Assembly (NCBI GenBank): GCA_045541795.1
Contig: JAZQJV010000003.1
Coordinates: forward strand, 1,623-65,622
DNA length: 64,000 bases
Source of the DNA: Patescibacteria group bacterium
GTDB lineage: Bacteria; Patescibacteriota; Microgenomatia; UBA1400; PJMF01
Direction of reading: 5' to 3'
Numbering within the stretch: position 1 is the stretch's first letter; each line of letters opens with the position of its first letter. The position numbers were made by a program, and so were the translations under genes. The notes below the pieces were generated by a model that saw nothing but the letters and a program-made list of their open reading frames with translations, was not told the origin of the DNA and did no database searches. Of the stretch, positions 1 through 64,000 are shown piece after piece.

Positions 1-1154
1 ATAGTTTTTTACTGATGGATGATCCAGAGTACAAGCAGCAAAATATTGCACTAGCCAATAATAGTCCCAAGACAGCGCTGGCCGGAGCGACACCACGACT
101 GATAGACGAGTGGCAGTTGGCGCCAAAGTTGTGGGATGCGGTACGTTTTGAGGTAGATCAGCGTGGACTGCCGTCACAATTTATCCTGACTGGCTCAGCC
201 GTACCTTTTGATATGACAGCGGTAGATCACTCAGGCACAGGGAGGATTGCATCATTATTGATGCGGCCAATGAGCCTTTTTGAATCTGGAGATTCTAGCG
301 GCAGCGTGAGTCTATCTGGACTATTTGCACAACCAGAACAAATAACTGGCACGAGCGACCTAAATCTGGAAAGACTGGCTTTTCTCACGTGCCGTGGTGG
401 CTGGCCAAAAGCGGTGGATTATAACAGCAACAAGGCACTCACTTTAGCGAAAACCTACTATGAGGGTTTGATAGAAAACGATATTATGCGTGTAGACGGC
501 ATACGGCGTAGCCGCAATATCGCCAATCGGATCTTGCGATCTTATGCCCGTTTCCAGGCGCAGCAAGTATCGCTGGAAAACATCAGAAAAGACACTGCTG
601 CCGGAGACGGTACAAGCTTAGGTATTGATACAGTTTACGATTACGTGGAAGCATTGCGTAAACTTTTTATCATCGAGGACTCACCGGCATGGAACCCTAA
701 CTTACGCTCAAAGGCAGCAATCCGGACTTCCGACACTAGGTATTTTGTTGATCCGTCCATCGCCACACAGGCTCTAGGCGTAAGCCCCCGTGACCTGATC
801 CAAGATTTACGGACTTTTGGATTTTTGTTTGAGACACTTTGCATCCGTGATTTGCGAGTTTATGCCGATGTAAAGGGTAAAAGTGTAAGTCATTACCGCG
901 ACAGCAACGGACTCGAGTGTGACAGCGTGATTCATTCTCAAGACGGCGAGTACGGGCTTATAGAAATAAAACTCGGCTCTGATGACGAGTCAATTAATCA
1001 GGCTGTGAAAACATTGCACGATATGGAAAAGGTGATTGATGACGAGGTGATGAGCAAGCCGTCATTCCTGATGATTTTGGTGGGTAACGGGCCGTACGCC
1101 TATCGGCGCGAGGACGGGATTTATGTGGTGCCGGTGGGCTGTTTGCGGGAGTGA
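1..1154 (+). CDS. AAA+ ATPase, DUF4143 family; C-terminal part, 5' end cut by the window edge
   Basis: The ORF 15..1154 is open to the window start. The ILTGSAVPFDM...GRIASLLMRPMSLFE segment matches the AAA_14-DUF4143 linker. It is paralogous to the ORFs at 24870 and 50065. Confidence 0.6.
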   Translation, partial: SFLLMDDPEYKQQNIALANNSPKTALAGATPRLIDEWQLAPKLWDAVRFEVDQRGLPSQFILTGSAVPFDMTAVDHSGTGRIASLLMRPMSLFESGDSSGSVSLSGLFAQPEQITGTSDLNLERLAFLTCRGGWPKAVDYNSNKALTLAKTYYEGLIENDIMRVDGIRRSRNIANRILRSYARFQAQQVSLENIRKDTAAGDGTSLGIDTVYDYVEALRKLFIIEDSPAWNPNLRSKAAIRTSDTRYFVDPSIATQALGVSPRDLIQDLRTFGFLFETLCIRDLRVYADVKGKSVSHYRDSNGLECDSVIHSQDGEYGLIEIKLGSDDESINQAVKTLHDMEKVIDDEVMSKPSFLMILVGNGPYAYRREDGIYVVPVGCLRE

Positions 1155-1158
1155 ATAC

Positions 1159-2973
1159 TCACATCTCCCTTTTCGCCGCCACACCCAGGCAGGCAAGCGC
1201 ATCTACGAGTACCGTCTGCGTGGCGGTGGCCGCCGCCATCATCAAGCGAGAGTGAGCAGGATCGGCCGTATCCAAGAGCTTGCGCGGCTGGCTCCAGAGA
1301 GCGTGGAAAGCGGCGGCCAGCTCATACAGGTAAGTGACTAAGATATACGGCGCGCGCTCGCGCGCACTCAGAGCGATGACACCCGGATACCGGGCGAGCG
1401 CGCGAGCCAGCGGCCGCAGTACAGTGAGTTCATCACTATCAGTGATCAGGAGTGCCGTATCGGCGGCCTGAAACTGGTAATCCTCACCAAAGAGTTTGCG
1501 GTACTGGCGAGACAATGAATACGTGCGCGTGGCGGCATACTGGATGTAATAGACCGGATTGTCACGGGAGCGCTCACGCACACGCACCAGATCAAAGGTC
1601 ATCGGTGTGTTGGCAGACTTCGTGAGGATGAAAAGTTTGAGTTCGTCTACGTCTACCTGGGCGAGGACATCGCGCAAAAGTAAAAAGTTGCCGGCTCTTT
1701 TGGACATTTTGTACGGCTGACCATCGCGCTCGAGACTGACGAGTTGCATCAACTGGACTTCTAGATGAGTGCGGCCGGACGAGAGCGCACTCACGGCCGC
1801 CTGTAGGCGGGCGACATAGCCGCCGTGGTCGGCGCCAAAAAGATTAAGGAGGACGGGGTAGCCACGGTGGATTTTGTCAAAGTGGTAAGCGATGTCACTG
1901 GCAAAATAAGTGGTAGTGCCGTCTGAGCGCGCCACCACGCGGTCACGGTCATCGCCGTAAGCGGTGGAGCGGAAAATGGTCTGAAGGCCGTCATCATGGC
2001 GTGATTTTTCTTCCTCAGCTTCATTGGCGGGACCACCTAGCGGCGCTTGTAGCTCACCCTGATACAAACAGGGTAACTGCCTGGTGATGCCGTCTTCATC
2101 CGTGACGGGACACGTCTGGCTGGCCAGCTGAGCCAAGGCCTGGCGCACGCTCCCCTGCTCCACGAGTGCTGTCTCAGACGTAAAACGGTCAAATTCTAGG
2201 CCGAGCAGGGTAAGGTCGGCGCGGATCTGATCGAGCATAGAGGCGACAGCTTCATCCTTGAAACGGGCAAAAAAACTGTCTTCATCCAGATCTGCAAACT
2301 GGTCGCCATACTGATCGTGCCAGGCGGCGGCCAGCGGCAGCAAGTAGTCGCCCGGATAGCAGCCCTCAGGGACATTTTGGCCCTGGTGGCGGCCGCAAGC
2401 TTGCTGGTAGCGGAATTGCAGCGAGCGCAGCAGCGTGCGGATCTGCACGCCGTAGTCATTGACATAATACTCCGTGGTGACGCGGTAGCCGGCTTTGGTG
2501 AGCAAGCGCGCGAGCGCGAGACCCAAGACGGCGCCACGCGTGTGGCCGATATGCAAGGGGCCGGTGGGGTTGGCAGAGATGAATTCTAGTAAAATGTCTG
2601 CTGGGGCGGCCGGGTCAGCATCTGGCGGTGGGACGGCCGGCGCACCAAAACGGCGACCAGCAGTGATGACGCCGGCAAAGAAATCAGCCCAAGCGGCAGG
2701 CGTGAAGGAAATATTGACGTAAGCGCCGGCGGGCGCGGCCGACTGGACAAAAGGGAGCGCGGTAAATTTCTCCGCTAAGTCGGCAGCGATCGCCTGTGGC
2801 GGCCGGTGCAAAGCGCCGGCCAAAACCATAGCGGCATTGGTGGCGTAGTCAGCGTCTAGGTGTGCGGGTGGCAGCGAAAAGCGGAGCTTGCTGGCGACCG
2901 ACTGGAAGTCGTCGCCAGCAAAATTGGCGATGACGGCCGTAAGGTCCCTCTGGGCGCGGGCAAAAATATCCAT
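1159..2973 (-). CDS. argS: arginine--tRNA ligase
   Basis: 604 aa with HIGH motif (PLHIGHTRGAVLG), KMSK motif (KMSKRAGNF), and an anticodon-binding C-terminal domain. Confidence 0.9.
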   Translation of the reverse strand: MDIFARAQRDLTAVIANFAGDDFQSVASKLRFSLPPAHLDADYATNAAMVLAGALHRPPQAIAADLAEKFTALPFVQSAAPAGAYVNISFTPAAWADFFAGVITAGRRFGAPAVPPPDADPAAPADILLEFISANPTGPLHIGHTRGAVLGLALARLLTKAGYRVTTEYYVNDYGVQIRTLLRSLQFRYQQACGRHQGQNVPEGCYPGDYLLPLAAAWHDQYGDQFADLDEDSFFARFKDEAVASMLDQIRADLTLLGLEFDRFTSETALVEQGSVRQALAQLASQTCPVTDEDGITRQLPCLYQGELQAPLGGPANEAEEEKSRHDDGLQTIFRSTAYGDDRDRVVARSDGTTTYFASDIAYHFDKIHRGYPVLLNLFGADHGGYVARLQAAVSALSSGRTHLEVQLMQLVSLERDGQPYKMSKRAGNFLLLRDVLAQVDVDELKLFILTKSANTPMTFDLVRVRERSRDNPVYYIQYAATRTYSLSRQYRKLFGEDYQFQAADTALLITDSDELTVLRPLARALARYPGVIALSARERAPYILVTYLYELAAAFHALWSQPRKLLDTADPAHSRLMMAAATATQTVLVDALACLGVAAKREM

Positions 2974-2982
2974 AATGTATTA

Positions 2983-3011
2983 ATTATACCACAAAACGGC
3001 CCTTTTGTCAA
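2983..3011 (-). promoter_or_regulatory. sigma70-type promoter for argS (TTGACA-17-TATAAT, TGTGG extended -10), 9 nt upstream of the ATG
   Basis: Minus-strand TTGACAAAAGGGCCGTTTTGTGGTATAAT. Near-identical to the elements at 7669 and 8603. Confidence 0.5.
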
Positions 3012-3035
3012 GAGGTAATTTCCAGATAAAAAACG

Positions 3036-4202
3036 TTATAGGCTCAGCAGGCTGTCGCCGGAGGTGGCCACACAAAGTTCGCTGTAGAGCCGCTGGAGGC
3101 GGGCGTAGTCACCACGCTGCAGGTAGCGGCCATCCACAAAACGGTCGAGCTGGCCGGCCCAGGAACCAGATTGGACGTAATATTCGGTGTCATGTAGGGC
3201 CTGCCGGCCAGCGTGCACACTGGAGCGGTAATTTTGCCCGACCCGTTTGCCGGCCTTGAGGCCGTAACGGGTGGCGATACCGCCCACAAAAGGAATGCCG
3301 TAGGCGGCGGGCTGCAAGATGGTCTTTTTGTGATTGAGCTGGAGGCACAAGTGGAGCCGCAAAAACTCGTCGATGGCGTCTCGGGCGGCCAAAAGCCGGT
3401 CTTTGTCTGGATCAAGCAGGATCATGTCATCCACATAGCGGCCGTAATACTTGATGCCGAGCACATCTTTGACGAAATGATCGAGTTCTCCCAGATAGAT
3501 ATTGGAAAAAAGTTGACTGGTGAGATTGCCGATGGGGAAGCCGCGGTCGTCTGGGACGCCAAAAAGTGTCTTGTAGGCAGGCAAATCATCCCAGCCGTGG
3601 AGGTCGCCGCGCATACAGACACGGTAGGTAGGTCGAGCGAGGATGATAATGGGCAGGAGGTAGCGGAGCAAATCCATCATTTCTGGTTTGATCCTAGATT
3701 TGGGATCGGTGTACATCCGCTCGATGATCTGGAGCATTTTGCCGTGATGGATGCTAGTGAAATAGCTCTGGATGTCGAGCTTGAGCATCCAGGCGGGGCG
3801 GGTGAAATTGTGCGTCACTCGCCGCTGGAACTCCATGGCGCGCTCCATAGCAAAATGCGTGCCTTTGCCATGGCGGCAAGAGTAAGAATCAAAAATGAAA
3901 TGCCGCTCCCAGTAGGGATTGATGGCGTCAAAAACTAAGTGATGGACCACGCGATCACGGAAGGTGGCAGCAAAAACTTCGCGCTTTTTGGGCTCGGTGA
4001 CGATAAAGGCAATACTGGGCCCCAGCTCGTAAGTACGCGCAGCCAGATCGCGGTAGAGAGTGTAGAGATTGCGCTCGAGGTCAAGCTCAAAAAGGAGCTG
4101 ATTGGCGGTGGAGCGCTTATGGCGGCGAGCCTCAAAATAAGCAGTAAAAAGACGGTCAAAAATCCACTCCTGTTCTAATCCTACGGGATGGTGAACAATC
4201 AT
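3036..4202 (-). CDS. diversity-generating retroelement (DGR) reverse transcriptase
   Basis: 388 aa with RT motifs including YVDDMILL. The motif-4 region reads GFPIGNLTSQLFSNIYL, carrying the DGR-specific I/LGxxxSQ in place of QGxxxSP. A TR/VR pair lies immediately upstream on the same strand. Confidence 0.85.
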   Translation of the reverse strand: MIVHHPVGLEQEWIFDRLFTAYFEARRHKRSTANQLLFELDLERNLYTLYRDLAARTYELGPSIAFIVTEPKKREVFAATFRDRVVHHLVFDAINPYWERHFIFDSYSCRHGKGTHFAMERAMEFQRRVTHNFTRPAWMLKLDIQSYFTSIHHGKMLQIIERMYTDPKSRIKPEMMDLLRYLLPIIILARPTYRVCMRGDLHGWDDLPAYKTLFGVPDDRGFPIGNLTSQLFSNIYLGELDHFVKDVLGIKYYGRYVDDMILLDPDKDRLLAARDAIDEFLRLHLCLQLNHKKTILQPAAYGIPFVGGIATRYGLKAGKRVGQNYRSSVHAGRQALHDTEYYVQSGSWAGQLDRFVDGRYLQRGDYARLQRLYSELCVATSGDSLLSL

Positions 4203-5197
4203 TGGTTTTCGCTATCTGATTCGAATTGATGATCGGTTTTATTTTGCCAAGCGGCGAGGCTCTCATCCACCAGTACTTTGTATTTCATGAGCGTCGCCAG
4301 GTTTTCTGCCCGGAAAGCGCCGCATTCATACGCCAGGCGTAGGAGGAAAGAGACGGTGGCCATATCATCCTGGAGGTTGGAGAGATGCCGCCTGGAGACG
4401 TACCAAGTGTGATCTTGATCAGCGTCATACAGACAGCGGAAATTGTTTTCCATATCTATGATGAGCTGTAAGATAGTGGGTTGGAGCGAGGCTTTGTAAG
4501 CATGCTGGAAATGATTGGTACGGATGAAGGCTTCTTTGAGAAATTGGAAGAGGTAATTATACGTCTCCACGTTGGCATAGATAGGCCGGAGCTTGGCGAC
4601 GTTGGAGTCTTGAGCGATACATTCTTGGGCGTACCAGCGCTGGTAAGCTTTATTGTCTATGGGCGGCAGGCCTTTGAGGACGAGGCCATAGCAGTCTCCT
4701 TTTTTACCTTCGATCAGCTCCCAGGTGGCGTTATTATCAAGCGCACGCTCAAAAACGGCAGGCAGCGAGGCGACAGGAATACCTACACGCAGCAGGCGCT
4801 CGTCTTTTTGTGGCGGCTTGTCGCCGCGTACGGTAAGCCCCGGGCGCAGCAGCGTCAGCATCCGGTAAGCGCTGACATTATACGCATTGAGAAAATCACC
4901 AGTCGTCCAGAGGTAGACTTCGTTTTTGTTCATGGATTCTGCTTTGTAGATGTATTGGAGGTCGGCCGGGATGACTTTGACGTCGAGCACCGGGAGGGTC
5001 ACGCCCTTAGCGATCAGACGCTCGTACGCATCGCGGGCGGTTTTATTCACTGGGATTTTGGGGGATTTGGGATCCGGCGAGGAGGGAAAAGTGGAAGCCT
5101 TAGAGGCTTTATCTGGCATGACTATCCTTTCTATAATAATTCTTATGCCTAATTTGTTTACTAGAAGAATTGATAGCCGCCAGATGCGAGACGGCAA
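4199..5197 (-). CDS. hypothetical protein, candidate DGR accessory factor (not Avd-like in size)
   Basis: The 332-aa ORF overlaps the RT start by 4 nt (ATGA coupling) and sits between TR and RT. No recognisable family. The true start may be an internal Met (M27). Confidence 0.45.
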   Translation of the reverse strand: MPSRIWRLSILLVNKLGIRIIIERIVMPDKASKASTFPSSPDPKSPKIPVNKTARDAYERLIAKGVTLPVLDVKVIPADLQYIYKAESMNKNEVYLWTTGDFLNAYNVSAYRMLTLLRPGLTVRGDKPPQKDERLLRVGIPVASLPAVFERALDNNATWELIEGKKGDCYGLVLKGLPPIDNKAYQRWYAQECIAQDSNVAKLRPIYANVETYNYLFQFLKEAFIRTNHFQHAYKASLQPTILQLIIDMENNFRCLYDADQDHTWYVSRRHLSNLQDDMATVSFLLRLAYECGAFRAENLATLMKYKVLVDESLAAWQNKTDHQFESDSENQ

Positions 5198-5228
5198 CTA
5201 GATAAGGAGTGCGGGCAGAATTAAATGT

Positions 5229-5412
5229 GTCTTGGAGGCAGCGCACCGAAAACCCGTTGTACTTATTGTTGTTGTTCTGCGGGTAGATATTACTAGAATT
5301 CAAGTTCAGGTTGTACGCGTTCGTCGTTGAGTTAAGAGAGCTAGACCACCAGTTGGCGTTCGAGCCTTGATTGTTCAGCGAGGAACCATTGGCGTTGCCT
5401 GAGATAGCAGAC
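5229..5412 (-). repeat. DGR template repeat (TR)
   Basis: 184 bp, identical to 6236..6419 except 16 positions. Every one is T on the plus strand (A on the coding strand) in TR. It encodes the N-rich (AAC) version of the VR peptide. Confidence 0.85.
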
Positions 5413-6219
5413 AGACTCCGGGAAACCTGGGCGAGCCGCACGGCCCAGCCAGCCGAAATCCCAACAACCTGGTGCCAGCCGGGTACACGGCTATGCTGCA
5501 GTTGATCGCTCACCCACGGGGAAGCAAAAGAAGAAAAAGAAGAAAAGAGGCAGTGACAAGTACACAGACCAACAGCCCGTGTACACACTGGTGTGGACTT
5601 ACGCGCGGATGGCATCCACCCGAACTTGTAGCGCAAGTAGATCAATAGACTCAATCCTTCATGAGCCGGCGTCAGATAACCGCCAAAAGGTCGCAGTCGG
5701 CCAAGCCGACCAGCGAGCCCGGGCCCGACTACCCGCTCCTTACCTAGTTGTACCTCTAACTTAAAGAGCCACCCAGCTGGCGCAGCCAGCGGATCGGATA
5801 GACCACCCGCCAGCTCGGCTGGGTGCCGTCTCATAACCGCTCCAGTATAGCAGACATGCTGGCTCTTGTCAAGAGTGAATTGGGAGGAGCTGGTTTTTGA
5901 TATAGTTTGTATCATTTGTCCTTTTTTGGGCGCGGCCTGCGGCGCTTAGCGCCGCAGGCCATTGCCCTGCATCTTAGAGAGTAGAAAGTTTAGCGTTGGC
6001 TAGTAGTAGTTCCTTCAGGTGCCCTACCGGGAACCCTCGGGTGTCTGGGGCTGGCGCCAGATGGACGTCGCTGGGGCGGGCCGCAATGCGTGCGGCCGCC
6101 GGAGAGCTCCTATCTGGCCTGCCGCCAGGAGTTACCTGATCTAAAGTGTTTGGTGGTAAAGTTTTTTGTTCTTTCATATTTACTTTCTTAGTGATCTGTT
6201 TGATATAGTTTGCCATAAA

Positions 6220-7455
6220 TTAATAGTCTTGGAGGCAGCGCACCGAAAACCCGTAGTACTTAGCGTTGTTGTTCTGCGGGTAGATATTACTAGAACCCAA
6301 GCCCAGGTTGTACGCGCCCGTCGTTGAGTTAAGAGAGCTAGACCACCAGAAGGCGCCCGAGCCTTGATAGTACAGCGAGGAACCATGGGCGTTGCCTGAG
6401 ATAGCAGACTTCCCCGAGGCATTCCAAGCATTGGCGCCGCTAGTCCTAAACCAATTCCATGACGTAGCACAATCGCTACTCGTACAACCATGACTCACAC
6501 TACTTCCTTGGACCGCGTCGGCCAATGCTTGGAATTCTTCTTTGGTGGGTACATGCCAACCAATGGGACAAATATCATGGGTGGCTTCAGTAGTCCCATT
6601 GGTACGGTTATTATATGTACCATTGTAATTGGCAGTGGAATTATTCATCGCCGCCTGCCAGTTATAAAGGAAACCGTCATAGTTACCGCCGTCGGCAGCA
6701 TTACGGCAGATACCGTAGTAGCCGGAGGCGACTTTGTTTTGGACGGAGCCTTGGTAGCTAGCATTGAAATCATTACCCGTGAGGCTGGCACAATTGCCAA
6801 ATTGGAGGTTTTGAGCCATCCAGCAGTGACCATCTATAAATTTGCGGATGATGTATTGCTTATTGTCACGGGCATCGGTGAGCGTGCCCACGGTGGTGTA
6901 GCCAGTGCGCGATGTGGGCGTGGCAAATTGAGCACAGGCTGCCTTGGTAAAAGATTGCATGGTGGAACCGATACAAGTACACTGCTCGGTGGCACTATTA
7001 TAGATATAGGCATCCGAGCAGTCACAGCCCACACCATTGCCGATGCATTTACTAGTGGTGGCGTCCCAGGTGCTATTGTCGCCACAGTAATTGGAGCCGG
7101 TACACTGTTGGGTGTAGGCATTGGCAGAGGTGAAGCATTTGGCGTAGGCATTGGGATAGGTGACGCCGTCGGGGCAAGCGGTGGTGGCGGCAGACGTCCA
7201 GGTGTTATCGGCCGTGCGGATGAGTTTTAGTTGGCCGCCAGTGGCGATCACAGAGGCGAGGTCGGTATCAATGAGTTTGCGGGTGGTAGTGGTAGAAGAG
7301 GCAGCGTGGGCGGTGGGAATCAACCCCTCCCCTCTGGCACTGCGTGCCACCTCCCCTCCGTAAGGGGAGGAGTTATAAGAAGTGGGGGCTATGAGGGCTC
7401 GCCCCCCCCCAACGCATTTTGGGCCACCCCAAGGATGGCGGCAAGCACCAGACAA
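6220..7455 (-). CDS. DGR target (variable) protein; Cys-rich N-region plus C-terminal FISUMP/Fib_succ_major domain (C-type lectin fold)
   Basis: Motifs HCWMAQNL, FLYNWQAA, ICPIGWHVPT, WWSSS, GFSVRCLQDY. The VR covers the last ~60 codons. The ORF as called starts at a TTG. An ATG plus signal peptide lies upstream in another frame. Confidence 0.8.
   Translation of the reverse strand: MSGACRHPWGGPKCVGGGRALIAPTSYNSSPYGGEVARSARGEGLIPTAHAASSTTTTRKLIDTDLASVIATGGQLKLIRTADNTWTSAATTACPDGVTYPNAYAKCFTSANAYTQQCTGSNYCGDNSTWDATTSKCIGNGVGCDCSDAYIYNSATEQCTCIGSTMQSFTKAACAQFATPTSRTGYTTVGTLTDARDNKQYIIRKFIDGHCWMAQNLQFGNCASLTGNDFNASYQGSVQNKVASGYYGICRNAADGGNYDGFLYNWQAAMNNSTANYNGTYNNRTNGTTEATHDICPIGWHVPTKEEFQALADAVQGSSVSHGCTSSDCATSWNWFRTSGANAWNASGKSAISGNAHGSSLYYQGSGAFWWSSSLNSTTGAYNLGLGSSNIYPQNNNAKYYGFSVRCLQDY
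6236..6419 (-). repeat. DGR variable repeat (VR) at the 3' end of the target gene
   Basis: Aligned with TR 5229..5412. Differences are A->N only: H/N, YY/NN, GAF/NAN, G/N, G/N, A/N, Y/N. Confidence 0.85.
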
Positions 7456-7514
7456 GTACCGGTGGCTATTGCCCGGTGTGAGTGTATGTTGTTTTTGTTT
7501 TTCATCTTTTTCAT
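7389..7514 (-). CDS. signal-peptide-encoding 5' segment of the DGR target gene, out of frame with the body in this assembly
   Basis: ATG at 7514 gives MKKMKNKNNIHSHRAIATGTCLVLAAILGVAQNALGGGEPS*. One extra G in the G9 tract would fuse it in frame to ...RALIAPTSYNSSPY of ORF 6220..7455. Confidence 0.4.
   Translation of the reverse strand: MKKMKNKNNIHSHRAIATGTCLVLAAILGVAQNALGGGEPS
7402..7410 (-). other. homopolymeric tract (C9 on plus strand, G9 on coding strand); candidate slipped-strand phase-variation site or homopolymer sequencing error
   Basis: Read directly at 7401-7410 as gccccccccc. With G10 the signal peptide and lectin body are in frame. Confidence 0.6.
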
Positions 7515-7576
7515 ATGTTTTACCGCAATATGCGAGGCGGCTCTTCCTACTTTGTAACTATTTTAGATGTGAGATG

Positions 7577-7605
7577 ATATTAGCACGGGTGGCGGGATTT
7601 GTCAA
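7577..7605 (-). promoter_or_regulatory. candidate promoter of the DGR target gene (TTGACA-17-TAATAT)
   Basis: Minus strand reads cccTTGACAaatcccgccacccgtgcTAATAT, about 60 nt upstream of ATG 7514. Confidence 0.35.
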
Positions 7606-7668
7606 GGGGATCGCGGAGCTAAGATGAGATGGCGGGCGTTTGGGTGATTAGAGGCTGGATATTGCCTC

Positions 7669-7697
7669 TTGACAAAATGGTAGTTTTGTGGTATAAT
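7669..7697 (+). promoter_or_regulatory. consensus promoter TTGACAAAATGGTAGTTTTGTGGTATAAT with no downstream plus-strand gene
   Basis: Perfect -35/-10 with a 17-nt spacer. It is one member of a family of three near-identical 29-bp elements. It points antisense to the tRNA region. Confidence 0.45.
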
Positions 7698-7739
7698 GGG
7701 GTAAGTCCTTAGAGATTTGAGGACGGTTCTTATAAAAAT

Positions 7740-7858
7740 CGATCAATTCTGGGAAAATTAAGTCCTGCTAGGCGGCAATTTTCTGTAGAAATGCAAGTTA
7801 TCGGATTGCGTTTCTCGTTAAAAGGTGAAAATTGCTGGTGTCGGCTGACAACGCCTCC
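7740..7858 (-). pseudogene. degenerate tRNA-like fragment (5' acceptor, D stem, CCGATAA hairpin, variable arm; no T arm or 3' acceptor)
   Basis: It begins GGAGGCGTTGTCA, identical to the first 13 nt of the tRNA at 8004. It shares the loop CCGATAA and CGCCTAGCAGG with that tRNA. Confidence 0.3.
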
Positions 7859-7922
7859 TGGAATTGGTCGATTTTTGCGTTTGGATATCTTTGACCCCAC
7901 CGGGTGAACCCAATTACGCCAG

Positions 7923-8004
7923 CGGAGGCGATGGGCTTCGAACCCACAAGCCCTGCTAGGGCGACGACTTATCGGATCGTGTGTCTTTCCAATGACAACG
8001 CCTC
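7923..8004 (-). tRNA. tRNA, class II-like (long variable arm); anticodon loop CCGATAA, identity unresolved
   Basis: Acceptor GGAGGCG/CGCCTCC plus discriminator G. D arm GTC-ATTGGAAA-GAC. T arm GTGGG-TTCGAAG-CCCAT. Variable stem CCCT/AGGG. Its own TATAAT lies about 30 nt upstream on the minus strand. Confidence 0.5.
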
Positions 8005-8088
8005 CGTGAGTCCACCCGATAAGGTAAAGATGATGTATTATATCATGGTTTGATGGCATTTTGACGGAGAAATGCCCCGCCCCCCCCT

Positions 8089-8463
8089 CTAGTCTTCTAG
8101 CGCCTGGGTGAGCTGTGCCTCCGCCGAGGCGAGCTGGGCGGGACTGGTGGCCTCCATGATGGCGGAGACGAGGTCTTTGAGGAAGCTGGCGGAAATGGTG
8201 GCCACCTGGGTGGTTTCTAGGCGGGGTGAATCAATGACCACCGTCTGGGCGGCAGGCTGACGGGTGGAAGTTGCACTGGCGGAGGTGAGGTCTTGCTGGT
8301 CGGCGAGGCTGGAAATTTCTACCAGTAGGCGTGACCACTCCGGCGTGAAGATCTCAATGATGGCGCCCGTGGAGACGGCGGCGATCGCCAAAGAGGCGAG
8401 CGCCTCGAGAGCGATTTTTTTGAGTGAGTGGGCGGCGCCTGCTGGCGTGATAGATGTGGTCAT
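8089..8463 (-). CDS. hypothetical protein (~124 aa, hydrophobic N-terminal segment)
   Basis: The ORF 8089..8649 is trimmed to the Met at 8463. That Met is preceded by TATAAT plus 6 nt (leaderless). Confidence 0.4.
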   Translation of the reverse strand: MTTSITPAGAAHSLKKIALEALASLAIAAVSTGAIIEIFTPEWSRLLVEISSLADQQDLTSASATSTRQPAAQTVVIDSPRLETTQVATISASFLKDLVSAIMEATSPAQLASAEAQLTQALED

Positions 8464-8507
8464 GGGGGTATTATAGCACAATGTTGGCGGCGGGGAAAGG
8501 GGAAGAT

Positions 8508-8543
8508 TGGCGGTGTCATCTTGGGGTTGTCCAGGATGGTGCC
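8508..8543 (+). repeat. 36-bp direct repeat, copy 1 (TGGCGGTGTCATCTTGGGGTTGTCCAGGATGGTGCC)
   Basis: Identical copy at 8657..8692. The two copies bracket the promoter at 8603..8631. Confidence 0.6.
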
Positions 8544-8602
8544 TGAATAACGCCAAACACATTTGAGACTGGAAAAGGAACTCAACTGGAATTTTTAATA
8601 TC

Positions 8603-8631
8603 TTGACAAAATGGCAGTTTTGTGATATAAT
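8603..8631 (+). promoter_or_regulatory. consensus promoter TTGACAAAATGGCAGTTTTGTGATATAAT driving ORF 8717
   Basis: TTGACA-17-TATAAT. The spacer contains the inverted repeat ACAAAA/TTTTGT. Confidence 0.6.
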
Positions 8632-8656
8632 AGTAACATCAAGCTTCAATTGATGC

Positions 8657-8692
8657 TGGCGGTGTCATCTTGGGGTTGTCCAGGATGGTGCC
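8657..8692 (+). repeat. 36-bp direct repeat, copy 2, in the 5' UTR of ORF 8717
   Basis: Identical to 8508..8543. Confidence 0.6.
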
Positions 8693-8716
8693 GCCATTTG
8701 TAAGAAAAACAGGATT

Positions 8717-9106
8717 ATGCAGCGAGAAAAGAGAGGTAAAAAATCTGGTGGTTTAGTGTTGAGGAAACATGAGCAGTCAACGGTAGAGTTTTTGCAGGAA
8801 AAGGGTTTCAATTTGAAAGTGATACCTCCCAGTAACGTGACAGGAGTCAAAACTCCCGACCTTTTGATCTCTGGTATCCCATGGGAGATGAAATCCATTA
8901 CTAAGTCAAACACAAAGACAATCGAAAGAAGCTTTGGGCACGGACTCAAGCAAGCACCAAACTTGATATATGACTTGCGCAACCTCAAAACTGACGAAGC
9001 GGAGCAAGCAGTTAGGATATTGCAATGGTGCATAAAGAAGTTTCACCACGCGAAACAGCTCATGGTTATTACCAAAGATAGACAACTGCTCAAGTTGGAA
9101 AAGTGA
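8717..9106 (+). CDS. small PD-(D/E)xK-type nuclease-like protein (orphan)
   Basis: 129 aa. TPDLLISGIPWEMKS supplies a PD...ExK catalytic triad pattern. No partner gene is evident. Confidence 0.5.
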   Translation: MQREKRGKKSGGLVLRKHEQSTVEFLQEKGFNLKVIPPSNVTGVKTPDLLISGIPWEMKSITKSNTKTIERSFGHGLKQAPNLIYDLRNLKTDEAEQAVRILQWCIKKFHHAKQLMVITKDRQLLKLEK

Positions 9107-9156
9107 CCATCCATTCCCCACTTGCATTTTGCGGGAAATATGGCATAATATACGGT

Positions 9157-10071
9157 ATGCCGAGTAACAACGCTTACGACTTTTTGCGTCAATCCATTGC
9201 GGGCGGCGCTGGCGCGCCCGCTCGTGTGCCCGCGCCGGCGGCGCGCACCACGCCAGGGGGCGCACCCGCTGATTACTCCGCCATCCAACCGGAGCAGCCG
9301 CGCTACCGCGCGCCTGGCGAGCGGGAGCGCGAGGCAGAACTGACGCTAGATGACCTCCCCCCCGTCCCGCCGATTTTGACCCTGCCGCCAGGCGTGGATC
9401 TGCTGGACTTTGTAGGCCGGGTGGAGCGGGCTTATGATATACATTATACGGATGATAAATATGTAGATCCTAGTCTTCGCGGGGCGGCCGGCAACAGTGA
9501 GCACGCGCTAGACCTGCTGGATGATGCGGCCGTACGGATGAGTTTTGCTGACTACGCGGCTGCCAGCGATCTGTTTTCTTTGTGCGTGATACTGGCGCCA
9601 AATTATTTTTATCATTTTTGTTTGGCCTCGGCGCGCTATCATATGGGAGATTTTGATGGTACACTCGCCTACTCGCGGCTGGCTTTGGAAGGTATCCGCA
9701 AAAACGAAGAATTGAGTGACGGCATTCATTTTTACATGGATCAAATGGACTTTGTAGACGCTTTTTACTTCCAGTTTATCGAGAGTTTGATTTTTACAGG
9801 CAATCTGGACGAGGCCAAAAGCATGACGGATTTTGTAGTGAGTGGCAACGTCTTCCAGGTGGCCCAAAGTTACCTGGATCTGGCGTGTGATTACTCGCTG
9901 ATCGGTGAGTTGGCTTACGCCGCTAAGCTTATAGACCGGCTGATGCCGTATATCGGAGAGCTGGATGAAAAACGGCGCGCAATACTTTTAGCCTGGATAC
10001 CAAATATTTTGGCCGGTAAACCGGGCGAAAAACTAGTGGTGGACGGCGTGGACTTGACAAAACGGGGATAG
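9157..10071 (+). CDS. hypothetical protein
   Basis: The ORF 9103..10071 is trimmed to MPSNNAYDF at 9157. That start sits 7 nt downstream of TGGCATAAT (leaderless). Confidence 0.5.
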   Translation: MPSNNAYDFLRQSIAGGAGAPARVPAPAARTTPGGAPADYSAIQPEQPRYRAPGEREREAELTLDDLPPVPPILTLPPGVDLLDFVGRVERAYDIHYTDDKYVDPSLRGAAGNSEHALDLLDDAAVRMSFADYAAASDLFSLCVILAPNYFYHFCLASARYHMGDFDGTLAYSRLALEGIRKNEELSDGIHFYMDQMDFVDAFYFQFIESLIFTGNLDEAKSMTDFVVSGNVFQVAQSYLDLACDYSLIGELAYAAKLIDRLMPYIGELDEKRRAILLAWIPNILAGKPGEKLVVDGVDLTKRG

Positions 10072-10115
10072 TGTGATATAATAATATAGGATATGATAGA
10101 AAAAGTAACGACAAG

Positions 10116-13100
10116 ATGACAACAGAAGGAGCCAGATTATCAGCACAGGATCTAGGATTACCAGGTTGGAATTACGATCCCGAGCTGTCTAGACATGATG
10201 TTTTAACGGATACCGAATTGACTGAGGCATATGATGACAATGAGCGCCATGACGAAATAAATAAACTACGAAGTACGTACGAGCGTATCACTCATGAGTA
10301 TCAGCAGGATGGCGATACCGAGCTTTTGCTATCAGAGCTAAAGGTCCTATCTGCCTCAGCAGAGAAATTAACTAAAAAGTACCGTGAGCAGCGCATGGCA
10401 ATTTTGAAGAGCACTGAAAAAGACCCGGATGAAGTTTCACTTGCTTCTGCTCATTTAGCTTTCACAGCGATAAAGGATGTACATGACCTCACGGATAAAA
10501 TCAACGGGATCGTGGACACCGTCAGCGGCGAGGCAACAGCGCAAAAAGCGCCACTGGGATCGGAAACGAGGGCCGCTGGCGAGCCGACCAAGACAGAGCA
10601 GGCAGAGCCGGAAGTAAAACCGGCGGCAGAATCAACGCCAGAAGAAAAGCCGGCCGACAATGATACCGCCAAAACCGAGACTCAGCAAGAGAGCAAACCG
10701 GCCGAGAAGGAAGAACGGCCGCAAGAAAAACAAGAGGAAAAACCGGAAGAAAAGCTACCTTTCCAGCCAGAGCAAGTGAAGGTAAAAGGTGCAGACGGCA
10801 AAGAAAGACTGCTCAAACCTGAAGAGTTGGCTTGGTGGCAACCCGGCAAGACAGTAGAATGTATCAGTGGCTGGGATAAAATCGGCAGTGTGGCCGACGG
10901 CGGAATAGATAACGGCAGTCATATGTTCCGACTAGATAGCGGGACAGGACAGCTGATACTGCGCACGGCAGACGTGCCACCTACAGACAATGATAGCGTG
11001 GTGGATGAGCGTTTCCGCCCGCGGCGATTGGGAGAGATAAAAGAAATACAGGTACTCACGAGCGAGTGGAGCCAGACCAAGCAAGACGAGGCCGCACGGC
11101 GAAATGAGTATGAAGTGCTAGTCCGGACAAAAGACGGACGGGAATACCGTTTTGTGAGTACAGACAGCGAGATGTCACGTGAGCAAGCGCGAGTGGCTTA
11201 TGAGCAAGAGCAACAGGAGCAGCGTCAGGCCGCCCAGGCGCGAGAAGAAGAGCGGACTAAAGCTATCGAAGGCCACGAAAAAGAGCTGGCGATGGCGGAG
11301 CTTTTGGGGATCAAGGAAGATCTACACCAGATCAGCGAGGCGGCCACTATCGGCCTGCGTGACGACGGCAGCAACCGGCTGGATGAGAACAGTTTTGACA
11401 GTCTCCACCGAGAAATCCGCCGGAGCGTACTCACCAGGCGTCTGGAGACAGTGACAGCCATGCTAGAAGGTGGCGCGAGCGAGGACGAGCGGCGGGAGCT
11501 GGTAGCCGAGCAGGCGGCAATCCGTGAAGAGTTAAGTAAACTCAATGCTGCCGGGACGGCGCTAGAATTTGGTGAAATCAAAGATAAAAACGGGAAATTG
11601 ATCCTGAAGGCACGCGAGTACCAAAATTACCGTGAAGCGCTCAAAGGGGAAATCAAGGCCAGATCTACCCAACTAGAGCGTTACGCCGAGCGCGCCAACA
11701 AAAAAGATGGCCTCAAACCGCATGAGAGGTACGCTTTTGAGGAAGCACGCAAGGCTCTGGATGAGGCGATCGCCGTACAGCTAGAATATGAAGCCATAGC
11801 CGAGTATGATAGTTACCAGGCGCGGATAAATGCTATCAGCGAGGCGACGATCACTTACAAAGGTAGTGATAATAAAGACGTGACGGTGGATTTGCGCTCA
11901 GACGAAAAGAGCAAAAACGGAGAGATTTTATCTTTGCAGGGCAAACTTGCCGAGCTGGGTGACCAGATCGCGGCGGCGCAAGATTTCATCACTCGGATAG
12001 AGCAAAACCCTAATGCCCGTTATGACAAGCAGACGGTGGCAGAGGTAAAAGAAAAACGAGAACTGATCAAAGCCAAAAACAAGCAAGCTGAGCAAATCCG
12101 TGAAGTAATGCGCCAGCTGGAAGAAAAAGCCAGGAATTTGATGACTTTGCGTCAGGTCTTTTACCTACAAGCGCACGGTCGGGTGGAAGAAGAAGATGCC
12201 GCTCGCAGTGAGATGGGTATCGCTTATGACGTGACCAACGGCAATAATGAGTTTTTTAGCTATGCACTCACGGTGGCTTTAGGCAGCAGCGGTATCCAGG
12301 AGCAGTTAAAAGACTCTACGCTCAATGCAGACGGCCTGGCAGACATTTTGATCGGCCGGATGACACAAATTCATGACGACGCCGAGCGAGAATCCTCCCG
12401 TGGCAGCGGTATCGCTCGGGCGGTAAACTCTTTGCGGATGCTGAGTTTGTCTAGTACTTTCATTGATAAGGCTTACTACGGGATCGCAGGCAACGATGGC
12501 GTTTTTTCCAATAAACTCACTAGTGAGATGCTCATGATGTCTGGCGCGCAGCTGCTGCAAGCCAAGCGCAAGGCGCTAGAAGCCGTGCGCTACCGGGCGG
12601 GAGATTATGGTAGCACCAGCATAGACGATCAAGAAAATGCGCGCTGGCAAAAATTGAGAGCGGCCGAGGAAAATTGGGCAGCGAAAGACGCTGGCTTGAT
12701 GCCCAGAGTGATGGCCGCCGAGGATAATCTTGCTGAGCAAGACAGGAAACATCCGGCGGGATATAAGATCACGGCTGAGATACCGGTGGGTTATGAGTCC
12801 ATAGACCAAGCGATCGCCAGAGATGAGAATGCCCAGCGTGGTCAACAGCGCCGACGGGAAGCAGTAGGGCAGGCCAAGGGACAGCTAGACGACACGGTGG
12901 CGAGCCGGCTGGAGGACTTGCAGCCATACCGGGCAGAAGTCGATAGATACCGGGAAGATGTTTTCGCCAAGTATGACCGGTTGATGAGCGAGTGGGAGAC
13001 GGAAAAGAAGGCACTGAAAGCACAGGTAGACGCCAAGCAGACAGAAATCCAGGGTCTACTCAAGCAAAAGCAAGCACTGGAGGATGAGCGGAGACGTCGG

Positions 13101-15569
13101 CTTTTCCAGCTGGATCAACGGGCAGCCGCTGCCAGTGGTGAAAGTTTGCGCGAGATACAGGATGACCGGGCAGAAGTGATCACCGAGTACTCCGGCGGAC
13201 TAGAGGAAATAAACGAAAAACTGGCGACAACGTACCAAGAGTTGACCGCTCTACAGCCGGAAAAACTGGAAAGTGATGTCAGTTTCCAGGATTGGTTGGC
13301 AGAAAAAGGAATGCAACTTGATGCCGAAGAACTGGAAATTTTGCAGCCGTACTTAGACAAGATGGCCGAGGCCAACCGAGCATTCCAGACGCAGCGGAAA
13401 TTTGTGTCTCAAGTGAAATCCACGTGGCTTTTTACCGTGGTGGGGTCTTTTAACAACAGCAAGATGAGCTTGACGGCGGGTACCAATGAAATGGGTGGCT
13501 TTTTTGGCCGGCTAGATCAGACGAGCCACTTACGGCCAGACGGCGTGTCTAATCCAGAGGTGATGGAGGCAAATGATCTGTGGAATAAAAACTTTGGCAC
13601 GGGGAAGTTTGACGCTGAGGCGCAGCGTTACTTGGGAGAAAATGGGGACTTACAGCGGATAGTAGCAATGTGTGTACAGGAGCTGCGCAACCCGCGGAGT
13701 AAATACTGGGCGGGCAATAGTGACCTGAGTCAGAGTGACGGCGTGCGCAAGCTGGTGGATGAGATGTTTGACACGTACTGCAATACTGAGGGCCGGGAGA
13801 CGATCGGCAAGATGAGTAAGGAGCAGCGAGAGTTTGATAAGCAGCTGGTACTGATAAAAATTGCACGTGATGACTTGGTGCGTAAATACGCCGTGGAGGC
13901 TTACGGCGTGTGGTTTACCGCCCTGAAAAACAAGCAGTGGGACAAGCTGACGCATAGCGGCGTGCTGATGGCACTGACGTATGGACTGGTGAGGGGGAAA
14001 AATGGCAGCATGCGGGCGATGTTGGATTTTATAGATCTGGATGAGATCACGGCTAAAATACAGGCGCAAATAGATAAGTATTATCCGGAGGGCGATCCAG
14101 AAGAAGAAAGGCAATATCGCGGGCTTCAAGAAAAAATCGAGACGGAAGAGTTGATTATGCGCGAAGAAATGCGCAAGAATAATGAAGCCGGCCGCTTGCA
14201 GGCGGAAGAAAGAATTAGTAAGTTGCGCCGGAGTGTCGGAGACTTAGGAAAACGGTACGATCAGATGTCATCACTGGATCTATTGAAGGCGAGAGTACAG
14301 AGACACAAACTTTATTTAGATGCTGCCTTCCCCCATGGAACTTTAGATGAACGTGCTCAAATACGCCAGCAAGCCGTCGATACGAAACGCGAAAATGACG
14401 CAATTATACGTAGAGAACTAGAAAAATCTCAAGAAAACAAGCCTGGCTTAATGAGGAGGATATGGCGGGTGTTTGTTGGCAGCGAGAATCAGCCATCTGT
14501 ACGGGAAGAAACTGTAAAATATCAGTATACCTTTTCGGAAGAGGATTATATAAATACTTTCCTGAAATCTGGGGACGTGGAACTTACTGATCAGCAAATT
14601 CGCGAATTGGTACAGCGAGCCAGAGAACGTGGGGATATAGTTGACGGCCAAACTACCAGATCATCCACTGACTCAAATGGGACAACGAAAACTGAAGTAG
14701 TTGGCTCGCAAACAGTTGAATTTAAACCAATTAAACTCAATCTTAAAGCTGATTATTCATTTAAACCGAGGAAATTTAGTGATGATGCCCCTACAATGGA
14801 TGCTTACCTCAATCAACCTCCAGAAGGCAGGCAAGCAGCCGCCGATTGGCTCGATGCTCATGACGCTTTTGGCGAGATCATCGCTATGTGCAGCAGTCCG
14901 ATAGACAAAGGCTTGATAGAAGACCCGGAAAAACTGGTGGAAGCGATCAATAAGATCAATACCAATTTCTCACGGATTGCCTCGATCGCCCTAGATAATA
15001 GTGATGCTAATATTGCAGGTTTGCCTGGATCGGACGTAAAATATAACTACATGCGCGAAATGGCGGAGGCAGCATATTGCGGCTGGATAGAGAATGTGTT
15101 GCACACAGTTGGTGGGGCGCATCCCAGGCGTTTAATTGATGATGAAGGGATGCCAACCGATAGCAATAAAAAGTACGTCAGAGATTTTAATTCGATCCTA
15201 GCCGCTGTAAGGAGTTCTTTAGGCGACTTGGGTAGCAATTCGAGGAATAAATCAATTTATAACGAGAAAATTCATGCAATCCTAGATCTGAACTCTAAAT
15301 ATTATATGGGTCCAGAACAAGATATATATGAGCCAGATCCTTATGGGGAAGCTGCGTACGCATTCAGATATAAGGATTTTGTGGATGGTAATTTATTGCA
15401 ATATCTAGTAATGGACGTCGGTAAAAAAGTTGGTTATGCTGACTCTCATGGTACTTTGTTTGCGAAATGGAATGAACAAAGTAAGAGGATGGAATTGATA
15501 CCAGGTATGAGAATGCCAGATGAAATCTTACAGGTACTGAGAGAACCACTTACAGATTCTGATGGCTAA
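10116..15569 (+). CDS. giant acidic coiled-coil protein (1817 aa), hypothetical
   Basis: A single uninterrupted ORF. The N-terminus is E/K/P-rich with low complexity, followed by extensive heptad-like segments. No signal peptide or TM segment. Confidence 0.6.
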   Translation: MTTEGARLSAQDLGLPGWNYDPELSRHDVLTDTELTEAYDDNERHDEINKLRSTYERITHEYQQDGDTELLLSELKVLSASAEKLTKKYREQRMAILKSTEKDPDEVSLASAHLAFTAIKDVHDLTDKINGIVDTVSGEATAQKAPLGSETRAAGEPTKTEQAEPEVKPAAESTPEEKPADNDTAKTETQQESKPAEKEERPQEKQEEKPEEKLPFQPEQVKVKGADGKERLLKPEELAWWQPGKTVECISGWDKIGSVADGGIDNGSHMFRLDSGTGQLILRTADVPPTDNDSVVDERFRPRRLGEIKEIQVLTSEWSQTKQDEAARRNEYEVLVRTKDGREYRFVSTDSEMSREQARVAYEQEQQEQRQAAQAREEERTKAIEGHEKELAMAELLGIKEDLHQISEAATIGLRDDGSNRLDENSFDSLHREIRRSVLTRRLETVTAMLEGGASEDERRELVAEQAAIREELSKLNAAGTALEFGEIKDKNGKLILKAREYQNYREALKGEIKARSTQLERYAERANKKDGLKPHERYAFEEARKALDEAIAVQLEYEAIAEYDSYQARINAISEATITYKGSDNKDVTVDLRSDEKSKNGEILSLQGKLAELGDQIAAAQDFITRIEQNPNARYDKQTVAEVKEKRELIKAKNKQAEQIREVMRQLEEKARNLMTLRQVFYLQAHGRVEEEDAARSEMGIAYDVTNGNNEFFSYALTVALGSSGIQEQLKDSTLNADGLADILIGRMTQIHDDAERESSRGSGIARAVNSLRMLSLSSTFIDKAYYGIAGNDGVFSNKLTSEMLMMSGAQLLQAKRKALEAVRYRAGDYGSTSIDDQENARWQKLRAAEENWAAKDAGLMPRVMAAEDNLAEQDRKHPAGYKITAEIPVGYESIDQAIARDENAQRGQQRRREAVGQAKGQLDDTVASRLEDLQPYRAEVDRYREDVFAKYDRLMSEWETEKKALKAQVDAKQTEIQGLLKQKQALEDERRRRLFQLDQRAAAASGESLREIQDDRAEVITEYSGGLEEINEKLATTYQELTALQPEKLESDVSFQDWLAEKGMQLDAEELEILQPYLDKMAEANRAFQTQRKFVSQVKSTWLFTVVGSFNNSKMSLTAGTNEMGGFFGRLDQTSHLRPDGVSNPEVMEANDLWNKNFGTGKFDAEAQRYLGENGDLQRIVAMCVQELRNPRSKYWAGNSDLSQSDGVRKLVDEMFDTYCNTEGRETIGKMSKEQREFDKQLVLIKIARDDLVRKYAVEAYGVWFTALKNKQWDKLTHSGVLMALTYGLVRGKNGSMRAMLDFIDLDEITAKIQAQIDKYYPEGDPEEERQYRGLQEKIETEELIMREEMRKNNEAGRLQAEERISKLRRSVGDLGKRYDQMSSLDLLKARVQRHKLYLDAAFPHGTLDERAQIRQQAVDTKRENDAIIRRELEKSQENKPGLMRRIWRVFVGSENQPSVREETVKYQYTFSEEDYINTFLKSGDVELTDQQIRELVQRARERGDIVDGQTTRSSTDSNGTTKTEVVGSQTVEFKPIKLNLKADYSFKPRKFSDDAPTMDAYLNQPPEGRQAAADWLDAHDAFGEIIAMCSSPIDKGLIEDPEKLVEAINKINTNFSRIASIALDNSDANIAGLPGSDVKYNYMREMAEAAYCGWIENVLHTVGGAHPRRLIDDEGMPTDSNKKYVRDFNSILAAVRSSLGDLGSNSRNKSIYNEKIHAILDLNSKYYMGPEQDIYEPDPYGEAAYAFRYKDFVDGNLLQYLVMDVGKKVGYADSHGTLFAKWNEQSKRMELIPGMRMPDEILQVLREPLTDSDG

Positions 15570-15706
15570 TCAGCAGGTTGTATACACATGACTTATTACT
15601 TGTTTACCTTAACCGGGTACTTATTGGTGTATTACACACGTATCATCTGACAACTCTAATTGAGCTTTAAGCTATTATATTAATGGCGCAAATGTGGTGA
15701 TGCTGA

Positions 15707-17866
15707 TTAGCCTCTGCCATTAGCAATGCTATTGAGTACCATTTCAATGTGTGACATGTTTTGCACGTCTTTGAGATCGACCTTATCAAAACCGAGCCTT
15801 TCATTAACAGCATTTCGAGACGCAACATTTCTTCTTTGCATGTAAGCCTGTTCACGAGCATACCATCTCGTAGGTGCTGGAAGAAGTCCTGCAGCTTCGG
15901 TAACGCTTTTCCAGATGCCACCATTACGGACTGACGAGCGCCAGTGTTGACGCGATCCTTCTCCATATTCCATCTCTTTTCTGATAGCAGCTTTACGGAT
16001 TGCAGCTTGGTTACTGACATCTGTTTTATTATCAATTTCGTAGCGTTCAAGCTGTTCTTGAAACGCTTTTCTCTTTTCCTGTAAGGCTGTCTTCGCAGCT
16101 TCCACTTCTGCATTTGCACGCTCGATGGCTTCATCAGTGTCATATCCTGCTTCTTCATATTTACCAATTAGCGCCCTACGTCCAGCATCCGACTGCATAC
16201 GATCTAGCTTTTCTTTGGCGGTATCACGGGCACTTAGGGCATTATTAAGATCAGAGTACATCTGTCCACTAATAGTGTCTCCTTGTTGTTCATCTACGTT
16301 CCTACTCGCTTCAATACGTCTTCTAGCATAGTCTGCCGCACCAATTACTGATCCTGCGCCCCATGCCATCGCTTCTCTCCCCGCAAACCTCCCCAACCCC
16401 ATCGCTCCCCGCCGCATCTGCCCGAGTGCGTACGCGCCGCCGGCATTCATCATGCGGCCGCCGGCCGCGCTGGCCATCTGCTCGAAAAAGCCCGGTCCAC
16501 CGGAGAGTTTTTGCTTGATGCCGTTGACGATCTCGGGGAGAGCGAGGAGCATGGCCATGGTAATAATTGTGCCGGCAGCACCGGCAGTTGCGCCTTCGCC
16601 TTTATTACCTGTAATATAAGGTGGTACAAAGCCGGCATCAGTGCCAGTACTGTACTTATTGATCACACCGGTCATCACGATAATGACGAAGACAATAATA
16701 GACGGAGCGAGGTTGGCCGCCATCTTTTTAATCCAGCTGGAGAAACTATTAGTGCCAGGGATGGCATGCATCATCAGGAAAAACGGCGAAAACATCGTAT
16801 ACAGGAGTACTGAGGCATAGGCTTTCATCAGGATGAAAAGCAGGCGGAAGAGACTAAAGACAAGTGCGATCATGAATATAAGTGCGACCGTGGCTCCAGC
16901 GAGATTGCCAGCAATCGTGCTCCAGACACTCTCTTTTCCCATGAAGGATTGGATCATTCCAGATACATTTGTGAAAACTGTGTCATATTTACCAGACAGA
17001 ACCACTGACGCTAAATCGCCAAAACTGCCAAACATCAGGCTGTTTTTTGTAAATGCGCCACTACCACCTGAGCTGCCAGACTTTATGTCCACAAATGACC
17101 CAATCAACAGCATGATCCAGTACATCACATCAATCATGAAGCCGGCAATAGCATAGGAAAAAGTAACTAGGATGAGGGCAATGACAATGCGCGGCAAAGC
17201 TTGCTGGGCGGTAATGGCCGCCTGCGAGCCGATTTGCTGGCGGAAAAGGATCATAATGGCGATAATGATGATGAGGATAGCAAAAATCATGTAGACAATA
17301 TTGCGAAAGACGCGCCAGATCCGCAGGAAGGGCGAGAGGGCATAGTAGCCATAACCTTGAGCGTAAGTGGGTGAGGCCAGCCCCATCGACTGCATGGCGT
17401 CAGCTACGTAATAGACGCCACTGGCGGGAGGATTGTACGTCTGGGCAATGAGGTTGGTGACGCCACCGATGACGCCGCCGGTTTTACTACCCTTGGCACT
17501 GCCAGTGCTTTCGTCGCCAGTGAGGTCTACCCAGAGGATGCCCTTGCTGGAGTTAAATTCTGTTTCTTTGAGGCAGTCGATATTGGCTTCTTTACAAGTG
17601 CGGCCTTCCTTGGTGATATTGAGGTTTTTGTTGTCATCTTTGGTGGAAGTGGGAAATCTCTGATCGTTGCCTGCGCTGTCGCCACCTGTTTTGTCACCAG
17701 AACTTCCGTTCGTGAAAAACTCGACCTCGATTTTGTTTTCTGAGGTGGTGGTGTCGGCCGCGCGCGGGCGGGCAAAAAGCTGGGTCATCACGGCCACGAG
17801 GCCTACCAGAAAGAGGGAGATTGAGATGTATCGTGCCCAAGGCAGTGTTTTACGTTTTGGTTGCAT
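15707..17866 (-). CDS. polytopic membrane protein with cleavable signal peptide and C-terminal coiled coil; VirB6/TrbL-like (type IV secretion) candidate
   Basis: 719 aa with an N-terminal signal peptide and about 6 TM helices (for example IFAILIIIIAIMILF and IALVFSLFRLLFIL). The family assignment is by architecture only. Confidence 0.5.
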   Translation of the reverse strand: MQPKRKTLPWARYISISLFLVGLVAVMTQLFARPRAADTTTSENKIEVEFFTNGSSGDKTGGDSAGNDQRFPTSTKDDNKNLNITKEGRTCKEANIDCLKETEFNSSKGILWVDLTGDESTGSAKGSKTGGVIGGVTNLIAQTYNPPASGVYYVADAMQSMGLASPTYAQGYGYYALSPFLRIWRVFRNIVYMIFAILIIIIAIMILFRQQIGSQAAITAQQALPRIVIALILVTFSYAIAGFMIDVMYWIMLLIGSFVDIKSGSSGGSGAFTKNSLMFGSFGDLASVVLSGKYDTVFTNVSGMIQSFMGKESVWSTIAGNLAGATVALIFMIALVFSLFRLLFILMKAYASVLLYTMFSPFFLMMHAIPGTNSFSSWIKKMAANLAPSIIVFVIIVMTGVINKYSTGTDAGFVPPYITGNKGEGATAGAAGTIITMAMLLALPEIVNGIKQKLSGGPGFFEQMASAAGGRMMNAGGAYALGQMRRGAMGLGRFAGREAMAWGAGSVIGAADYARRRIEASRNVDEQQGDTISGQMYSDLNNALSARDTAKEKLDRMQSDAGRRALIGKYEEAGYDTDEAIERANAEVEAAKTALQEKRKAFQEQLERYEIDNKTDVSNQAAIRKAAIRKEMEYGEGSRQHWRSSVRNGGIWKSVTEAAGLLPAPTRWYAREQAYMQRRNVASRNAVNERLGFDKVDLKDVQNMSHIEMVLNSIANGRG

Positions 17867-17954
17867 AGCCCATAGCTGTATTATACCTCAGTTTTGCAAA
17901 AATGCAAGATGCAATTGCTAGGGAAATGATGGATGGATCAAGAAGTCGGCAATT

Positions 17955-18233
17955 TCACACTGCGTAGAAACCGTGATCGCTTTTAGCGGCCCACTTTTTG
18001 TACATGTCACGGTAGTTTTGTTTGATAAAGTCTTCGATGGCTTTAATGTCTTGCTCGCTGAGCTGGCCGGCATGCTGTAAGACCGTATCACCGTTGCTTT
18101 TGACGAAAAATTTGGCAGAACCTTGTTCGCGCAAATGCTTATCACTAGCGTGCACATGCATCGCTTCCACAATGCAGTGTGAAGTAAAATATAAGTAATA
18201 GCCGCGGATCATGAATTCGTAATATTTTGGCAT
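17955..18233 (-). CDS. DUF4160-family small protein
   Basis: MPKYYEFMIRGYYLYFTSHCIVEAMHVHA matches the DUF4160 N-terminal signature. Confidence 0.5.
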   Translation of the reverse strand: MPKYYEFMIRGYYLYFTSHCIVEAMHVHASDKHLREQGSAKFFVKSNGDTVLQHAGQLSEQDIKAIEDFIKQNYRDMYKKWAAKSDHGFYAV

Positions 18234-18237
18234 TTTA

Positions 18238-18459
18238 TTATCCTAGGAATCGTTTGTTTTTGGCGTAAATATCGCCGACGATAGCAGCGGCGATGTCGTC
18301 CATGGATGTTTCAATGATTTTGTCTTGCCTGTCATAAACCAGCGCTTGATTAATATCATGCAGATTTATCACCCGGACGAGTTGGTCATCTTTGGTAAAG
18401 GCATAACCGTCTACAATCATGTCGGCGCCTTCAGCAATTGCGGCAATTTCATTTTTCAT
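18238..18459 (-). CDS. small hypothetical protein (possible DUF2442-like partner)
   Basis: 73-aa ORF immediately upstream of the DUF4160 gene on the same strand. Confidence 0.3.
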   Translation of the reverse strand: MKNEIAAIAEGADMIVDGYAFTKDDQLVRVINLHDINQALVYDRQDKIIETSMDDIAAAIVGDIYAKNKRFLG

Positions 18460-18727
18460 AAACGATGCTCACTTTCTGCAAATCTTTCAAGTATGTCTGC
18501 GGGTCAATGTATAAGCGGCGCAAAATCGGCTCGAGGTCAATGTATTCCTCTTCATCTGCCTGAGAATTATCATAGCGTGCCCGAACCACAATGTAGCCGT
18601 CGCGATCCCAACTAATCACTTTGGTGTAGCGTTGTAGATGTGGCGAGGTCATGAAACGGATCCGCCGCCCATCATAGATAAAGGAGGTATAGGTGCTGTC
18701 GCTCGTAAGTATTGCTTCTCCTGACAT
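18449..18727 (-). CDS. small hypothetical protein, DUF2442-like
   Basis: The ORF 18449..18778 is trimmed to MSGEAIL. The C-terminal ISWDRDGY...DLEPILRRLY pattern resembles DUF2442. Confidence 0.3.
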   Translation of the reverse strand: MSGEAILTSDSTYTSFIYDGRRIRFMTSPHLQRYTKVISWDRDGYIVVRARYDNSQADEEEYIDLEPILRRLYIDPQTYLKDLQKVSIVYEK

Positions 18728-18797
18728 AGATTGTGCTATTATAAATGATTTCCCCCGATTTGTCAACCGCACGCGCACATGTTATAATGATGACAGC

Positions 18798-19640
18798 ATG
18801 AAAGAGAAAGACGATTTAGAAAAAAGTGCCCTGCGGGCACGGGCGCAAGTATTGCGGATGATCCGGGTGGCGCGATCCGGACACCTAGCGGGGAGCTTGA
18901 GCGGCATCGACGTGATGACGTATTTTTATCGGCGGGTGCTAAATGTAAAACCGGATGAACCTACCTGGGACGGCCGAGACCGGTTTTTGCTCTCGGCTGG
19001 ACACGTGTGCCCAGCCTGGTATGCAGTGCTAAGTGAGCGCGGTTTCATCAATCCAGAGCAGCTTTTGACCTTGCGCCAGCTCGGCTCTCCCCTGCAAGGC
19101 CACCCGCGCCGGGACGTCGGCCTGGGCATAGAAAATAGTGCCGGCTCACTGGGGCAGGGCGTGTCGCTGGCGGCCGGGATAGCGCTGGCACTCCAGCGCG
19201 GTGGCGGCAGCCAGCGAGTTTTTGTCTATAGTAGTGACGGCGAACAAGATGAGGGTATGGTGTGGGAAGCGTACCTATTTGCCAGTCATTATCACCTTGG
19301 TAACCTCACGGTAATTATTGACGTCAACGGGATCCAGCAGTCAGGCGCCACGTGCGAGGTGCTGGATTTGGGCGATCTGAGCGGGAAACTGCGCGCCTTT
19401 GGCTGGGCGGTGGAAAAATGTGACGGTCATGATTTTAGTGATATAGAGGTAAAATATAGTAAGTTGAACAAAATAAGTGATCGGCCGCGGGCCTTGCTTT
19501 GCCGCACCATTCCCGGCAAAGGAATTTCACTGCTAGAGGCTGACGCCCACTGGCACGCCGGCCAGCCGAGTGAGGAGGGGTGGCGAGCGATTTTTGGCGA
19601 GTTGGCCGGTAAACTGGAGGCGGCGGGAGTGAGTTTATAG
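18798..19640 (+). CDS. transketolase, N-terminal (TPP-binding) subunit
   Basis: SGHLAGSLS, GHVCPAWY and the GSLGQG TPP motif. The start is 9 nt after TTATAAT. Confidence 0.85.
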   Translation: MKEKDDLEKSALRARAQVLRMIRVARSGHLAGSLSGIDVMTYFYRRVLNVKPDEPTWDGRDRFLLSAGHVCPAWYAVLSERGFINPEQLLTLRQLGSPLQGHPRRDVGLGIENSAGSLGQGVSLAAGIALALQRGGGSQRVFVYSSDGEQDEGMVWEAYLFASHYHLGNLTVIIDVNGIQQSGATCEVLDLGDLSGKLRAFGWAVEKCDGHDFSDIEVKYSKLNKISDRPRALLCRTIPGKGISLLEADAHWHAGQPSEEGWRAIFGELAGKLEAAGVSL

Positions 19641-19648
19641 GAAGATGT

Positions 19649-20605
19649 ATGCAAGCGACAAGAGATGGGTTTGGCGAGGCAATTTATGAACTGGTGGCGG
19701 CCGATAAGGATCTCGTGGTGATGACGGCGGATCTGGCCGCCAGCCTTGGGCTAGGAAAAGTCAAAAAGGATTTTCCTGACCAATTCGTAGAATGCGGGAT
19801 TTGCGAGCAAAATATGGTGAGTGTCGCCGCCGGGATCGCAATGACCGGCAAAAAAGTGGTCACTGCCGGCTTTGCCGCCTTCCATCCTGGGCGAGACTGG
19901 GATCAGATCCGGGTAAGTGTATGTGAGCAAAACCTGGATGTGAAAATCGTGGGCAGCCACGCGGGTTTGGCTACCGGGCCAGATGGCGCCACGCATCAAG
20001 CTTTAGAAGATATTGCCTTAATGAGTTGCTTGCCGCACATGCGCGTGTACGTGCCGGCAGACAGCAGCGAGGCCAAGGCATTGACGGCAGCAATGGTCAA
20101 TGAAGCAGGCCCGGGATATTTGCGCTTGTCGCGCGAGCCGAGCGAGGAAATCGCGCGAGGCAAGGCACCCATCGTACCTGGTAAAGGCCAGCTGATCCGC
20201 GAGGGTGATGACTGTGTGATCGTGGCGTGCGGATTGACAGTGGCGCTAGCACTGCAGGTGGCAGAAAACTTACAAAAGGATGCTGATCTGCACGTAGGCG
20301 TGATCAATATGTCTACACTCGTACCGCTCGACGCTGAGCTTTTGGCCGAGCAAGCGGCTAAATGCGGCAGTATAGTAAGTGTGGAAGAACATCAAGTAAT
20401 TGGCGGTTTGGGGCAGATGGTGGCCGGGCAGCTGGCGCGCCGCACGCCCTGTGTGATGGAAATGGTGGGCATAGAGGGGAAATTTGGTCAGTCTGGCAGC
20501 AGAGCACAGCTATGGGAGCAGTATGGGCTGAGTGAGGAAAACCTGCGGGAACACGTCTTGCGGGCAATTGAGCGCAAAATTAATGCCGGCCGGGTGGAAG
20601 ATTGA
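19649..20605 (+). CDS. transketolase, C-terminal (pyrimidine-binding) subunit
   Basis: 318 aa immediately after the N subunit, forming a split tkt. Confidence 0.85.
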   Translation: MQATRDGFGEAIYELVAADKDLVVMTADLAASLGLGKVKKDFPDQFVECGICEQNMVSVAAGIAMTGKKVVTAGFAAFHPGRDWDQIRVSVCEQNLDVKIVGSHAGLATGPDGATHQALEDIALMSCLPHMRVYVPADSSEAKALTAAMVNEAGPGYLRLSREPSEEIARGKAPIVPGKGQLIREGDDCVIVACGLTVALALQVAENLQKDADLHVGVINMSTLVPLDAELLAEQAAKCGSIVSVEEHQVIGGLGQMVAGQLARRTPCVMEMVGIEGKFGQSGSRAQLWEQYGLSEENLREHVLRAIERKINAGRVED

Positions 20606-20617
20606 GGGAAGTTTCTG

Positions 20618-20648
20618 GTTTTTTCGTACTGACAGTGTGAGTACAAAG
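20618..20648. repeat. 31-bp repeat GTTTTTTCGTACTGACAGTGTGAGTACAAAG containing the 19-bp palindrome GTACTGACAGTGTGAGTAC, copy 1
   Basis: Second copy at 21352..21382. Together they bracket the mazF-like gene. Confidence 0.6.
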
Positions 20649-20675
20649 GGAGAATGCGGGTGTGGAAAGTGGGTC

Positions 20676-20703
20676 TTGACGGATTGCGGTTTTGTGGTAT
20701 AAT
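20676..20703 (+). promoter_or_regulatory. promoter-like TTGACG-16-TATAAT followed 33 nt later by a hairpin; possible short antisense or sRNA transcript
   Basis: cTTGACGgattgcggttttgtggTATAAT, then the hairpin at 20736..20755. Confidence 0.3.
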
Positions 20704-20735
20704 AAGGTTGTATTTTGGAGATTTTCTCCCAATTC

Positions 20736-20755
20736 CCCCTGATGCGAGTCAGGGG
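20736..20755. terminator. hairpin CCCCTGA-tgcgag-TCAGGGG at the 3' end of the mazF-like gene
   Basis: 7-bp perfect stem, followed by tcaaattttgtc on the plus strand. Confidence 0.4.
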
Positions 20756-21162
20756 TCAAATTTTGTCTGGTAATACGACATGAATTTATCCTGCACAGTA
20801 TGTAGGTCAGTGTCGTCTATCCGTCCCAGACAGCTATACAAACGGAGAGTGCTTATAGTCCTCACTTGTAATAATGCTGCCCAGCTGGCCCGACCATGAA
20901 AATTAAACTTCACGTAAGAGCAAGTAGTTTTCTCCTGTGTCGTCAGCGGGATTACGGTACAGCTCAAGTTGTTATGCTTTTTATAAATTAGTACGGGGCG
21001 CGAGAACTTATTACTTTTGCCGTTCATTTCCACGCCGATGTTTTCACCCAGGGCACACCACCAGACTTCACCTTCATGGATTGTGGGATAATGCGGGTCG
21101 CGTGTCGCCAGCCGAGTTTTTAGCTCATACCATTGCTTTAATCTAATTTCCTTTTCTTGCAT
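20749..21162 (-). CDS. MazF/PemK-family endoribonuclease toxin-like protein, with no adjacent antitoxin ORF
   Basis: GEVWWCALGENIGVEMNGK...RPVLIY...TVIPLTTQEK follows the PemK pattern (GxIxxVxF...GxEQxGxRPxLVxS...PxTTQ). Confidence 0.55.
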   Translation of the reverse strand: MQEKEIRLKQWYELKTRLATRDPHYPTIHEGEVWWCALGENIGVEMNGKSNKFSRPVLIYKKHNNLSCTVIPLTTQEKTTCSYVKFNFHGRASWAALLQVRTISTLRLYSCLGRIDDTDLHTVQDKFMSYYQTKFDP

Positions 21163-21351
21163 TCCTCATATTATCTACACAATTCTTTCAAATTCTTTCA
21201 AATTTATGATAGATTTACGGGATTTTTTGGCAACGAAATAACGTAATTTTATGTATAAATCATGAAAAATTAGAACGGTATTTTATCGTGAGAATTGACG
21301 AGTTAAGCGCCGAAAGCGTGGCTGACAGCCGCCTATCCGTAAAGTTTCGTG

Positions 21352-21382
21352 TTTTTTTCGTACTGACAGTGTGAGTACAAAG
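21352..21382. repeat. 31-bp repeat containing the palindrome GTACTGACAGTGTGAGTAC, copy 2
   Basis: Identical to 20618..20648. Confidence 0.6.
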
Positions 21383-21564
21383 CTAGCTGCGTGAAGTTTT
21401 CGCGATTTAAATATGGATCAGCATTTTGACCGCCTGGAACATGTCTTTGATGAAGGACGCGGCGAACTTCGCCACGAAATTGAGGAACCACGACAGCGTG
21501 TGGCTGACATGATACATCACCGCTTCGCGAGCGTTTTGCTGTTTTTGGGCAATTTGGTATTCGA

Positions 21565-22836
21565 TCATGATTTACGCTTTTCTAAGGCTTCCAAGCCTGG
21601 TAATTTTTTGCCGGCTAGATATTCCAGGGCGGCAGAGCCGGCCATACTCACATAATCCACTTGATCAGTGTAGCCGAGTTTGTCCAGAGCCGCCAGGGTG
21701 TCTCCCCCACCCACCAGGGTGACGGCGCCAGTTTTGGCCACCGCGCGGGCGACTTCCCTGGTGCCGGTGGCAAAAGGCTTGCGCTCAAAAATCCCCATCG
21801 GGCCGTTCCAAAAAACGGTTTCAGCCTGGAGGATGAGTTCGCGGTAGAGTTTGGTAGTCTTCGGGCCGATATCCAGGTACATGTTTTTACCGCGTTTGGC
21901 GATTTTGTCATTGTCAGTGAGGTCGACAATTTCGGTTTGTCGGCTGTCAAAGCCGGGAGCGGCCACCACATCCACGGGATAAATAATTTTGGGCAGCGGG
22001 ATATAGCCGTCTTTGAGCAGGCGGCGAGACCGGTTATCAGTGATGATCTGGTCGGCGAGATCGACGTAATTGAGGCCGACTTTGCGCAGATCGGCGGGCG
22101 TATCTTGGAGGTAGGATTTTTGCACCGCCAAGCCCACGGCCTTGAGGAAATTGTTGGCCACGCCGCCACCGATGAGGACAGCATCCGCGATTTTGGCCAG
22201 ATTGACGATGGGGTCAATTTTGTCTGAGATTTTGGCGCCGCCCACCACCACCACAAAAGGATGAGCCGGCGTGGCCAGTAAGTGAGAAAAAGCATCCACC
22301 TCGTCTGCCAAAGCCAGGCCGGCGGCCGCCGGGAGGACACCCGGGAGGCCGTACACCGAAGCGTGAGCGCGGTGAGAGCTGGAGAAAGCATCATTGACGT
22401 AAGCGTCAGCCAGGGAGGCAAGCGTTTTCACAAAATCGGGGTCATTTTTCTTTTCGCCAGGGTAAAAACGCAAGTTTTCCAGCAAAAAAACGCTGCCAGC
22501 GGGGCTGGCGGTGATTTGCTCGCGAATGGGTGCCGGGTCTAAGTAGTCCGGGACAAAAGTAAGCGGCCAGGAAGTGGCTTTGCGCAGGTAATTAAAAACT
22601 GGTTTGAGGGAAAATTTTTTTTGATCGGGGCTTTCGGGGCGGCCAAGATGAGAGATGAGAATGACCTTACAGTTGAGCCGGAGTAAATATTCTACGGTAC
22701 GAAATGAAGCCTGGATACGGCGGGGATCGCGTACCACATAGCCGGCGCCGTTGGCGGAAAGCGGGACGTTGTAATCCACGCGGACGATGACGGTTTTGTT
22801 GGCTAGTGAGAGACTGGAAAGTTGGGTAATTGACAT
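21565..22836 (-). CDS. pgk: phosphoglycerate kinase
   Basis: VIVRVDYNVPL, the hinge GGGA region and the C-terminal ATP-binding motifs. Trimmed to MSITQL, which sits 7 nt after TGGTATCAT. Confidence 0.9.
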   Translation of the reverse strand: MSITQLSSLSLANKTVIVRVDYNVPLSANGAGYVVRDPRRIQASFRTVEYLLRLNCKVILISHLGRPESPDQKKFSLKPVFNYLRKATSWPLTFVPDYLDPAPIREQITASPAGSVFLLENLRFYPGEKKNDPDFVKTLASLADAYVNDAFSSSHRAHASVYGLPGVLPAAAGLALADEVDAFSHLLATPAHPFVVVVGGAKISDKIDPIVNLAKIADAVLIGGGVANNFLKAVGLAVQKSYLQDTPADLRKVGLNYVDLADQIITDNRSRRLLKDGYIPLPKIIYPVDVVAAPGFDSRQTEIVDLTDNDKIAKRGKNMYLDIGPKTTKLYRELILQAETVFWNGPMGIFERKPFATGTREVARAVAKTGAVTLVGGGDTLAALDKLGYTDQVDYVSMAGSAALEYLAGKKLPGLEALEKRKS

Positions 22837-22917
22837 ATATCGTATGATACCAGAATAAGCGCAAAAAAGCAAGAGGAAATGTCAATGCAGACGTTCGTGG
22901 CGACAGGGTGAACTTTT

Positions 22918-23640
22918 TTAGCCGCCGACGTTGTCAGTTTCCAGGCGTGCGGCCTCGGGAGTATTGATGGTTTCTGGAGCTTCGACTTGTGTAGTGGCAG
23001 CGTCTGGAGCTTCAATGCTTGCCTCAGGATCCACTCCGGCCGTTTGCAAAATCACTTCCACGTTGCCTGTCAAAGCAGCTTCAGCGATGAGTTGCTGTCT
23101 GCCTTTTTCTGGACCAAGTTTTTCGATCAAGTGTTGGCCACGCTTGCTCCAGTATTGCGGATCATCTGGATTGAGCCCGTCAGTGAGACCCTCTTCTCCG
23201 GCGTGCATGACGACGTCTACATTGCCGACGAGAGCGGCTTCCTTGGCGAGTTCCTCGGCTCCTTTTTGCGGGCCGTACTGGCGGAATAGTTCTTGCTGAC
23301 GGTCTACCCAGTAAGCGGCATCATTTTTGTCTGGTGTGCCAGCCGTTTCTGGTTGCTCTGCTTGCCCAGGCGAAAGGTACTCCCCATATGCTTGATCAAA
23401 ATTGCCCTGGCCGCCAAACTGTTTGCGGGCTTGATTACGGGTGAGTACCTGAGAGTTTTTGCCATCACTAAGCTCGATGTAGCCGTCACCTTTGTCAATG
23501 ATAGTGAGATTGGCGGTATCTAGTGGCACGCGCTCGACTTCCCTGGTGAGGCCGGGTTTGTTAGTTTCTTGTTCTAGCAGTTTTGCTTGATACTCACGCA
23601 AATTTTGCTCAGGGATGGTAAATGCGCCTTCTGTCAACAT
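22918..23640 (-). CDS. hypothetical protein with an internal ~35-aa duplication
   Basis: LFRQYGPQKGAEELAKEAALVGNVDVVMH is duplicated as LIEKLGPEKGRQQLIAEAALTGNVEVILQ. Confidence 0.5.
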   Translation of the reverse strand: MLTEGAFTIPEQNLREYQAKLLEQETNKPGLTREVERVPLDTANLTIIDKGDGYIELSDGKNSQVLTRNQARKQFGGQGNFDQAYGEYLSPGQAEQPETAGTPDKNDAAYWVDRQQELFRQYGPQKGAEELAKEAALVGNVDVVMHAGEEGLTDGLNPDDPQYWSKRGQHLIEKLGPEKGRQQLIAEAALTGNVEVILQTAGVDPEASIEAPDAATTQVEAPETINTPEAARLETDNVGG

Positions 23641-23748
23641 GATCTTGCCTTTCTTTATTATTTGCTATTGTGATATTACCAGAAAAAGCCGGTAAATGCA
23701 AGCGGAAATGCGGGCGGAATTATCGAGGCAGCATGATATAATAGCTTC

Positions 23749-24489
23749 ATGAAAATAGTGACTTGGAACGTAAACGGTTGGCGGGCGATTTTGCGCAAAG
23801 GTTTTGCAGCGATTTATGACGAGCTGGACGCAGATATTTTGTTGATCCAGGAAACTAAGACTAATGTGCCGCTACCCGTGGGGTTGGACGGCGTGCGGGA
23901 GCAGTGGCAATGCGGGCAACGCGCCGGCTACTCGGGGACGCTAGCACTAGTGCGTGACGGGATAGCGTATAAGCGCCTCGAGCCGCCAGACTTACTGCAA
24001 GCTGAGGGGCGGACAGTCGGCTTAGAGCTGGATGATTTTTATTTGCTGGGCACGTACTTCCCCAATGGCGGACAGGGGCCGGTAAGACTGCAATACAAGA
24101 TGGATTTTTACGCGGCGTATCTGGAATATGTAAAAGATCTAGCAGTGAGTAAGCCGGTGATTTTTGCCGGCGACGTCAATACCGCCCACCGCGAGATTGA
24201 TCTGGCGCGGCCAAAAGAAAACCGCACACACACGGGGTTTTTACCAATGGAGTGTGCGTGGCTAGATGAGGTGGAGGCGGCAGGCTGGGTAGACGTCTGG
24301 CGAGCGTACCATCCTGAGCAAGCTGCATACAGCTGGTGGGATTACAAGACGAAGGCGCGCGAGCGAGATGTAGGCTGGCGGATAGATTATTTTTGGGCGA
24401 GCCAGGCGCTCATGAGCCGGGTGACAGCGTGTGAGATTTTGGCTGGAGTGATGGGCAGCGACCACGCGCCGGTGTTGCTGGAGATATAA
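23749..24489 (+). CDS. xth: exodeoxyribonuclease III / AP endonuclease
   Basis: MKIVTWNVNG..., the WRIDY region and the SDHAPV C-terminal motif. Confidence 0.85.
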   Translation: MKIVTWNVNGWRAILRKGFAAIYDELDADILLIQETKTNVPLPVGLDGVREQWQCGQRAGYSGTLALVRDGIAYKRLEPPDLLQAEGRTVGLELDDFYLLGTYFPNGGQGPVRLQYKMDFYAAYLEYVKDLAVSKPVIFAGDVNTAHREIDLARPKENRTHTGFLPMECAWLDEVEAAGWVDVWRAYHPEQAAYSWWDYKTKARERDVGWRIDYFWASQALMSRVTACEILAGVMGSDHAPVLLEI

Positions 24490-24770
24490 AAGTGGCGATA
24501 ATTGCCAGTGAAAAGGCTTTTTGCTAGCAAAAGTGGGAAAAATTGGGGAGTTTTGCTAGTGGAAGAGGGGTTTTGTTGGCAAAAAAGGCCCGTTAGCAGC
24601 AACTGCCGACGGGCCAGGTTTTCTTTCACTTGCCGGTAAACTTACCAAACGCCATCTTGAGCCAGGAGAAATTCCAGGGCTGATGAAGCTTGTCAAGAGC
24701 CCATTTTTCTCCCTTTCGGCACCCCATAATACCTCCGGTTTACCAAAAATTGTAACTAGAACCGTTTTCC

Positions 24771-24832
24771 GTTTACAAAAGTAGGTAAAAATAGTAAGTT
24801 TTGTAAATAGAAATGGAATTTGGTTACAAAAA
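24771..24832 (+). repeat. 62-bp direct repeat, copy 1 (GTTTACAAAAGTAGGTAAAAATAGTAAGTTTTGTAAATAGAAATGGAATTTGGTTACAAAAA)
   Basis: Exact second copy at 26106..26167. The pair flanks the AAA ATPase gene and its promoter. Confidence 0.7.
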
Positions 24833-24833
24833 C

Positions 24834-24862
24834 TTGACATTTTCCCGCGGCCGTGTTATAAT
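24834..24862 (+). promoter_or_regulatory. promoter TTGACA-17-TATAAT for the AAA ATPase gene (leaderless, 7 nt to ATG)
   Basis: cTTGACAttttcccgcggccgtgtTATAATtacatatATG. Confidence 0.55.
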
Positions 24863-24869
24863 TACATAT

Positions 24870-26090
24870 ATGAAAATAATTGAAAGACATTATTTGCGTG
24901 AGCTACTAGCGGTACTGCATACTCCCGATATTAAAGTGATTACTGGCGTGCGGCGGGCGGGTAAATCCACGCTTTTGCAACAGTTGACTGAGCACATTAT
25001 CCACAATATCCCTCAGAGTAACTTGATCCATATCAACTATAATCTTCACGATTTTTATCATTTGCGCGACCACGAGTCAGCGTATGCGTATATCAGCGAG
25101 CGTCTGCGGCCCAGCCTGGAAAATTACGTATTGATTGATGAAGTACAGATGTGTGACGGCTTTGAGTGGGTGATTAACAGCTTACATGCTAGCGGCAGGT
25201 GTCACATCGTGATCACAGGCTCAAATGCCTTTCTTGAACACACTGATTTAGGCACGCTTTTTGTGGGGCGGATTTATTCTCTCCAGATGTACCCGTTTTC
25301 TTTTCGTGAATATTGCCGGTATTTTCCTCGCCTTTATATTGATGATGCTTGGGATCGATATTTGCGTGATGGCGGCTTTGCTGGTAGCTATGAGTATCCA
25401 AATAGTGAGCAAAAAAGTACTTATGTCCGTGATGTTTTCCGGACGTTAATTGTCCGTGACATCGTGGGAAAATATAAAATCAAAGATGAAGCAATGTTGC
25501 AACAACTGATTGACTTTTTAGCCGACAATATCGGCAATATCACCTCCGCCAATAAGATTGCCAACGTTTTGAATGCCTCTGGAGTGGATACCAATCACAA
25601 TACCGTCAACGCCTACCTAGACTATTTGTGCCGGAGTTTTGCCTTTTACCGGGTGCGCCGGTATGACATCAAGGGTAAGGATTATCTGCGCTCTCAAGAC
25701 AAATATTACCTAGTAGATCCAAGTTTTCGCACAGCGCGTCTAGGTAATCGTTTCCCAGATTATGGATTGGTTTTTGAAAACATCGTCGCGATAGAACTTC
25801 TGCGGCGCGGCTGGGAGTTATATGTGGGTGTGGTCAGCAGCAAAGATCTGGAAATAGATTTTGTGGCCAGAAAGGCTGACCGCGAGCTTTATATCCAAGT
25901 AAGCGATGATATATCTCGAGACGAGACGCTAAATCGGGAACTGAGTTCGCTACAAGCCGTAAAGAATAACCACCCGAAGATCATTTTGGCCCGGACGAGG
26001 GCAGACGCTGGCACGAGAGACGGCATTATCATTGCCGATCTGGCGCGCACACTCGCCAATCCCCATGCCTTTGATGAGCTAAAATTGTAA
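24870..26090 (+). CDS. AAA+ ATPase, DUF4143 family
   Basis: Walker A GVRRAGKST, Walker B VLIDEVQ, then ITGS...LGTLFVGRIYSLQMYPFSFRE (DUF4143). The ORF 24813 is trimmed to MKIIERH. Confidence 0.75.
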   Translation: MKIIERHYLRELLAVLHTPDIKVITGVRRAGKSTLLQQLTEHIIHNIPQSNLIHINYNLHDFYHLRDHESAYAYISERLRPSLENYVLIDEVQMCDGFEWVINSLHASGRCHIVITGSNAFLEHTDLGTLFVGRIYSLQMYPFSFREYCRYFPRLYIDDAWDRYLRDGGFAGSYEYPNSEQKSTYVRDVFRTLIVRDIVGKYKIKDEAMLQQLIDFLADNIGNITSANKIANVLNASGVDTNHNTVNAYLDYLCRSFAFYRVRRYDIKGKDYLRSQDKYYLVDPSFRTARLGNRFPDYGLVFENIVAIELLRRGWELYVGVVSSKDLEIDFVARKADRELYIQVSDDISRDETLNRELSSLQAVKNNHPKIILARTRADAGTRDGIIIADLARTLANPHAFDELKL

Positions 26091-26105
26091 ACAAAGACGA
26101 TTTTT

Positions 26106-26167
26106 GTTTACAAAAGTAGGTAAAAATAGTAAGTTTTGTAAATAGAAATGGAATTTGGTTACAAAAA
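26106..26167 (+). repeat. 62-bp direct repeat, copy 2
   Basis: Identical to 24771..24832. Confidence 0.7.
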
Positions 26168-26168
26168 T

Positions 26169-26194
26169 GGGGGTCTTGCTTGGACAAGACCCCC
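26169..26194. terminator. bidirectional hairpin GGGGGTCTTG-cttgga-CAAGACCCCC between the ATPase gene and ytxH-like
   Basis: 10-bp perfect stem. On the minus strand it is followed by CATTTTTGT. Confidence 0.5.
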
Positions 26195-26219
26195 TGCGGA
26201 TGCGAGCAAATTTGAAAAA

Positions 26220-26657
26220 TTAATCGATGGACTGGGCGAGCTTGCGCCATTGGGAATTGAGGTAGCGCTTGATTTTTTCCAGATCATCATCCTCATAGCG
26301 GTTGAAGGATTGGAGTTTTTCTACGACGTTGTCTACCATTTCTTGATAGGCTTTTTTGTCGATTTTATCCAAAGATTTTTCAAAGGTGTGGACTTGTTGC
26401 TCCCAGAGCTTGCGAGCGTCTTCATAAAGGGACGTGGTAATAGCAGAAACCTCACCAAAAATATCATACACTCGGTCAGCGATCGCTTCGCGCTCGGCAT
26501 CGAGGTAATCGTTAAATTCTTCCCATTTGTCACTCAGCAGACGGCGATTGGCCCGGCCAGAGCGCGGCGAAAGAAAAAACATTGCTGTAGCGCCGGCAAT
26601 ACCACCCAAAGCTAAACCCGCAAGAGCTGGCCAAAATCCACTTTGTCTTTCACTCAT
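26220..26657 (-). CDS. YtxH-domain protein
   Basis: The N-terminus GFWPALAGLALGGIAGATAMFFLSPRSGRANRRLL matches the YtxH glycine-zipper segment. Confidence 0.55.
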   Translation of the reverse strand: MSERQSGFWPALAGLALGGIAGATAMFFLSPRSGRANRRLLSDKWEEFNDYLDAEREAIADRVYDIFGEVSAITTSLYEDARKLWEQQVHTFEKSLDKIDKKAYQEMVDNVVEKLQSFNRYEDDDLEKIKRYLNSQWRKLAQSID

Positions 26658-26744
26658 ATTGCCTTTCTAGTTACTTGTTTTTTTCACAATTTGTGGTATC
26701 ATTGTACCATATTGGTGAAAAATGTCAATAAGAAGAAATGAGCT

Positions 26745-28889
26745 ATGTTTAAATTATTTAAGAAAAACGAAGAGAACAAGCAAGAAGCACCAAAACGGTT
26801 TTTTAGTGTCTTGATGGCGCCAAATCTAGTGCAAGCGGCAATGTGGGAAGCGGCAGACATCGTGAAAGTGCTGGCCAAGTCCCCTACTCGGCCGTATTTT
26901 AATGATAATGACCTACTCGTAAAACTTGACCAGTGTTTGCAGGATCTAGGGCCTGACGGCGAAAGCGTGCACCAGACACTTTTTCACTTAGATAGTTCGT
27001 TTTTGTTGGGCGACGACCTCACGCCAGACGCCAAAAACCTTTTCCAGCGGATCACGGAGCAGCTGCAGCTAGAGTCGCTCGGATTTGTGACCAATACCGA
27101 AAGTGTGGTCAATGCCAAACTAGAAATGACGCCAGAGCTGACCCGCCAGCTGGTGGTGGAATTCACGCCGTCCAAGACAAATTTTGCTCTTTTTGAAGGG
27201 AAAAGTCTGATCGAAACGGTGAGTATGCCGGCGGAGGGGAATTTCGCCGAGCAGACCAAGAGTGTTCTCGTGCAATTGGCCGGTAAAATTGGTGCTGATT
27301 ATACGGCATTTTTTGAGGTAAATGATCAAATTCCGTCTACTTCACCTGCTGAGCCTTTGGTAATGGATTTGGTCTCTGGACAGATCACGAGTGAAGAAAT
27401 CCAGACTAAATTAAACATGCTGCCGGCCAATCTGCCGCTCAAGGCAGAAGTGCTCGGGAGTGAGATTTTGCTGTCTTTTATATTGTTGCCCAGCGCCACA
27501 ATCATTGCTACTTCTTACGGCTGGATCAAGCCGCCGGCGAGCGAGCCTGAAACTCCTCCGGCGAGCACACCGCCGGCAGAAGCGGTGGCGGCCGAGCCGA
27601 TACCGGTACTCTCGCGCCAAAAGGGCGCAAGCAAGGCGATCGTGCCGCAAGTAGATGCGGGAGATTTTGCGATCGAGACGAAGTCCCCAAAACCAAAAAA
27701 ACCGATGTCTCACGGCGCCAAAATGGGACTTTTGGTGTTGATTTTGATCATCGTGATGATAGCGGCCACTGGTTTGATTTTTTGGTGGCTGGTACAGGCT
27801 GGCGAAGCCACCGTAAGCGTCAGTGCCAAACACGACTTCCTCACCAAGACGCTGGAAGTCAGCATCGATCCTGAGGCCAAGGAAGCCGACTATGAGAAGT
27901 CCATCTTGCCAGGCACGGTCAAAGTGGGTAACCTAGAGGTTAGCATCGAGTACCCCACCACGGGCACAAAAAACGTGGGCGAAAAGGCGCAGGGAAAGGT
28001 GAAAATCTATAATAGGACAGAAAAAGAGCAGAAAATTGCTGCAGGCACTGAATTAGAAAACGGCGTGGTAAGTTTTGTGACAAAGGATGAAATTACAGTG
28101 AAGGCTGCCGAAAAAGGTAAGGAAATAAATGGTCAAAAAGTGGATGTGTTAGGTGAAGCTGAGGTCGATGTAATTGCATCAACTGTGGGAACAGCCGGAA
28201 ACATTAAAAAAGAGACATCGTTGCGTGTAGGCTCTGCGAATAAAGAAGAATTATATGCCGAAGCTAAGGAAGACTTTACCGGCGGTACTGACAAGACAAT
28301 CAAGGTCTTTTCCAAAGAAGACAAAGAAGCCGCCCTCAAGCTCGCCGAGGAAGAACTGGCGGCATCGGCGGCCGAGCAGATAGACGAGAAAAAGGGTAAA
28401 GTTTACCAGGTACCGCAGCTGGATGAAATGGAAATTACCTCTAGCGAATTTGACAAGGACGTAGATGAGGAAACAGAAACAGTTCTTTTGACCATGAAAG
28501 GCACGGTGCCGGTGATCTCCTTCACTCAAGACGACTTCAAGCCGCTGGCGCAGGCCACGATCGAAAAACTGTTGCCTGAAGGTTATGAGCTAGAAGGCGA
28601 GCTAGAGTTGCTGTCAACTCTAGACGACAAAAAAACTGCCCGCGGCAACGGCCAAATTTACGTAAAACTAGACCTTACTCAAAAGACCGTCAGCAGCGTC
28701 AACGTGGACGAGATCAAAGCGGCGCTTTTGGGCCAGAACTTGGCTAAGGTGGCCAATATCTTAGACCGGTATGAGGGCATAGACAGCTATAAGGTGGACT
28801 GGAACAGTCAGCTGACCCCCACGATCACCCACTCCATGCCGAGCAAGGCCAGCAAGCTTAAGGTAAATCTGGTGGAAAGCATCGAATAA
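26745..28889 (+). CDS. hypothetical single-pass membrane protein (N-in, large C-terminal exo-domain), upstream of the sortase gene
   Basis: 714 aa. A TM helix MGLLVLILIIVMIAATGLIFWWLV occurs near residue 330. The A/P/E-rich linker lies upstream of that TM. Confidence 0.5.
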   Translation: MFKLFKKNEENKQEAPKRFFSVLMAPNLVQAAMWEAADIVKVLAKSPTRPYFNDNDLLVKLDQCLQDLGPDGESVHQTLFHLDSSFLLGDDLTPDAKNLFQRITEQLQLESLGFVTNTESVVNAKLEMTPELTRQLVVEFTPSKTNFALFEGKSLIETVSMPAEGNFAEQTKSVLVQLAGKIGADYTAFFEVNDQIPSTSPAEPLVMDLVSGQITSEEIQTKLNMLPANLPLKAEVLGSEILLSFILLPSATIIATSYGWIKPPASEPETPPASTPPAEAVAAEPIPVLSRQKGASKAIVPQVDAGDFAIETKSPKPKKPMSHGAKMGLLVLILIIVMIAATGLIFWWLVQAGEATVSVSAKHDFLTKTLEVSIDPEAKEADYEKSILPGTVKVGNLEVSIEYPTTGTKNVGEKAQGKVKIYNRTEKEQKIAAGTELENGVVSFVTKDEITVKAAEKGKEINGQKVDVLGEAEVDVIASTVGTAGNIKKETSLRVGSANKEELYAEAKEDFTGGTDKTIKVFSKEDKEAALKLAEEELAASAAEQIDEKKGKVYQVPQLDEMEITSSEFDKDVDEETETVLLTMKGTVPVISFTQDDFKPLAQATIEKLLPEGYELEGELELLSTLDDKKTARGNGQIYVKLDLTQKTVSSVNVDEIKAALLGQNLAKVANILDRYEGIDSYKVDWNSQLTPTITHSMPSKASKLKVNLVESIE

Positions 28890-28899
28890 GGAGGCGGGC

Positions 28900-29640
28900 G
28901 TGAGTGAGGTGGCAAAAAAACCCGGGGCAAACTGGCCGCTTTACTTACTCATGAGTGCAGGGCTGGGGTTGATATTGCTAGCCGGCGTACCTTTTGCCCG
29001 GGGATGGTGGCAACAAATACTGGATTCACAGGCGGAAAACATCGTCTACCCGCTAGAGATGAATGAGTTTTGGGCGCGAGTGGAAGCCAACCCCAAAATC
29101 ATCGCGGACATTGACGCCGTGACGGCGAAAGCGCCCACAATCGTGGACGAGATCGACTACGGCAACATCGAAAACTGGTTTAGTGACGGGAAATTCCACG
29201 CGCAAAAGCAGACGTCGCAAAGCTATACGCTTGACATAGAAAAGCTCGGTATAAAAAATGCCCTCGTAAAGGTGGGCGGTACAAATATTGATCACAATTT
29301 GGTACAATTTAATACCGACCGGACGATCGGCGATTATGGAGCGCCGGTGATTTTTGGTCACAGCATGCTGCGGCAGTTTTATAATCCCAAGGAAACCAAT
29401 AAAGAGCGATACAAAGGTATTTTCTCCACTATCATGACACTGGAGACGGGAGATGAGATCAAAATCACCATTGCTGGCGTGACGTACACTTTCTTGGTGA
29501 CGGAAAAAAAGGAAGTCAAGCCTGACGATGATTATATCATGAGTCAGGATGTAAGCAAAAAACAAATTAAATTGGTGACGTGCACGCCCGAAGGCACGAG
29601 GCTGCGGCGCGGAGTAATCACGGCAGAGCTAAAAAGTTGA
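28900..29640 (+). CDS. sortase-family transpeptidase
   Basis: His in APVIFGHSML, Cys in KLVTCTPEG (TLxTC-like), Arg in RLRRGV, and an N-terminal membrane anchor. Confidence 0.7.
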   Translation: MSEVAKKPGANWPLYLLMSAGLGLILLAGVPFARGWWQQILDSQAENIVYPLEMNEFWARVEANPKIIADIDAVTAKAPTIVDEIDYGNIENWFSDGKFHAQKQTSQSYTLDIEKLGIKNALVKVGGTNIDHNLVQFNTDRTIGDYGAPVIFGHSMLRQFYNPKETNKERYKGIFSTIMTLETGDEIKITIAGVTYTFLVTEKKEVKPDDDYIMSQDVSKKQIKLVTCTPEGTRLRRGVITAELKS

Positions 29641-29641
29641 G

Positions 29642-30013
29642 ATGAAAATACTAGGCATTGATTACGGGACAAAGAGAGTGGGTGTGGCGGTGAGTTATGC
29701 CAGTTTGGCCCAGCCGCTAGAGGTGCTAGAAAATGACGAACACTTAATTGGGCGGCTGGGCCAACTGATGGCCGAACACCGCGTGCAAGAAATTGTAGTG
29801 GGGATCAGTGAAAATGAAATGGCAGCCAAAACGCAGGAATTTGTGCGCCGCTTGCGCGCGGTCACTCCCCTACCCATCACTTTTATCGACGAGACGCTTA
29901 CCAGCCACCAGGTACACGAATGGCTGCGGGATGCGCCCGCGCGCAAGCGGCGCGGGCCGATCGATCATTTTGCGGCAGCGTTGATTTTGGAAAATTATCT
30001 GCAGGATAAATGA
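29642..30013 (+). CDS. ruvX: Holliday junction resolvase-like YqgF/RuvX
   Basis: MKILGIDYGTKRVGVAVS and overall 123-aa YqgF architecture. Confidence 0.85.
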   Translation: MKILGIDYGTKRVGVAVSYASLAQPLEVLENDEHLIGRLGQLMAEHRVQEIVVGISENEMAAKTQEFVRRLRAVTPLPITFIDETLTSHQVHEWLRDAPARKRRGPIDHFAAALILENYLQDK

Positions 30014-30078
30014 GGGGCAATACCGTAGCACATCCACAGCATACACATAAAGTTGCCGCCAAAGGTAGGCGGAAAGCC

Positions 30079-30112
30079 AAAAAAACCGGGCGATAAACCC
30101 GGTTTCTGTTTC
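30079..30112. terminator. bidirectional intrinsic terminator (A-tract, CCGGG-cgataaa-CCCGG, T-tract)
   Basis: aaaaaaaCCGGGcgataaaCCCGGtttctgttt lies between the convergent ruvX and giant gene. Confidence 0.5.
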
Positions 30113-30131
30113 ATCTTCACTCTCCCCTCCC

Positions 30132-33100
30132 CTATGGATTGAGGTCAGGATTGTCGGCGTACATGTAGGCAGAGCTATTGGCGCGGTGGAGCGTGTTGTA
30201 GATCGGGAAGTAGAAGCTGATATTGTAATTCTTGGTGACGCTCATACCGGAGTCATTATCGCGGATAGTAACCGTGTGCGGACCAGGGAAGGTGTAATTG
30301 GTCAGCGTGAGACCAAATTCTTCCACCGGGATGGCAAAGGTAAAGCCAGTCTGCTCGCCAGCAATGGTGCTCACATCGATCGTCTTGACGATGGAGGTGC
30401 CGTTGATCGCCAAGGTAATGGTGAAGTTCTTGGGCACGCTCATGGCGGGAATATAGCCTTCGATGAGAATGTCATCATTGGTGGGCACCAGGCGCACATT
30501 CCAGGTGAGCTCACCGTCGGCCACATTGTCGATCAGATCAATGTAGCTCGGCATACTGGCGTAGTAGTAAGTATCAGTGAAGGTACTCACGTGACCCACA
30601 TTATCCACCGCACAGACATAGAGAGTATGCTGTCCCTCGTCGATGGTGATACCGATATTGGAACCACTGGCGATGGTGGTGCCGCCGGTGCAACTGTCAC
30701 CCAGGCTGTTTTCATTCCAGGCGTAAGCAATGCGAGCGAGACCCGAGAGAGTATCCACCGCCGTGACATCAATATTTTGACGGGTGGAAGTCCAGCCGGG
30801 GACTGCCGGGGTGACTTCGAGCGTGGGCGCGGCGAGGTCAATGCGATTGGCCGGTGAGGTACAAGTGGTAGACACGCCCACATTATTGGTGATGGTCACC
30901 TGGCAGGTGGCGCCGTGGACAGCCACAGCGGTACAAGAGTAGCTATCCTGAGCCATGCCAGACACACCACCGTCAGAATCCGTGAGGACGAAAAGCTGTT
31001 GGTTGGAGACACTCTTCCAGTCTACCGGATCGGCCGGAGTCCAAGTGCCGCAGACAGGAGCCTCAAAGTTGGCGTAAACCGTCTGAGTACTGGTGACCGT
31101 AGTGATGTTGGCGACATTATCTGCCACGGAGACACGGTAACGGTAGCAGTGACCATTGGTCATATTGGCCGTGGCGGTGAGCGTACCGGCTGAGTACGTG
31201 AAGGCAGTATCCTCGTAGGCTGCTCCGGTGAGATCACAGCTAGAAGTGTTACCCGTGGTGACGGTAGTACCCATGATCCGCTCTACTCTCCAGGTGGAGT
31301 CATTGATGCCAGACTGCGTATCGCTGACACCTGTAAGCTGGAGGTTGATAGCACCGTTATTGGTGACGTACTGATCCGTGTAGCCGAGTGAGAAACTGGG
31401 CGCCGTCTGATCGTTGATCACATTGATCCGGCAGCTGGCGGTAGTACCGTTACCATAAGTGTAGACGATGGTGCCAGAGCCAGTGGATTCGGCTGCTTCC
31501 GCCCAGGCGTAGGTCTTGGTGTAAGTACCGGCGCCGCCTTCATGAGTGCCAGTGCCGGCTGGAGTAAGGCTCCAGTTGGCGTTAAATGGCGGATAGTAGA
31601 CACTAGTGATGCCGGAGTCTGGCTCAGCAAGCTGAGTGGTCAATTGGAAGGAACCAGTGCGACCCGTGCTAGCAGCGTAATCATAGCTGGAGTAATAGAG
31701 CGTATCGCTGCCCGCTTGATGCTGATAGTCAGTATTGGTCACTGGCGTGAGGGTACAAGTCAGCGCAGGTGTGGCCGGATCCACCTTATTTTCTGGTGAC
31801 TGACAGACCTTGGTATTGCCAGCGCGATCAGTCAGGGTGACGGAGCAAGTGCTGCCGGTGGTAGCCGCCGTAGTACAAGTGGTCACCAGTCCAGAGCTTA
31901 AGCCCGAGCCAGCATCGCTGGAACCCACGAGGGTGAAAGGCTGACCGCCGCTCGTGCGCCACGGATTCACCTCGGCCGGATCCCAGCTACCGCAGGTGGG
32001 CGCTTCGAGGTCAATGGCGATCTGGCAAGTATCGCCGCTGGCCGTAGACGTGGTAGTAGCTTGATTGCCGACCTTATCCGTGCTGACCAGCAGATAACGA
32101 TAACAGGTATTGGTAGCCGCGCCAGATACAGCGTGATTGGTGACGCCACCCGTAGCGACAATGCTACAGCTATCACTAGTGTCTGCGCAGTCCGCAGTGA
32201 GGTCTGCCGGGTAAGAGCAAGCGCCGCCAGCGAGAGTGCCGATTTGCTGGACGAGATAGCTGGAGGCAGTATCCAGGCCAGAGCCAGAGTACGTGATGCC
32301 GCTGACAGTAGACTCCGGATCGGCGCCATAATCCACCTTGATGGAGAAGGACGAGGAGTTTTGGGCGCCGGCCGGGCAAGTGGTGATGCGGCCAGCTGGA
32401 GCCTGATCGTCATAGACGAGGGTGAAGTCAGTGCTCGCCGCGCGCAGACCATTATTGGCTAGGGCAAGACGATCGGCATAGACAGTCTTATTGGAATCGT
32501 TGAGGTAGTAGACGCGGTAGTAGGTATTGATGTCTGCTCCCGGGATACCGGCCACAGTGGTGGCATCATTGAGGTTTTGGAAGGCAGTGGACGAGATAGT
32601 GCCGCTGGAGCCGCCAGTAGCCGTGGCCAGCACGGTGACATTACTACCACTGGTGGGTGCGTAGTAAGCCGTGGTGGCACCATCATAGTAGAAGTTTTCA
32701 CTGGTGGAGGTGATGGAGTCGATGCTGATTTCAGGCACGTTGGTATCCACGATGAAGGAATTGGTGGACGTGATGACGGCCGTATTGGAGACATTATCTG
32801 TCACGAGCACGCGGTAACGATAGCACTTGCCGTCTACCAAGGTGTCATTGGCCACGATTGCATCCGCAGTGAGGTAGGCGTCATCATAGGTATTGATGGT
32901 GGCATAGTCAGAGCAACCTTCAGCTTCGCTGCACTCGTAATTGCAGGTGTAGTCAGCGACACTGACATCTCCCGTGCCGTCACCAGTGTAAGTAGCCACG
33001 CCGGTAGCACGTTGGATGGTCCAACTCTTGATGCCGGAACCAGAATCCGTGACGCTAGACTTACCCAGTCCCAGCGCGAGCTCACGAGAGCCGGCGCGAT

Positions 33101-36100
33101 TGGTCACTCCAGTGGCATAAGTGAGGCTAGCCGGGGCGATAGGATTGTCTGGATCAGCAATAGCGCTGACCTGACAAGAGCTGGTATTATTGTTACCAAA
33201 GGTCATAGTGACGCTGGAGTTGGAGTCATCACGGCGGGTAGTGGTATCCCAAGTATAGTTGCGCTCATACACGCGGGGATTACCAGTGGCCGAGCGGCTA
33301 GACTCAGCGGCAGTATTGGCAGCCAAAGCCGGGAAGTTTACCTTGGCGATGCCAGAGGAAGGTACGCTGGCGGCCGTGGTACGGACGGTGAAATTACCAG
33401 CCGAGAGTGACGGATTGTAGTAAATAGTGCTGTCATCTGGCAGGTAGCTAGTACCGGAGACCGGAGACACTTGACAAGTGAGAGCGGCCACTTCGTCGTC
33501 GATATTATTGGTGGGCGAAGTACAGGTGGCAGTATTGCCGGCCTGATCATAGATCGTGACGTCGCAAGTCTCACCGTCGATAGCATTGACTGTGGAGCAA
33601 GTGAAGCTGCTCGCGCCGATGCCAGAACCAGTATCCGTAGAACCGTAAAGGGTGAAGGTCTGATTGGCAGCAGTATTCTTCCAAGGTACTTGAGCAGGAT
33701 CCCAAGTGGTACCGCAGACAGGAGCGGTGGTATCCACCTTGATCTCATTGGGGCTGGCGATCGTAGCGATGTTACCCACATTATCGCTCACACGTACCTG
33801 GAAGCGGTAACACTTACCACTCTCAAGGGTGTCAGTAGTGGCGATAGCGGTCACCTTACCGTCAGTAGTGGTAAGACCAGCGCTGACTTCGCTGTAAGCG
33901 CCGTAAGCAGAGCAAGTGCCGCCGCTCAAGGTCCCTTCGCTGCGCCAGACAGTCCAGGAGTCTTCATCAATACCAGAGCCGCTATCAGTGGGACGAGTGA
34001 GGCCGAGGTTGACGGTGTGAGTCGAGGCTTGGTTGATGTAGGCGGTAGCGTAGCCCAGAGAGCCGTCTACTGGAGCGGTGTGATCAGGAATGATAGCGAC
34101 GTTGCACTGACCGCTAGTGCCGTTGCCGTAGGCAAACTTCACGCTAGCACGCTCACTACCGGCAGCCCCTTGTACCCAGGAGTAAGCCTGAGTGTAGTGA
34201 CCGCTGGCTGAGGTCTGACTACCAGCCGTCCAGCCTTCTGCCAACACTGGGAACTGCTTGGAGGTAATGTGTGAGGACGGTTCATCAAGCTTGACACCCA
34301 GGAGGAAGGAACCATTGATGCTGGCACCAGAGCTGGCTTCGCCGTTATTGTAGTAGAGGGTGGGCAGCGTGCCGACAGTAGTCGCATACTGATACTGTGG
34401 CGCTGTGCCTTCAGTGATGGTACAGGTGAGTTCTGGCGTATCGCCGTCCACCTTATTGACAGGTGAGGTACACACGCTCATGCGGCCGGCATGGTCATAG
34501 ATGGAGACAGTACAGGTATCACCAGTCTTATCACCAGTGGCACACTCTCCCCCACTCACCTTGATGCCGGAGCCGGAATCTGAGGAACCCGCGAGGATGA
34601 AGGTCTGACCGCCAGAAGTATTCCAGGGGTTGACTTCGGCTGGAGTCCAGCTGCCGCAGGTAGGATTATTCAGGTCTACCTTTACCGTGCAGGTGGCGGA
34701 AGTTTCATTGCGGACGTGATCGCGAGCGACGAGACGGTAAATGTAGCAAGCTTCGCTGGCGTCAGTTTCTTGGTAAGTGGTATCACCCACGCTACCCACA
34801 GGAGCAAAGACGGCGCTTGCGGTATCGCAGGTACCATTGGCCAGGAGTGGCACGACCGCACGCTCGATATGTGAGCCGTTTTCGCTGGTATTATCATTAC
34901 CAGAGAGACGATCAGTACCATAGCTACCAGCGATGGTGAAGTTATCCGTGGCTTGCCAGCCAGAAGGACAGGCGGTGAAGGCAACGTCTTGCGGTCCTTC
35001 GCTGTCATAGATCACGTCAAAGTACGCTTCATTGGTATCGTCAGTGGTATTGACCGCTTGTAGGATCATATCAGTCATGGTACTGGTAAGACCCGTGAAC
35101 TCATAGAAGTGATCCTGGTAAGTGGGGGTGGTGGGGGTGGGATAGGTGTAACGGGTGGAGGAAGTGCGGTCAAAGTTTTCATAAAGCACCTGAGTGATGC
35201 CAGCACCGACCGCCGTGGAATTGGTGCGAGCGGTGGTGGTTACCTGAGCGCCGCGAGCGTTACTATTGGGACCGTAGTAGATGGTAGACGCCTCATCAAA
35301 GTAGTAGATGTCGTCTGCAGTCGGCGTCACACTGGTGATGTAGATTTCTGGTAGATTGGAGTTGACCATGATCACGTTTTCCGCCGTGAAGATGGAGACA
35401 TTATCCACGCGGTCAGTCGCGACGACGCGGTAGCGGTAGCAGCTCATATCTTGCAGGTCATCATTGACACTCATGATACCAGAGCCATAGGAGGTGTAGT
35501 CGTTGGCGCCAAAGGAGACCATATCGCTGCTGCCCCAATCTTGCCAGTCAGTACAGACATTATCCGTGCCGAGTGTACCCTTGATCCGTTGGATTTCGAG
35601 TGTGGCGAGGCCAGCACCGTCATCAGCAAAGTCAGCGGCCGTGATACCAAGCTTGACGTCGCGCGCACCCGGGATACCGTACTTGATGTTCTTGTACTTG
35701 GGAGCGCTACCGGCCGGAGCAGTACTATCGGCGATCACCGAGACAGAGCAGGTATTAGAGTTGTAGTTGCCATAAGTAACCCAGACGAGTTCGTTTTCGC
35801 TGGAGCGAGTACTAGTGGATGACCAGGCATAGTCACGAGTGAAGACGGTAGGCGTGGTGACACTGGCGGACTGGGTAGCGTAGTGCTCATTGCTGCCGGC
35901 CAGAGCTGGGAAGTAAGCGTAAGCGATGCCAGAGCGAGGTTGCTCGTCTGCGGTGGCGACGACGCGGAAAGTACCGCTACCCTTAGCCGGATTGTAATAG
36001 AGCAAGTTCTTATCGCTGATCAGATACTGAGTACCGGTACCAGAGACCAGACCGCAGGTGACGTCGGGATTGGCGAGGTCGATGCGATTGGCAGGAGACT

Positions 36101-39100
36101 GACAGCGGGCAGTGTTGCCAGCAACGTCAGCGATGTCTACCCAGCAGGTGGCCGAGGATGAAGCCTCAGTGGTACAGCTATAATAGCTGGCAGACATGGT
36201 AGTGAGGGCGTCGATGGAGTCAAGCAGCTCAAAGGTCTGGCCGACGGCGGTATTCTTCCAGGGAGAAGGATCCGGTTGCCAGGTGGCGCCGCAATTGGGA
36301 GCAGTCAAGTCGATCTTGACTTCACCACTACTGGTGACGCTGGCGGTATTGCCTACCATATCTGAGACGCGTAGTTGGAACTTGTAGCAGCGGCCAGAGG
36401 CGTAATCCGCATCTTGATCAATAGCGATGCTAATGCCGGTCACCTGATCATTGACAGTGGTATATTGTAGCTCGCTGGCGGGCACAGCCGTAAAGCTGGA
36501 ATAATCAGAGCAGGTATCGCCAGCGAGGGTGCCGACACTCTTGTAGACAGACCATGAGGTCTCATCAATGCCGGAAGCGAGGTCGCGACCGCGAGTGAGC
36601 TTCAAGTCAATCGTCTTGGCGGTATCTTGGCCGACGTAGACAGTGCCGTAATCCAGGGATGAGCCTACAGGGCTGGCGGAGTCGGCCAGCACAGCAACTG
36701 TACACTGAGCCGCTTGACCGTTGCCATAGGTAATGTCTACGGTGGTGTTGGCATTGCCAGTGGCACCGGCGGTCGTCCAGGTGTAGTCTTGGTAAATATC
36801 CAGACCTGACTCGGTATAATTGCTGCTCGTCCAGCCACCGGCGATAGCCGAGAAGGTGAGCGGAGTGCGATAGCCAGAGGACGGAGACTGAGACATGCTT
36901 GCCGTCAAGCGCCAGGTGCCCGAGGCAGCGGAGCTAGGATTGAAGTATAAGGTAGGCTTGCTGGCGCGCATGGTGGGATACCAGTAGTCACCAGCGATGT
37001 CTGCAGGCAAGGAACAAGTGAGGTCGTAGATATTGGTGTCCACCTTATTGATCGGTGAGCGGCAGACGCTAGTGCGGCCGGCGTTATCAGAAATAGTGAT
37101 AGTACAGGTATCACCGTTGGCCACACCCGTGGTACACTCGCCACCAGCTACATTGATACCGGAGGTGGTGTCAGTGGAGTCAGAAAGGACAAACCGTTGA
37201 CCAACGTTGGCTCTGTTCCAGACAGTCACTTCTTCTGGTTCCCAAGTGCCGCAGACAGGATCAGTGAGATCTACCTTCACTTCGCACACAGCTGAGCGGG
37301 TGAGATTACCCACGTTATCCGCAGCCACAAGCCGGTAACGATAGCAGCCGTCTGTAGCACCAGCAACTGAGTAGTCAGTGGCTGCGTAGTCACTTACCCG
37401 GGTGTAATCACCAGAGTAGGAGCAGGCACCATTGGTGAAAGTACCAGATTGGCCTTCAATGAAGCTGGAAGTAAGATCAAGACCAGAGAGAGCGTCACTA
37501 CCATAGCTGCCCTTGATGGCGAAGGAATTGGCCGTGAGGTATTCACTCGTAGTGGAAGGACAAGTGGTAAAGGCGACATCACTCGGGCCGGCACCGTCAT
37601 AGGTGACGTTGAAATGAGTGTTGGCAGAGCTAACCGGCTCAGAATTGGTGTACGCAGTGATAGCCCGATCCGCATAGGAAGTGGTACTGCCCACTGGGAG
37701 CGTATAGGTGCGCATATAAGGACTGTCTGTATCAGAACTGGTACCTTCGCCCGTAAGATCCTGGAAGGCGACATTGGAGATGGCGTAACCTTCACCAGCG
37801 CTGGCGTCGGCCGTAAGGATCAAGGCCGTGGACACAGTGGGCTTGGCATAGTAGATCGTATCGACGTTGTCAAAGTAGACACCGCTCGGCTGTGAGACAT
37901 TGGAGATGGCGATACTGGGTCGGCCAGAGTCCACGATGTAGTAGTTGGCGGTGGAAATGACGCCCACATTACCGAGCTTATCGGTGACGAGCACGCGGTA
38001 ACGATAACAGCTGGAGTCAGTGATATTCATGTTTACCGTGAGCGTGCCGTCCGGCAGATCAGCGTCAGCGATCGCATCGGAGATATTGGTGAAGTGTGTA
38101 TCGGCCGCGTCAGTGTAGTCACCAGCAAACGGACAGGAGTCGTTTTCGCCGAGGGCGACGCGCTCATACTGGAAGATCCAGTTATTGATACCCACGCCAG
38201 CATCTGTGATTTGCGACTTGGCCGTACCGAGGCTGACCTCAATATTGCTGCCGGCCTTATTGGTGACTTGAGTGAGGTAGCCAAGATCTGGTCCGGTGGG
38301 AGCCTGACTATCAGCTACGGCCGAGACCTGACACGTGAGGACGACGTCATTGTTGAAGTTCATCGTGACCGGTTGGTTGTAGAGCTGAGTATTGTTGGTA
38401 GTCGTCCAGTTGTAGGTCTTGGTAAATGAGCTTTGGCCGGCAGTGGTAGGAGTGACGGTCTCGGCCGCAGTATCCGCCAGAGCTGGGAACTCGACACTAT
38501 CGACACCGGATTCGGAACTAGAGACGTTGGCCGCATTGAGGTAGAAGTTACCTACACCTCGGCTGGGATTGTAGTAGACGGTGGAGTTACCCACGAGCAA
38601 GGCATTGGCGCCGCTATCCAGGGTAATGGTACAAGCCAGGGTCGGTTCGCCGTTATCCACACGATTGATGGGTGAGGTACAAGTGGTGGTATTGCCGGCG
38701 CGATCAGAGATCGTGACGTCACAGGTGGCGCCGTAGACGGCCGCGGCGGTACAGACTTCATAGCCGGCGACTGATTCCACACCAGAGTAGGTATCATAGC
38801 TGCCAGCTGCGGCATGATCAGCACCGTCATTATAATAGAGCTTGAAGACTTCTGGAGCAACATCCCAAGAGTCAGTGCCGGCAGCCGGATCCCAGTCTGT
38901 ACCACAGACAGGAGCGGTGGTATCCACCTTGATTTCGGCCGCGTCAGCGATGTTGGCTGGGAAGACAGCTTGATTGCCTACGAGGTCACTCACGCGTAAC
39001 TCGTACTTGTAGCAGCGACCAGAAGCGAGGATGTCTGTAGCGGTGAGATTGGTGAGGACACCAGCAGTGAAGGTCTGAGTAGGAGTGATCTGAGTGGGAG

Positions 39101-42100
39101 TAGGATTGTCACCGTAGGAACAGACACCATCAGCAAGCGTACCTGCGTAGCGCCACACTTGCCAGCTAGACTCATCAATGCCGGAGTCATTGGTGCCATC
39201 GTCAGTAGCTCTAGTGAGCTGGAGATCAATAGTTTGGCTGTCACCCTTCTTGAGATAGCGGCCAGTGTAGCCGAGCGAGCCACCTTGAGGAGCTTGGTTA
39301 TCGGCGATGAGGGCGATCTGGCAAGAGTTACTCAAATCATTACCGTAGGTGAAGGTGGTAGTGGCAGGGTTGCGGCTGCCAGCGCCAGTAGACCAGGTGT
39401 AGGTACGATGGTAGACACCATTGCTGCCAGTATACGATGCTTGTGACCAGGCACTATCTGAGCCTGCCAGATCAGCATAGCCGATACCGGTGATGTTACC
39501 AGCACTGTCGTGACGGATACCGGAGATTGGTTCGTCCACGTGGATTTCCCAGTCAAAACTACTGCCGGAGGCGAAGCTATTAGCGTTGTAATAGAGTGTT
39601 GGCTTTTCGTCTATGGTGGTGGCGTACTGATAGCCGGGATTGGTACCCTCATTGATGATACAAGTAAGGCTAGGATTCTCCTCGTCCACGTGATTTGCGG
39701 GAGAGGTGCAGGTGGCAGTCTTGCCGGCGCGATCGGTGACAGTGACGGTACAAGTGGCGCCGTCTACCGCATCAGCAGTACAAGTGAAGCCGGGAGTGGT
39801 GCCACCATCTGGCAGTGTGCCGTAAGAAGCAGCGTCATCCACACCTGAGTAGGCGTCAGCATAAGTCTTGAGTCTAAAGGCTTGCTGGGCGGCAGTACTC
39901 TTGTAAGGATATATTTCTACCGGTTCCCAGTCAGCGGGATCATTGCTACAGGTGGGCGCAGTGCGGTCGATAGCGACTTCACACACGCTGGAGCGGGTGA
40001 CATTGCCGACATGATCCTCAGATACCAGGCGGTAGGCATAACAGGCGCCATCAGAGGTTGTTTGCGTGTAGCGATCTACACTGCCGCCAGTGCCGTCAAT
40101 CTTGGTGTAGGCGGCGTCAGCCGAACTGACGGTATTGCCGGCGTCGTAGTAGCAGCCGCCGTCAGCATTATTGAGGTGGCCCACGGCGCGCTCGATATAA
40201 GTGAGACTATCGTCCACGGTAGAGAGCGCATCTGTGCCGTAGCTACCGATGACTGTGAAGTCGGCGACATCTAAGTAACTGCCAGCGCTACCGGGACAGG
40301 TGGTAAAGGCTACGCCAGTAGGACCATCGCCGTCAAAGGTGAGATTAAATGAGGTGGGCGCGGTGACGCTAGAGTTGGTGACAGCATTAATACTCACACC
40401 AGCGACTGAGGAGCCATTTGTCGGGAGCGCGTAGGTGTAGTAGTAGTGATTAGAGCCAGCATTGGTGCCAACATTGTAGGCAGTCTTTGCGAGGTTTTGG
40501 AAGTTGACATAGTTAATACCGGCGACATTATCAATCGCTTCCACGGTGACGTCGATGTTGGCGGCAGACGGATTGCGGCCGTAGTAGATGGTGCTGACAC
40601 TATCCCAGTAGACTTGGTCGACATCAGATACTGAGTAAAGATTGTTGCTCGGCACTGAGGTGGAGACCTTGATACTATTGCTCGTGGTGAAGATGGACTG
40701 ATTGCCCACCTGGTCGGTGACCACAAAGCGGTACTGATAGCAGGTGCCGTCTGCGAGTGTATCCGTCACACTAATGTTGCCGGTCATGCTGGAGAAGTCA
40801 CGAACCCAATTGCCGGCGCCAGAATAATCCTGAGCCGGAGTGGTCCAAGCTGAGGAGCTGTAGTCACAGTTGCCGCTGCTCAAGGTGGCAGTGCGGCGCT
40901 GGATGGTGAAGGTCTTGATACCAGCCTTGTCATCACTAAATTGACCGACATTCACACCGAGGTTGACTGATTGGCTACCAGTGGTGCTGGTGTAGCTATC
41001 GGCATAACCCGGAGCAACACCAGTAGGTGCGGTGTGATCTTCATAGACCGTCACCAAGCACTGAGCGGAAGGAGTTTCGGCGACAGGATCATTGATGTTC
41101 CAATAGATCTTATTAGCAGCGTCTACTTCTGATCCAGTGGTAGAGGTATTCCAGTTGTATGTGCGGCCAAAGATGCGTGGTGCTGAGGGGCTAAGCGGTG
41201 AGGGACGATCCACGATGTAGGCGGCATTGGAGACGAGCTGTGGATAACTGATACGGTCGACACCGCCGGCGGGCATGCCGCTGATCGTATTGGTGAGGAC
41301 AAATGAACCGCCGCCAGTGGTAAATTCGGTGCTGCTGCCAGAAGTGCTGGCGACATAAGGATTGTAGTAGAGCACTGAGTCGCTGGAGCGGTAGTAGTTG
41401 TAGTAGGTGACGCCGCTAATGGCGCTAGTGTAACTGTCACCCGTGAGACTGCCGATAGTACAGCTGAGGGTGTAGCTGTTGGCGTCTACGGTATTGAGTG
41501 GAGAGCGACAAACAGTGGTATTACCGGCGTTATCAGCGATCGTGAGGTCAGCGTAGCCATCGCCGCCGCCAGTGGTGGTCGGTATCGTAGTGGACTGACT
41601 GCTGGTAGCCGTGGTGATGCCAGAGCCGCCTTGATCAGTGTTGCTGGCGAGCGTAGCGTTGTAAGCATAACCTGAATTCCATGGTAAGGAGATGGCGCCC
41701 GATTGAGTGTGACTGGTGATGCTAGTATTATTACTAGCGTAAGTCTGACTCCAGCTATTGAGACTCACCGTCCAGGTACCACAGACCGGATCAGTGGTGT
41801 CTACTTTGATGAAATTGGCTGACGCTACTGAGCCTTCATTACCGACGTTATCCGAGACACGGATTTGATATTGGTAACATTTACCAGTGGTCTGGGGGAC
41901 GATGACGCTGACACCATTAATTTGGCCGGCAGAGTTGGTCCAGCTCACGCGCGAGGTATCTGTCACTTGAGTATAGGCGCCCATAGCGGTACAGTTGCCG
42001 TCACTGAGTGTGCCGACACTTTCATAGAGAGCCCAGCTGTTTTCGTTTATACCGCTGCGATCATCGGTGGCAGTGGAGCGATTGAGTGACAAATTGACAG

Positions 42101-43856
42101 TATAGCTGGAGTCTTGATTGAGGTAGGCGGTGGTATAGCCAAGTGAGAAACCAGTGGGCGCGGCAGCGTCAGCGTAGAATGTGAGATCAGAGCAGACCGC
42201 ATTTTGGCCGCTGCCGCTGGTAAGGGTGACTTGTGGATTAGCATCTGTACTGGCACCGCTTGTCCAGCTGTAGGCCGAAGTGAAGAGCTGATCGTCGCTG
42301 GTGGCGGAGATTACTGATGGCGTATTTGTCCAGACATTAGCACTGCCGTCTACGTCGGCAAAACTAGCTTGCGCAAGAGATGAAGGTAAGCTGGTGACCG
42401 AGCTTGCCAGCTGTGCTTTGACATCGACGATACCAGCTGTACCGGACTTATAGTAGCCGGTGGTACCGGCGGCAGACGGCAGGTAGACATTACTGCCGGT
42501 ATTAGTGTTGGCCGAGAGATAGCAGACAGGCGTGGGCGCGGTGGTATCTACACGGTTAAATGGCGAGCGACACTCGATGGAGTTGCCAGCATTATCATAG
42601 ATGGTGACGGTACAGGACGAACCGTGAGCACCAGCAATATTGCTGGAGCAGGCGTAGGAATTACTAGCGAGACCCGACTCACCGACATCATATGTAGAGT
42701 CGAGGGTCATCGTGGCGGGATAACTGACGCCGAGATTCCATGGAAGTACGCTGACGCCGCTAGTGCTAATGGTATCGCTGGAGGCGTTGGATTTGTAAGC
42801 CACGGTGTTGACCGTCCACGGACTCTGACTGGCAGTGCCGCAATTGGGATTTGTCCAGTCGATGATGAGTTGATTATTGAAGGAAGCGTAGCCAGGTGTA
42901 TTTGAGTACAAATTGTTATCAACAATTTTTATTTCTACATAACCAGCAAGACTGTCAGTGCCAGATTCTGGTTGCACGCTGTAAATACCTTCATCCAGGC
43001 CGGCGGCCAACACTTCCGCATACGTGAAATTTAGGCTCCAAGCAGCCGCTGTGCCATTACTAAGGTTACTGAGGGTCTTGGTGATGGTGTGATTATTTTT
43101 GTCGGTGAGGGTGACGGTGATAGTAAGGGTCTGATTGGTGTCGCCGTCGGTATAGGTACCGGCAAACGTAGCACCGCTAGTTTTGTTTAAAATCAAATCA
43201 CTGCTGTTGACGGTGATAGTCGGATCAGTATTACAGTCTGTGGTGAGTGTGTAAGGATTGTCTACAGTACCCAGTCCGTCACCGCCGTTGACCACGCATA
43301 AATTAGAACATTCATCGTCGACACAGTTGAGTTCGATGACGGGATAAGCATCAAGATCGCTGGTGGCGGCCACGGCGGTGCTCGCATCGCCGCTAGAATA
43401 GTTGATCTGATAGAGATTATTGCCGTTGGCAGTTCCCGTCCACGCATTGGTAGTATTGGGTAAGTAGTTATTGCCATAGCTTGTAGTGCCAGAATTGATA
43501 CCGGTCTTATAACTTTCTTTACCAGCATTCCATTCTGACTGAGTGACGAGGCGCATGTAACTGGGATAAGTGCTACAGTTGTCTAGTTTTTTGACCCAGT
43601 TGGCGTAGTCAGAACCGAGGGCGGTCTGCAAATAACCGGTGGAAGTACTATTATTAAGTGATTGCTGGAGCGTAGAACCGCACCACGTAGAACTTGCGGA
43701 AGAGTTGTATTGGACTGCTTGTGCACGTCTCGTGCCGGAAACACTGAGCGTCAGGATTGCCAAAGCGATTACCAAACGTGTAAATAGTGATTCTGCTAGT
43801 CTGCCAATTTTTGCTTTCATACTTTTTAGTTTCTGCGTATCTTTTAATACGTGCAA
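30132..43856 (-). CDS. giant (4574 aa) S/T-rich cell-surface adhesin-like protein with signal anchor and ~10 tandem modules (Cys-rich ~75-aa domain plus Ig-like regions)
   Basis: The N-terminus KIGRLAESLFTRLVIALAILTLSVSG is a signal anchor. The motif K(V/I)D(T/L)TAP(V/T)CG(T/S)W...SGI...C(T/S)T...G(A/D)TC(T/D)VTI(S/Y)D.AGN...C.SP.N.VD...P.L(T/A)C recurs at least 10 times. Confidence 0.7.
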   Translation of the reverse strand: MHVLKDTQKLKSMKAKIGRLAESLFTRLVIALAILTLSVSGTRRAQAVQYNSSASSTWCGSTLQQSLNNSTSTGYLQTALGSDYANWVKKLDNCSTYPSYMRLVTQSEWNAGKESYKTGINSGTTSYGNNYLPNTTNAWTGTANGNNLYQINYSSGDASTAVAATSDLDAYPVIELNCVDDECSNLCVVNGGDGLGTVDNPYTLTTDCNTDPTITVNSSDLILNKTSGATFAGTYTDGDTNQTLTITVTLTDKNNHTITKTLSNLSNGTAAAWSLNFTYAEVLAAGLDEGIYSVQPESGTDSLAGYVEIKIVDNNLYSNTPGYASFNNQLIIDWTNPNCGTASQSPWTVNTVAYKSNASSDTISTSGVSVLPWNLGVSYPATMTLDSTYDVGESGLASNSYACSSNIAGAHGSSCTVTIYDNAGNSIECRSPFNRVDTTAPTPVCYLSANTNTGSNVYLPSAAGTTGYYKSGTAGIVDVKAQLASSVTSLPSSLAQASFADVDGSANVWTNTPSVISATSDDQLFTSAYSWTSGASTDANPQVTLTSGSGQNAVCSDLTFYADAAAPTGFSLGYTTAYLNQDSSYTVNLSLNRSTATDDRSGINENSWALYESVGTLSDGNCTAMGAYTQVTDTSRVSWTNSAGQINGVSVIVPQTTGKCYQYQIRVSDNVGNEGSVASANFIKVDTTDPVCGTWTVSLNSWSQTYASNNTSITSHTQSGAISLPWNSGYAYNATLASNTDQGGSGITTATSSQSTTIPTTTGGGDGYADLTIADNAGNTTVCRSPLNTVDANSYTLSCTIGSLTGDSYTSAISGVTYYNYYRSSDSVLYYNPYVASTSGSSTEFTTGGGSFVLTNTISGMPAGGVDRISYPQLVSNAAYIVDRPSPLSPSAPRIFGRTYNWNTSTTGSEVDAANKIYWNINDPVAETPSAQCLVTVYEDHTAPTGVAPGYADSYTSTTGSQSVNLGVNVGQFSDDKAGIKTFTIQRRTATLSSGNCDYSSSAWTTPAQDYSGAGNWVRDFSSMTGNISVTDTLADGTCYQYRFVVTDQVGNQSIFTTSNSIKVSTSVPSNNLYSVSDVDQVYWDSVSTIYYGRNPSAANIDVTVEAIDNVAGINYVNFQNLAKTAYNVGTNAGSNHYYYTYALPTNGSSVAGVSINAVTNSSVTAPTSFNLTFDGDGPTGVAFTTCPGSAGSYLDVADFTVIGSYGTDALSTVDDSLTYIERAVGHLNNADGGCYYDAGNTVSSADAAYTKIDGTGGSVDRYTQTTSDGACYAYRLVSEDHVGNVTRSSVCEVAIDRTAPTCSNDPADWEPVEIYPYKSTAAQQAFRLKTYADAYSGVDDAASYGTLPDGGTTPGFTCTADAVDGATCTVTVTDRAGKTATCTSPANHVDEENPSLTCIINEGTNPGYQYATTIDEKPTLYYNANSFASGSSFDWEIHVDEPISGIRHDSAGNITGIGYADLAGSDSAWSQASYTGSNGVYHRTYTWSTGAGSRNPATTTFTYGNDLSNSCQIALIADNQAPQGGSLGYTGRYLKKGDSQTIDLQLTRATDDGTNDSGIDESSWQVWRYAGTLADGVCSYGDNPTPTQITPTQTFTAGVLTNLTATDILASGRCYKYELRVSDLVGNQAVFPANIADAAEIKVDTTAPVCGTDWDPAAGTDSWDVAPEVFKLYYNDGADHAAAGSYDTYSGVESVAGYEVCTAAAVYGATCDVTISDRAGNTTTCTSPINRVDNGEPTLACTITLDSGANALLVGNSTVYYNPSRGVGNFYLNAANVSSSESGVDSVEFPALADTAAETVTPTTAGQSSFTKTYNWTTTNNTQLYNQPVTMNFNNDVVLTCQVSAVADSQAPTGPDLGYLTQVTNKAGSNIEVSLGTAKSQITDAGVGINNWIFQYERVALGENDSCPFAGDYTDAADTHFTNISDAIADADLPDGTLTVNMNITDSSCYRYRVLVTDKLGNVGVISTANYYIVDSGRPSIAISNVSQPSGVYFDNVDTIYYAKPTVSTALILTADASAGEGYAISNVAFQDLTGEGTSSDTDSPYMRTYTLPVGSTTSYADRAITAYTNSEPVSSANTHFNVTYDGAGPSDVAFTTCPSTTSEYLTANSFAIKGSYGSDALSGLDLTSSFIEGQSGTFTNGACSYSGDYTRVSDYAATDYSVAGATDGCYRYRLVAADNVGNLTRSAVCEVKVDLTDPVCGTWEPEEVTVWNRANVGQRFVLSDSTDTTSGINVAGGECTTGVANGDTCTITISDNAGRTSVCRSPINKVDTNIYDLTCSLPADIAGDYWYPTMRASKPTLYFNPSSAASGTWRLTASMSQSPSSGYRTPLTFSAIAGGWTSSNYTESGLDIYQDYTWTTAGATGNANTTVDITYGNGQAAQCTVAVLADSASPVGSSLDYGTVYVGQDTAKTIDLKLTRGRDLASGIDETSWSVYKSVGTLAGDTCSDYSSFTAVPASELQYTTVNDQVTGISIAIDQDADYASGRCYKFQLRVSDMVGNTASVTSSGEVKIDLTAPNCGATWQPDPSPWKNTAVGQTFELLDSIDALTTMSASYYSCTTEASSSATCWVDIADVAGNTARCQSPANRIDLANPDVTCGLVSGTGTQYLISDKNLLYYNPAKGSGTFRVVATADEQPRSGIAYAYFPALAGSNEHYATQSASVTTPTVFTRDYAWSSTSTRSSENELVWVTYGNYNSNTCSVSVIADSTAPAGSAPKYKNIKYGIPGARDVKLGITAADFADDGAGLATLEIQRIKGTLGTDNVCTDWQDWGSSDMVSFGANDYTSYGSGIMSVNDDLQDMSCYRYRVVATDRVDNVSIFTAENVIMVNSNLPEIYITSVTPTADDIYYFDEASTIYYGPNSNARGAQVTTTARTNSTAVGAGITQVLYENFDRTSSTRYTYPTPTTPTYQDHFYEFTGLTSTMTDMILQAVNTTDDTNEAYFDVIYDSEGPQDVAFTACPSGWQATDNFTIAGSYGTDRLSGNDNTSENGSHIERAVVPLLANGTCDTASAVFAPVGSVGDTTYQETDASEACYIYRLVARDHVRNETSATCTVKVDLNNPTCGSWTPAEVNPWNTSGGQTFILAGSSDSGSGIKVSGGECATGDKTGDTCTVSIYDHAGRMSVCTSPVNKVDGDTPELTCTITEGTAPQYQYATTVGTLPTLYYNNGEASSGASINGSFLLGVKLDEPSSHITSKQFPVLAEGWTAGSQTSASGHYTQAYSWVQGAAGSERASVKFAYGNGTSGQCNVAIIPDHTAPVDGSLGYATAYINQASTHTVNLGLTRPTDSGSGIDEDSWTVWRSEGTLSGGTCSAYGAYSEVSAGLTTTDGKVTAIATTDTLESGKCYRFQVRVSDNVGNIATIASPNEIKVDTTAPVCGTTWDPAQVPWKNTAANQTFTLYGSTDTGSGIGASSFTCSTVNAIDGETCDVTIYDQAGNTATCTSPTNNIDDEVAALTCQVSPVSGTSYLPDDSTIYYNPSLSAGNFTVRTTAASVPSSGIAKVNFPALAANTAAESSRSATGNPRVYERNYTWDTTTRRDDSNSSVTMTFGNNNTSSCQVSAIADPDNPIAPASLTYATGVTNRAGSRELALGLGKSSVTDSGSGIKSWTIQRATGVATYTGDGTGDVSVADYTCNYECSEAEGCSDYATINTYDDAYLTADAIVANDTLVDGKCYRYRVLVTDNVSNTAVITSTNSFIVDTNVPEISIDSITSTSENFYYDGATTAYYAPTSGSNVTVLATATGGSSGTISSTAFQNLNDATTVAGIPGADINTYYRVYYLNDSNKTVYADRLALANNGLRAASTDFTLVYDDQAPAGRITTCPAGAQNSSSFSIKVDYGADPESTVSGITYSGSGLDTASSYLVQQIGTLAGGACSYPADLTADCADTSDSCSIVATGGVTNHAVSGAATNTCYRYLLVSTDKVGNQATTTSTASGDTCQIAIDLEAPTCGSWDPAEVNPWRTSGGQPFTLVGSSDAGSGLSSGLVTTCTTAATTGSTCSVTLTDRAGNTKVCQSPENKVDPATPALTCTLTPVTNTDYQHQAGSDTLYYSSYDYAASTGRTGSFQLTTQLAEPDSGITSVYYPPFNANWSLTPAGTGTHEGGAGTYTKTYAWAEAAESTGSGTIVYTYGNGTTASCRINVINDQTAPSFSLGYTDQYVTNNGAINLQLTGVSDTQSGINDSTWRVERIMGTTVTTGNTSSCDLTGAAYEDTAFTYSAGTLTATANMTNGHCYRYRVSVADNVANITTVTSTQTVYANFEAPVCGTWTPADPVDWKSVSNQQLFVLTDSDGGVSGMAQDSYSCTAVAVHGATCQVTITNNVGVSTTCTSPANRIDLAAPTLEVTPAVPGWTSTRQNIDVTAVDTLSGLARIAYAWNENSLGDSCTGGTTIASGSNIGITIDEGQHTLYVCAVDNVGHVSTFTDTYYYASMPSYIDLIDNVADGELTWNVRLVPTNDDILIEGYIPAMSVPKNFTITLAINGTSIVKTIDVSTIAGEQTGFTFAIPVEEFGLTLTNYTFPGPHTVTIRDNDSGMSVTKNYNISFYFPIYNTLHRANSSAYMYADNPDLNP

Positions 43857-44059
43857 TCATTTTAACACGTCAGCGTCCATTTTGCAACACCATTTTGGGG
43901 CAATTTCCGCCTGGTAGGCAAACTGGCCTACAAGTAAATTGTAAGTTACAATGTGAGTGACATTTTAAGTTTTTTTTGCTACCGTACTACTTTGTCCAAA
44001 TCATTCTTCACTAGTGCACACCGTTTCCGAATACAATTTCTTGTGGTATAATCGGGCGT

Positions 44060-45421
44060 ATGACAAATTTCTGCACTAAATTGCAACTGCGCGCGAAAAT
44101 TTTATGGCTTCGTTTGGATATTTTCGCGCGCACTCACTACTATTCATTTTGGTTACTGCTTTTTATTTTCTTGCGGCTTACAGTAATTTTTTTACCTGGC
44201 CCCGACTACAGTGATGTCACTCATTACTATGAGCGCTATGCCAATATTTGGCATTACGGCAATCCGCCGTATACGCACTGGGTTTTTGAATACGGGCCGT
44301 TGGCCGCACTCGTGATTTATCTGCCGCTTTTGGCGGATTTAATGGGGGCGGGAGCCTACTACGTCAATTATAAATTACTCAGTTTTCTTTTTGAGTTGGG
44401 GATGTTTATGGGCCTCACCTGGTATAATGACAAGCGTAAAAATGCCGAGACATGGCCGCTTTTGCTCTATTTGATGCTGACGACGTGCGCCAAAAATTGG
44501 TTGTATGAAGGTATCGACATGATTTTTTGCAGTTTGGCCGTGGGCGGGATTTTAGTTTTAGCGAGCACACATAAATGGAAGAAGATTTTTAGTTGGATTT
44601 TGTTGTGGGCGTCGACAGCGGTGAAATTTTTGACGCTACCGCTGATCGCGCCATTTTACTTAATTACCAGAGGAAAATGGCGTGAAAGTTTACTCACTTT
44701 TACCCTTACTTTTTTACTCATTTGGGGCGGGCCACTAGCCTATTACCGCTCAAGTTTGAGTGTGCCTTTCATTTATAATAGTGGCCGCACGATCAAATAC
44801 AACACCATCACTCATTTAATACTGCGTACGCTCAACAATATCACGCACACAGAAGTGCAGTCGCAGGAAGCGCCGGATTATTCTTTCCAAGGACCGGCCA
44901 GTAGCATGGCAGCAAAAGTTTTAACTCTGCTCTACCCGATCAGTTTACTGGTGATTTTGCTGGCGCAGCTGCTGATAATCTATCACAGCGAGACAGGAAA
45001 ATGGCTGGATAAACCGGGTAAAATGTGGAGCTGGCTGTGGCGAGCGAGCCATCTGAGTGACGCTGATAAAGTTCAGCTGGCAGCATGGTGTTATTTTAGT
45101 TATTTTATGGTGAGCTTTTTTACGGCCAAGATTTTTTCTAATCCTTTTTGTCTGTGGATGCTGCCACTGATCGTCATTTTGGATTGGCGGGAAGAAAAAT
45201 GTCGGCGGCAATTTGTTTTTTGGCTGAGCATGTGGGCGATTTTGGAGCTGACGCCATTTTTGACGGCGAGCTTTTGGCGGTTGCAAAGTTTTGCTTGGTT
45301 CCGCTTTGAGCTTTTTGAAGTCAGCTACGGCTGGGTAAAGTGGCTGTGTGTAGCGGCAACGGCGTGGTGTGGGATGCGAGAAATGATAAGCTGTACAAAT
45401 ATAGTTACTAAGGTGGAATAA
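44060..45421 (+). CDS. polytopic membrane protein, GT-C-fold glycosyl/mannosyltransferase-like (DUF2029-like) candidate
   Basis: 453 aa with more than 10 TM helices. It is divergent from the giant surface-protein gene. The ATG is about 7 nt after TGTGGTATAAT (leaderless). Confidence 0.45.
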   Translation: MTNFCTKLQLRAKILWLRLDIFARTHYYSFWLLLFIFLRLTVIFLPGPDYSDVTHYYERYANIWHYGNPPYTHWVFEYGPLAALVIYLPLLADLMGAGAYYVNYKLLSFLFELGMFMGLTWYNDKRKNAETWPLLLYLMLTTCAKNWLYEGIDMIFCSLAVGGILVLASTHKWKKIFSWILLWASTAVKFLTLPLIAPFYLITRGKWRESLLTFTLTFLLIWGGPLAYYRSSLSVPFIYNSGRTIKYNTITHLILRTLNNITHTEVQSQEAPDYSFQGPASSMAAKVLTLLYPISLLVILLAQLLIIYHSETGKWLDKPGKMWSWLWRASHLSDADKVQLAAWCYFSYFMVSFFTAKIFSNPFCLWMLPLIVILDWREEKCRRQFVFWLSMWAILELTPFLTASFWRLQSFAWFRFELFEVSYGWVKWLCVAATAWCGMREMISCTNIVTKVE

Positions 45422-45428
45422 TCTTTTT

Positions 45429-45475
45429 CCTTCCCTATATAGGGAAGGGGGACCAACTCGTGAGAGTTGGTGGAA
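45429..45475. terminator. two consecutive hairpins (CCTTCCCTATATAGGGAAGG and ACCAACTC-gtga-GAGTTGGT)
   Basis: Perfect palindromes between the GT-C-like gene stop and the DUF559 gene start. Confidence 0.35.
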
Positions 45476-45483
45476 AGGTACCA

Positions 45484-45906
45484 ATGATTGTTTACGACTA
45501 TACTCGAAATAAATCAAGCCTTCTCTATCACAGGAAAGCACTACGTCATCATTCAACTGTATGCGAATGTTTATTGTGGAGAAAATTAAAAGGAAGACAA
45601 TTACATGGTTACAAATTTCGAAGGCAGTACAGTTTAGAAAATTGCATATTTGACTTTTACTGTCCACAATTAAAACTGGCTATTGAACTTGATGGAGCTC
45701 CGCACTTTTTTAAGGAAAAATACATTCAGGATCGCAAACGCGATGCTTATTTTCTCAGTAATTATAATATAAGTACTCTCAGGTATGAAAATTGGCAAAT
45801 ATTAAGCGAAATAGACATCGTCATTAATGATATCTACAAACACATTCAGTTGATTGAATGTACCTCTCCACCGTCCGCAAGCGGACTGTCCCCCTCTCCT
45901 ATGTAG
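45484..45906 (+). CDS. DUF559 (Vsr-like endonuclease fold) domain protein
   Basis: CECLLWRKLKGRQLHGYKFRRQY...IFDFYCPQLKLAIELDGAPHF...DRKRDAYFLSNYNISTLRY matches the DUF559 pattern. The C-terminal residues are encoded by a hairpin region. Confidence 0.55.
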   Translation: MIVYDYTRNKSSLLYHRKALRHHSTVCECLLWRKLKGRQLHGYKFRRQYSLENCIFDFYCPQLKLAIELDGAPHFFKEKYIQDRKRDAYFLSNYNISTLRYENWQILSEIDIVINDIYKHIQLIECTSPPSASGLSPSPM

Positions 45907-45939
45907 GAGAGGATAGGATTACGTTTTATCGTTTTTCTG

Positions 45940-45966
45940 CTGGCAAAAACCCCGCCAAGGCGGGGT
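45940..45966. terminator. intrinsic terminator (A-tract, CCCCGCC-aa-GGCGGGG, T-rich) serving the minus-strand gene 45987..46619
   Basis: ggcaaaaaCCCCGCCaaGGCGGGGtaaaacattt. Confidence 0.4.
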
Positions 45967-45986
45967 AAAACATTTCGTCTTACAAA

Positions 45987-46619
45987 TTACTGCGTGATTT
46001 CGGGAGCGACAGGCTTTTCAGCGACGCTGTCGTCACTGTGAGTGCCGTTTGCTCGGGCAGTGGGCGTTCTTCGCCGGCGCGGCAGCTCTACCATATAGTA
46101 GCTGCGCGGCTGGATAATCCACGCCAAAAGAAACAGCCCAGCGATCACAAAAAATGACAGCATTGAGATGTCTGGGATCATAACAGCAAGTACACTGCCG
46201 TCTTCTCCCAGCTTGATTTTGCAGTTGAGTAGGAAGAAGAACCAAATCCCGTGTGCCAAGACCTTCAAAACTAATGCGCCCAGATCCAGGACATCGCACC
46301 AAAAAATATGCGACGTGAGATAGACCCGCTCCACGTGGTGGCGGGAAAGCGCATAGGTGATGATACCGAGTGCCAGCAAACTGATCGCTGTCAGCTGTAA
46401 ATGCAGCGTCGGCACGCCAGCGAAGAAATTGACGATGAAGAAGATTTCACCATCTTGCACGCAGGCATCCAGCGCTAGCAAGCTCGCAACAAACCAGATA
46501 ACTGCCAACGTAAGCCGAGATAACAGACACATTAAACCTTTGAAACAATAAACCATTATAACGCAACTCCTTTGTGAGTGATTTTTGGCCGCAGCACGAG
46601 TAAAAAGACAAAATGTCAA
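45987..46619 (-). CDS. hypothetical membrane protein (start uncertain)
   Basis: Several TM helices (WFVASLLALDA, LLALGIITYAL, VIAGLFLLAWII) and a basic C-terminal tail. Confidence 0.4.
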   Translation of the reverse strand: MTFCLFTRAAAKNHSQRSCVIMVYCFKGLMCLLSRLTLAVIWFVASLLALDACVQDGEIFFIVNFFAGVPTLHLQLTAISLLALGIITYALSRHHVERVYLTSHIFWCDVLDLGALVLKVLAHGIWFFFLLNCKIKLGEDGSVLAVMIPDISMLSFFVIAGLFLLAWIIQPRSYYMVELPRRRRTPTARANGTHSDDSVAEKPVAPEITQ

Positions 46620-46713
46620 AGAACTCGGTCCGCAGACCGTACCGCCAGCCGTTTGCTTTCAAAACGGTAGCAATATAGTGTTTATTATATCATTAATCAG
46701 TGCTTTTGTCAAG

Positions 46714-48264
46714 TTATTCCCACTCGATGGTCGACGGCGGCTTGGAGGTGATCTCGTAGACGACGCGGTTGATGTGTGGCACTTCATTGACAATGCGGCG
46801 AGAAACCCGATCGAGCAAGTCTGCCGGTAAGCGCGCCCAGTCGGCGGTCATGAAGTCTGTAGTCTCCACGGCGCGCAAGCCGAGCAGATACTCATACGTG
46901 CGCTCGTCGCCCATGACACCGACGGTGCGCAAATCTGTAAGCACCGCAAAATATTGACTGATCTGCCGGTGCAAACCGGCGGCGGCAATTTCTTGCCGGA
47001 AAATCGCGTCGGCGGGCCGCAAAATAGCTAATTTATCCGGAGTGACTGCGCCCATGATGCGGATCGCCAGGCCGGGACCGGGGAACGGTTGGCGGTAGAC
47101 AAGATTTTCCGGCAAGCCCAGCTGGAGGCCGAGCGCACGGACTTCGTCTTTGAAAAGAGACCGCAACGGCTCGACAATTTCCTGGAAGTCAATCACATCC
47201 GGCAAACCGCCCACATTGTGATGAGATTTGATTTTGGCCGCGGTCTTGGTACCTGATTCGATGACATCCGGATAAATCGTGCCTTGAGCCAGGAAATCCA
47301 CGTGACCGATTTGGGCCGCTTCTGCCTCAAAAGCGCGGATAAACTCACGGCCGATCACTTTTCTTTTTTCCTCCGGATCAGTGATACCAGATAAAGCGGC
47401 GAGGAACTGTCTACTATAATCGACACTACGCAGGTTAATGGGGAAATGATTAGTAAAAGTGTCAATAACTTCATCCGCTTCACCTTGGCGCAGCAAGCCG
47501 TGATCGAGGAAAACAGCCGTCAGCCCTGCGCCCACAGCTCGATGGAGCAAGACAGCAGTGACAGAGGAATCTACGCCGCCAGACATGGCACAAAGAACCT
47601 TTTTGTCACCAATTTTTTCCCGTAAATCAGCAATAATTTCTTCACTTACTCGTGACATTTCCCAGTCACCAGTAGCCTGACAGATTTTCACCAAGAAATT
47701 AGCCAAAATCTGAGCGCCATAGTGAGTATGCGTCACTTCCGGGTGGAACTGCACGCCGTAAAGCTGGCGGGCGGGGTCGGCGAAGGCTGCTGCGGGGCAG
47801 CTATTCGTGACAGCTAGGAGCTTAAAGCCTGCCGGAAGAGTGTGGACGGTGGAAGTGTGACTCATCCAGCAGGTAGATTTGACAGGTACATTAGCAAAAA
47901 GCGCACTGCTCTCCCCTGATGTGTCCAGGATGAGTTCCACTTTGCCGTACTCACGCACGCTCTGCTTGATCACCTGGCCGCCCAACTGATGAGCCAAGAG
48001 CTGACAACCATAGCAAATCCCCAAGATCGGGATCCCCAGCTCATAAATCGCCGGATCGATCATGGGCGCGTCAGTATCCGTCACAAAGCTAGGGCCGCCA
48101 GATAAAATAATGCCTATAGGAGCGATATTTTTGACTTGATCGGCGGAGATCGTGTACGGTTTGATTTCACTATAAACGTGCTGTTCACGCACGCGCCGGG
48201 CGATCAACATCGCCGTCTGCCCACCAAAGTCAAGAATGAGGACTTTTTGATGTGGATTTTGCAT
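46714..48264 (-). CDS. guaA: GMP synthase (glutamine-hydrolysing)
   Basis: GATase domain (GICYGCQLL...HPE) plus ATP-PPase SGGVDSSV. Confidence 0.9.
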
Positions 48265-48346
48265 GTTTACTTTCTATTATAATATACAGTTTTCTAGGTC
48301 TGCTTTTGACGTTTGTCTGGAGTAGTGTCTACTATAATACACATTT

Positions 48347-49816
<1,470 letters not shown>

Positions 49817-49930
49817 CTATGCGCCTTATTATAACATGGAAATGGGGCGTGTGGAGTAGGAAAATGAAGGCGGGTGAAAATCACGTTTTGGCCGATTCCT
49901 CTCCCCGCCCCACCCGAAGTTATAGTCCTT

Positions 49931-50025
49931 GGTGGAGGTGGCGGCGTGGGCGGCAGGAATCACCCCCTCCTCTCTGGTACTGCGTGCCTCCTCCCCTTTG
50001 TAAGGGGAGGAGTTATGTGAGGATT
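49931..50025 (-). repeat. ~95-bp diverged copy of the 5' coding region of the DGR target gene (7281..7384), including the stem-loop CCTCCCCT..GTAAGGGGAGG
   Basis: About 85% nt identity. Its translation NSSPYKGEEARSTREEGVIPAAHAATST aligns with NSSPYGGEVARSARGEGLIPTAHAASST of the target. Confidence 0.5.
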
Positions 50026-50064
50026 TGTCAATGGAGGGAAAGTGTCTAGTGACAGTGAACAGTT

Positions 50065-51261
50065 TTACGGCCGGCGCAACCAAGCAAGAGCATTTTCTAC
50101 ATTGATGCCGTCTTGCTGACCGTAAATATCTAAATCAAGTGTGAGGACAGTACGAGAGAAACCGTCACGAAGCGACAAGAGTGGCGCAAATTCCCGTTCA
50201 CGTGTAGCGTCGTCCTGCAAACTGTAAGCCACTTGAAAATACGCCACATCTCCAGCGCCAGAAATGGTGACAAAATCAATCTCGGCGTGGGAAGTTTTAC
50301 CCACATATACTTGTCGATAGCGCCGGCGCAGTTCCAAGTAGACGATGTTTTCGAGGATCCGGCCACGATCAGCGAGACGACGGCCTTGACTGAAGTAACG
50401 AAGGCCGGGATCGACAACGTAATACTTCTCGCCAGTACAAAGTAGCTGACGGCCAGCCACGTCATAGCGAGGCGCGGCATAAAAAATGTAGGCTTCCTGG
50501 AGAGCATGCAAGTAACGATCAAGGGTTTTTGTGGAGACTTCCACCCCATCATGCCGGAGCATACTGGTGATTTTATTGAGCGAGCAGAGATTGCCGACAT
50601 TATCCATCAAAAAATCAATGACTCGCAAAAGGAGGCGAATATCCCGGAACTGATACCGAGCGACGATGTCTTTGAGTACGATACTATCCAAAATACCAAA
50701 GATATAGTCAGAAACTTCGTCTGGCTCGGTAAGATTGATGACATAAGGGAATGATCCAAAGGTGACATAGCGATGATAAAGTTTGTAATCATTGATCGGT
50801 TCTTTTTGCGCGGTAGCAAACTCACTAAATGAAAGCGGCAAAAGCTTAATCTCGATATAGCGGCCAGATAATTTAGTGGCCAGTTCACCAGAAAGCATTA
50901 CCGCATTGGAGCCTGTCAGATAAATATCAATATTTTTGTCCAAATAGAGACTACTGATGCATCTTTCCCACTGAGGAATATTTTGGATCTCATCAAGCAG
51001 AAGATAAGTACGACGCCTGGGGACAAGACGATCAGTAAGATATTGATAAAGCAGGCGATCGTCAAAATCGCGAAATTCATGAGACTCGAGGTTGAGATGA
51101 ATTATGCGATCAAACGGGACGCCAGAGGCGGCAAGTTTTTGAGCAAAAAGTTCAAGGAGTGTAGATTTACCGCAACGACGTACGCCGGTAACCACTTTGA
51201 TGACATCGCGGTCGCGCCATTTTTGGAGTTTTTGTAGTTGCTTTTGCCTCATGACTGACAT
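50065..51261 (-). CDS. AAA+ ATPase, DUF4143 family
   Basis: Walker A GVRRCGKST, Walker B LLLDEIQ, DUF4143 segment LTGSNAVMLSGELATKLSGRYIEIKLLPLSFSEF. Trimmed to MSVMRQ, which is leaderless behind TTGACA-17-TATAAT. Confidence 0.75.
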   Translation of the reverse strand: MSVMRQKQLQKLQKWRDRDVIKVVTGVRRCGKSTLLELFAQKLAASGVPFDRIIHLNLESHEFRDFDDRLLYQYLTDRLVPRRRTYLLLDEIQNIPQWERCISSLYLDKNIDIYLTGSNAVMLSGELATKLSGRYIEIKLLPLSFSEFATAQKEPINDYKLYHRYVTFGSFPYVINLTEPDEVSDYIFGILDSIVLKDIVARYQFRDIRLLLRVIDFLMDNVGNLCSLNKITSMLRHDGVEVSTKTLDRYLHALQEAYIFYAAPRYDVAGRQLLCTGEKYYVVDPGLRYFSQGRRLADRGRILENIVYLELRRRYRQVYVGKTSHAEIDFVTISGAGDVAYFQVAYSLQDDATREREFAPLLSLRDGFSRTVLTLDLDIYGQQDGINVENALAWLRRP

Positions 51262-51269
51262 GAGGGCGA

Positions 51270-51298
51270 TTATAGCACGACTGAGGCTTGTTGTCAAG
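51270..51298 (-). promoter_or_regulatory. promoter TTGACA-17-TATAAT, 7 nt upstream of the ATPase ATG
   Basis: Minus strand TTGACAacaagcctcagtcgtgcTATAATcgccctcATG. Confidence 0.5.
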
Positions 51299-51307
51299 TA
51301 TTTTGTA

Positions 51308-51450
51308 GAGTATAAGTACTAAAAAATGAAAATTTGATAAAAGTTGGGAGTATAAGTATGAAAAATTTTCCAAGTGTACCAGATGAAAAAAAGTTAGGAG
51401 TATAAGTATGAAAAATGTAAGATTTTGTGATTTTGTGGAGTATAAGTACT
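51308..51450. repeat. array of four GGAGTATAAGTA(C/T)(T/G)AAAAAT-type direct repeats (at 51308, 51348, 51398, 51438) in the divergent ATPase/valS intergenic region
   Basis: Read directly. Spacing is 40, 50 and 40 bp. Confidence 0.5.
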
Positions 51451-51469
51451 CAGTGCTGCCGCTTGCAGC

Positions 51470-51481
51470 GTGTGGTATAAT
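51470..51481 (+). promoter_or_regulatory. extended -10 (TGTGGTATAAT) 7 nt upstream of the valS ATG (leaderless)
   Basis: gtgTGGTATAATacagcgtATGgat. Confidence 0.5.
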
Positions 51482-51488
51482 ACAGCGT

Positions 51489-53762
51489 ATGGATAGTAAA
51501 TATAATCACAGTTTATACGAGAGCAAAATCAACGAAATGTGGCTGGAGGCGGCCATCGGCACGCCGCGCGCAGGAAATGCCGGTAAGCCGGTGTTTTCTC
51601 TGGTACTGCCGCCGCCCAATGCCAATGATCCGCTGCACGTGGGCCACGCAATGATGAGCATCGAGGATATTTTGGTGCGTTTCCACCGGATGCGGGGCGA
51701 TGACACCCTCTGGGTGCCAGGAGTGGATCACGCCGGTATCGAGACACAGTTTGTGTTTGAAAAAAAGCTGCAAAAAAAGGGCGAGTCGCGTTTCCAGTAT
51801 GACCGAGAGACTCTTTACCAGATGATCTGGGACTACGTACAAGAAAATACCGGTGTGGCGCGCGAGCAGCTCACGAGATTGGGTTTTAGCGTGGACTGGT
51901 CACGGTTTTGTTATACGCTGGATGAAAAAATTGTGAGGAGTGTGTTGCACACTTTTGCCCATTTACAGCAGGAAGGTCTGCTTTACCGCGATTTACAGCT
52001 GGTAAATTACTGTACGAAATGCGGCACGGCTTTTAGCGATCTGGAAGTCAAACACCAGACGGCAAAAACCAAACTTTATTACATTAAATACGGGCCGTTT
52101 GTGCTGGCTACCACCCGGCCGGAGACCAAATTTGGCGACACGGCGGTGGCGGTACACCCAGATGATGAGCGCTACCGAGATCTGGTAGGCAAAATGATCA
52201 CGGTGGAAGGCGTCAACGGGCCTTTCCAGGTAAAGGTGATCGCTGACGAGTACGTAGACCGAGAATTTGGTACGGGGGTGGTGAAAATCACGCCGTATCA
52301 CGATCATAATGACTATGCTGTGTGGCAGCGACACAAAGATGAGCTGCCGGCGCCCGTACAAGTGATTGACTTCCAGGGTAAAATGACGGCAGCCGCCGGG
52401 AGATTTGCCGGGATGAGCGTCAACAAAGCCCGCGAAGAAGTGGTGAAGGCGATGACTGAGATGAATCTCATTGATCACGTGGATGAAAATTACCAAAATC
52501 AGCTAAGTGTGTGTTATCGGTGTGGACGGACGCTTGAACCGCTGCCGAAGGCGCAGTTTTTTGTGCGCGTCAAGCCGCTCACCAAGCCTATAATCGAGAA
52601 ATTAGATGCGGGTGAAATCAAAGTACATGCGGCCGGTTACGATAAGATTTTGCGTAACTGGCTCACAGGACTTCGCGACTGGAATATCAGCCGACAGATA
52701 GTGTGGGGCATCCGGATGCCAGTATGGTATCAGGTGGAAGCGGATTCGCCGCTAGAGGTGGCGTTTTTGACCACCAGCAGCCCCAAAAACGCCACAGAAA
52801 AATCTTATCGGGTAAAGGAACTAGCGACCGATAAATGGCTGATTTCGGGCACTTTGGGGCAAATTTTGGCCGATTACAGTTTGGATGAAGTCAAAAAAGG
52901 ACTGCAAAGCGTGGACGCGCCAATGGGGACCCCCTACTCTCTTGACATTGAGGGCACGCACGATCACGAAAACGAGATCCAGGAAACAGACACCTTTGAC
53001 ACGTGGTTTAGCTCGAGCCAGTGGCCTTTTGTGACGCTGCAAAACTCTGGAGAAGGTGATTTTGACCGTTTCTACCCGACCACCGTAATGGAAACTGGTT
53101 ATGACATTTTGCCATTTTGGGTGATGCGGATGCTGATGATGGGCTATTTCCAGACGGGAAAATTGCCGTTTACTCATGTTTATTTACACGGTCTGGTGCG
53201 CGATAGCAAAGGCCAAAAAATGAGCAAGTCTAAGGGTAACGTGATCAATCCGCTAGAAGTGGCGGAAAAATACGGTGCCGACGCCCTCCGGTTTGCTCTC
53301 GTGGTACGCTCCACTCCTGGTCAGGATAAATCTATCGGTGAGGCTGATTTCAAGGCAGCGCGCAATTTGACCAATAAACTCTGGAATGCGGCGCGTTTCG
53401 TGACGATGCTGGCGCGTGAGAAAAAGGAAGTGACGGGTAGCGAGCAGACCAATGAGCTGATACAGCAAAAAGTGGCCGAAATTACCAAGCAAGTAACAGA
53501 CTGCCTGAATGATTACAAGCCGGGGCTGGCGGCAGACTTGCTTTATGACAGCTTTTGGCATTACTTTTGCGATGAGGCGATAGAAGCGTGCAAGAAGGAG
53601 ACGCTCTCCCCTACCCTTTTGCGCGAGGCTCTGCTGGTTTACTTGAAACTCTGGCATCCTTTTATCCCATTTGTGACCGAGCAAATTTGGCAGGAATTTG
53701 GTATAATGGAAAATGATGAAAGACTATTGGCCCTCACCAGCTGGCCGGACGGCAGAATTTGA
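51489..53762 (+). CDS. valS: valine--tRNA ligase
   Basis: PPPNANDPLHVGHAM (the ValS-type HIGH region) and KMSKSKGN. The ORF 51408 is trimmed to MDSKYNH. Confidence 0.85.
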   Translation: MDSKYNHSLYESKINEMWLEAAIGTPRAGNAGKPVFSLVLPPPNANDPLHVGHAMMSIEDILVRFHRMRGDDTLWVPGVDHAGIETQFVFEKKLQKKGESRFQYDRETLYQMIWDYVQENTGVAREQLTRLGFSVDWSRFCYTLDEKIVRSVLHTFAHLQQEGLLYRDLQLVNYCTKCGTAFSDLEVKHQTAKTKLYYIKYGPFVLATTRPETKFGDTAVAVHPDDERYRDLVGKMITVEGVNGPFQVKVIADEYVDREFGTGVVKITPYHDHNDYAVWQRHKDELPAPVQVIDFQGKMTAAAGRFAGMSVNKAREEVVKAMTEMNLIDHVDENYQNQLSVCYRCGRTLEPLPKAQFFVRVKPLTKPIIEKLDAGEIKVHAAGYDKILRNWLTGLRDWNISRQIVWGIRMPVWYQVEADSPLEVAFLTTSSPKNATEKSYRVKELATDKWLISGTLGQILADYSLDEVKKGLQSVDAPMGTPYSLDIEGTHDHENEIQETDTFDTWFSSSQWPFVTLQNSGEGDFDRFYPTTVMETGYDILPFWVMRMLMMGYFQTGKLPFTHVYLHGLVRDSKGQKMSKSKGNVINPLEVAEKYGADALRFALVVRSTPGQDKSIGEADFKAARNLTNKLWNAARFVTMLAREKKEVTGSEQTNELIQQKVAEITKQVTDCLNDYKPGLAADLLYDSFWHYFCDEAIEACKKETLSPTLLREALLVYLKLWHPFIPFVTEQIWQEFGIMENDERLLALTSWPDGRI

Positions 53763-54357
53763 AGATTTTGGCCGTGTATCTGTTTTGAGCGCGTTGCTAT
53801 TGCCTTTTTTTGTGGTGCTTTTGACAGCTAGCCAAGTGGTAGATGTGGGCCGATACGTGCTAAACCGTGCGCGTGAGCTAAAAGATAAAATAAACATGGA
53901 TATAGCGGCAAAAATTGACTCTCTCCCCTACTCGCTGCGGACGAAATACGTATTGATGGAGACAGTGGCTTGGCTGCCGACGGCGGCGTTAGCATTAGTA
54001 CTGGCGTGGAATATCTCCGACGTGATGTTGGAATACAAACTCAAGCAGGAGCGATTGGCGGCAGCACACGCAGGAAACAACATCGTGATACCAGATATGA
54101 GATTTATCAATGACAGCTGGCCGGTGGAGCTGCTTGCTGCCAGCGATGAAGCGGTTATCCGTATCAATGAAGATGCACTTATGGAGCTGGCAGCAAGCTT
54201 TGGGCAGTTATCAAGCAAAGATGTAAGCGAGCTAAGCCAAGCCGAGATGATTAATTTTGCGCTTTTGCATTACTATTTTGGTGATGAAATGCAGTATCAA
54301 AACAAACTCGAAGCGGCGCGAGCAATGGATCCAAACGAACGTATATTTGCAAAATAA
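53713..54357 (+). CDS. hypothetical small membrane protein (start probably internal, overlaps valS 3' end as called)
   Basis: TM helix VSVLSALLLPFFVVLLTASQVV. No recognisable family. Confidence 0.35.
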   Translation: MMKDYWPSPAGRTAEFEDFGRVSVLSALLLPFFVVLLTASQVVDVGRYVLNRARELKDKINMDIAAKIDSLPYSLRTKYVLMETVAWLPTAALALVLAWNISDVMLEYKLKQERLAAAHAGNNIVIPDMRFINDSWPVELLAASDEAVIRINEDALMELAASFGQLSSKDVSELSQAEMINFALLHYYFGDEMQYQNKLEAARAMDPNERIFAK

Positions 54358-54442
54358 GTGGTAGTTTTGGGCGGGAAAATGTCACATTTTAGTGTGTTTT
54401 TTGGACGTAAAATTGTAACTGCCACGTGACATTTTTACTGCG

Positions 54443-54470
54443 TTAATTATGGCGAATTCGCCATAATTAA
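54443..54470. repeat. 28-bp perfect palindrome TTAATTATGGCGAATTCGCCATAATTAA
   Basis: Read directly. GTGACATTTT also recurs three times nearby. Confidence 0.6.
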
Positions 54471-54548
54471 GATCATTTTTTGTTGCAAATTGCTGCACGT
54501 GAAACATTATAGGTTTTGCCTGGTGAGATGCGCAAATGGTGACATTTT

Positions 54549-54668
54549 TTCGCTGCAGTAAAATCAGCAAAGTTTGCTGCAAGCAAGTGAAGAATGTTTG
54601 CTGCAAGAAATTGACAAATCTTTGCTGCAGCTAATCGTTGATTGTTTGCTGCAATAAATCATGCATTT
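54549..54668 (+). repeat. five 24-bp phased units, each starting TT(T/C)GCTGCA(A/G), at 54549, 54573, 54597, 54621, 54645
   Basis: Exact 24-bp periodicity. The first ~10 bp are conserved and the remaining 14 bp vary. Too short and degenerate to be a CRISPR array. Confidence 0.55.
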
Positions 54669-54752
54669 TTGACTACAAAATAGTGACGAAATGATAGCGG
54701 TGAATAGCCAAGTTTGTCAGCTTTTATTGTTTGAGTGTGGTATAATACCGGG

Positions 54753-55037
54753 ATGAAAAGACGCGGTAGACACACGACCATCATCGAAGGCTTGGAGCCG
54801 GTTTTGCGGCAGTTAGAACGGTTAGATGGGGTAGAGGTGTCGCCAGGGCGGATCAGCACGGGGCTGCCCACGGGTCATCACATTTTGAAGCTAAAACAGC
54901 TGAGTGGGGGAGTGGAGGCGGTTTTTCGCGGGACGCGGACGAAGCAAGTACTGCATATTTATGGCGATGGGGAGCAAATCGTGACGACACTGGCAGGTCT
55001 ACACGGTGGTAATTTGACAGTACTAATTGCGCAGTAG
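54753..55037 (+). CDS. conserved hypothetical small protein (94 aa)
   Basis: The ORF 54735 is trimmed to MKRRGRHTT. The ATG is 6 nt after TGTGGTATAAT (leaderless). Confidence 0.45.
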   Translation: MKRRGRHTTIIEGLEPVLRQLERLDGVEVSPGRISTGLPTGHHILKLKQLSGGVEAVFRGTRTKQVLHIYGDGEQIVTTLAGLHGGNLTVLIAQ

Positions 55038-55135
55038 AGGAGAGCTGAAGACTCACCACGATTGAATTATTGAGTTAAAAAGCAACTCCCTCGCTTTTGA
55101 CGAGGGAGCAACAACAACAATAAGTCAAAAAATGA

Positions 55136-55759
55136 TTATTTGGCCGCGTCTGCTTTTTCTGGCGCCGGAGCGGCAGCATCTGCAGTTTCCGCTGGTTTTT
55201 CTTCCTCGGCCGTCTCCTGGACAGCATCGACAACGAGTACAGGGAGCTTTTCGTCAGTGGTCTTGAGGGTGAGTTTTTTGCGGTCATAGTCGAGATCAGC
55301 AAAGGTGATCTCATCGCCCACGGCTTTGAGAGTGGATAAATCAATGATAAAGGATTCTGGGAAGTCGGTAGGCAAACCTTCGGCTTCAATTTCGTCATGC
55401 ACGAGGTTGTAAATCGCGCCGGGGACGCTAAAGGTACCAGTGGTTTCCACCGGGATCATGGTGGTAACTTTACTCTTGAGATCGACTTGACGGAAGGAAA
55501 TGTGGATCAAGTGCGCATCGACCGGGTCGTACTGGACCTCCGAGAGAAGAGTGGGGATCTGTTTGCCGTCAACGTCAAGATAAATAACGGTGGACTCACT
55601 GATTTGGGTCATTAATTTGGTGGTTTGTTTGGCGTCAAGCGCGAGGGCACGGGAGCCGTCAGCGCCGTAGACATTGGCCAAAAGTAAGCCCTGTGCCCGC
55701 AGCGCGCGCGGTTTGGCTGCCAGATCGCGGATTTGAGCCGTAAGTATGTGTTTTTCCAT
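55136..55759 (-). CDS. rplY: 50S ribosomal protein L25 / general stress protein Ctc
   Basis: 207 aa with an L25 beta-barrel domain (LTAQIRDLAAKPRALRAQG...ANVYG) and an acidic, A-rich C-terminal extension. Confidence 0.8.
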   Translation of the reverse strand: MEKHILTAQIRDLAAKPRALRAQGLLLANVYGADGSRALALDAKQTTKLMTQISESTVIYLDVDGKQIPTLLSEVQYDPVDAHLIHISFRQVDLKSKVTTMIPVETTGTFSVPGAIYNLVHDEIEAEGLPTDFPESFIIDLSTLKAVGDEITFADLDYDRKKLTLKTTDEKLPVLVVDAVQETAEEEKPAETADAAAPAPEKADAAK

Positions 55760-55843
55760 AATTTCCTTAATGTATTTACTGCTTTTTGTTTACCAGATGA
55801 TATATTATACCACATTTTTTGACGATTTGGCGGGCAGTTGCGA

Positions 55844-58800
55844 TCAGTAGTCGATAGCGCCAAAAAAGCTGCGTTTTCCTGGGCGCAAAAAGGTGATGGT
55901 CTCGCCTTTGGTAACGGCGCGCGGAGCAATGACGCTAATAGAGTAGGGGACGCGGCTGACGATGGTGACTTCAAGCTGGTCATCCAGGCTGCCGTTTTGG
56001 TGCTGGTCATAGTAACTATAGGTGAAATCACTGCTGGCGATCGCGCGTTCGATGTTAAAGGTGAGCCTGAGAGTGGCTTTGGCTTCGGGCGCGAGCGTGA
56101 GTTTGTAGCCGTTTTCGTCATCAAGGGTGACGTCGCGGCCATCCAGAGTGATGGTGGCGAGAGTAGCGCTGTGTGGCAGAGCGAGCGTGAGGTAGTCGCT
56201 GACAGTGTCTGTGGTGGAGTGGTTGACAAATTCTACTGTCCGGGTGTGAGTGGTGTTGGAGCTGGAAAGCTCAATACGGTGGGCGGAGGTATAAGTAAGG
56301 TCGCTAGCCGTGGTGAGGTAATTGTGATGAAGGGCAAAAGTATCCAGGTAGCAGACGCTGGAACCAAATCCGCCAGGACAAAGGACACTGCTGGCGTCAG
56401 CACGCAGTCCAGCGGCAGAAATGGCGTTTTTGATGGCGTCATCACCTGAATAAAGCTGGAAGGATTCATTTTCTAAGTGAGCAAGCAGGTAGCGGAAAAA
56501 TTCATGGCCGCGGCCGGGCGCGAGCTGATCTAGCCCGAGGTCAAGCGAGGAGAAGAGATCGGCGAGCGCGAGGCTTTTTTCTGGCCTGGAATTGGTAAGA
56601 GTAGTCTGCTGAAGAGTGTGAGCATCATCGACACCCAAAAGGAGCTTTTCTAAAGGAGCGAGGCTGGAAAGATTGATGCCGACAACTACGTCTGGCGTGG
56701 TCTGGAGAGCAGAGGAGAAGTCACCACTCAAGAGCGAGGCAACTTCACTAAATTCCCGGTCAAACGTGAAATTAGCTAGGCCTTCGGCGGCGGTAGTGTT
56801 TTTCTCGTCCCCATCTCGACTGGAGCTGGCATTATCAACCTCAGACGCAAGAACGGCGGGGAGTTGGACTTGGACGCTGGAAGCGGCTGCAAGCTGCTCG
56901 GTGGTATAAAAGCTGGCTTGCTGATAGCTACCACGGAGGAACTCTATATTGGCTGCGCCCAAGATAGTGCCGCCACCAGTGCGAGCAGTGGTTTCGTCCA
57001 GGAAAAGAAGAGTGAGGCGCAGATCCTGCTTACCGGCAAGCGCTGCAAAAAGTGGTAAGTAGTCAGAAATGAGCTTGTAGTCAGCCTCAAGCTGATCTAA
57101 AGTGGAGGTGAGCGCCGCTAGAGAGTGTTCATCCGCCAGCGGAGTGAGGTCGGCTCGAGCGCGCTCCAGCTGTGTGCGGACAGCGGTAAGTTGTTCTTTA
57201 CTACTAGTGAGTACTTGCTCAAGGATTTGTAATTCGGAGGTAACGTCTCCGGTTTCGCGCCGCCAGGCCGTGGCGTAGTAATTGTCCATTTGGGCAGTGA
57301 GCCGAACATGGCGGGAAACAAGCCTAGTCAAGGCCGCCAGCAGATCCGGGAGCGCGTTTTTTTTGACAAGTGAAAAGGCAGAAGCATTTTGAAGAACTGA
57401 GGAGTGGAGACAGGAAGTGGAATCTTGACAGCTGGCAAAATACTGCGTGAGCGTTTCCCGGACATAGCGTTCATTTTGGCGAGGTTGAAAGACAAGGAAA
57501 TAGCTGCCTACCACGAGTAGTGCCGTGCCGATAGCAATACTGATGACGGCTCGATTGGTGGGATGAGTGAGGTAAAAACGGCGGATGAGAGGATGACTGG
57601 TAAAGAAAGGGCGAGATTTGAGAAGCTTGGTGAAAAAGTTATTTTTAATTTTTGCCTTTTTATAGGTAATAATATGATGTTTTGAGTATTTTTTGTCTTT
57701 GGCGCGGGCGGGTTTTTGAGGCTTGAGCGCAGGACAAGCAGAAGCGCTAGTTAGTGAGGGGGCAAAAGGGGTAATTTTGATCGGATTGATGGGTGGTATC
57801 GTGACGGGCGTGGCTTTGCGCAAAGGGATGACTGGCTGGAGTTTGACCTTGGGAGAAATAGTGACGGTAGGCTTTTTATCCTCTGTAGGGCGGCAAGAAA
57901 TGAAATTAATACCGTCGACATTTATCCGTTTGCAGACTACTTTGGGCGTGGCTGGGGCTTTTTCTGCTTGCAGATATTGCTCAAGAACGGTGTTTTCTTG
58001 TGAGGTAATAGTAGTGCGCACAGCTTTGAGGATACTGCGGGAAGAACGTGATTTTTTCTTTTTGGCAGACGACTTACTACTGGCGACTTTTTGCAACAGC
58101 GCGGGTGGGAGAGTGATAATATCTAAGCGTGGATCACGCTGAGGCTGGCGCGGCAGGCGGGGAGGCGGCAGGGTAATGGGTTCATAAGAGCCGACAGTGT
58201 TTTTGGTGGGCTTGGTAAGATTTTTGATGGATTTGCTTGGCGGGAAGAGGGGACGAGCATCACTGGAAGATGTAGGCTGATTTTTTCCTGATAAATAGGG
58301 CTTTATGTAATCAGATGTGAGCTGCTCCAGATCTGAGTGACCGCCAACGAGGCCTACGGGGAAAGGAAAAGAAAACTCCACTGGTGTGTACTGCTCGGAT
58401 ACGGTCTGGAAGTGCCTGGCGGTGATTTTTTCTAGGTGATGAAAGAAACGGCTAGAGGAGATTTTTTCGGCGACAAAAAGGCTTTTTTCTCCAGAATACG
58501 GCGCAAAAATGATAGACTCCACCTGTCGGAGGAAGCTTTGCTCGCTGACAAAGTGATAATCTAGGCCGGGATCAGTGAGCAGTCCACGGCCGGCATCGCG
58601 GAAAATGTAAGAAAAAGCAGGATGATAAGGATCATCCGCCAGTAAAAGGTCACGAACCACCAGTAAGCTGGCTTTGGGGTATTCTTCACTCAAGCGCAAA
58701 ATTTCGCGGTACTGACTACGGCAAGCGCGATACCAGCGCCTCGTCTGATCATTATCTTGATCCGGAGTCTGGTCAAAGCGGGCAATAAATAAGATCGGTT

Positions 58801-59068
58801 CGCGGCGAGTAGCGAGGATAGCGTCTAGTTCTCGCGCGCTGGTACGAGCGCCGGCGAGATCTCGCAGGCAGATGATTTTATAATAGCGGTCTTGGAGTAG
58901 ATGATCGCGGACAGAGGGCTTGGTAAGATCGGCAAAACGGCAGATCTGCGCGGCAAAGCCACGTTCGCCGAGTATGTGGGCAAGGGCTGTAGATAACGAC
59001 ACCGTATCCCCGAGAATGAGGACGGTAGGCTGCGACTGAGAGTATGCAGTGACCATATACCTTGCCAT
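55844..59068 (-). CDS. large DUF4012-domain membrane-anchored protein
   Basis: TM IAIGTALLVVGSYFLVF. LRLTLLFLDETTARTGGGTILGAANIEFLRG matches the DUF4012 core. Start trimmed to MARYMV. Confidence 0.6.
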   Translation of the reverse strand: MARYMVTAYSQSQPTVLILGDTVSLSTALAHILGERGFAAQICRFADLTKPSVRDHLLQDRYYKIICLRDLAGARTSARELDAILATRREPILFIARFDQTPDQDNDQTRRWYRACRSQYREILRLSEEYPKASLLVVRDLLLADDPYHPAFSYIFRDAGRGLLTDPGLDYHFVSEQSFLRQVESIIFAPYSGEKSLFVAEKISSSRFFHHLEKITARHFQTVSEQYTPVEFSFPFPVGLVGGHSDLEQLTSDYIKPYLSGKNQPTSSSDARPLFPPSKSIKNLTKPTKNTVGSYEPITLPPPRLPRQPQRDPRLDIITLPPALLQKVASSKSSAKKKKSRSSRSILKAVRTTITSQENTVLEQYLQAEKAPATPKVVCKRINVDGINFISCRPTEDKKPTVTISPKVKLQPVIPLRKATPVTIPPINPIKITPFAPSLTSASACPALKPQKPARAKDKKYSKHHIITYKKAKIKNNFFTKLLKSRPFFTSHPLIRRFYLTHPTNRAVISIAIGTALLVVGSYFLVFQPRQNERYVRETLTQYFASCQDSTSCLHSSVLQNASAFSLVKKNALPDLLAALTRLVSRHVRLTAQMDNYYATAWRRETGDVTSELQILEQVLTSSKEQLTAVRTQLERARADLTPLADEHSLAALTSTLDQLEADYKLISDYLPLFAALAGKQDLRLTLLFLDETTARTGGGTILGAANIEFLRGSYQQASFYTTEQLAAASSVQVQLPAVLASEVDNASSSRDGDEKNTTAAEGLANFTFDREFSEVASLLSGDFSSALQTTPDVVVGINLSSLAPLEKLLLGVDDAHTLQQTTLTNSRPEKSLALADLFSSLDLGLDQLAPGRGHEFFRYLLAHLENESFQLYSGDDAIKNAISAAGLRADASSVLCPGGFGSSVCYLDTFALHHNYLTTASDLTYTSAHRIELSSSNTTHTRTVEFVNHSTTDTVSDYLTLALPHSATLATITLDGRDVTLDDENGYKLTLAPEAKATLRLTFNIERAIASSDFTYSYYDQHQNGSLDDQLEVTIVSRVPYSISVIAPRAVTKGETITFLRPGKRSFFGAIDY

Positions 59069-59089
59069 AAGGGATATTTTAGCAAAAAA

Positions 59090-59480
59090 TAAAACGGTTT
59101 TCAAGTGGAAGGATGATAAAAGTTTTCCACAAAACGGTGGAAAAGTAAGTGGGAAAGGTCGTGCGTAAAGCGGTGAAATAATGGTGAGATGAAAGTGTAA
59201 AGGTAATGGAGAAGGTGGAGAAAATGCGAGGAGTAGTTTTTTATGCACAAAATGAGGGAAAGTTTTCCCCGACCCGAAACGGAGTTTTACACAGGCGAAA
59301 ATTACCACCCGAAACTTCGTAATGAGAAAATAGCAGCGATGTATAGGTATTTTATTGTATGGATAAAAATGAGGCGGCGAGTTTTCCACCGAGTTTGGCG
59401 TCCCTACTATTTACTACTAAATATTTATAGATTTGTATGGACAACTTGTTTTTGGTAAAAATTTAATGTGGAACTACAAA
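59090..59480. promoter_or_regulatory. candidate oriC: cluster of DnaA-box-like 9-mers (TTTTCCACA, TTTTCCACC x2, TTTTACACA, TTTTCCCCG) plus an AT-rich segment, upstream of dnaN
   Basis: Boxes at 59123-59131, 59137-59145 (reverse), 59263, 59285 and 59382. The AT-rich segment is tatttactactaaatatttatagatttgtatgg at 59405-59440. Confidence 0.4.
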
Positions 59481-59502
59481 TAGGTGTGGTATAATCACTG
59501 AT

Positions 59503-60618
59503 ATGAAGTGTAGTGTAAATCAAGACTTACTATTAGCCAGTGTAAAAGCCGTCAATAAATGCTTGAGTCGGCGACCGCATTTGCCGATTTTAGGTGGGAT
59601 TCATCTAAAAGCCGATGACGGTAAACTGGAGTTGACCACCACAGATATGACCGCTGGCTTGCGGGTAAAAATCCCCGCCGAAATCACGCAAGCGGGGGAA
59701 ACCACGGTGAGCGGCAAGAATTTTGTGGAGGCGGTCACTTTTTTTGATAAAGAAGGGACTGATCTGGAACTCATGGATAAACAAGTGTTGGTTAAAAACG
59801 GCCGTGATCTGGTGAAAATCCCGATTTTGACAGAAGATTTCCCACTTTTTGATGATAAAACTGACGACGCCGAAACTGTCAGTAAAGAAGTATCTTTTTG
59901 GGAATTTATCAGTAAAAATGTCAGTTATGCGGCTAGTCGCGATCAGAGCCGTCCGGCTTTGACCGGAGTGTTGATCAAAGCCAATGCTGAAAAAATGAAC
60001 GTGGTTGGCACAGATGGCTACCGGGTGGCGATTTGGGAGACTAAAGAAACGTTGGCAGGCGGCAAAGAACTGGAGATTATTGTCAATGCTAAAGCAATTA
60101 GTGACGTGGTGACGATTGCGGGGATTTTGGATGAGGAAAAAGTGGGCTTTTATCATCATACGGATGGCGAACAAGTGATTTTTACCGGGGAGAATTTTTC
60201 TTTTTTTAGCAAACTAATTAATGCAAAATTCCCACCTTTTGAAAAAATTGTACCGCTGGAGTTTACGACGCAGGCGACGATAGACCGGGAAACTTTTACC
60301 AAAAATCTAGCTAAAGCGGGTGTCTTTACTCGTACAGACAGTAATAGCGTGAAGATGCACTTGGAGGAAGCACAAATTAGTTATACGGCTACGTCGCTTG
60401 GTGATGGGAGCTTCCAAGGGAGTCAAGAGGTATTAAAATTTACTGGTGCACCGCTGGATATTGCATTTAAAATCAACTTTTTGCAGGAATATCTAAGCAC
60501 CTGCAGCGGTGAGACGGTGGAACTCAATTGTAATGGAGAGTTGTCGCCAATGGTGATCAAGGATCCAGATAACAGTGAAATGCTGTGTGTAATTATGCCA
60601 TTTAGGCCGAAAAAATAG
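59503..60618 (+). CDS. dnaN: DNA polymerase III beta sliding clamp
   Basis: 371 aa with a three-domain clamp pattern. The ATG is 7 nt after TGTGGTATAAT. Confidence 0.9.
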   Translation: MKCSVNQDLLLASVKAVNKCLSRRPHLPILGGIHLKADDGKLELTTTDMTAGLRVKIPAEITQAGETTVSGKNFVEAVTFFDKEGTDLELMDKQVLVKNGRDLVKIPILTEDFPLFDDKTDDAETVSKEVSFWEFISKNVSYAASRDQSRPALTGVLIKANAEKMNVVGTDGYRVAIWETKETLAGGKELEIIVNAKAISDVVTIAGILDEEKVGFYHHTDGEQVIFTGENFSFFSKLINAKFPPFEKIVPLEFTTQATIDRETFTKNLAKAGVFTRTDSNSVKMHLEEAQISYTATSLGDGSFQGSQEVLKFTGAPLDIAFKINFLQEYLSTCSGETVELNCNGELSPMVIKDPDNSEMLCVIMPFRPKK

Positions 60619-60660
60619 AAAAAAGTGTGGTATAATAGGCTGTCTTAGTTAGAAGGACAT

Positions 60661-60810
60661 ATGAAAAGAACGTGGCAACCTAAAAAAAAGAAACGGATGC
60701 GGAAACATGGTTTCCTGAAACGGATGATGACGGCCAAAGGTCGGCAGGTATTAAAACGCCGCCGAGATAAAGGTCGGGCGAGATTGACTGTGGTCCGCAA
60801 AGGAGTGTAA
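60661..60810 (+). CDS. rpmH: 50S ribosomal protein L34
   Basis: 49-aa [52 protein letters not shown]. It is absent from the ORF track because it is under 60 aa. An RBS gaagga lies upstream. Confidence 0.8.
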
Positions 60811-61023
60811 TTGTCTGATGTGGCTTACTGGGTAGCACTAGCGATAGTGCGAGTGCATAAGTTTTTCATGCCTGTAAAAAGGGTGGTACTTTATAGTGTT
60901 TTTGGTTTTTGTAGCGAGTGTAAACATCGCCCGACTTGTAGTGACTATTTGCTGGAGGCTGCGCGTGAGCGTGGCTGGCGGGGAGTGTGGGAAGGCTTGG
61001 TGAGGATAATAAGGTGCTGGTGA
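60811..61023 (+). CDS. yidD: membrane protein insertion efficiency factor YidD
   Basis: CSECKHRPTCSDYLLEAARERGWRGVWEGLVRIIRC matches the YidD pattern C..P(T/S)CS.Y..EA...G...G. The start is TTG or GTG immediately after rpmH. No rnpA lies between them. Confidence 0.6.
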   Translation: MSDVAYWVALAIVRVHKFFMPVKRVVLYSVFGFCSECKHRPTCSDYLLEAARERGWRGVWEGLVRIIRCW

Positions 61024-61037
61024 GTACATCCACGCCT

Positions 61038-61136
61038 AGAATGCGCGCACATTTACTCGCTCGCACTTTTTACAAGGTTAGGCGCTGCTCGACCGGTGTA
61101 AAAAGATGCCTTCGCTCGTAAATGTGCGCGCATTCT
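61038..61136. terminator. long inverted repeat (19-bp perfect arms AGAATGCGCGCACATTTAC / GTAAATGTGCGCGCATTCT, ~60-bp spacer) between convergent yidD and dnaA
   Basis: Arms at 61038-61056 and 61118-61136, followed by TTTAT. Confidence 0.45.
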
Positions 61137-61145
61137 TTATCTGGT

Positions 61146-61216
61146 GTACTCACACTGTACTCACAAAATTTGTACTCACAGCGTACTCACAAGATTTGTA
61201 CTCACAGTGTGAGTAC
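61146..61216. repeat. five direct GTACTCACA repeats (alternating 11/15-bp spacing) ending in a 19-bp palindrome, all inside a 9-bp inverted repeat
   Basis: Repeats at 61146, 61157, 61172, 61183, 61198. Inverted copy at 61208-61216. The palindrome is GTACTCACAGTGTGAGTAC and the flanking IR is CTGGTGTAC...GTACACCAG. Confidence 0.55.
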
Positions 61217-61253
61217 ACCAGGCGTGGGGAAAATTCTCATATTTCAAATAATA

Positions 61254-62852
61254 TCAGTAACTGCCGCCCAAAATGGAAGTGCGAATGGCGGCGACATCTT
61301 GGGAGAGGAGTTGATCATGAGTGAGGGCGTCGTTGATTTTGGTGACAGCGTGCATGACGCTGGTGTGATCACGATTGGAAAAAAGTCGGCCAATTTCGGC
61401 ATAACTCATAGACAGTAGAGACTTGAGCAAAAACATCGCCACGTGACGCGCCAGGGCAATTTCTTTTTGGCGGCGAGTGCCGGTGATGACCGCTTGTTTG
61501 ATGTGGTAATGATTGGAAACGGCGGAAAGAATTTCTTTGGGATGGATTTGGCGATGAGAGTATTCTTGTTGCTGCTGCTCGGAAAGGATACCGGAGACTA
61601 GGGATTGATCAATGAGCTTACCGGTAAGCTCGTGCTCACTTTTGAGCCGCATGACGATGCCTTCGAGCTTACGGGCAGAATCGATGCGGGCGGCGATCAT
61701 TTGAGCTAGCTCGATGGGGAGCTGAAGGCCGGCAGCTTTGGCTTTGGCCAAAAGGATGGCTGATCGTAGCTCAAAGGAAGGCTGCTGGATGTCAATTTTG
61801 AGACCAGCCTCAAAACGAGAACGTAAGCGATCCTCGAGGAGGGAAATCTCGTGCGGCGGGCGATCTGAGGTGAGGACGATTTGATGGTTTTGCTTGGCTA
61901 GGGCATTAAAAGTATGAAAAAATTCCTCTTGGACGGCGTTTTTGCCGGCGATAAACTGGATGTCGTCAATCAAAAGGACTTCGCAGGTGCGGTATTTGTC
62001 TTTGAAGTTGAGAGCTTGTTTGTTTTGGATGGCACGGATGATGGAATTGGTAAATTCTTCGCCGGTACAGTAAATAATGCTGGTTTCGGGGCGAGAGCGG
62101 AGGATGTAATTGCCGATAGACTGCATGAGATGGGTTTTACCGACGCCGACGCCTCCATAAAGGAAAAGAGGATTGTAGCTAACGCCTGGGTTTTTGGCGA
62201 CAGACATGGCAGCTACGTGAGCCATTTCATTGGAGCCAGAGACGGCAAAAGTATCAAAGGTGAAATCTGGCCGGAGACCGATATTTTTGGCGATGGTGGC
62301 GGCACGAGAAATGAGAGTTTGCTGGATAGTAGATGGAGCAAAAAGGCCGTCATGATATTCGGGAGAAGCAGCGGGGCTGACAGTGGCGGGCGTAGAGGGA
62401 GTGGCGGGGCTGCTGGTGACGGCTGGTGCAGAGTGAGAAACGGGATTTTCTGCCTGGGGAGAGGAGACATTGGGAAGATGGCTGGGAGTGGGTACTGGTG
62501 TGGCGGGAGCGGCTGGCGCTGGTGGCTGAGTAAGGGGAGAAGATATAGTGGTGGGGGCGGGTTGGGGATTGAAGATGAATTTGAGTTCCACGGGGCGGCC
62601 GAGCTTGGTCGTGAGAGCGGTTTTGGCGGCAGGGCCGAGATTTTTTTCAAACTGGAGGGCATTGAAGGAAGACGGGCACAAGAAAATACACAACCACTGT
62701 GTACCGTCGGCATAATCATCAATTTGATGGAGGGAACAGGTCTTGCCCCAGGCGTCAATCAGGAGAGAAGAAACAGATCCGGCAAGTTCCTGGCAAGTTT
62801 CTTGCCAGAGGGTCTGCAGTGAGCCAGCGTCCAGGTCTAATGTTTGCGACAT
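61254..62852 (-). CDS. dnaA: chromosomal replication initiator DnaA
   Basis: AAA+ Walker A GGVGVGKTHL, DnaA signature and C-terminal HTH. A long P/A/T-rich linker. Start MSQTLDLD at 62852. Confidence 0.9.
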   Translation of the reverse strand: MSQTLDLDAGSLQTLWQETCQELAGSVSSLLIDAWGKTCSLHQIDDYADGTQWLCIFLCPSSFNALQFEKNLGPAAKTALTTKLGRPVELKFIFNPQPAPTTISSPLTQPPAPAAPATPVPTPSHLPNVSSPQAENPVSHSAPAVTSSPATPSTPATVSPAASPEYHDGLFAPSTIQQTLISRAATIAKNIGLRPDFTFDTFAVSGSNEMAHVAAMSVAKNPGVSYNPLFLYGGVGVGKTHLMQSIGNYILRSRPETSIIYCTGEEFTNSIIRAIQNKQALNFKDKYRTCEVLLIDDIQFIAGKNAVQEEFFHTFNALAKQNHQIVLTSDRPPHEISLLEDRLRSRFEAGLKIDIQQPSFELRSAILLAKAKAAGLQLPIELAQMIAARIDSARKLEGIVMRLKSEHELTGKLIDQSLVSGILSEQQQQEYSHRQIHPKEILSAVSNHYHIKQAVITGTRRQKEIALARHVAMFLLKSLLSMSYAEIGRLFSNRDHTSVMHAVTKINDALTHDQLLSQDVAAIRTSILGGSY

Positions 62853-62859
62853 ATGGTGA

Positions 62860-62888
62860 GTTTTACACCGTGTTTTCCACAATGTCAA
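62860..62888 (-). promoter_or_regulatory. dnaA promoter TTGACA-17-TAAAAC with an embedded DnaA-box-like TTTTCCACA (plus strand 62873-62881); leaderless
   Basis: Minus strand cccTTGACAttgtggaaaacacggtgTAAAACtcaccatATG. Confidence 0.5.
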
Positions 62889-62897
62889 GGGGGAGTT

Positions 62898-64000
62898 TTA
62901 TGTCCCCGCTGGCGGGCGGTAGGCGTCTATGGAGTATTCGTCATGGCCGATGAAGCCAGCGGGCTGATTGGCGCCAGGGCGGGTGGTGGGTTGATCGGGG
63001 ATTTTGTCTGCGGGGACGCGGCTGGTGGGCGGTGCAGAAGTGTCAGCAGGAGCAGTATTACCCATAGGAGTGCCGGCGGGGATGACTGGAGAGACGGCCG
63101 GTGCTGGTGCTGGAGAGGCAGGCTGAGGAGTGGAAGTGGGGGTGTTCGCGGCTGGTTGCCCGGTAAGATTGCTGATCATGGAGTAAATGTTTTGCAGCTC
63201 CGGGTTGGATTGGTTGGCGGCGACGGTAGCTTGATTAGCACCACTAGCCTCTAAAAGCAGCCGGTCACGTTCGAGAGCTTCTTGCTGCTGGCGTTTCATC
63301 ACTTCTTCCGGATTGGTGGTGATCACCCGGTGCTCCTCTGGCGAGGCGATCACCCGCAGTGCCACGTGATTTTGCCCGGCAAAAAAGATGCCCTCGCCCA
63401 CGTCTACGGAAAGCAACAGCTGGCGCTCACCTTGGGAGAGGTGGAAGGTTTCTACCAGCGGGGGGATGGAAACGGAAGATTGTTTCATTAGGAATTGGAT
63501 GGAAGAGTTGGAGACGATGGCCTTGCCGTAGTCATTGTGGAGGAAGTCTTCCACATCCTGAGAAATAGTAGTGACGCCGAGATAGTATTTGCGGGCGCGT
63601 TTGGCCATAGAGTATAAAAAGCTTGCTGAATCAGCATTTTTCATGAAATACCAGGCCTCGTCTACAATGAGGATGCGTTTTTTGAAGTTGCGCTTGACGC
63701 GCGTCCAGATGAAGTCGAGAATGACGTACATGGCGATAGGACGGAGTTCTTCTTCAATTTCTTTGACGGAGAAAATAATGAGCGGATTGGTGAGGTCGAT
63801 ATTGGATTTTTGGTCAAACAGTCCCCGGAAAGAGCCGGTAATGTACTTTTCTAAGCGAGCGGCAATATCGAGGGCGGGAGGAATTTCCATACCGATCAAG
63901 GCTTTGTAGAGGTCTTCCATGAGTGGCGGTTCATTGGTCTGGGTGCCAGGATCTGGGGTGATGCCTTTGGCTTTGTAAGCGGCGACGATCGCTTTATCCA
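62898..64000 (-). CDS. VirB4/TrbE/CagE-family type IV secretion ATPase, C-terminal part (N-terminus beyond window)
   Basis: Walker B RILIVDEAWYFM and ARKYYLGVTTISQDVEDF, with a long P/T-rich C-terminal tail. The frame stays open to position 64000. Confidence 0.7.
   Translation of the reverse strand, partial: DKAIVAAYKAKGITPDPGTQTNEPPLMEDLYKALIGMEIPPALDIAARLEKYITGSFRGLFDQKSNIDLTNPLIIFSVKEIEEELRPIAMYVILDFIWTRVKRNFKKRILIVDEAWYFMKNADSASFLYSMAKRARKYYLGVTTISQDVEDFLHNDYGKAIVSNSSIQFLMKQSSVSIPPLVETFHLSQGERQLLLSVDVGEGIFFAGQNHVALRVIASPEEHRVITTNPEEVMKRQQQEALERDRLLLEASGANQATVAANQSNPELQNIYSMISNLTGQPAANTPTSTPQPASPAPAPAVSPVIPAGTPMGNTAPADTSAPPTSRVPADKIPDQPTTRPGANQPAGFIGHDEYSIDAYRPPAGT

Follow-up and report, generated by a model that had tools for sequence, protein, structure and literature searches.

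A PDC-S01 ATPase gene between direct repeats of its predicted operator: a candidate single-gene mobile cassette in a Patescibacteria contig

A contig of a Patescibacteria group bacterium carries three related AAA+ ATPase genes, one of which lies exactly between two identical 62-mers, and the question is what these repeats are and whether they move the gene. The window, i.e., the whole stretch of DNA analyzed, comprises 64,000 nucleotides (GCA_045541795.1, JAZQJV010000003.1:1623-65622). An earlier note on this DNA had reported the three DUF4143 AAA+ ATPase open reading frames (ORFs) and the perfect 62-mers around copy 2, and Pfam matches and the identity of the repeats bear out both observations. 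We favor, with a probability of roughly 0.55, the reading that positions 24746 to 26167 are a self-contained PDC-S01-family cassette with a single gene, horizontally mobile, autoregulated, and gained or lost by recombination between copies of its operator. The cassette is ordered as a repeat element (R), a consensus promoter, a gene combining Orc1/Cdc6-like AAA+, winged-helix, and PD-(D/E)xK domains, and a second R.

Three paralogues of a candidate defense family

All three ORFs (Table 1) exceeded the Pfam gathering scores for AAA_14 (27 bits) and DUF4143 (28.1 bits), with 102.9 and 69.9 bits, respectively, for copy 2, 122.5 and 65.1 bits for copy 3, and 31.8 and 104.1 bits (DUF4143 E value, 8e-30) for copy 1, whose AAA_14 match is partial: the gene is cut by the window edge and only the last half of this domain is present. 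PADLOC models of PDC-S01 matched copies 2, 3, and 1 with E values of 1.8e-134, 2.4e-146, and 1.8e-53. The best model was PDLC04787 for copies 2 and 3, which thus fall into one subfamily, and PDLC04790, a different subfamily, for copy 1. Because the pairwise identities are just 34% (copies 2 and 3), 25% (copies 1 and 2), and 22% (copies 1 and 3), the paralogues are, by this measure, old, and their number is not due to recent duplication.

PDC-S01 is a named phage defense candidate whose validation is pending (PMC12988326), so the family's function is not wholly unknown, as had been supposed. It is reported to rank fourth in frequency among the defense candidates of prokaryotes and to be the commonest single locus in genomes from the rumen (PMC12988326, PMC13356809), and its pairing of an ATPase with a PD-(D/E)xK domain is in the literature (PMC12988326, PMC3424549). 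A selfish or defense-associated role had been proposed from the multiplicity and the flanking repeats; the association with defense fits the three PADLOC matches, but the multiplicity does not reflect recent copying, and whether the copy 2 protein serves in defense or selfishly is not established. Copy 1 had also been placed two genes from the diversity-generating retroelement (DGR), but just one gene, encoding arginyl-tRNA synthetase (1159-2973), separates it from the DGR reverse transcriptase gene (3036-4202).

The closest ortholog of copy 2 (64% identity) lies on contig L001 in an unrelated context. A scan of genome contigs recovered only relatives of at most 54% identity, and a metagenome scan with copy 3 recovered only relatives of at most 38%. 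Exact-protein look-ups for copy 2 (both start variants), the YtxH protein, and exonuclease III returned no record. A phage origin of copy 2 is unsupported, since no relative was confirmed in IMG/VR and phage records gave just 19 weak matches.

Predicted fold of the copy 2 protein

The AlphaFold2 (AF2) model of copy 2 (pLDDT, 85) comprises an AAA+ domain (residues 1 to 150), a lid, a winged helix (207 to 281), and a PD-(D/E)xK-like domain (298 to 375). Its best Foldseek matches in the PDB were archaeal Orc1/Cdc6 proteins bound to origin DNA (2v1u_A and 2qby_A/B; E values of 2e-6 to 1e-5), with about 380 aligned columns spanning the AAA+ domain, lid, and winged helix, so that the model places these three parts in the initiator clade at the level of fold. 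A sequence search of the PDB with copy 2 gave no match at an E value of ≤1, and no Cdc6/ORC Pfam family was among the matches of the window ORFs. The C-terminal domain of the model matched the PD-(D/E)xK nucleases Bax1, McrC, Hjc, and NucS (E values from 7e-4; TM scores of 0.4 to 0.5). E309, D330, and Q343 are invariant. The nuclease motif is nevertheless atypical (D330...Q343-V-S), since its third part, Q-V-S, lacks the Lys expected at the canonical +2 position, and catalytic activity of the domain is therefore uncertain.

The R element and its surroundings

The 62-mers are the perfectly repeated part of a longer, 87-nt element, the two copies of which (R1 and R2) are 91% identical, with identity stepping abruptly at one point from 8/15 to 62/62. 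R1 contains four half-sites (TTGTAAC, GTTTACAAAA, TTTTGTAAA, and GTTACAAAAA), and R2 begins inside the stop codon of the copy 2 gene (AAAATTGTAA). A third, solitary and diverged copy, R0, has inner arms CTAGCAAAA and TTTTGCTAG and recurs at the same position in the relatives L082 and L083, with arms partly decayed. The hairpin pattern NNNNCAAAA-N17/18-TTTTGNNNN occurs in the window at R0, R1, and R2 only and on L001 at the two flanks of the ortholog only. No other match to the 62-mer within 3 mismatches was found in the window (shuffles expect 0), and the arm pattern had 0 matches in JGI metagenomes and 0 in IMG/VR, so the repeat is not scattered over unrelated loci in the sequences covered; such scatter would have counted against a discrete cassette.

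R1 and R2 each fold into one extended imperfect hairpin (z = -2.9 and -5.6, respectively). As an RNA, R matched no Rfam family, the only match being a chance one (E = 0.23). Nor are CAAAA/TTTTG palindromes simply common to the promoters of this genome, because the specific hairpin pattern is confined to the three R copies.

Table 1. Features of the window around copy 2 and at its paralogues
Feature	Position	Strand	Basis or remark
Copy 1, PDC-S01 paralogue	1..1154	+	5' part beyond left window edge; Pfam and PADLOC
Exodeoxyribonuclease III gene, left synteny anchor	23749..24489	+	Pfam Exo_endo_phos; 87% identical homologs on L082 and L083
R0, solitary diverged R copy	24498..24584	+	63% identical to R1; same hairpin pattern
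G+C-rich terminator-like hairpin	24587..24615	.	Read from sequence; conserved in L082
3' remnant of 200-aa membrane-protein gene, ~22 codons (...LDKLHQPWNFSWLKMAFGKFTGK*)	24627..24698	-	Translations match L082
TTGTCAAGA microhomology at deletion junction	24690..24698	.	Comparison of L082 and L090 part B
R1, 87-nt dyad element	24746..24832	+	Perfect 62-mer at 24771-24832
Copy 2 promoter, TTGACA-17-TGTTATAAT (-10 TATAAT), upstream TG	24834..24862	+	12/12 consensus positions
Copy 2, PDC-S01 protein	24870..26090	+	Pfam, PADLOC, and AF2 model
R2, second R copy	26081..26167	+	Perfect 62-mer at 26106-26167
Intrinsic terminator of convergent YtxH gene	26169..26194	-	Directly abuts R2
YtxH-like gene, right synteny anchor	26220..26657	-	Pfam YtxH; homologs 99%, 97%, and 86% identical
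Copy 3, PDC-S01 paralogue	50065..51261	-	Pfam and PADLOC
Copy 3 promoter	51269-51297	-	Located in sequence
GAGTATAAGTA direct repeats, x4	51308..51448	.	Starts at 51308, 51348, 51398, and 51438; spacing of 40, 50, and 40 nt

The copy 2 promoter directly follows R1. With the ATG just 8 nt past the -10 box, a leaderless mRNA is probable. Upstream of R0 stands the exonuclease III gene, and the terminator-like hairpin sits between this gene and the remnant of a former convergent gene, which is intact in L082 and encodes a 200-aa membrane protein. The homology of the window to L082 stops at ~24701. This point was considered as the insertion junction of the cassette and rejected; it instead marks a deletion at a TTGTCAAGA microhomology, unrelated to the cassette, that removed the neighboring gene. 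TTGTCAAGA lies inside the 200-aa gene in L082 and at the promoter -35 in part B of the scaffold L090, and the deletion joined the 3' end of the 200-aa gene to that gene's own promoter at the -35 region. We also rejected the idea that a second ATPase gene was once deleted here and left its 3' end beside R1: the shared AAAATTGTAA belongs to R as its outermost half-site (in R0 it reads ATAATTGCCA), and next to it lies the 200-aa gene's promoter region. On the right side, homology of the YtxH relatives on L087/L088 and L089/L091 stops at the stop codon, followed by an IS-type transposase, or the contig ends.

The four-fold repeat previously noticed beside copy 3 is indeed present, as GAGTATAAGTA. 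The array lies upstream both of the copy 3 -35 box and of a divergent tRNA-synthetase promoter, and its repeats may be candidate cognate sites of copy 3.

A dyad element that accompanies the gene

If R belongs to the gene rather than to the host site, related genes should carry it as well, and this is the pattern that we observed. Direct repeats built like R (71% alike) stand on both sides of the L001 ortholog. An upstream palindrome with arms of at least 9 bp occurs in 53 of the 69 orthologous loci, whereas 52 of the 331 regions upstream of other genes have one (Fisher P = 9e-23). Among more distant family members, 16 of 42 have an upstream palindrome, often with TTGAC in its loop, compared with 2.6% of random windows. 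Within ±8 kb, the palindrome arms are repeated only immediately beside the gene. Sequence comparisons across these loci thus show that R travels with the gene from host to host. The 62-mers had been judged too long for a transposase target-site duplication; they are neither such a duplication nor a target sequence into which the gene inserted, because the L001 ortholog and the 53 loci carry the same design, i.e., the repeat is the gene's own dyad element.

About three-quarters of the orthologous loci have a palindrome of the R design, placed at the -35 box or shortly before it. The geometry of the Bacillota-type loci is not shared by the window and L001, whose inner palindrome precedes the ATG by ~60 nt instead of surrounding the -35 box.

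The arms of R also covary, across the aligned loci, with residue 242 (copy 2 numbering), which starts the recognition helix of the winged helix: arms ending in ...CGCA occur with Asp in every such locus, and arms ending in ...CCCA or ...CCCT always occur with His or Asn. The Asp/CGCA state is found at three or more places in a neighbor-joining (NJ) tree. The correlation amounts to ~3 independent transitions in an NJ tree without support, and shared ancestry could explain part of it. R is probably the binding site of copy 2's own protein.

A direct R-type copy just past the stop codon was found in ~10 loci (~15%), including the window, L001, L008, L026, L027, L028, L032/L066, and L050. Conserved arms combined with differing loops characterize L026, L027, L028, and L032. 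The repeat length among loci ranges from 37 to 90 nt, and the right edge of the duplicated stretch is always at the outer edge of the last half-site.

A filled and an empty site

The notion that copy 2 is a discrete mobile cassette could be checked by looking in relatives for an empty site with a single 62-mer, and a closely related haplotype answers to this description. The metagenomic scaffold L090 (1,160 nt) consists of an ATPase-bearing part A and an empty-site part B joined by an N10 gap. Part B runs from the left flank of repeat 1 through a single 62-mer to the right flank of repeat 2, without the ATPase gene, and both of its flanks are ~3.5% different from the window. Part A covers the ATPase 3' end up to R, is 100% identical to the window, and ends 13 nt into the 62-mer. 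Window and L090 thus present two haplotypes compatible with insertion or loss. A mis-resolved 62-nt repeat is possible in L090.

Elsewhere in the clade, cassettes 95 to 99% identical over 1.3 to 1.5 kb occur in different species with unrelated flanks, which speaks for recent transfer. The homology of such near-identical cassettes stops 54 to 243 nt before the gene and 2 to 120 nt after it. Different repeats delimit further cassettes of the clade, either a 12-bp AAATTACAATTT or the 3' ends of tRNA or tmRNA genes; four of them (L029, L037, L047, and L052) directly follow a tmRNA or tRNA-Thr gene and have a tRNA-3'-like repeat at the far end. Recombination between R copies is therefore not the sole route of movement.

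Proposed mechanism and alternatives

Under the favored reading, the protein would bind R and thereby autoregulate its own promoter, and the downstream R would be a second operator, held matched to the first by selection. Since the R copies are direct repeats, recombination between R1 and R2 could excise the gene precisely and leave a solitary R; in the reverse reaction, a circular R-gene unit could insert at a solitary R. The likeliest agent here would be host homologous recombination, given the 62-nt identical stretch, and R0 would probably be an older footprint of such an excision.

An alternative that we consider unlikely holds that R is a dedicated site-specific recombination site and that R0, R1, and R2 delimit a small cassette array (the 200-aa gene and then the ATPase gene), with R acting in one of two forms, a folded single strand as in an integron attC site or a duplex cut by the cassette's ATPase-nuclease or by a recombinase acting in trans. 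Several observations would suit such a site, including the single hairpin formed by each 87-nt R, the abrupt step in R1/R2 identity, the fixed right edge of the duplicated stretch, a nuclease fold related to Hjc and McrC, and the placement of the 200-aa gene between R0 and R in the reconstructed empty-site strain, which parallels that of the ATPase gene between R1 and R2 in the window. However, Pfam revealed no integrase or transposase among the scanned ORFs, which are most of those in the window, and the outer arms of R (TTGTAAC/GTTACAA) deviate from the attC cores (RYYYAAC/GTTRRRY) and are not conserved in R0 and L001. The cassette has a strong promoter of its own, unlike integron cassettes, and other cassettes of the clade have different boundary repeats. 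In most orthologous loci, moreover, the upstream copy stands alone at the promoter, and an operator therefore fits better than a recombination site.

More speculatively, and with little confidence, PDC-S01 cassettes might be autonomous minimal mobile elements, besides or instead of being defense genes: the winged helix would recognize the flanking dyads, and the AAA+ motor and the Hjc/McrC-like nuclease would remove the 1.3-kb unit and insert it again, or else copy it as a circle.

It is improbable that assembly created the R-gene-R arrangement, or the difference between filled and empty sites, by joining a solitary R to a circular or relocated cassette or by collapsing a repeat into part B of L090. 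The window is one metagenome-assembled contig, the exact window proteins were not found on other indexed contigs, a 62-nt repeat is near common assembler k-mer sizes, and an integrated R-gene-R shares its assembly graph with a solitary R plus a free circular cassette; L090 is short and gapped, with part A breaking off inside the 62-mer. Nevertheless, the junctions are seen separately, that of the ATPase 3' end with R in part A and those of the left flank with R and of R with the terminator in part B. As the flanks of part B diverge from the window and part A is identical to it, two strains fit better than one mis-assembled genome. The order of operator, promoter, and gene is conserved in at least 50 orthologs, and the downstream direct copies recur in ~10 genomes that were assembled independently, some of them as circular HiFi assemblies (L026, for example).

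A long target-site duplication left by a transposition-type insertion is scarcely credible: direct repeats do stand exactly at both ends of a single-gene segment, but the repeat is specific to the gene family rather than to a host site (on L001 and in the 53 loci, in other phyla as well), its length varies among loci, and there are no terminal inverted repeats around the copy 2 segment and no transposase among the scanned ORFs.

Implications

For PDC-S01, the favored mobile-cassette reading supplies a candidate DNA ligand, namely, a dyad element carried with the gene whose arms track one winged-helix residue, and this covariation predicts a specificity swap (Asp242 to His, with CGCA to CCCA). 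The model adds a predicted architecture of Orc1/Cdc6-like AAA+ domain, winged helix, and nuclease domain, and the comparative data add evidence of a discrete unit of movement, a 1.3- to 1.5-kb cassette bounded by direct repeats, with one natural filled/empty pair. Should the protein act on the sites that flank its gene, genome surveys of the PDC-S01 "defense system" would in part be counting a selfish element; if the cassettes were autonomous elements, they would represent a previously undescribed single-protein recombination system and would alter the view of the fourth commonest "defense system."

Comparison with known systems

Integron cassettes, as in Vibrio VCR arrays, are single genes between similar imperfect palindromes of 60 to 140 nt in direct orientation, and where a cassette is absent, one site is left. 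Each consists of a promoterless ORF followed by one imperfect palindrome of 57 to 141 nt. The 87 nt of R fall within this range. In contrast, the window cassette has its own promoter matching 12/12 consensus positions, R lies both upstream and downstream of the gene and covaries with the encoded protein, and neither attC cores nor, among the scanned ORFs, an integron integrase was found.

Islets that lie between att repeats at tRNA or tmRNA genes and encode no integrase are cis-mobilizable elements, and the four relatives that follow tmRNA or tRNA-Thr genes resemble them in insertion site. The window cassette differs in that its repeat is an operator-like element rather than a tRNA end; the sole tRNA gene of the window is at 7922-8005, and the cassette is not beside any tRNA gene.

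McrBC-type pairs also combine an AAA+ motor with a PD-(D/E)xK nuclease, and McrC is among the fold matches of copy 2. A palindrome that embraces the -35 box is also a trait of self-repressed toxic genes, among them autoregulated toxin and abortive-infection modules. Unlike these systems, copy 2 fuses all parts in one polypeptide, with an initiator-type AAA+ domain plus a winged helix, and has no conserved partner gene.

Archaeal Orc1/Cdc6 proteins resemble copy 2 structurally in the AAA+ domain, lid, and winged helix (2v1u and 2qby), and their origin recognition boxes are likewise inverted repeats around an A/T-rich spacer directly upstream of the encoding gene. Copy 2 differs in having no sequence-level relationship to them, an extra C-terminal nuclease domain, and a far smaller site (arms of 9 to 14 bp and a spacer of 13 to 21 nt) that overlaps a promoter. 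There is no sign of a replication role for copy 2, and the chromosomal dnaA-dnaN region lies elsewhere in the window (~59.5 to 62.9 kb).

The nearest known system is PDC-S01 itself (AAA_14 plus DUF4143; COG1373), whose domain pair and HMM matches are shared by all three window ORFs. The papers found on DUF4143, PDC-S01, and COG1373 describe neither the dyad element and its covariation with the protein nor the repeat-bracketed form and its filled/empty polymorphism. In the literature searched, PDC-S01 is a bare single gene with its mechanism unstated, whereas copy 2 in the window is a repeat-bracketed cassette with a dyad element.

Copy 2 is bracketed by copies of a dyad element

The earlier note had described copy 2, the second of three related ATPase genes, as lying between perfect 62-bp direct repeats, and this is borne out: the two 62-mers match at every position, the window has no further copy, and shuffled sequences give an expectation of 0 matches. 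They belong to a longer repeat of 87 nt, here called R, whose upstream (R1) and downstream (R2) copies share 91% identity, R2 starting within the ATPase stop codon; a diverged third copy, R0 (63% identity), lies farther upstream. R1 is abutted by a perfect promoter, TTGACA-17-TGTTATAAT, with 8 nt between the -10 box and the ATG, and R2 directly adjoins the convergent YtxH gene's terminator.

Each R contains an inner hairpin, NNNNCAAAA-N17/18-TTTTGNNNN, and its arms covary between R1 and R2 (left, TTTACAAAA; right, TTTTGTAAA), R0 (CTAGCAAAA; TTTTGCTAG), and the element on L001 (CTTGCAAAA; TTTTGCAAG), an unrelated 18-kb contig with P0002, the homolog closest to copy 2 (64% identity). Direct repeats of the R design, 71% alike, likewise enclose P0002. 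Because the hairpin pattern is restricted to R0, R1, and R2 in the window and to two sites in L001, R as a generic promoter feature can be ruled out.

Features of the window, with coordinates
Feature	Position	Strand	Remark
Copy 1	1-1154		Pfam AAA_14 + DUF4143; cut by window edge
Copy 2	24870-26090	+	Pfam AAA_14 + DUF4143
Copy 3	50065-51261	-	Pfam AAA_14 + DUF4143
R0	24498-24584
R1	24746-24832		62-mer at 24771-24832
R2	26081-26167		62-mer at 26106-26167
Remnant of 200-aa membrane-protein gene	24627-24698		last ~22 codons
Diversity-generating retroelement (DGR)	3036-7455
DGR reverse transcriptase	3036-4202	-
DGR template repeat	5229-5412
DGR variable repeat	6226-6409		within target gene
DGR target gene	6220-7455		Fib_succ_major
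CdiA_C toxin domain ORF	8717-9106		conflict/mobility type
33-nt direct repeats	20616-20648, 21350-21382
PemK/MazF-like toxin gene	20749-21162	-
Short-repeat array (example)	43857-43960		intergenic
DUF559 endonuclease-like ORF	45460-45906		conflict/mobility type
Partial copy of DGR target gene	49930-50016		adjoins copy 3; source 7290-7376
Five TTTGCTGCAA repeats	54540-54660		intergenic
Chromosomal origin region	59503-62888
dnaN	59503-60618	+
rpmH-like ORF	~60661-60800
Five GTACTCACA boxes	61141-61221
dnaA	61254-62888	-
TraG-like ATPase	62898-63920		conflict/mobility type

A palindrome accompanies the gene in relatives

From a genome collection we took 80 loci of relatives (46-54% identity), mostly from gut Clostridia and Bacilli, with a few from Saccharibacteria. 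Nearly all carry a palindrome that ends ~27-32 nt 5' of the ATG, typically TCTATTACGCAAAA-N13-21-TTTTGCGTAATAGA or TATTTCCCAAAA-N15-TTTTGGGAAATA, and its A/T-rich loop often includes TTGAC, the -35 box. Arms of at least 9 bp were present at 53 of 69 loci, compared with 52 of 331 intergenic regions upstream of other genes in the same loci (p = 9e-23), and within 8 kb on either side the arms recur solely right beside the ATPase gene. Among more distant family members (n = 42), 38% have such arms, versus 2.6% of random windows. The saccharibacterial members, like R in the window, carry a tandem pair of palindromes and hence four half-sites.

A significant direct repeat common to both flanks was found at 12 of the 69 loci, and in about 10 of these it is the palindrome itself; a nonpalindromic inverted repeat occurs in essentially one locus. 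The downstream palindrome copy starts 5-16 nt past the stop codon with 91-100% identity to the upstream one, and at its right the duplicated stretch always ends where the last half-site does, just 5' of the -10 or -35 box. Four loci (L026, L027, L028, and L032) have identical arms despite diverged loops, which suggests selection on the arms, with the downstream copy acting as a second functional site. On L001 the downstream copy is accompanied by a copy of the promoter, from which the next gene is driven.

Two relative loci have other arrangements. At L013 the stretch 5' of the ATPase gene recurs immediately 3' of it as an inverted copy (6088-6130/7361-7401; 192 nt, 99% identical), owing to a rearrangement or to faulty assembly, and several paralogous surface-protein genes lie near this inverted repeat. 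L051 holds two diverged paralogues of the family (1552-2757 and 4770-5942) within 3 kb; perfect direct repeats of 61 nt enclose the second of them, lying outside its palindrome.

Arm sequence follows a single residue, position 242 of copy 2, with which the third helix of the winged-helix domain begins. This residue is Asp wherever the arms are of the ...CGCA type and His or Asn wherever they are ...CCCA or ...CCCT, and the window (...ACAAAA) and L001 (...GCAAAA) have N-H-N/T-T at that helix start. The Asp/CGCA state appears in at least three separate places of an NJ tree, itself unsupported. Such covariation would be the pattern expected from direct base readout by a recognition helix, with shared ancestry probably explaining part of it; for this reason, and given the unsupported tree, we infer, and do not present as a result, that R is the ATPase's own operator.

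An empty site and proposed routes of loss or gain

To the left of the cassette (R1 to R2), the exonuclease III gene has an 87%-identical homolog on two relative contigs, L082 and L083. Homology between the window and L082 spans R0 and a terminator and ends at ~24701, where L082 continues into a convergent 200-aa membrane-protein gene; this gene is intact in both relatives, and the window retains only its end. The 200-aa gene carries TTGTCAAGA internally, and its promoter has it again at the -35 box; the deletion in the window runs between these two microhomologies, fusing the remaining 22 codons to the gene's own -35 box. R0 is conserved yet decaying in L082, and it looks like an older footprint.

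To the right, a homolog of the YtxH gene with 99% identity lies on L090, a 1,160-nt scaffold containing an N10 gap. Part A of this scaffold covers the 3' end of the ATPase gene and runs 13 nt into the 62-mer, all at 100% identity to the window. In part B (96.5-97% identity), the promoter of the 200-aa gene is followed by the left flank of R1, a single 62-mer (62/62), and then the right flank of R2 with the terminator and YtxH. Part B thus matches exactly the single-62-mer empty site that the earlier note had proposed looking for and supports its view of copy 2 as an inserted gene cassette; since it has TTGTCAAGA at the -35 box of the 200-aa gene's promoter, it also explains the left junction of the window. 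As R belongs to the cassette, the simplest reading of a solitary R is that it was left behind when the cassette was lost, or that it is a landing site for the cassette's return.

The best-supported mechanism, to which we assign a probability of about 0.55, is an autoregulated cassette bracketed by copies of its operator, recombination between which would lead to its loss or gain. The main rival, in which R would be a dedicated site for site-specific recombination, perhaps carried out by the ATPase-nuclease itself, seems to us rather unlikely. We give still less credence to an assembly effect: the L090 scaffold is short, an assembler can misresolve a 62-nt repeat, and an integrated R-gene-R shares one assembly graph with a solitary R plus a free circle, but both flanks in part B are 3.5% diverged from the window and part A not at all, a contrast that suggests two strains. 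A transposition-type duplication is very improbable; the earlier note already considered the 62-mers too long for a transposase target-site duplication, and both represent the dyad element that belongs to the gene itself.

Mobility of the cassette

In pairwise comparisons of the relative loci, with one genome per species, cassettes from different species of gut Clostridia and Bacilli were 95-99% identical over 1.3-1.5 kb within unrelated flanks, the homology beginning 54-243 nt upstream and stopping 2-120 nt downstream of the gene. One near-identical group comprises L038, L040, L043, L045, and L022, of which L038, L043, and L045 have a 12-bp AAATTACAATTT direct repeat at the cassette boundaries. 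The other comprises L029, L035, L037, L047, and L052 and is sited at the 3' end of a tmRNA or tRNA-Thr gene, which in L029, L037, L047, and L052 forms the left boundary, with tRNA-3'-like sequence at the right. No integrase was found within the homologous segment of the AAATTACAATTT-bounded or the tmRNA/tRNA-Thr group. Near identity within unrelated flanks, together with the varied boundary repeats, indicates that the cassette is a real unit of horizontal transfer with more than one way in.

Relatives occur on 248 plasmids (175 from Acinetobacter), are rare among phage records, and were not found in IMG/VR. Pfam revealed no integrase or transposase among the scanned ORFs (most, not all, of those in the window). 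On the relative contig L087, an rve-family transposase (1423-2382) lies directly 3' of the YtxH gene.

Other repeats in the window

Upstream of copy 3 is an array of four direct GAGTATAAGTA repeats, unlike R and possibly the cognate sites of this paralogue; close relatives of copy 3 for comparing the array were not found. Adjoining copy 3 is an 87-nt, 86%-identical copy of the 5' part of the retroelement's target gene.

The MazF-like gene lies between the 33-nt direct repeats, which are 97% identical and have GTACTGACAGTGTGAGTAC as their palindromic core. Because the two neighboring genes overlap in the relative L084, with zero DNA between them, this segment of ~800 nt is a second cassette-like insertion bounded by direct repeats. 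The repeats contain the same type of box as the GTACTCACA boxes. The TTTGCTGCAA repeats are spaced by ~25 nt in a 377-nt intergenic region, and further local short-repeat arrays occur in intergenic DNA.

Predicted structure and protein family

No sequence match to a solved structure was found. The AlphaFold model of copy 2 (pLDDT 85, pTM 0.80) comprises an AAA+ domain (residues 1-150), a helical lid, a winged helix (207-281), and an alpha/beta C-terminal domain, and its best PDB matches are archaeal Orc1/Cdc6 on origin DNA, followed by ORC, DnaA, RFC, and STAND proteins. Modeled separately (pLDDT 83), the C-terminal domain matches Bax1, McrC, Hjc, and NucS, all PD-(D/E)xK nucleases. Residues E309, D330, and Q343 are invariant; since the third motif is Q-V-S in place of ExK, nuclease activity is plausible but not certain.

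Pfam matches to AAA_14 and DUF4143 confirm the three ORFs reported earlier. Copies 2 and 3 are 34% identical and copy 1 is 25% and 22% identical to the other two, which indicates that the paralogues are ancient. NCBIfam has no model for them, and all three match PADLOC PDC-S01. The family is a named defense candidate, in keeping with the defense-associated alternative of the earlier note, which gave its function as unknown. In the literature searched, PDC-S01, for which validation is pending, is described as an ATPase fused to a PD-(D/E)xK domain and ranks fourth among the commonest prokaryotic defense candidates (PMC12988326; PMC13356809; PMC3424549).

Follow-up and report, generated by a model that had tools for sequence, protein, structure and literature searches.

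In the window, i.e. the whole stretch of 64,000 nucleotides that was analyzed, three promoter-like elements of 29 bp raise the question why sequences in front of non-paralogous transcription units (argS, a region without ORF and a CdiA_C-like gene) should resemble each other even in the spacer between the -35 and -10 hexamers. A preliminary description took this as a sign of a duplicated, mobile promoter cassette or of an operator. Its coordinates and strands for the 29-mers are correct (2983-3011, minus; 7669-7697, plus; 8603-8631, plus) and none of the three elements is expected by chance, as the number of matches in dinucleotide-preserving shuffles was zero. The elements, referred to as copies 1 to 3, and the adjoining features are as follows:

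1159..2973, minus strand: argS (arginyl-tRNA synthetase), with the Pfam domains Arg_tRNA_synt_N, tRNA-synt_1d and DALR_1; homologues were found
2983..3025, minus strand: full promoter of copy 1, with UP-like CTGGAAATTACCTC, -35 TTGACA (3006-3011), 17-nt spacer AAAGGGCCGTTTTGTGG and -10 TATAAT (2983-2988)
7655..7697, plus strand: full promoter of copy 2, CTGGATATTGCCTC followed by TTGACA-17-TATAAT; no ORF downstream
7703..7880, plus strand: predicted transcript of copy 2, with a 5' hairpin (7705-7724) followed by a long, imperfect one of ~145 nt with a U-run at its end
8508..8543, plus strand: upstream copy of a perfect 36-nt direct repeat, which can form a hairpin
8586..8631, plus strand: promoter of copy 3, CTGGAATTTTTAATATC followed by TTGACA-17-TATAAT
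8657..8692, plus strand: downstream copy of the 36-nt repeat, within the ~85-nt 5' leader predicted from copy 3; folds as a hairpin of 14-17 bp
8717..9106, plus strand: 129-aa gene with a CdiA_C domain (toxin-like; Pfam PF18451, 1.1e-13), the first ORF 3' of copy 3

Each copy carries both hexamers in perfect form (6/6 for TTGACA and 6/6 for TATAAT), which bears out their designation as promoter elements, together with a 17-bp spacer and the TRTG extended -10 as TGTG at -17..-14. The reported identity of 26 of 29 positions applies to pairwise comparisons (26/29 for copies 1 and 2, 27/29 for copies 2 and 3, 26/29 for copies 1 and 3) but is slightly high for the three-way alignment, in which 25 of 29 positions agree. 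Similarly, the CTC in front of the element holds for copies 1 and 2, whereas copy 3 has ATC, so that TC alone is common to all three. The internal inverted repeat ACAAAA-N6-TTTTGT was found in all copies as described, and at zero mismatches it does not occur again in the window. Copies 1 and 2 are alike over 43 nt (88%), and copies 2 and 3 are 94% identical over 31 nt with agreement at four of the five central spacer bases. The 5.7 kb of DNA in which all three are located is visibly rearranged; besides the 36-nt repeats it contains a retroelement, a toxin-like cassette and a tRNA-like segment in duplicate.

The placement of the elements suits promoters. Copy 1 is oriented towards argS, as had been proposed, and the ATG at 2973 is located 10 nt past its -10 element; judged from this spacing, copy 1 would drive argS as a nearly leaderless mRNA with a leader of ~3 nt. 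Copy 3 lies 85 nt in front of the CdiA_C-like ORF and may start an mRNA with a hairpin leader of about this length. Copy 2 precedes a strongly folding region with a U-run at its end (MFE -65.4 kcal/mol, z = -5.6; only -37.2 for the opposite strand), and the fold suggests that it starts a structured non-coding RNA of ~175 nt. This predicted transcript runs antisense to a degenerate version of the adjacent tRNA-like gene. No Rfam family was assigned to it, the sole match being a sub-threshold tRNA-Sec on the neighbouring tRNA-like gene, and homologues were absent among the comparison loci, so the RNA is not conserved there.

Three weaker relatives of the copies in the same window had been overlooked, as had the 43-nt likeness of copies 1 and 2 and the fact that these two form an inverted repeat around the retroelement:

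10054..10082, plus strand: fourth family member, TTGACAAAACGGGGATAGTGTGATATAAT, upstream of a 1817-aa ORF (10116-15569)
20676..20703, plus strand: member with a 16-nt spacer and the same GTTTTGTGGTATAAT as the copies; no ORF downstream
46684..46712, minus strand: weaker member, TTGACAAAAGCACTGATTAATGATATAAT, directly after guaA

The second of these converges on a PemK/MazF-like gene (20749-21162, minus strand).

A comparison with other genomes revealed that the shared spacer and its flanks belong to a lineage-wide extended consensus, approximately ctGGAAATTGCCT-CTTGACAAAA-N9-TGTGgTATAAT. Relatives with this extended motif were found via protein homology or a generic 29-mer scan: it occurs three times in L015 and once in L101 of RGIG2556 (ArgRS 59% identical) and once in L100 (ArgRS 68% identical), and partial versions are present in L104 and L106. 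A lineage-specific pattern with 28 specified bases, ATTRCCTCTTGACAAAA-N9-TGTGRTATAAT, was run on JGI environmental contigs and matched 19 of them (29-56% G+C), with several family members per contig, up to five, mostly ahead of tRNA arrays; predicted from this placement, the family there mostly drives tRNA operons. To describe the consensus per position we used 29 "bystander" promoters sampled independently of the lineage-specific pattern. These have C-36 in 93%, A-29 in 93%, A-28 in 86%, T-17 in 90% and G-16 in 62% of cases, and AAATT at -45..-41 in 62-76%. Because the bystander promoters prefer the same bases, 18 of the 25 three-way identical positions represent family consensus. The remaining identical bases (G-21 and TTT at -20..-18) correspond to a recurrent T-tract variant, GTTTTGTG, which is also found in L015, L110, L111, L113, L114 and L115.

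The similarity between genomes, as judged from these alignments, is equal to that within the genome. Copy 1 matches the promoter at L101-17913 at 22 of 23 positions over -49..-27, where copies 1 and 2 share 21 of 23, and copy 3 matches L015-2420 at 25/29, close to the value for copies 1 and 3. The 31-mer of copy 3 recurs without a mismatch in the Clostridia MAG L023, which has no other DNA or protein similarity to the window. A looser 29-mer pattern gave one match each in 99 genomes of a GTDB scan, the source genome being outside the set, ahead of unrelated genes. Among the copies the likeness ends at the -10 element on one side and at about -50 on the other. No conserved transcribed sequence was found 3' of the promoters: two L015 copies share ATrGGATAT...ACTGACTGGAC, and the copies in the window have nothing in common with them.

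Taken together, each of the three elements is probably a near-perfect housekeeping promoter (sigma-70/sigma-A type) of this lineage, independent of the other two. A proximal block that is A/T-rich and UP-like (AAATT, -45..-41) and ends in a C-rich stretch (CCTC, -39..-36) would be followed by the -35 TTGACA, a 17-nt spacer composed of A-tract, G+C-rich centre, T-tract and G-rich TRTGn extended -10, and finally the -10 TATAAT, with every module at or near its optimum. The RNA polymerase holoenzyme would contact all of these modules, and selection for strong constitutive initiation would keep ~45 nt nearly constant, which may be the reason that unrelated promoters resemble the copies. The anatomy of the elements, the distribution of the family and the consensus per position are direct observations, from which we infer promoter activity, start sites and a likeness caused by selection instead of copying. 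[quoted passage not shown] The earlier conclusion from spacer conservation to a mobile cassette or operator is not supported in this light: C-36, AAA at -29..-27, TRTG at -17..-14 and the upstream AAATT/C-rich block belong to the consensus of many promoters in distant genomes. It had also been argued that a spacer shared by many promoters would point to a global regulator. Flanks and spacer ends are indeed widely shared, but the spacer centre is free, and this combination indicates recognition by RNA polymerase and not a regulator or mobility.

The elements therefore probably are an ordinary promoter type, stereotyped and used in many places by this and other lineages. All three copies correspond to sigma-A/sigma-70 promoters with TRTGn extended -10 in TTGACA, the 17-nt spacer, T-17 G-16 T-15 G-14 and TATAAT. 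TRTGn is the "-16 region" of Gram-positive promoters, reportedly described in Bacillus subtilis work by Helmann and by Voskuil and Chambliss. In comparison with such promoters the consensus is unusually tight here and continues both farther upstream (AAATTGCCTC) and in the spacer, where AAA follows the -35 element, throughout an entire uncultured lineage. The E. coli rrnB P1 promoter, which reads ...AAATTTCCTCTTGTCA, is an example of a full UP-element plus core promoter with an A/T-rich proximal block and C-rich bases before the -35 element, and the family studied here appears to have the same arrangement (AAATTGCCTCTTGACA); the resemblance concerns the sequence and not alpha-CTD contact or growth-rate control. 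TRTGn extended -10 elements are common in Firmicutes, and across bacteria a four-region spacer (AT-tract, slightly GC-rich, AT-tract, G-rich extended -10) and an enrichment of cytosine at the 3' end of the UP element have been described (PMC12641261, NAR 2025). This is in line with AAA(T) / GGCAG / TTTT / GTGG in the spacer here and with the C enrichment; however, the first AT-tract in that study is mainly thymine and not adenine, and the lineage is not among its species. Publications dealing specifically with the promoter consensus of candidate phyla or Saccharibacteria were not found.

It is possible, but rather unlikely, that one or more of the elements, with copy 3 and/or copy 1 as the best candidates, came from another copy through duplication or short-patch recombination in the course of local rearrangements; argS or the toxin-like cassette would thereby have come under a strong promoter that already existed. 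The long similarities of copies 1 and 2 and of copies 2 and 3 would fit such a capture. The argS upstream regions of four relatives are without the -35/UP half, and copy 1 is therefore new at this position. In addition, GG at -25/-24, present in all three copies and in the 10054 member at a site where the wider family has no preference, and the T-tract go beyond what the family consensus demands. The T-tract variant makes up 4 of ~10 strong promoters in the window versus roughly 12-22% elsewhere, which counts against independent promoters, but this enrichment is not significant when TTYTGTGG variants are counted (estimate, p ~0.1). The agreement of copies 2 and 3 in the spacer centre and the position of all three copies in rearranged DNA likewise weigh against independence. 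The perfect 36-nt direct repeats around copy 3, presented before as the mark of an inserted cassette, are real and 100% identical. Inspection of the flanks of copies 1 and 2, however, revealed no flanking repeats or other insertion signature, and as these copies have nothing comparable the repeats are not a signature of the element family. Outside the promoter core the 113 nt between the repeats have no homology to the other copies, and homologues of the 36-nt repeat were not detected among the comparison loci. Against copying also speak the end of homology at the limits of the functional promoter and the equally similar elements in distant and in unrelated genomes. The published definition of putative mobile promoters (Matus-Garcia, Nijveen and van Passel 2012; PMC3575422) asks for at least 80% identity over at least 50 nt when upstream regions within a genome are compared. 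The copies have in common with them highly similar sequences before non-homologous genes in one genome, but the likeness here covers 31-43 nt and drops to 40/51 (78%) when copies 1 and 2 are extended to 51 nt, is confined to the region contacted by RNA polymerase, and is matched in other genomes. A MITE- or IS-type element with an outward promoter (Correia-like; ~100-300 bp, with terminal inverted repeats, target-site duplication and full-length homology) was rejected, as the homology between copies comprises only the 31-43 nt of the promoter.

An active diversity-generating retroelement (DGR) lies between copies 1 and 2, apparently by coincidence. The idea that these copies are 43-nt terminal inverted repeats with outward promoters of a transposable DGR unit (2983-7697) is hardly credible, even though the arms (2983-3025 / 7655-7697) are 88% complementary and enclose RT, TR, VR and target genes exactly. 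A target-site duplication was not found outside the arms, there is no discontinuity in G+C, related DGRs in L103, L104 and L106 are without such flanking repeats, the arm sequence recurs elsewhere as single promoters, and the cassette contains no transposase or integrase. A DGR cassette with promoter-bearing terminal repeats was discarded for the first three of these reasons.

Very unlikely, too, is a dimeric regulator that binds the ACAAAA-N6-TTTTGT palindrome over the -35 element and spacer and co-controls argS, the copy-2 RNA, the toxin-like gene and the 20676 transcript. The 6+6 repeat is exact in the three copies and restricted to them within the window, copy 1 has palindromic symmetry at 16 of 18 positions, and the arms are kept while the centre varies, likewise in L015, L113 and L114. 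Nevertheless, three of the six bases per arm are -35 and TRTG consensus and the others A/T tracts, the palindrome has no consistent extension past its arms, and most family members, including tRNA-operon promoters with the same job, carry AAAA instead of TTTT. Moreover, Pfam scans detected no gene for a DNA-binding regulator adjoining any copy, the downstream genes are functionally incoherent, and the same shape is present at the 99 unrelated promoters in other phyla. A conservation of the inverted repeat independent of the RNA polymerase consensus was not found. We also regard it as improbable that the T-tract subset (copies 1-3, the 20676 member and some tRNA-operon promoters elsewhere) is non-neutral, its A4-N6-T4 palindrome being read by a lineage-specific factor or marking promoters copied in short patches; copy 2 would then express a new hairpin RNA of ~175 nt that is antisense in trans to the atypical tRNA-like gene. 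Short-patch spread, if true, would date from the same rearrangements that brought the retroelement and the toxin cassette to this site.

With the housekeeping promoter as the preferred explanation, the likeness of the three elements needs neither a jumping cassette nor a special regulator, because they are very good matches to a stereotyped promoter. Near-identical promoters, spacer included, can come from a tight lineage-wide consensus, and a cross-genome comparison is needed before they are read as mobile cassettes or operators. The ~45-nt consensus can serve to predict promoters, and is itself a candidate for a strong promoter, in an uncultured lineage in which many genes are leaderless. 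It also draws attention to 7703-7880 and about 20710-20770, two predicted orphan transcripts that may be small RNAs.

The three near-identical 29-bp promoter elements (copies 1 to 3) of the preliminary description are present in the window, and looser searches added further members of the same family, which is defined by an extended TTGACA-17-TATAAT consensus with a TRTG extended -10 motif and an upstream A/T- and C-rich block:

2983-3011, minus strand: copy 1
7669-7697, plus strand: copy 2
8603-8631, plus strand: copy 3
10054-10082, plus strand: family relative
46684-46712, minus strand: family relative
20676-20703, plus strand: family relative

Dinucleotide-preserving shuffles of the window yielded no match resembling the 29-mer. 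The initial count of 26 shared positions holds for pairs of copies (26-27/29), but all three agree at 25/29, and the CTC said to precede each element is found at copies 1 and 2 but is ATC at copy 3. All three copies contain a perfect ACAAAA-N6-TTTTGT inverted repeat, which has no further occurrence in the window. Each copy combines a perfect TTGACA-17-TATAAT with TGTG at -17 to -14; the spacer is arranged as AAA-TGGCAG-TTTT-GTGG. The copies are probably independent near-optimal promoters. The conserved parts all correspond to known contacts of the RNA polymerase, namely a proximal A/T block that resembles a UP element and becomes C-rich towards its 3' end, the -35 element, the TRTG extended -10 and the -10 element. 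This is in line with the reported enrichment of C at the 3' end of UP elements and with a spacer, found across bacteria and under selection, that consists of an AT-tract, a slightly GC-rich part, a second AT-tract and a G-rich extended -10 (PMC12641261), a four-region layout that the spacer described here fits.

The same extended element is found in related genomes. RGIG2556, whose ArgRS is 59% identical, carries it three times in locus L015 and once in locus L101, one example being ATTGCCTCTTGACAAAAGTGATGTTTTGTGATATAAT; a relative with a 68% identical ArgRS (L100) has one, and L104 and L106 contain partial versions. In L015, two of the family promoters have a transcribed motif in common (ATrGGATAT ... 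ACTGACTGGAC.AA.C.AAATCAT.AC; 2449-2500 and 7634-7590, minus strand), and each is directed against the 3' end of a convergent gene, a tRNA-Arg gene for one and a 570-aa ORF for the other. The extended-form pattern ATTRCCTCTTGACAAAA-N9-TGTGRTATAAT matched 19 contigs from JGI metagenomes (29-56% G+C) with up to five family members apiece, most of them within dense tRNA arrays and, in two contigs (L115 and L119), with RNase P RNA. The arrays are very dense in L111, L113, L114, L115, L119 and L121, with about 30 tRNAs in 8 kb in L111. The IMG/VR matches L126 and L127 are equal in length to contigs L124 and L119, which suggests that two of the JGI contigs are also catalogued as viral.

To describe the consensus, we used 29 promoters from contigs other than the window, which were chosen by hexamers and TG alone and are not matched by the search pattern. 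In these promoters the most frequent bases were AAATT at -45 to -41 (62-76%), C at -36 (93%), A at -29 (93%), A at -28 (86%), T at -17 (90%) and G at -16 (62%), which indicates that the lineage consensus accounts for 18 of the 25 positions at which all three copies agree; it also includes the upstream CTGGAAATTGCCTC. The remaining shared bases are GG at -25/-24, G at -21 and TTT at -20 to -18. This T-tract is a minority variant, which L015 also has and which precedes tRNA genes in L110, L111, L113, L114 and L115; AAAAG is the more common form at the site.

The preliminary description had proposed a mobile or duplicated promoter cassette or, alternatively, an operator. That one promoter was copied into another site is possible but doubtful. 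The GG and the T-tract common to the copies, the agreement of copies 2 and 3 at four of five central spacer bases, an argS without the -35 half in four relatives and the direct repeats of 36 nt on either side of copy 3 (8508-8543 and 8657-8692), which are indeed 100% identical and confined to these two sites, speak for such an event, but copies 1 and 2 are 88% identical over 43 nt, from CTGGA to TATAAT, and outside these limits of similarity the flanks of the copies are unrelated. Over 51 nt the likeness is 78%, below the published mobile-promoter criterion of at least 80% over at least 50 nt (PMC3575422). Moreover, copy 1 matches the L101 promoter at 17913 at 22/23 positions over -49 to -27 and copy 2 at 21/23, and copy 3 matches the L015 promoter at 2420 at 25/29 and copy 1 at 26/29. 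As likeness between genomes reaches the same level, it is not evidence of recent common origin. The 31-mer of copy 3 has an exact match in L023, a Clostridia MAG with no other similarity to the window, and the looser pattern TTGACAAAA-N5-GTTTTGTGnTATAAT was found in 99 genomes, one match each, ahead of unrelated genes.

The inverted repeat arises because ACA of the -35 element and TGT of the TRTG motif are reverse complements, each lengthened by an A/T tract. An operator bound by a regulator at ACAAAA-N6-TTTTGT is unlikely: the exact repeat in all copies is what such a site would show, but polymerase consensus makes up half of each arm, most family members do without the T-tract, no copy has a regulator gene next to it, and the genes that would be controlled are unrelated.

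Copies 1 and 2 point outward from an apparently active diversity-generating retroelement (3036-7455, minus strand):

3036-4202, minus strand: reverse-transcriptase gene
5229-5412: template repeat of 184 nt
6226-6409: variable repeat
6220-7455, minus strand: target gene with a Fib_succ_major domain, its 3' end formed by the variable repeat
5844-5872, minus strand: internal promoter
7577-7605, minus strand: internal promoter

Both repeats are 91% identical, with mismatches only at template adenines. The position of the two copies would suit a mobile unit with promoter-bearing terminal repeats, but this is highly improbable, as there is neither a target duplication nor a G+C break, and no such pair of promoters encloses the related retroelements in L103, L104 and L106.

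The three promoters, which we regard as probably independent, would start transcription near 2976, 7704 and 8638 and differ in their inferred outputs. No ORF follows copy 2; the plus strand of 7703-7885 is predicted to fold into a 5' hairpin and a long hairpin of about 145 nt ending in a U-run (-65.4 kcal/mol, z = -5.6, versus -37.2 for the opposite strand), and this predicted transcript of about 175 nt matches no Rfam family. Next to it lies an atypical tRNA-like gene (7922-8005, minus strand) with a clean cloverleaf, a long variable arm and the anticodon loop CCGAUAA, in which GAU is the anticodon and position 33 is a C. ARAGORN labels it tRNA-Ile; Rfam gives a sub-threshold tRNA-Sec (31.6 bits, cutoff 47 bits) and no tRNA above threshold across the 64-kb window. 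A degenerate partial duplicate of this gene (7740-7866, minus strand; common stretches GGAGGCGTTGTCA, ATCCGATAA and CCTAGCAGG) lies within the predicted copy-2 transcript and antisense to it.

Copy 3 is located 85 nt upstream of a 129-aa CdiA_C-domain ORF, and one of the 36-nt repeats falls within its leader and is predicted to fold into a 14-17 bp hairpin. The stand-alone CdiA_C ORF and the 322-aa ORF behind it together span 8717-10071 (plus strand), and giant ORFs of 1817 aa (10116-15569, plus strand; no Pfam match) and 4574 aa (30132-43856, minus strand) are present; these may represent a polymorphic toxin or surface-protein region. At 20676-20770 (plus strand) a strong orphan promoter precedes two hairpins and a T-run but no ORF. 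It faces a convergent toxin gene of PemK/MazF-like type (20749-21162, minus strand) and could be the source of a small RNA or of antisense RNA. The window also contains three paralogous AAA_14/DUF4143 ATPase genes (15-1154, 24813-26090 and 50065-51297), and dnaN (plus) adjoins a divergent dnaA (minus) at 59503-62888, which makes the region around 59-63 kb the probable site of the replication origin.

Taken together, the observation is real, its explanation is ordinary and the copies are a known kind of element. Copy 1 occupies the 62-nt gap between the reverse-transcriptase gene and argS, whose ATG starts 10 nt past the -10 element, so that the mRNA leader would be about 3 nt. In many genes of the window TATAAT is located 7-10 nt before the ATG, often with TGTG and without a Shine-Dalgarno sequence (e.g., 8462, 18738/18760, 24834, 51269 and 59076), and leaderless expression therefore looks usual here. 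Leaderless mRNAs seem to be common both here and in the relatives of this organism (L101, L103, L104, L128 and L129).

Follow-up and report, generated by a model that had tools for sequence, protein, structure and literature searches.

Diversity-generating retroelements (DGRs) are well known and widely catalogued, and for this reason another element acting on a FISUMP-type target is routine in itself. The DGR of Bordetella phage BPP-1 carries its components in the order mtd-avd-TR-brt, resides on a phage, diversifies the target Mtd, and includes the accessory protein Avd, which there is not fused to a MutS-domain-I-like (Msl) domain. In other DGRs, Msl has been noted as an accessory factor since 2018. 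Its function is not known, and it has always been separate from Avd, occurring as a small stand-alone protein of 112-283 amino acids encoded beside a separate avd gene (PMC5758913). These separate-Msl systems include architecture D (Wu et al., 2018; PMC5758913), Bacteroides DGRs (bioRxiv 10.1101/2024.11.15.621889) and the DGR of Paludibacter sp. 221 (L012). Among the CPR elements surveyed by Wu et al., the commonest layout (B3, TR-(avd)-RT) places the accessory gene between the template repeat (TR) and the reverse transcriptase (RT) gene, with avd on the reverse strand (PMC5758913). Targets of the CLec2 class, or category 'd', match DUF1566, DUF823 or Fib_succ_major, carry a C-terminal variable repeat (VR) and are secreted or surface-located (PMC5758913). 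The LdtA target of the Legionella pneumophila DGR belongs to this class.

The locus described here lies within a 64-kb stretch of DNA (the window), and is very probably a genuine chromosomal DGR with a single fused accessory protein. Every test run supports the reading given in the initial annotation, in which adenine-specific repeats, a DGR-type RT and a FISUMP target together constitute a DGR. Unlike BPP-1, the element has the order target-TR-accessory-RT, a FISUMP target, Avd fused to Msl, and no inverted repeat adjoining VR. Both accessory modules are held in common with the separate-Msl DGRs, and the Paludibacter element also has the same module order (msl, then avd), a FISUMP-like target class and a related RT. 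However, the separate-Msl systems encode two proteins upstream of the target (171 and 114 amino acids in Paludibacter), whereas the window encodes one polypeptide between TR and RT that also bears a basic tail of about 50 amino acids. The window target falls in the same class as that of the Legionella element by its Fib_succ_major match, but the two DGRs differ in accessory content and gene order. Similarly, the accessory gene occupies the position seen in B3, but the B3 avd gene is stand-alone and on the opposite strand, whereas the window gene is on the same strand as RT, is apparently coupled to it, and carries Msl. A CPR affiliation of this genome is tentative, as the nearest named ArgRS relatives bear only the label '[bacterium]'. 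Thus, the system is of a known kind and the new part is the variant accessory protein. We found no description of an Msl-Avd fusion in the literature searched.

Table 1. Positions of the DGR components and associated features in the window.
Feature	Coordinates	Strand	Remarks
DGR reverse transcriptase gene, 388 aa	3036..4202	-	Start overlaps the preceding stop codon (ATGA)
Accessory gene, Msl-Avd fusion, 306 aa	4199..5119	-	ATG 5119; longest ORF, from TTG 5197, is 332 aa
Avd-like four-helix bundle, residues ~181-300 of the fusion	4220..4579	-
MutS-domain-I-like (Msl) domain, residues ~55-180 of the fusion	4580..4957	-
Spacer between TR and accessory gene	5120..5228	-	109 nt; same place as the Sp region of Bordetella phage DGR RNA
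Template repeat (TR)	5229..5412	-	53 A; 17 in-frame AAY codons
Leader upstream of TR, putative 5' part of DGR RNA	5413..5838	-	Conservation versus L001
Putative sigma-70-type promoter	5844..5872	-	TTGACA-17 nt-TATACT with TG extension; 11/12 consensus positions
Target gene, FISUMP/Fib_succ_major protein	6220..7455	-	Longest ORF from TTG 7455; public gene call from GTG 7350, 376 aa
Variable repeat (VR)	6226..6409	-	Codes the last ~61 target residues; C-terminus of target
3' constant, IMH-like part of VR	6226-6254	-
Out-of-frame signal-peptide-like ORF, 41 codons (MKKMKNKNNIHSHRAIATGTCLVLAAILGVAQNA...)	7389..7514	-	Start ATG 7514

Repeats, reverse transcriptase and target gene

Pairwise alignment of TR and VR is gapless over 184 nt with 91% identity, and it bears out the central claim made previously: the repeats differ at 16 positions, none of which is a non-A template position. 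At each of the 16, TR reads T on its plus strand, and thus A on its coding (minus) strand, and VR carries G, C or T. The probability that 16 of 16 random mismatches would land on A is 3.5e-10 (hypergeometric, given the adenine content of TR), and the two repeats match perfectly at all 131 non-A positions. The coordinates first assigned to VR (6236-6419) were 10 nt too high.

The 16 changes affect codon positions 1 or 2 of 10 in-frame Asn codons, which are read in VR as H, Y, Y, G, F, G, G, G, A and Y. Asn positions are indeed altered, as had been proposed, but their codons are AAC or AAT rather than AAC alone, and the earlier list of replacements was missing one G. DGRs carry an IMH at the 3' end of VR and a non-identical IMH* at that of TR. 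The final 29 nt of the repeat are identical in both copies, partly GC-rich and include four unmutated A, and the sequences part directly thereafter. The homology to TR ends one codon short of the stop codon of the target gene (6220-6222), consistent with the previous assignment of VR to the C-terminal ~60 amino acids. A GC-rich inverted repeat just 3' of the IMH is present in about 34% of DGRs and is not obligatory. None is present within ~140 nt downstream of VR, and 6080-6260 contains no inverted repeat of at least 7 nt. The nearest is a perfect 12-bp GC hairpin at 5934-5960, approximately 265 nt downstream of VR.

RTs of the DGR clade are defined by a motif-4 sequence of the form [I/L]GxxxSQ and a YxDD catalytic motif. 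In the window RT these are IGNLTSQ (residues 224-230) and YVDD (residues 256-259), confirming the motifs on which its assignment to the DGR type had been based. The protein matches Pfam RVT_1 (56 bits) and PHROG 1423 (E=2.8e-87), and it scores far under every cutoff of the group II intron, retron and Drt models. Among solved structures, the RT of Bordetella phage (bRT, 8ub7_A) is the best match (E=8.7e-32), far ahead of the next, a retron-type RT (5e-9).

The target protein likewise agrees with its original description. It passes the thresholds of Pfam Fib_succ_major PF09603 (73.8 versus 33.9 bits) and TIGR02145 (90.3 versus 41.65 bits), and its ORF includes the motifs ICPIGWHVPT, FLYNWQAA, WWSSS and GFSVRC of a predicted lectin fold. 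Fib_succ_major targets correspond to category 'd'/CLec2 of Wu et al. (PMC5758913). The protein that begins at GTG 7350 is recorded exactly, as a singleton cluster.

The 5' end of the target gene is less straightforward. The signal-peptide-like ORF and the body of the target are in different frames, which join at a C9/G9 tract (7402-7410), and the addition of one G to this tract creates a single ORF from ATG 7514. In two related loci (L010 and L011), the homologous targets begin with a signal peptide and lack the homopolymer tract. Thus, the description of this DGR as complete needs qualifying: the signal-peptide start of the target is frameshifted as assembled, and for this reason surface export of the target is uncertain. 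This could mean that the genome carries a silenced target, or that the tract was assembled at the wrong length. Alternatively, the tract may serve as a slipped-strand on/off switch that is superimposed on hypervariation.

These features bear on whether the locus is a relic, a DGR that once diversified its target and is now inactive, with the target turned off or pseudogenised by the frameshift. Such a history would accommodate the break in reading frame, an 87-nt repeat in the 5' part of the target gene (another copy of which is intergenic, at 49930-50016), and the finding that pattern scans of public metagenome and viral collections yielded no VR variants. However, neither the RT ORF nor the accessory ORF is disrupted, and the catalytic motifs are kept. 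Relative to strain L001, the RT gene carries 22 synonymous and 9 non-synonymous changes and the accessory gene 14 and 6, giving a rough dN/dS of ~0.14 for each; by this measure, purifying selection acts on both genes. Moreover, the perfect agreement of TR and VR outside the adenines argues for recent homing, and assemblies commonly miscount a 9-nt homopolymer by one base. We therefore consider a relic unlikely, and the DGR is presumably active at present.

The accessory gene and its relatives

The initial annotation correctly placed an ORF between TR and RT, but gave its length as 332 amino acids and left it unnamed. A length of 306 amino acids is more likely, as the start at ATG 5119 is backed by an equivalent gene call in strain L001 and by an AAGGA sequence 6 nt upstream. 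Profile and structure comparisons identify this ORF as the accessory gene, whose product joins Msl at the N-terminus to Avd at the C-terminus in one fused protein.

The Msl assignment is supported by an alignment of the fusion-family profile with the Msl that Paludibacter encodes as a separate protein (L012:165-680), at a probability of 96.9% and E=1.9e-10 (hhalign). This stand-alone Msl itself passes Pfam MutS_I (23.4 bits versus a cutoff of 20.6). MutS_I matches are also seen for 5 of 15 fusion-family members (best E=0.0074), while the window protein alone falls under the threshold (13.7 versus 20.6 bits). The family profile aligns with residues 19-89 of E. coli MutS in the expected register (hhalign, E=0.006), and Foldseek matches the Msl domain to MutS 3k0s_A with a probability of 0.92. 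In this hhalign register, all 15 family members have an aromatic residue at the counterpart of Phe36, and none of the 15 has the Glu of the Phe-X-Glu mismatch motif (equivalent to Glu38). The C-terminal domain is a predicted four-helix bundle of the size (~110-130 amino acids) by which Avd is recognised, and its profile matches stand-alone Avd with 97% probability. The basic N-terminal tail is confined to a long-form subclade. No second Msl- or Avd-like ORF is present in the window, and the overlap of the accessory and RT genes suggests translational coupling.

Could this ORF instead be a passenger whose product has nothing to do with the DGR, or a pair of genes wrongly joined during assembly? 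In favour of this, the window protein on its own passes no Pfam or NCBIfam family threshold, and its single-sequence structure model is poor. Against this, one ORF with both domains is found in strain L001 (98% identity) and in 13 more representatives from independent samples, the fusion gene adjoins RT wherever its context is known, and the profile matches to stand-alone Msl and stand-alone Avd are both at 97% probability. An origin of this kind is thus highly improbable.

The fusion family is rare: a search of 1.84 billion cluster representatives gave 16 matches (E<=0.001), from which two were set aside, and comparisons within the family cover 15 members. The fusion gene is directly upstream of RT in seven related loci (L002, L003, L004, L006/L007, L009, L010 and L011), and a VR-TR pair is located upstream of the fusion gene in five of them (L002, L003, L006, L009 and L010). 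The gene order that had been called unusual therefore recurs in related loci and is not an oddity of this one. The RTs of these fusion-carrying loci rank with those nearest to the window RT (46-60% identity), whereas the Paludibacter RT, whose locus has msl and avd as separate adjacent genes, is more distant (42%).

TR-adenine mismatches also predominate in these relatives, accounting for 16 of 16 differences in L006 and 21 of 23 in L010. When the window and L006 TRs are compared, there are 34 differences that involve no A in either, and VR follows its own TR at all 34. VRs in this clade thus track their own TR, which is evidence in the repeats themselves that information flows from TR to VR. 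The window and L002 TRs are 89% identical over 173 nt, whereas the corresponding RTs are only 60% identical.

Putative leader, promoter and spacer

The region between target and TR had been described as about 0.8 kb of noncoding DNA. The long ORF that runs through the leader lacks protein-level conservation between loci, but this stretch contains a promoter close to the consensus and a highly conserved leader. An L002 promoter at the equivalent position (331-359) also agrees with the consensus at 11 of 12 positions. Between the window and strain L001, positions 5413-5940 have 3 mismatches in 528 nt (0.57%), versus 2.2-2.7% for the two genes (binomial P=0.001). The leader is therefore approximately fourfold better conserved than the coding genes in this comparison of two strains. 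It has an MFE z-score of -2.35 and short collinear blocks in common with L002. The consensus match and the two-strain comparison are the basis on which we propose a transcript start and a function for the leader.

TR itself lies within a long open frame (5109-5915), and the TR part of this frame scores as Fib_succ_major, but the idea that TR and VR are paralogous gene fragments altered by ordinary mutation or gene conversion, with an unrelated RT nearby, is effectively refuted by an adenine bias specific to one strand and one copy (16 of 16 differences), by the recurrence of this one-sided pattern in L006 and L010, by the lack of protein conservation in the frame upstream of TR, and by the grouping of RT with DGR RTs.

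The spacer that follows TR has no ORF and no Rfam match, and differs from L001 by 1 mismatch in 106 nt. By analogy with the Bordetella phage RNA, it may have a role in priming.

A proposed role for the fused accessory protein

If these elements function as in other DGRs, the promoter (5872-5844, minus strand) would drive a single transcript that runs from a leader of ~430 nt through TR and the spacer into the accessory and RT genes. The two gene products would assemble on this transcript, and TR would be copied to cDNA with random bases opposite the template adenines. The cDNA would then supplant VR in the 3'-terminal part of the FISUMP target gene. As many as 17 Asn (AAY) codons, predicted to be on the ligand-binding face, could be randomised in this manner, and stop codons would never be made.

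The accessory protein would contribute both its Avd bundle and its Msl domain to this process as one polypeptide. Avd of Bordetella phage oligomerises and holds RT and RNA. By analogy, the fusion might tether a mismatch-binding-like module to the RT particle. A natural Msl-Avd fusion that is conserved in a small RT clade and coupled to RT constitutes 'Rosetta-stone' evidence for the presence of Msl and Avd in one complex. The more specific proposal, in which the MutS-like module is built into the RT-Avd-RNA particle, is tentative, and we judge it less likely than not.

If Avd oligomerises here as it does in Bordetella phage, several mismatch-binding-like domains would be arrayed around the site of cDNA synthesis. 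Were this true, such domains could bind the mismatch-heavy heteroduplex formed by the A-mutagenised cDNA and VR, either hiding it from host mismatch repair or guiding its integration. In Bacteroides, host MutS cuts retrohoming 5- to 10-fold, and Msl ranks among the known accessory factors of DGRs (bioRxiv 10.1101/2024.11.15.621889; PMC5758913). If the array of domains is real, the entry of cDNA into VR and its escape from repair, which is the least understood step of mutagenic retrohoming, could be tested directly with one two-domain protein. Together, the fusion and RT offer a compact two-gene system for the reconstitution and engineering of DGR-based mutagenesis.

Avd proteins are typically basic, with a mean pI of ~9.5 (PMC5758913). 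In the window protein this domain is acidic, at pI 5.2, whereas most other members of the fusion family have values of 8-9.7.

The repeat pair, reverse transcriptase and target gene

Pairwise alignment reveals two directly repeated copies of 184 nt that align without gaps and, on the minus strand, differ at 16 positions. Because one copy carries A at all 16 of these, it is identified as the template repeat (TR), and its partner, with G, C or T there, as the variable repeat (VR). The probability that 16 random differences would all fall on A, given 53 A among the 184 template bases, is 3.5e-10. Thus, the adenine specificity claimed in the initial annotation is upheld by re-alignment, whereas the VR, which had been placed at 6236-6419, needs to be shifted down by 10 nt. 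Of the 17 AAY (Asn) codons in frame, 10 carry mismatches, always at codon positions 1 or 2, and the VR encodes H, Y, Y, G, F, G, G, G, A and Y there. The final 29 nt of the repeat are unchanged, four A included. Within the window there are no further copies of the TR/VR repeat, no additional VRs and no remote targets.

The reverse transcriptase (RT) ORF matches RVT_1 and carries the IGNLTSQ and YVDD motifs. Among all solved structures its nearest match is the Bordetella phage DGR RT (8ub7_A, E=8.7e-32; runner-up 5e-9), and its scores against group II intron, retron and defence RT models are far under the cutoffs, so its assignment as a DGR-type RT holds. The target ORF, whose last ~61 residues are VR-encoded, passes both the Pfam Fib_succ_major and the TIGR02145 thresholds, as expected of a FISUMP protein, and belongs to a target category that Wu et al. 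had already described, 'd'/CLec2 (PMC5758913). With an adenine-specific repeat pair, a DGR RT and a FISUMP target, the locus is a true DGR.

The description of 3036-7514 as a complete DGR stands in this respect, but the 41-codon ORF that begins with the ATG at 7514 resembles a signal peptide and lies in a different frame from the target body. Where the two frames join there is a C9 tract (G9 in the coding direction), and one added base would create a single ORF. No tract of this type occurs in the homologous targets of two related DGR loci (L010 and L011), whose signal peptides are ordinary. The frame break could be an artefact of the assembly or a switch subject to phase variation, or it could mark a pseudogene.

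The 5′ part of the target ORF also holds one copy of an 87-nt repeat (86% identity), the other being intergenic, upstream of guaB. This repeat contains the hairpin CCTCCCCT-N5-AGGGGAGG and resembles the small palindromic type of repeat element; its copy in the target supplies a Shine-Dalgarno-like sequence before the GTG at 7350. L011 carries two tandem FISUMP target genes (358-2055 and 2285-3667), and a VR-TR match is clear only for the second (3476-3684 vs 4065-4271).

Positions of the DGR components and of other features in the window
Feature	Position	Strand
AAA_14/DUF4143 ATPase genes	15-1154; 24813-26090; 50065-51297	
43-nt inverted repeat	2983-3025; 7655-7697	
RT	3036-4202	-
Accessory (Msl-Avd fusion) ORF	4199-5119	-
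TR	5229-5412	-
Near-consensus promoter	5872-5844	-
14-nt direct repeat	5896-5909; 6199-6212	
12-bp GC hairpin	5934-5960	
Target ORF	6220-7455	-
VR	6226-6409	-
87-nt repeat	7290-7376; 49930-50016	
Signal-peptide-like ORF	7389-7514	-
C9 tract	7402-7410	
Terminator-like hairpin	7705-7724	
36-nt direct repeat	8508-8543; 8657-8692	
Third copy of the 43-nt promoter repeat	8601-8631	
Giant ORF, 1817 aa	10116-15569	+
Baseplate_J-like protein	26745-28889	
Sortase	28900-29640	
Giant ORF, 4574 aa	30132-43856	-
dnaN and dnaA	59503-62888	+ and -

The accessory gene between TR and RT

The kind of system, the target class and the placement of an accessory gene between TR and RT are already known. What is new is the accessory protein, in which Msl (a MutS-domain-I-like protein) and Avd (accessory variability determinant, a four-helix bundle) are fused, together with the small clade that bears this fusion. 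The gene probably starts at ATG 5119, encoding 306 aa, in agreement with the gene call in the contig of a 98%-identical strain (L001). Alone, the protein matches no Pfam or NCBIfam family above threshold, and a word-indexed homologue search with the ORF recovered only a 98% strain variant. The family surfaced only through an exhaustive HMMER search, which returned 16 hits at E<=0.001 among 1.84 billion cluster representatives. Two of these (1,075 and 2,312 aa) matched short query stretches only and were set aside, leaving 14 relatives.

Hits to MutS_I occur in 5 of 15 family members. A single-sequence AlphaFold model of the protein was unusable (pLDDT 39). The model based on the family alignment is confident (pLDDT 84): its N-terminal part is alpha/beta, and its C-terminus forms a four-helix bundle. 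Foldseek matches the fusion model to E. coli MutS with a probability of 0.92, and hhalign aligns the N-terminal domain with residues 19-89 of E. coli MutS, in the register to be expected (E=0.006; MutS sequence checked against PDB 1e3m). The family profile finds no significant match among PDB sequences.

Separate counterparts of both domains are encoded in a more distant DGR from Paludibacter sp. 221, whose RT is 42% identical to that of the window. Specifically, two adjacent small genes there encode a 171-aa protein above the Pfam MutS_I threshold (23.4 bits) and a 114-aa bAvd protein. The N-terminal domain of the family profile matches the former (96.9%, E=1.9e-10) and the C-terminal domain the latter (97.6%, E=3.5e-12). 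These matches to both separate proteins identify the window ORF as a fusion of Msl and Avd. Thus, whereas Msl and Avd are two adjacent genes in Paludibacter, they form one ORF in the same order in the window, which holds no second Msl- or Avd-like ORF. A 209-aa gene of the Paludibacter locus was also considered as Msl and shows no similarity; Msl there is the 171-aa gene.

Wu et al. (PMC5758913) described Msl in 16 DGRs as a protein of 112-283 aa, always with a separate avd gene alongside, and no account of an Msl-Avd fusion turned up in the literature searched. The gene order, earlier called unusual, has precedent both in related loci and in B3, the main CPR arrangement, in which an accessory gene lies between TR and RT (PMC5758913). 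In L001, L002, L003, L004, L006/L007, L009, L010 and L011, the fusion gene sits directly upstream of the RT, and the two genes usually overlap. A VR-TR pair is visible upstream of the fusion gene in L002, L003, L006, L009 and L010, with mismatches at TR adenines in 16/16 cases in L006 and 21/23 in L010. The RTs of these loci are among the closest to the window RT (46-60% identity). A scan of the genome collection with the window RT gave no match, and one with alignment A2 gave two loci only.

Leader region and indirect signs of possible activity

The ~0.8 kb between target and TR had been described as noncoding. Translations of the long ORFs that cross the leader and TR in L002, L003 and the window are unalignable outside TR, and a protein-coding role for the leader was rejected. 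The region also contains a near-consensus promoter (TTGACA-17-TATACT), which has an equivalent at the same place in L002, and a conserved stretch. The 528 nt upstream of TR differ from L001 at 3 positions (0.57%), compared with 2.2-2.7% for the RT and fusion genes (P=0.001). A few collinear leader blocks are common to the window and L002, and are not present in the more distant loci compared. Compared with shuffled sequences, the leader shows a modest gain in fold stability (z=-2.35). Rfam gives no match at the gathering threshold in the window, nor at E<=1 in 5000-6300, and a BPP-1-type hairpin was not found beside the VR. We infer that the conserved stretch would make up the 5′ portion of the DGR RNA.

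A 14-nt sequence, TTTGATATAGTTTG, is repeated exactly and in direct orientation on either side of a 303-bp segment that lies between the stop codon of the target and the DGR promoter; ~0.1 chance matches of this kind are expected in 7 kb. The segment, which holds a perfect 12-bp GC hairpin, may be an insertion footprint.

Sequence comparisons offer indirect evidence that the DGR may be active. TR and VR agree at all 131 non-A positions; at 34 positions where the window and L006 TRs differ without A in either, each VR follows its own TR (34/34); and the RT and fusion gene are under purifying selection (rough dN/dS ~0.14). A 112-nt VR pattern in which N stands in for each A has no match in metagenome contigs, nor does a 30-nt VR core pattern in metagenome or viral contigs, and the target protein is a singleton in a cluster look-up. 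The independent metagenomic contigs L002 (4-49), L003 (1-39) and L009 (1-25) start within the constant 3′ portion of their own VR, as would be seen if assembly had broken off at a hypervariable region; the TR/VR repeat itself could explain these starts equally well.

Genomic setting

The DGR lies between argS and a tRNA-Ile gene, with no GC discontinuity at the locus. The window also encodes dnaA, dnaN, guaA, guaB, pgk, a split transketolase, a sortase and two giant ORFs. Because dnaN and dnaA are divergent, the window probably spans the chromosomal origin region, which confirms the chromosomal location of the DGR. L001 shares the cassette at 97.8% identity and carries in addition an ~800-bp insert (L001 2959-3774) between RT and argS; the Gp49/HigB-like gene and 165-aa partner in this insert are likely a toxin-antitoxin pair. 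The nearest relatives of the window ArgRS are 56-59% identical, with Clostridia MAGs below 50%, and the locus of the nearest has no DGR.

A 43-nt inverted repeat (88% complementary) flanks the entire cassette. Each arm is a perfect, outward-facing TTGACA-17-TATAAT promoter; one drives argS, and the other is directly followed by a terminator-like hairpin. Conservation through the promoter spacer marks a repeated element, more than a consensus match. The third copy is flanked by two identical 36-nt sequences in direct orientation, which lie 149 nt apart. Neither giant ORF has a Pfam match at E<=0.001, and the larger adjoins the sortase and Baseplate_J-like genes. The three AAA_14/DUF4143 ATPase genes within these 64 kb are paralogous.

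Follow-up and report, generated by a model that had tools for sequence, protein, structure and literature searches.

Two classes of accessory protein described for DGRs are closest to the protein analysed here. The Avd of phage BPP-1 (4DWL; RT-Avd-RNA complex 8UB7) is a free-standing, highly basic protein of ~128 aa encoded upstream of TR, and Avd proteins are strongly basic in general, with an average pI of 9.5 (Wu et al., 2018; PMC5758913). The second class, named MSL, is found in DGRs together with avd, and has been reported as a small separate protein of 112-283 aa accompanied by a separate avd (Wu et al., 2018; PMC5758913). Split MSL and Avd pairs are known as "Architecture D", with examples in the Legionella DGR and the Bacteroides Bfr, Bth and Bun DGRs, and three DGR RTs with a MutS_I-like C-terminal extension have been reported as well (Wu et al., 2018; PMC5758913). 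Both modules are already known, and their fusion is without description in the literature searched.

We herein describe a DGR in a 64-kb stretch of Patescibacteria DNA, referred to below as the window, in which the gene at 5119..4199 very probably encodes the DGR's only accessory protein, with MSL and Avd modules predicted to be collinear in one 306-aa chain. The features are as follows.

6220..7455, minus strand: DGR target gene of 411 aa, its C-terminal domain being FISUMP / Fib_succ_major (C-type-lectin-like) (ORF and profile matches)
6226..6409, minus strand: VR, at the 3' end of the target gene (184-nt repeat, 91% identity to TR)
5844..5872, minus strand: candidate promoter-like site TTGACA-17-TATACT with TG (agrees with the consensus at 11 of 12 positions)
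5229..5412, minus strand: TR, with 53 adenines (184-nt repeat paired with VR)
5120..5228, minus strand: 109-nt AT-rich spacer separating TR from the accessory gene, with AAAGGA at 5125-5130 (codon-position GC profile)
4199..5119, minus strand: accessory gene, probable MSL-Avd fusion, 306 aa plus stop (coding GC, homologues, profiles and model)
4970..5119, minus strand: N-terminal extension, aa 1-50, basic and partly low-complexity, then beta-beta-alpha (alignment and AlphaFold secondary structure)
4664..4969, minus strand: MutS-domain-I-like (MSL) module, aa ~51-152 (Pfam MutS_I and hhalign)
4220..4585, minus strand: Avd four-helix-bundle domain, aa ~179-300 (PHROG, Pfam on homologues and Foldseek)
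4199..4202, minus strand: ATGA overlap of accessory stop and RT start (ORF coordinates and sequence)
3036..4202, minus strand: DGR RT, 388 aa, with motifs IGNLTSQ and YVDD (RVT_1 E 4.7e-15; motifs from the translation)

The whole cassette is a FISUMP-targeting DGR and is otherwise typical. It combines an adenine-restricted TR/VR pair, a VR at the 3' end of the target and an RT with a motif of the IGxxxSQ type, which is an established criterion for DGRs. On the minus strand, the target with its VR is followed by TR, the accessory ORF and the RT. TR and VR differ at 16 of 184 nt, all 16 mismatches falling at TR adenines and being confined to positions 1-2 of AAY codons. The target domain matches Pfam Fib_succ_major (E 2.7e-20) and TIGR02145 (E 2.3e-25), and the nearest NCBIfam model to the RT is a group II intron RT (E 3.4e-26, below the model cutoff). 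In the related loci L005-L007, TR DNA is 77-89% identical, while the accessory proteins are merely 25-41% identical. The promoter-like site, ~430 nt upstream of TR, is a candidate start of the TR-accessory-RT transcript. A long frame at 5109-5915 that runs across TR was considered as a gene and rejected, since neither its translation outside TR nor the DNA is conserved in L005-L007. The cassette is also flanked by 43-nt inverted repeats. A third copy at 8600-8631 and the perfect promoters embedded in the repeats disfavour transposon ends, and make a recurrent promoter/operator the likelier identity. Placement of the host through ArgRS was uninformative, the best matches being Alphaproteobacteria at ~40% identity.

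A preliminary description of the window had proposed a 332-aa ORF at 4199-5197, between TR and RT, as a candidate novel DGR accessory protein. This open frame of 332 codons is present on the minus strand with a TTG start, but translation most likely begins at ATG 5119 (306 aa) rather than at TTG 5197. Over the first 26 codons GC is flat and low at all three codon positions, whereas from codon 27 to the stop a coding signature continues unbroken (GC1/2/3 of 0.58/0.37/0.61, against 0.60/0.38/0.66 in the RT); the suggested codon-position check thus points to codon 27 as the likely start. The ribosome-binding site AAAGGA lies ahead of ATG 5119, a JGI protein of 98% identity has been called with the same length, 306 aa, and homologues begin at the same MP[DT]KA. 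The first 26 codons (78 nt, within the spacer) are probably untranslated, and the proposal that the 5' part is not protein and that translation starts at an internal Met is right for these 78 nt. It is false that 4700-5197 is noncoding, except for 5120-5197. The fold of the TR-to-ATG spacer is not significant (z = -1.0), no consensus pairs were found across four loci (0 pairs), and Rfam gave no matches anywhere within the 64-kb window. The spacer is of similar length in L006 and L007, and the TR 3' end at 5229 lies 31 nt upstream of TTG 5197, in agreement with the ~30 nt first given.

The accessory stop overlaps the RT start by 4 nt, as had been noted, and the same ATGA overlap occurs in homologous loci L001, L005 and L007; translational coupling of the accessory gene to the RT is supported. 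A comparison with the 98% strain revealed 14 synonymous and 6 non-synonymous codon changes. Co-occurrence of homologues with DGR RTs, another check that had been suggested, was found in all look-ups save two cut contigs: an RVT_1 gene lies beside homologues in L001-L005 and ~1.9 kb downstream in L008/L009, and the exceptions, L006 and L007, are cut 2-kb contigs with the same layout. The data support an accessory gene that is conserved beside DGR RTs and under purifying selection, so that the accessory role first proposed holds, but the novelty does not, because the protein appears to consist of Avd and the named MSL module.

The preliminary description found no recognisable Avd features in the ORF, and this is true of single-sequence Pfam, NCBIfam and PDB-sequence searches, which returned nothing significant; Pfam bAvd (PF22296) has no direct match to it either. 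On the other hand, PHROGs, family profiles and structure prediction recover Avd. The model phrog_3206, "Avd protein of DGR", matches the ORF itself (E 0.001, aa 187-299), bAvd matches 8 of 14 homologues across all 107 profile positions (best 2e-9), and in hhalign the 4-sequence subfamily is aligned to stand-alone Avd with a probability of 85.8%. A single-sequence AlphaFold prediction was unusable (pLDDT 36.8), and a model from 30 sequences reached a pLDDT of 87.1, with helices predicted at 185-305. With Foldseek, the helical half of this model superposes on 2gsc (TM 0.87), 4dwl (TM 0.83, rmsd 2.2 A) and 8ub7 (TM 0.81), all with prob 1.00, and the top matches in BFVD are viral Avd-like proteins. 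PDB-sequence profile searches, run for the whole family as well as for the N-domain, produced chance matches only, neither Avd nor MutS. The absence of HRDC features was borne out, with no Pfam HRDC match at E <= 1 in the ORF or its homologues. When all six frames of the 64 kb were scanned by HMM for other Avd, this ORF alone was found, and Pfam on neighbouring ORFs shows no Avd. The Avd domain is not basic: its pI is 6.1, whereas the fused family has a median of 9.0, and its mode of RNA or RT binding may therefore differ.

In the N-terminal half, the MutS_I signal of this protein is weak. MutS_I is the sole Pfam match of the ORF (E 0.07-0.085), with the motif GDFLN aligned with GDFYE of MutS, but its score of 13.7 bits (E 0.074) falls short of the cutoff of 20.6 bits; it also matches 4 of 14 fused homologues. 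Searching with the N-domain profile brings up 57 stand-alone proteins, mostly 135-180 aa long, and among the 41 stand-alone relatives scanned, 25 match MutS_I (best 3.2e-6) while no other family recurs. The 4-sequence subfamily aligns with stand-alone MSL at 94.5% probability in hhalign, and its HMM matches the MSL of L010/L011/L012 (E 4e-11 to 5e-8). Residue F76 is F in 27 of 30 fused and 41 of 41 stand-alone sequences. G113 does not vary, nor does G-F-P within the stand-alone family, and W162 is nearly invariant. The 50-aa extension ahead of this module (pI 9.8) is present only in the close subfamily P0001-P0004.

Similarity to MutS itself is weak. Against E. coli MutS residues 1-131, the fused N-domain gives E 2.2e-4 over 75 columns, with a probability of only 45%, and the stand-alone MSL alignment is not significant against E. 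coli MutS (E 0.073, probability 0.8%). What is held in common with MutS domain I (PDB 1E3M), over the ~75 residues of profile similarity, is the G-x-F of the GDFYE motif and a G-[IF]-P turn. The order predicted for MSL, alpha-beta-beta-alpha-beta-beta-alpha-beta-beta, is compatible with the aligned MutS segment. Unlike MutS, the window protein has no domains II-V, ATPase or clamp. The equivalent of MutS Glu38 is N in the window protein and N, R or K across the module, never Glu in 30 fused and 41 stand-alone sequences, and canonical mismatch recognition would therefore be lost. Judged from its sequence, the window protein is not a mismatch-repair enzyme.

The order of genes in other DGRs brings the two halves together. 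In L010, L011 and L012, a FISUMP target is followed by MSL (164-170 aa), an overlapping Avd (112-117 aa, PF22296/PF05635) and the RT, the MSL and avd genes overlapping by 17-32 nt in different frames. Because the stand-alone relatives of its halves are adjacent, overlapping genes upstream of DGR RTs, the ORF is best read as a collinear MSL-Avd fusion. The fused-family HMM splits accordingly into an MSL part (positions 38-155) and an Avd part (163-278), with E 1e-23 to 1e-29, and a profile from the window protein and P0002-P0004 alone matches both halves (E 4e-11 to 4e-5). At least 30 protein clusters, drawn from independent assemblies and lineages, have the fused form, and their linker is conserved without a break; one member, P0002, is 41% identical to the window protein over aa 9-297. 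The family alignment has no conserved stretch of 7-10 columns. Contig searches of genome and metagenome sets with the single protein found no relatives.

Compared with the split pairs, the window has the same modules in the same order (MSL then Avd), RT-adjacent, with the same target class (FISUMP/DUF1566/Lcl_C), and the overall pI of the fusion, 6.96, agrees with the MSL value of 7.2 +/- 1.7 (PMC5758913). The differences are that the split pairs are two genes, whereas the window has one 306-aa polypeptide and no separate avd in 64 kb; that the ~55-aa C-terminal tail of stand-alone MSL is absent, a linker helix leading into Avd instead; and that the window gene lies between TR and RT, while split pairs lie upstream of TR. 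The same two domains are present in "four helix bundle proteins" of Bacteroidales/Prevotellaceae MAGs (P0014, P0017-P0029; 234-293 aa), which are DGR-linked with FISUMP/Lcl_C targets and align with the window protein over both domains. These are 15-22% identical to it (17-25% for the P0005-P0016 representatives), but lack the 50-aa extension, have a basic Avd domain (median pI 9.0) and, where the layout is visible (L004), are encoded upstream of TR. With BPP-1 Avd, the window protein has in common an RT-adjacent DGR accessory role and the four-helix bundle, superposed over ~112 columns at only 11-12% sequence identity. In the RT-MutS_I fusions, a MutS_I-like module is likewise tethered to the core DGR machinery, although there it is on the RT, and in the window it is on Avd, the 388-aa RT being without such an extension. 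The 50-aa N-terminal extension, the TR-accessory-RT order and the non-basic Avd domain are three local peculiarities of the window.

Other readings of the gene have to be weighed against the MSL-Avd fusion. That the accessory family is wholly new, unrelated to Avd, HRDC or MSL, might be expected from the empty single-sequence searches and from the rarity of the protein: a word-indexed search found one near-identical protein only, and searching 1.84 billion representatives exhaustively with HMMER gave only ~13 true relatives. This highly improbable reading is refuted by the direct PHROG Avd match (with bAvd in 8 of 14 homologues), by the superposition of the model on solved Avd structures and by the match of both halves to stand-alone MSL and Avd genes of DGR loci; of the checks first suggested, profile-profile comparison led to MSL and Avd, and structure prediction to Avd. 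It is hardly credible, too, that the long frame is an artefact, whether a frameshift or assembly error joining MSL and avd, or a spacer RNA in the 5' half followed by a short Avd from an internal Met. A single indel could fuse the two genes, because split copies overlap in different frames, and the 332-codon frame does open with 78 nt of non-coding appearance. However, the fused form recurs across independent assemblies with a near-invariant W162 in its linker, the coding GC is unbroken from codon 27, the N-domain is conserved at the protein level (41% identity to P0002), synonymous changes dominate against the sister strain, and the spacer is without a significant or conserved fold.

A less improbable alternative, though still an unlikely one, is that the protein is in effect just Avd, and its N-terminal half a degenerate, retained appendage (for example, for oligomerisation or solubility) with no nucleic-acid or mismatch role. 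The missing Glu of the MutS Phe-X-Glu and the weak MutS similarity are in keeping with this, as is the finding that Avd alone suffices in most DGRs (PMC5758913). On the other hand, F76, G113, W162 and the stand-alone G-F-P are invariant or nearly so in distant lineages, and the module persists as a separate conserved gene beside avd, which together argue for a selected function.

Taking the protein as an MSL-Avd fusion, a working scheme may be drawn by analogy with Bordetella phage (4DWL, 8UB7). The Avd domain would oligomerise and bind the RT and TR-containing RNA, thereby licensing adenine-mutagenic cDNA synthesis, and the ATGA coupling, again by analogy, would tie accessory and RT synthesis to one TR-carrying transcript. 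More weakly, the tethered MSL might bind nucleic acid of irregular structure, the most plausible target being the cDNA:VR heteroduplex with its dense mismatches, through the conserved Phe that corresponds to MutS Phe36 and without the catalytically signalling Glu38. It might in this way keep host mismatch repair away from the heteroduplex, or help the cDNA dock at VR. In Bacteroides, the MutS of the host is reported to suppress the retrohoming of DGRs by a factor of 5-10 (bioRxiv 10.1101/2024.11.15.621889).

Fusions of 240-310 aa are now annotated as "hypothetical" or "four helix bundle protein", so that pipelines which seek an Avd of ~120 aa may overlook them or class the DGR as "Avd-less". 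The fusion also offers a compact single-gene construct for probing the role of MSL. The natural joining of MSL and Avd suggests that the two cooperate on the RT, and its recurrence is "Rosetta-stone" evidence for MSL working inside the RT-Avd complex; together with the reported RT-MutS_I fusions, it would make MSL a ribonucleoprotein subunit. We tentatively consider it possible, if rather doubtful, that the RT-Avd ribonucleoprotein physically includes a MutS-like module as a subunit, which in mutagenic retrohoming would hide the cDNA:VR heteroduplex from host MutS or guide docking at VR, and that the window lineage, with its three peculiarities, is a distinct mechanistic variant of DGRs. If so, MSL would act at the least understood step of retrohoming.

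The DGR cassette occupies the minus strand, and its parts, together with a strong promoter-like site, are:

7455..6220, minus strand: target gene, 411 aa, FISUMP/Fib_succ_major (family profiles)
6226-6409, minus strand: VR, 184 nt, at the 3' end of the target gene (direct repeat)
5872-5844, minus strand: strong promoter-like site
5229-5412, minus strand: TR, 184 nt with 53 A (direct repeat and adenine pattern)
5197..4199, minus strand: accessory frame, 332 codons, TTG start (ORF list)
4202..3036, minus strand: RT, 388 aa (ORF list and Pfam RVT_1)

In the alignment of the two repeats, 16/16 differences fall at adenines of the 5229-5412 copy, all in position 1 or 2 of AAY codons, which identifies this copy as the TR. 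The 388-aa protein matches RVT_1 (Pfam, E 4.7e-15), has a group II intron RT as its nearest NCBIfam model, and contains IGNLTSQ and YVDD, corresponding in the DGR literature to DGR-type motif 4 and to the catalytic motif, respectively. The position of the accessory frame agrees with the preliminary description: its TTG start begins 31 nt after the TR end, and its stop shares ATGA with the RT start. Directly downstream of the target gene lies an 80-aa ORF without a family match (5974-6216, minus), followed by a GC-rich hairpin at 5925-5965 (GGCCTGCGGCGC..GCGCCGCAGGCC) with a T-run on one side and an A-run on the other; this hairpin could be a bidirectional terminator, or a post-VR hairpin as in some DGRs.

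Codons 1-26 of the 332-codon frame have low and flat GC (0.33-0.40 at all three positions), and from codon 27 onward GC1/GC2/GC3 is 0.58/0.37/0.61, practically equal to the 0.60/0.38/0.66 of the RT. Codon 27 is an ATG at 5119 with AAAGGA ahead of it at 5125-5130. P0001, the only near-identical database protein (98%, from JGI), is called as 306 aa from the same Met, and the MP[DT]KA start is common to more distant homologues as well. Relative to the sister strain, 14 codon differences in the accessory gene are synonymous and 6 non-synonymous, a balance close to that of the RT (22 and 9). The codon-position GC, the ribosome-binding site, the same-Met homologues and the synonymous excess together establish 5119..4199 as a genuine 306-aa gene, which leaves 5120-5228 as a non-coding spacer of 109 nt with a ribosome-binding site. 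The earlier alternative, in which the 5' part of the frame is RNA spacer and the protein starts at an internal Met, thus holds for the first 78 nt by codon-position GC and fails for the remainder; 4700-5197 is not noncoding, since coding GC sets in at codon 27. The spacer has neither a significant nor a conserved fold (fold score; multi-locus comparison), and Rfam returned 0 matches in the whole window, where no tRNA or Rfam family was found at gathering thresholds.

The C-terminal block of the protein is an Avd, as judged from family profiles and a structural model. Searched as a single sequence, the window ORF had no NCBIfam match and chance matches only among PDB sequences; in PHROGs, phrog_3206 ('Avd protein of DGR') matched aa 187-299 at E 0.001, and the homologues P0005 and P0020 had Avd matches at 1e-10 and 1e-13. 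Exhaustive HMMER searching of 1.84 billion representatives yielded ~13 true relatives, the closest three at 41%, 29% and 25% identity and the others 240-280 aa long. Their alignment contains two conserved blocks, and in 8/14 of these proteins Pfam bAvd (PF22296) covers the final ~105 residues with its full profile (best E 2e-9). A profile search collected 21 proteins, most with a precomputed bAvd match and the NCBI name 'four helix bundle protein', and profile searches of PDB sequences retrieved neither Avd nor MutS. AlphaFold2 reached pLDDT 36.8 from the single sequence and 87.1 with a 30-sequence alignment; in the latter model, aa 9-149 form an alpha/beta domain, and a linker helix separates it from a helical bundle at aa 185-305. 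Against the PDB, Foldseek ranked first 2gsc (Xcc0516, deposited as a conserved hypothetical protein and presumably a 23S-IVP family member), followed by 4dwl, the Avd of a Bordetella phage (TM 0.83, rmsd 2.2 A, prob 1.00), and by the Avd chains in 8ub7, a DGR ribonucleoprotein; 'Avd-like protein' entries topped a search of a viral structure library. The ORF had been described as lacking recognisable Avd features, but its bundle matches solved Avd structures. The Avd domain has a pI of 6.1 in the window protein, compared with a fused-family median of 9.0 and 9.3-9.7 in sampled stand-alone Avd; Wu et al. (2018; PMC5758913) report a pI of 9.5 for Avd in general.

The N-terminal block is MutS-like on profile evidence. 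MutS_I is the sole Pfam match of the window ORF (E 0.085). Searching with a profile built on aa 50-152 brought up 57 stand-alone proteins, mostly 135-180 aa, and MutS_I was found in 25/41 of those scanned (best 3.2e-6), every other family having at most one match. With hhalign, the N-domain alignment matched E. coli MutS 1-131, confirmed identical to 1E3M, at E 2.2e-4 over 75 columns with 45% probability, pairing the window GDFLN with the MutS GDFYE; the stand-alone MSL profile gave no significant match to E. coli MutS. The Phe of this motif is conserved in 27/30 fused and 41/41 stand-alone sequences, and the position of MutS Glu38 is occupied by Glu in none of either. An N-terminal 50-aa extension is confined to the close subfamily P0001-P0004 (alignment, AlphaFold model). 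This extension, the low pI of the Avd domain and the order TR, accessory, RT are the unusual traits of the window's accessory gene.

Both halves also occur as separate genes. One arrangement recurs in three stand-alone N-domain relatives that lie on long contigs (L010-L012): FISUMP target, a 164-170-aa MutS-like gene, a 112-117-aa gene that overlaps it and strongly matches PF22296/PF05635, a gap, and an RVT_1 gene. This MSL plus avd arrangement is 'Architecture D' of Wu et al. (2018; PMC5758913). The fused-family HMM matches stand-alone MSL at positions 38-155 and stand-alone Avd at 163-278 (E 1e-23 to 1e-29), and a profile made from just four sequences, the window protein with its three nearest relatives, also matches both (E 4e-11 to 4e-5; hhalign, MSL 94.5%, Avd 85.8%). 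Since both profiles match both stand-alone classes, the window ORF is a collinear MSL-Avd fusion, in which the ~55-aa tail of stand-alone MSL gives way to a linker. It is therefore not the new accessory family once proposed, as each half belongs to a DGR accessory class that already has a name, MSL or Avd (PMC5758913). The searchable literature on MSL comprises Wu et al. (2018) and brief mentions only. In that paper the words 'fused' and 'fusion' are absent, MSL proteins range from 112 to 283 aa, and MSL-containing DGRs always carry avd (PMC5758913); given this range and the constant avd, some of its MSL entries may be MSL-Avd fusions. Fused proteins are already public under 'four helix bundle protein' or 'hypothetical protein'.

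The family is linked to DGRs, an RT adjoining the homologue wherever context is readable (L001-L005, L008 and L009, in the last two ~1.9 kb downstream of the accessory gene); the contigs of L006 and L007 are cut but show this layout too. Visible targets are FISUMP/Lcl_C. The order in P0001-P0004, as in the window, is TR, accessory, RT with overlapping genes, whereas the Bacteroidales fused locus L004 has target, accessory, TR, RT. No separate avd was found among the fused loci. HMMs for stand-alone Avd, stand-alone MSL and the fused family matched only the window ORF among 738 six-frame ORFs of the 64 kb, and Pfam found no Avd in the neighbouring ORFs. Locus searches of genome and metagenome collections found no relatives.

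Several features accompany the cassette. A GC-rich stretch of ~420-480 nt between the promoter-like site and the TR (5413-5915, minus) may serve the DGR RNA as a long 5' leader. The 268-aa frame across the TR (5109-5915, minus) was rejected as a gene, having no protein or DNA conservation outside the TR; gene callers call its equivalent in L001, L005, L006 and L007. A 43-nt inverted repeat (2983-3025 and 7655-7697, 88% complementary) brackets target, TR, accessory and RT, each arm bearing a perfect outward-facing TTGACA-17-TATAAT promoter and an internal CAAAA..TTTTG palindrome; given a third copy at 8600-8631, ~0.9 kb beyond, the repeat is more likely a recurrent promoter/operator element than a pair of transposon ends. 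Between RT and argS, L001, the 98%-identical sister locus (JGI 3300011008), has a ~0.8-kb insertion (2959-3774; window 2973-2983) absent from the window, encoding a 104-aa Gp49-like (toxin-type) protein and a 165-aa partner. The ArgRS of the window has its best matches in Alphaproteobacteria at only ~40% identity, too low to place the host lineage. Possibly an orphan toxin/immunity module, a 129-aa ORF with a CdiA C-terminal toxin domain (8717-9106, +; PF18451, E 1.1e-13) overlaps a 122-aa ORF that runs antisense to it. AAA_14/DUF4143 ATPase genes lie near the DGR in the window (15-1154, +) and beside the distantly related fused-accessory DGR of the termite-gut-type contigs L008/L009, a neighbourhood that may be coincidental. 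Giant ORFs occur at 30132-43856 (-, 4574 aa) and 10116-15569 (+, 1817 aa).

The mechanism we propose starts from the domain identities, their fusion, the DGR linkage, the sole-Avd status and the coupling to the RT. The promoter-like site at 5872-5844 could drive a single transcript of ~420-nt leader, TR, spacer, accessory gene and RT, on which production of the RT would be coupled through ATGA to that of the accessory protein. By analogy with BPP-1, the Bordetella phage DGR, the Avd domain would oligomerise and bind RT and TR-containing RNA, thereby enabling adenine-mutagenic cDNA synthesis. More tentatively, the tethered MSL module is predicted to bind irregular duplexes via its conserved Phe and, because Glu and an ATPase are absent, might give no repair signal. 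Host MutS reduces retrohoming 5-10 fold in Bacteroides (bioRxiv 10.1101/2024.11.15.621889), and some DGR RTs are reported to carry MutS_I-like extensions (Wu et al., 2018; PMC5758913); on these grounds, the MSL module might keep host MutS off the mismatch-dense cDNA:VR heteroduplex, or aid its docking at the VR.
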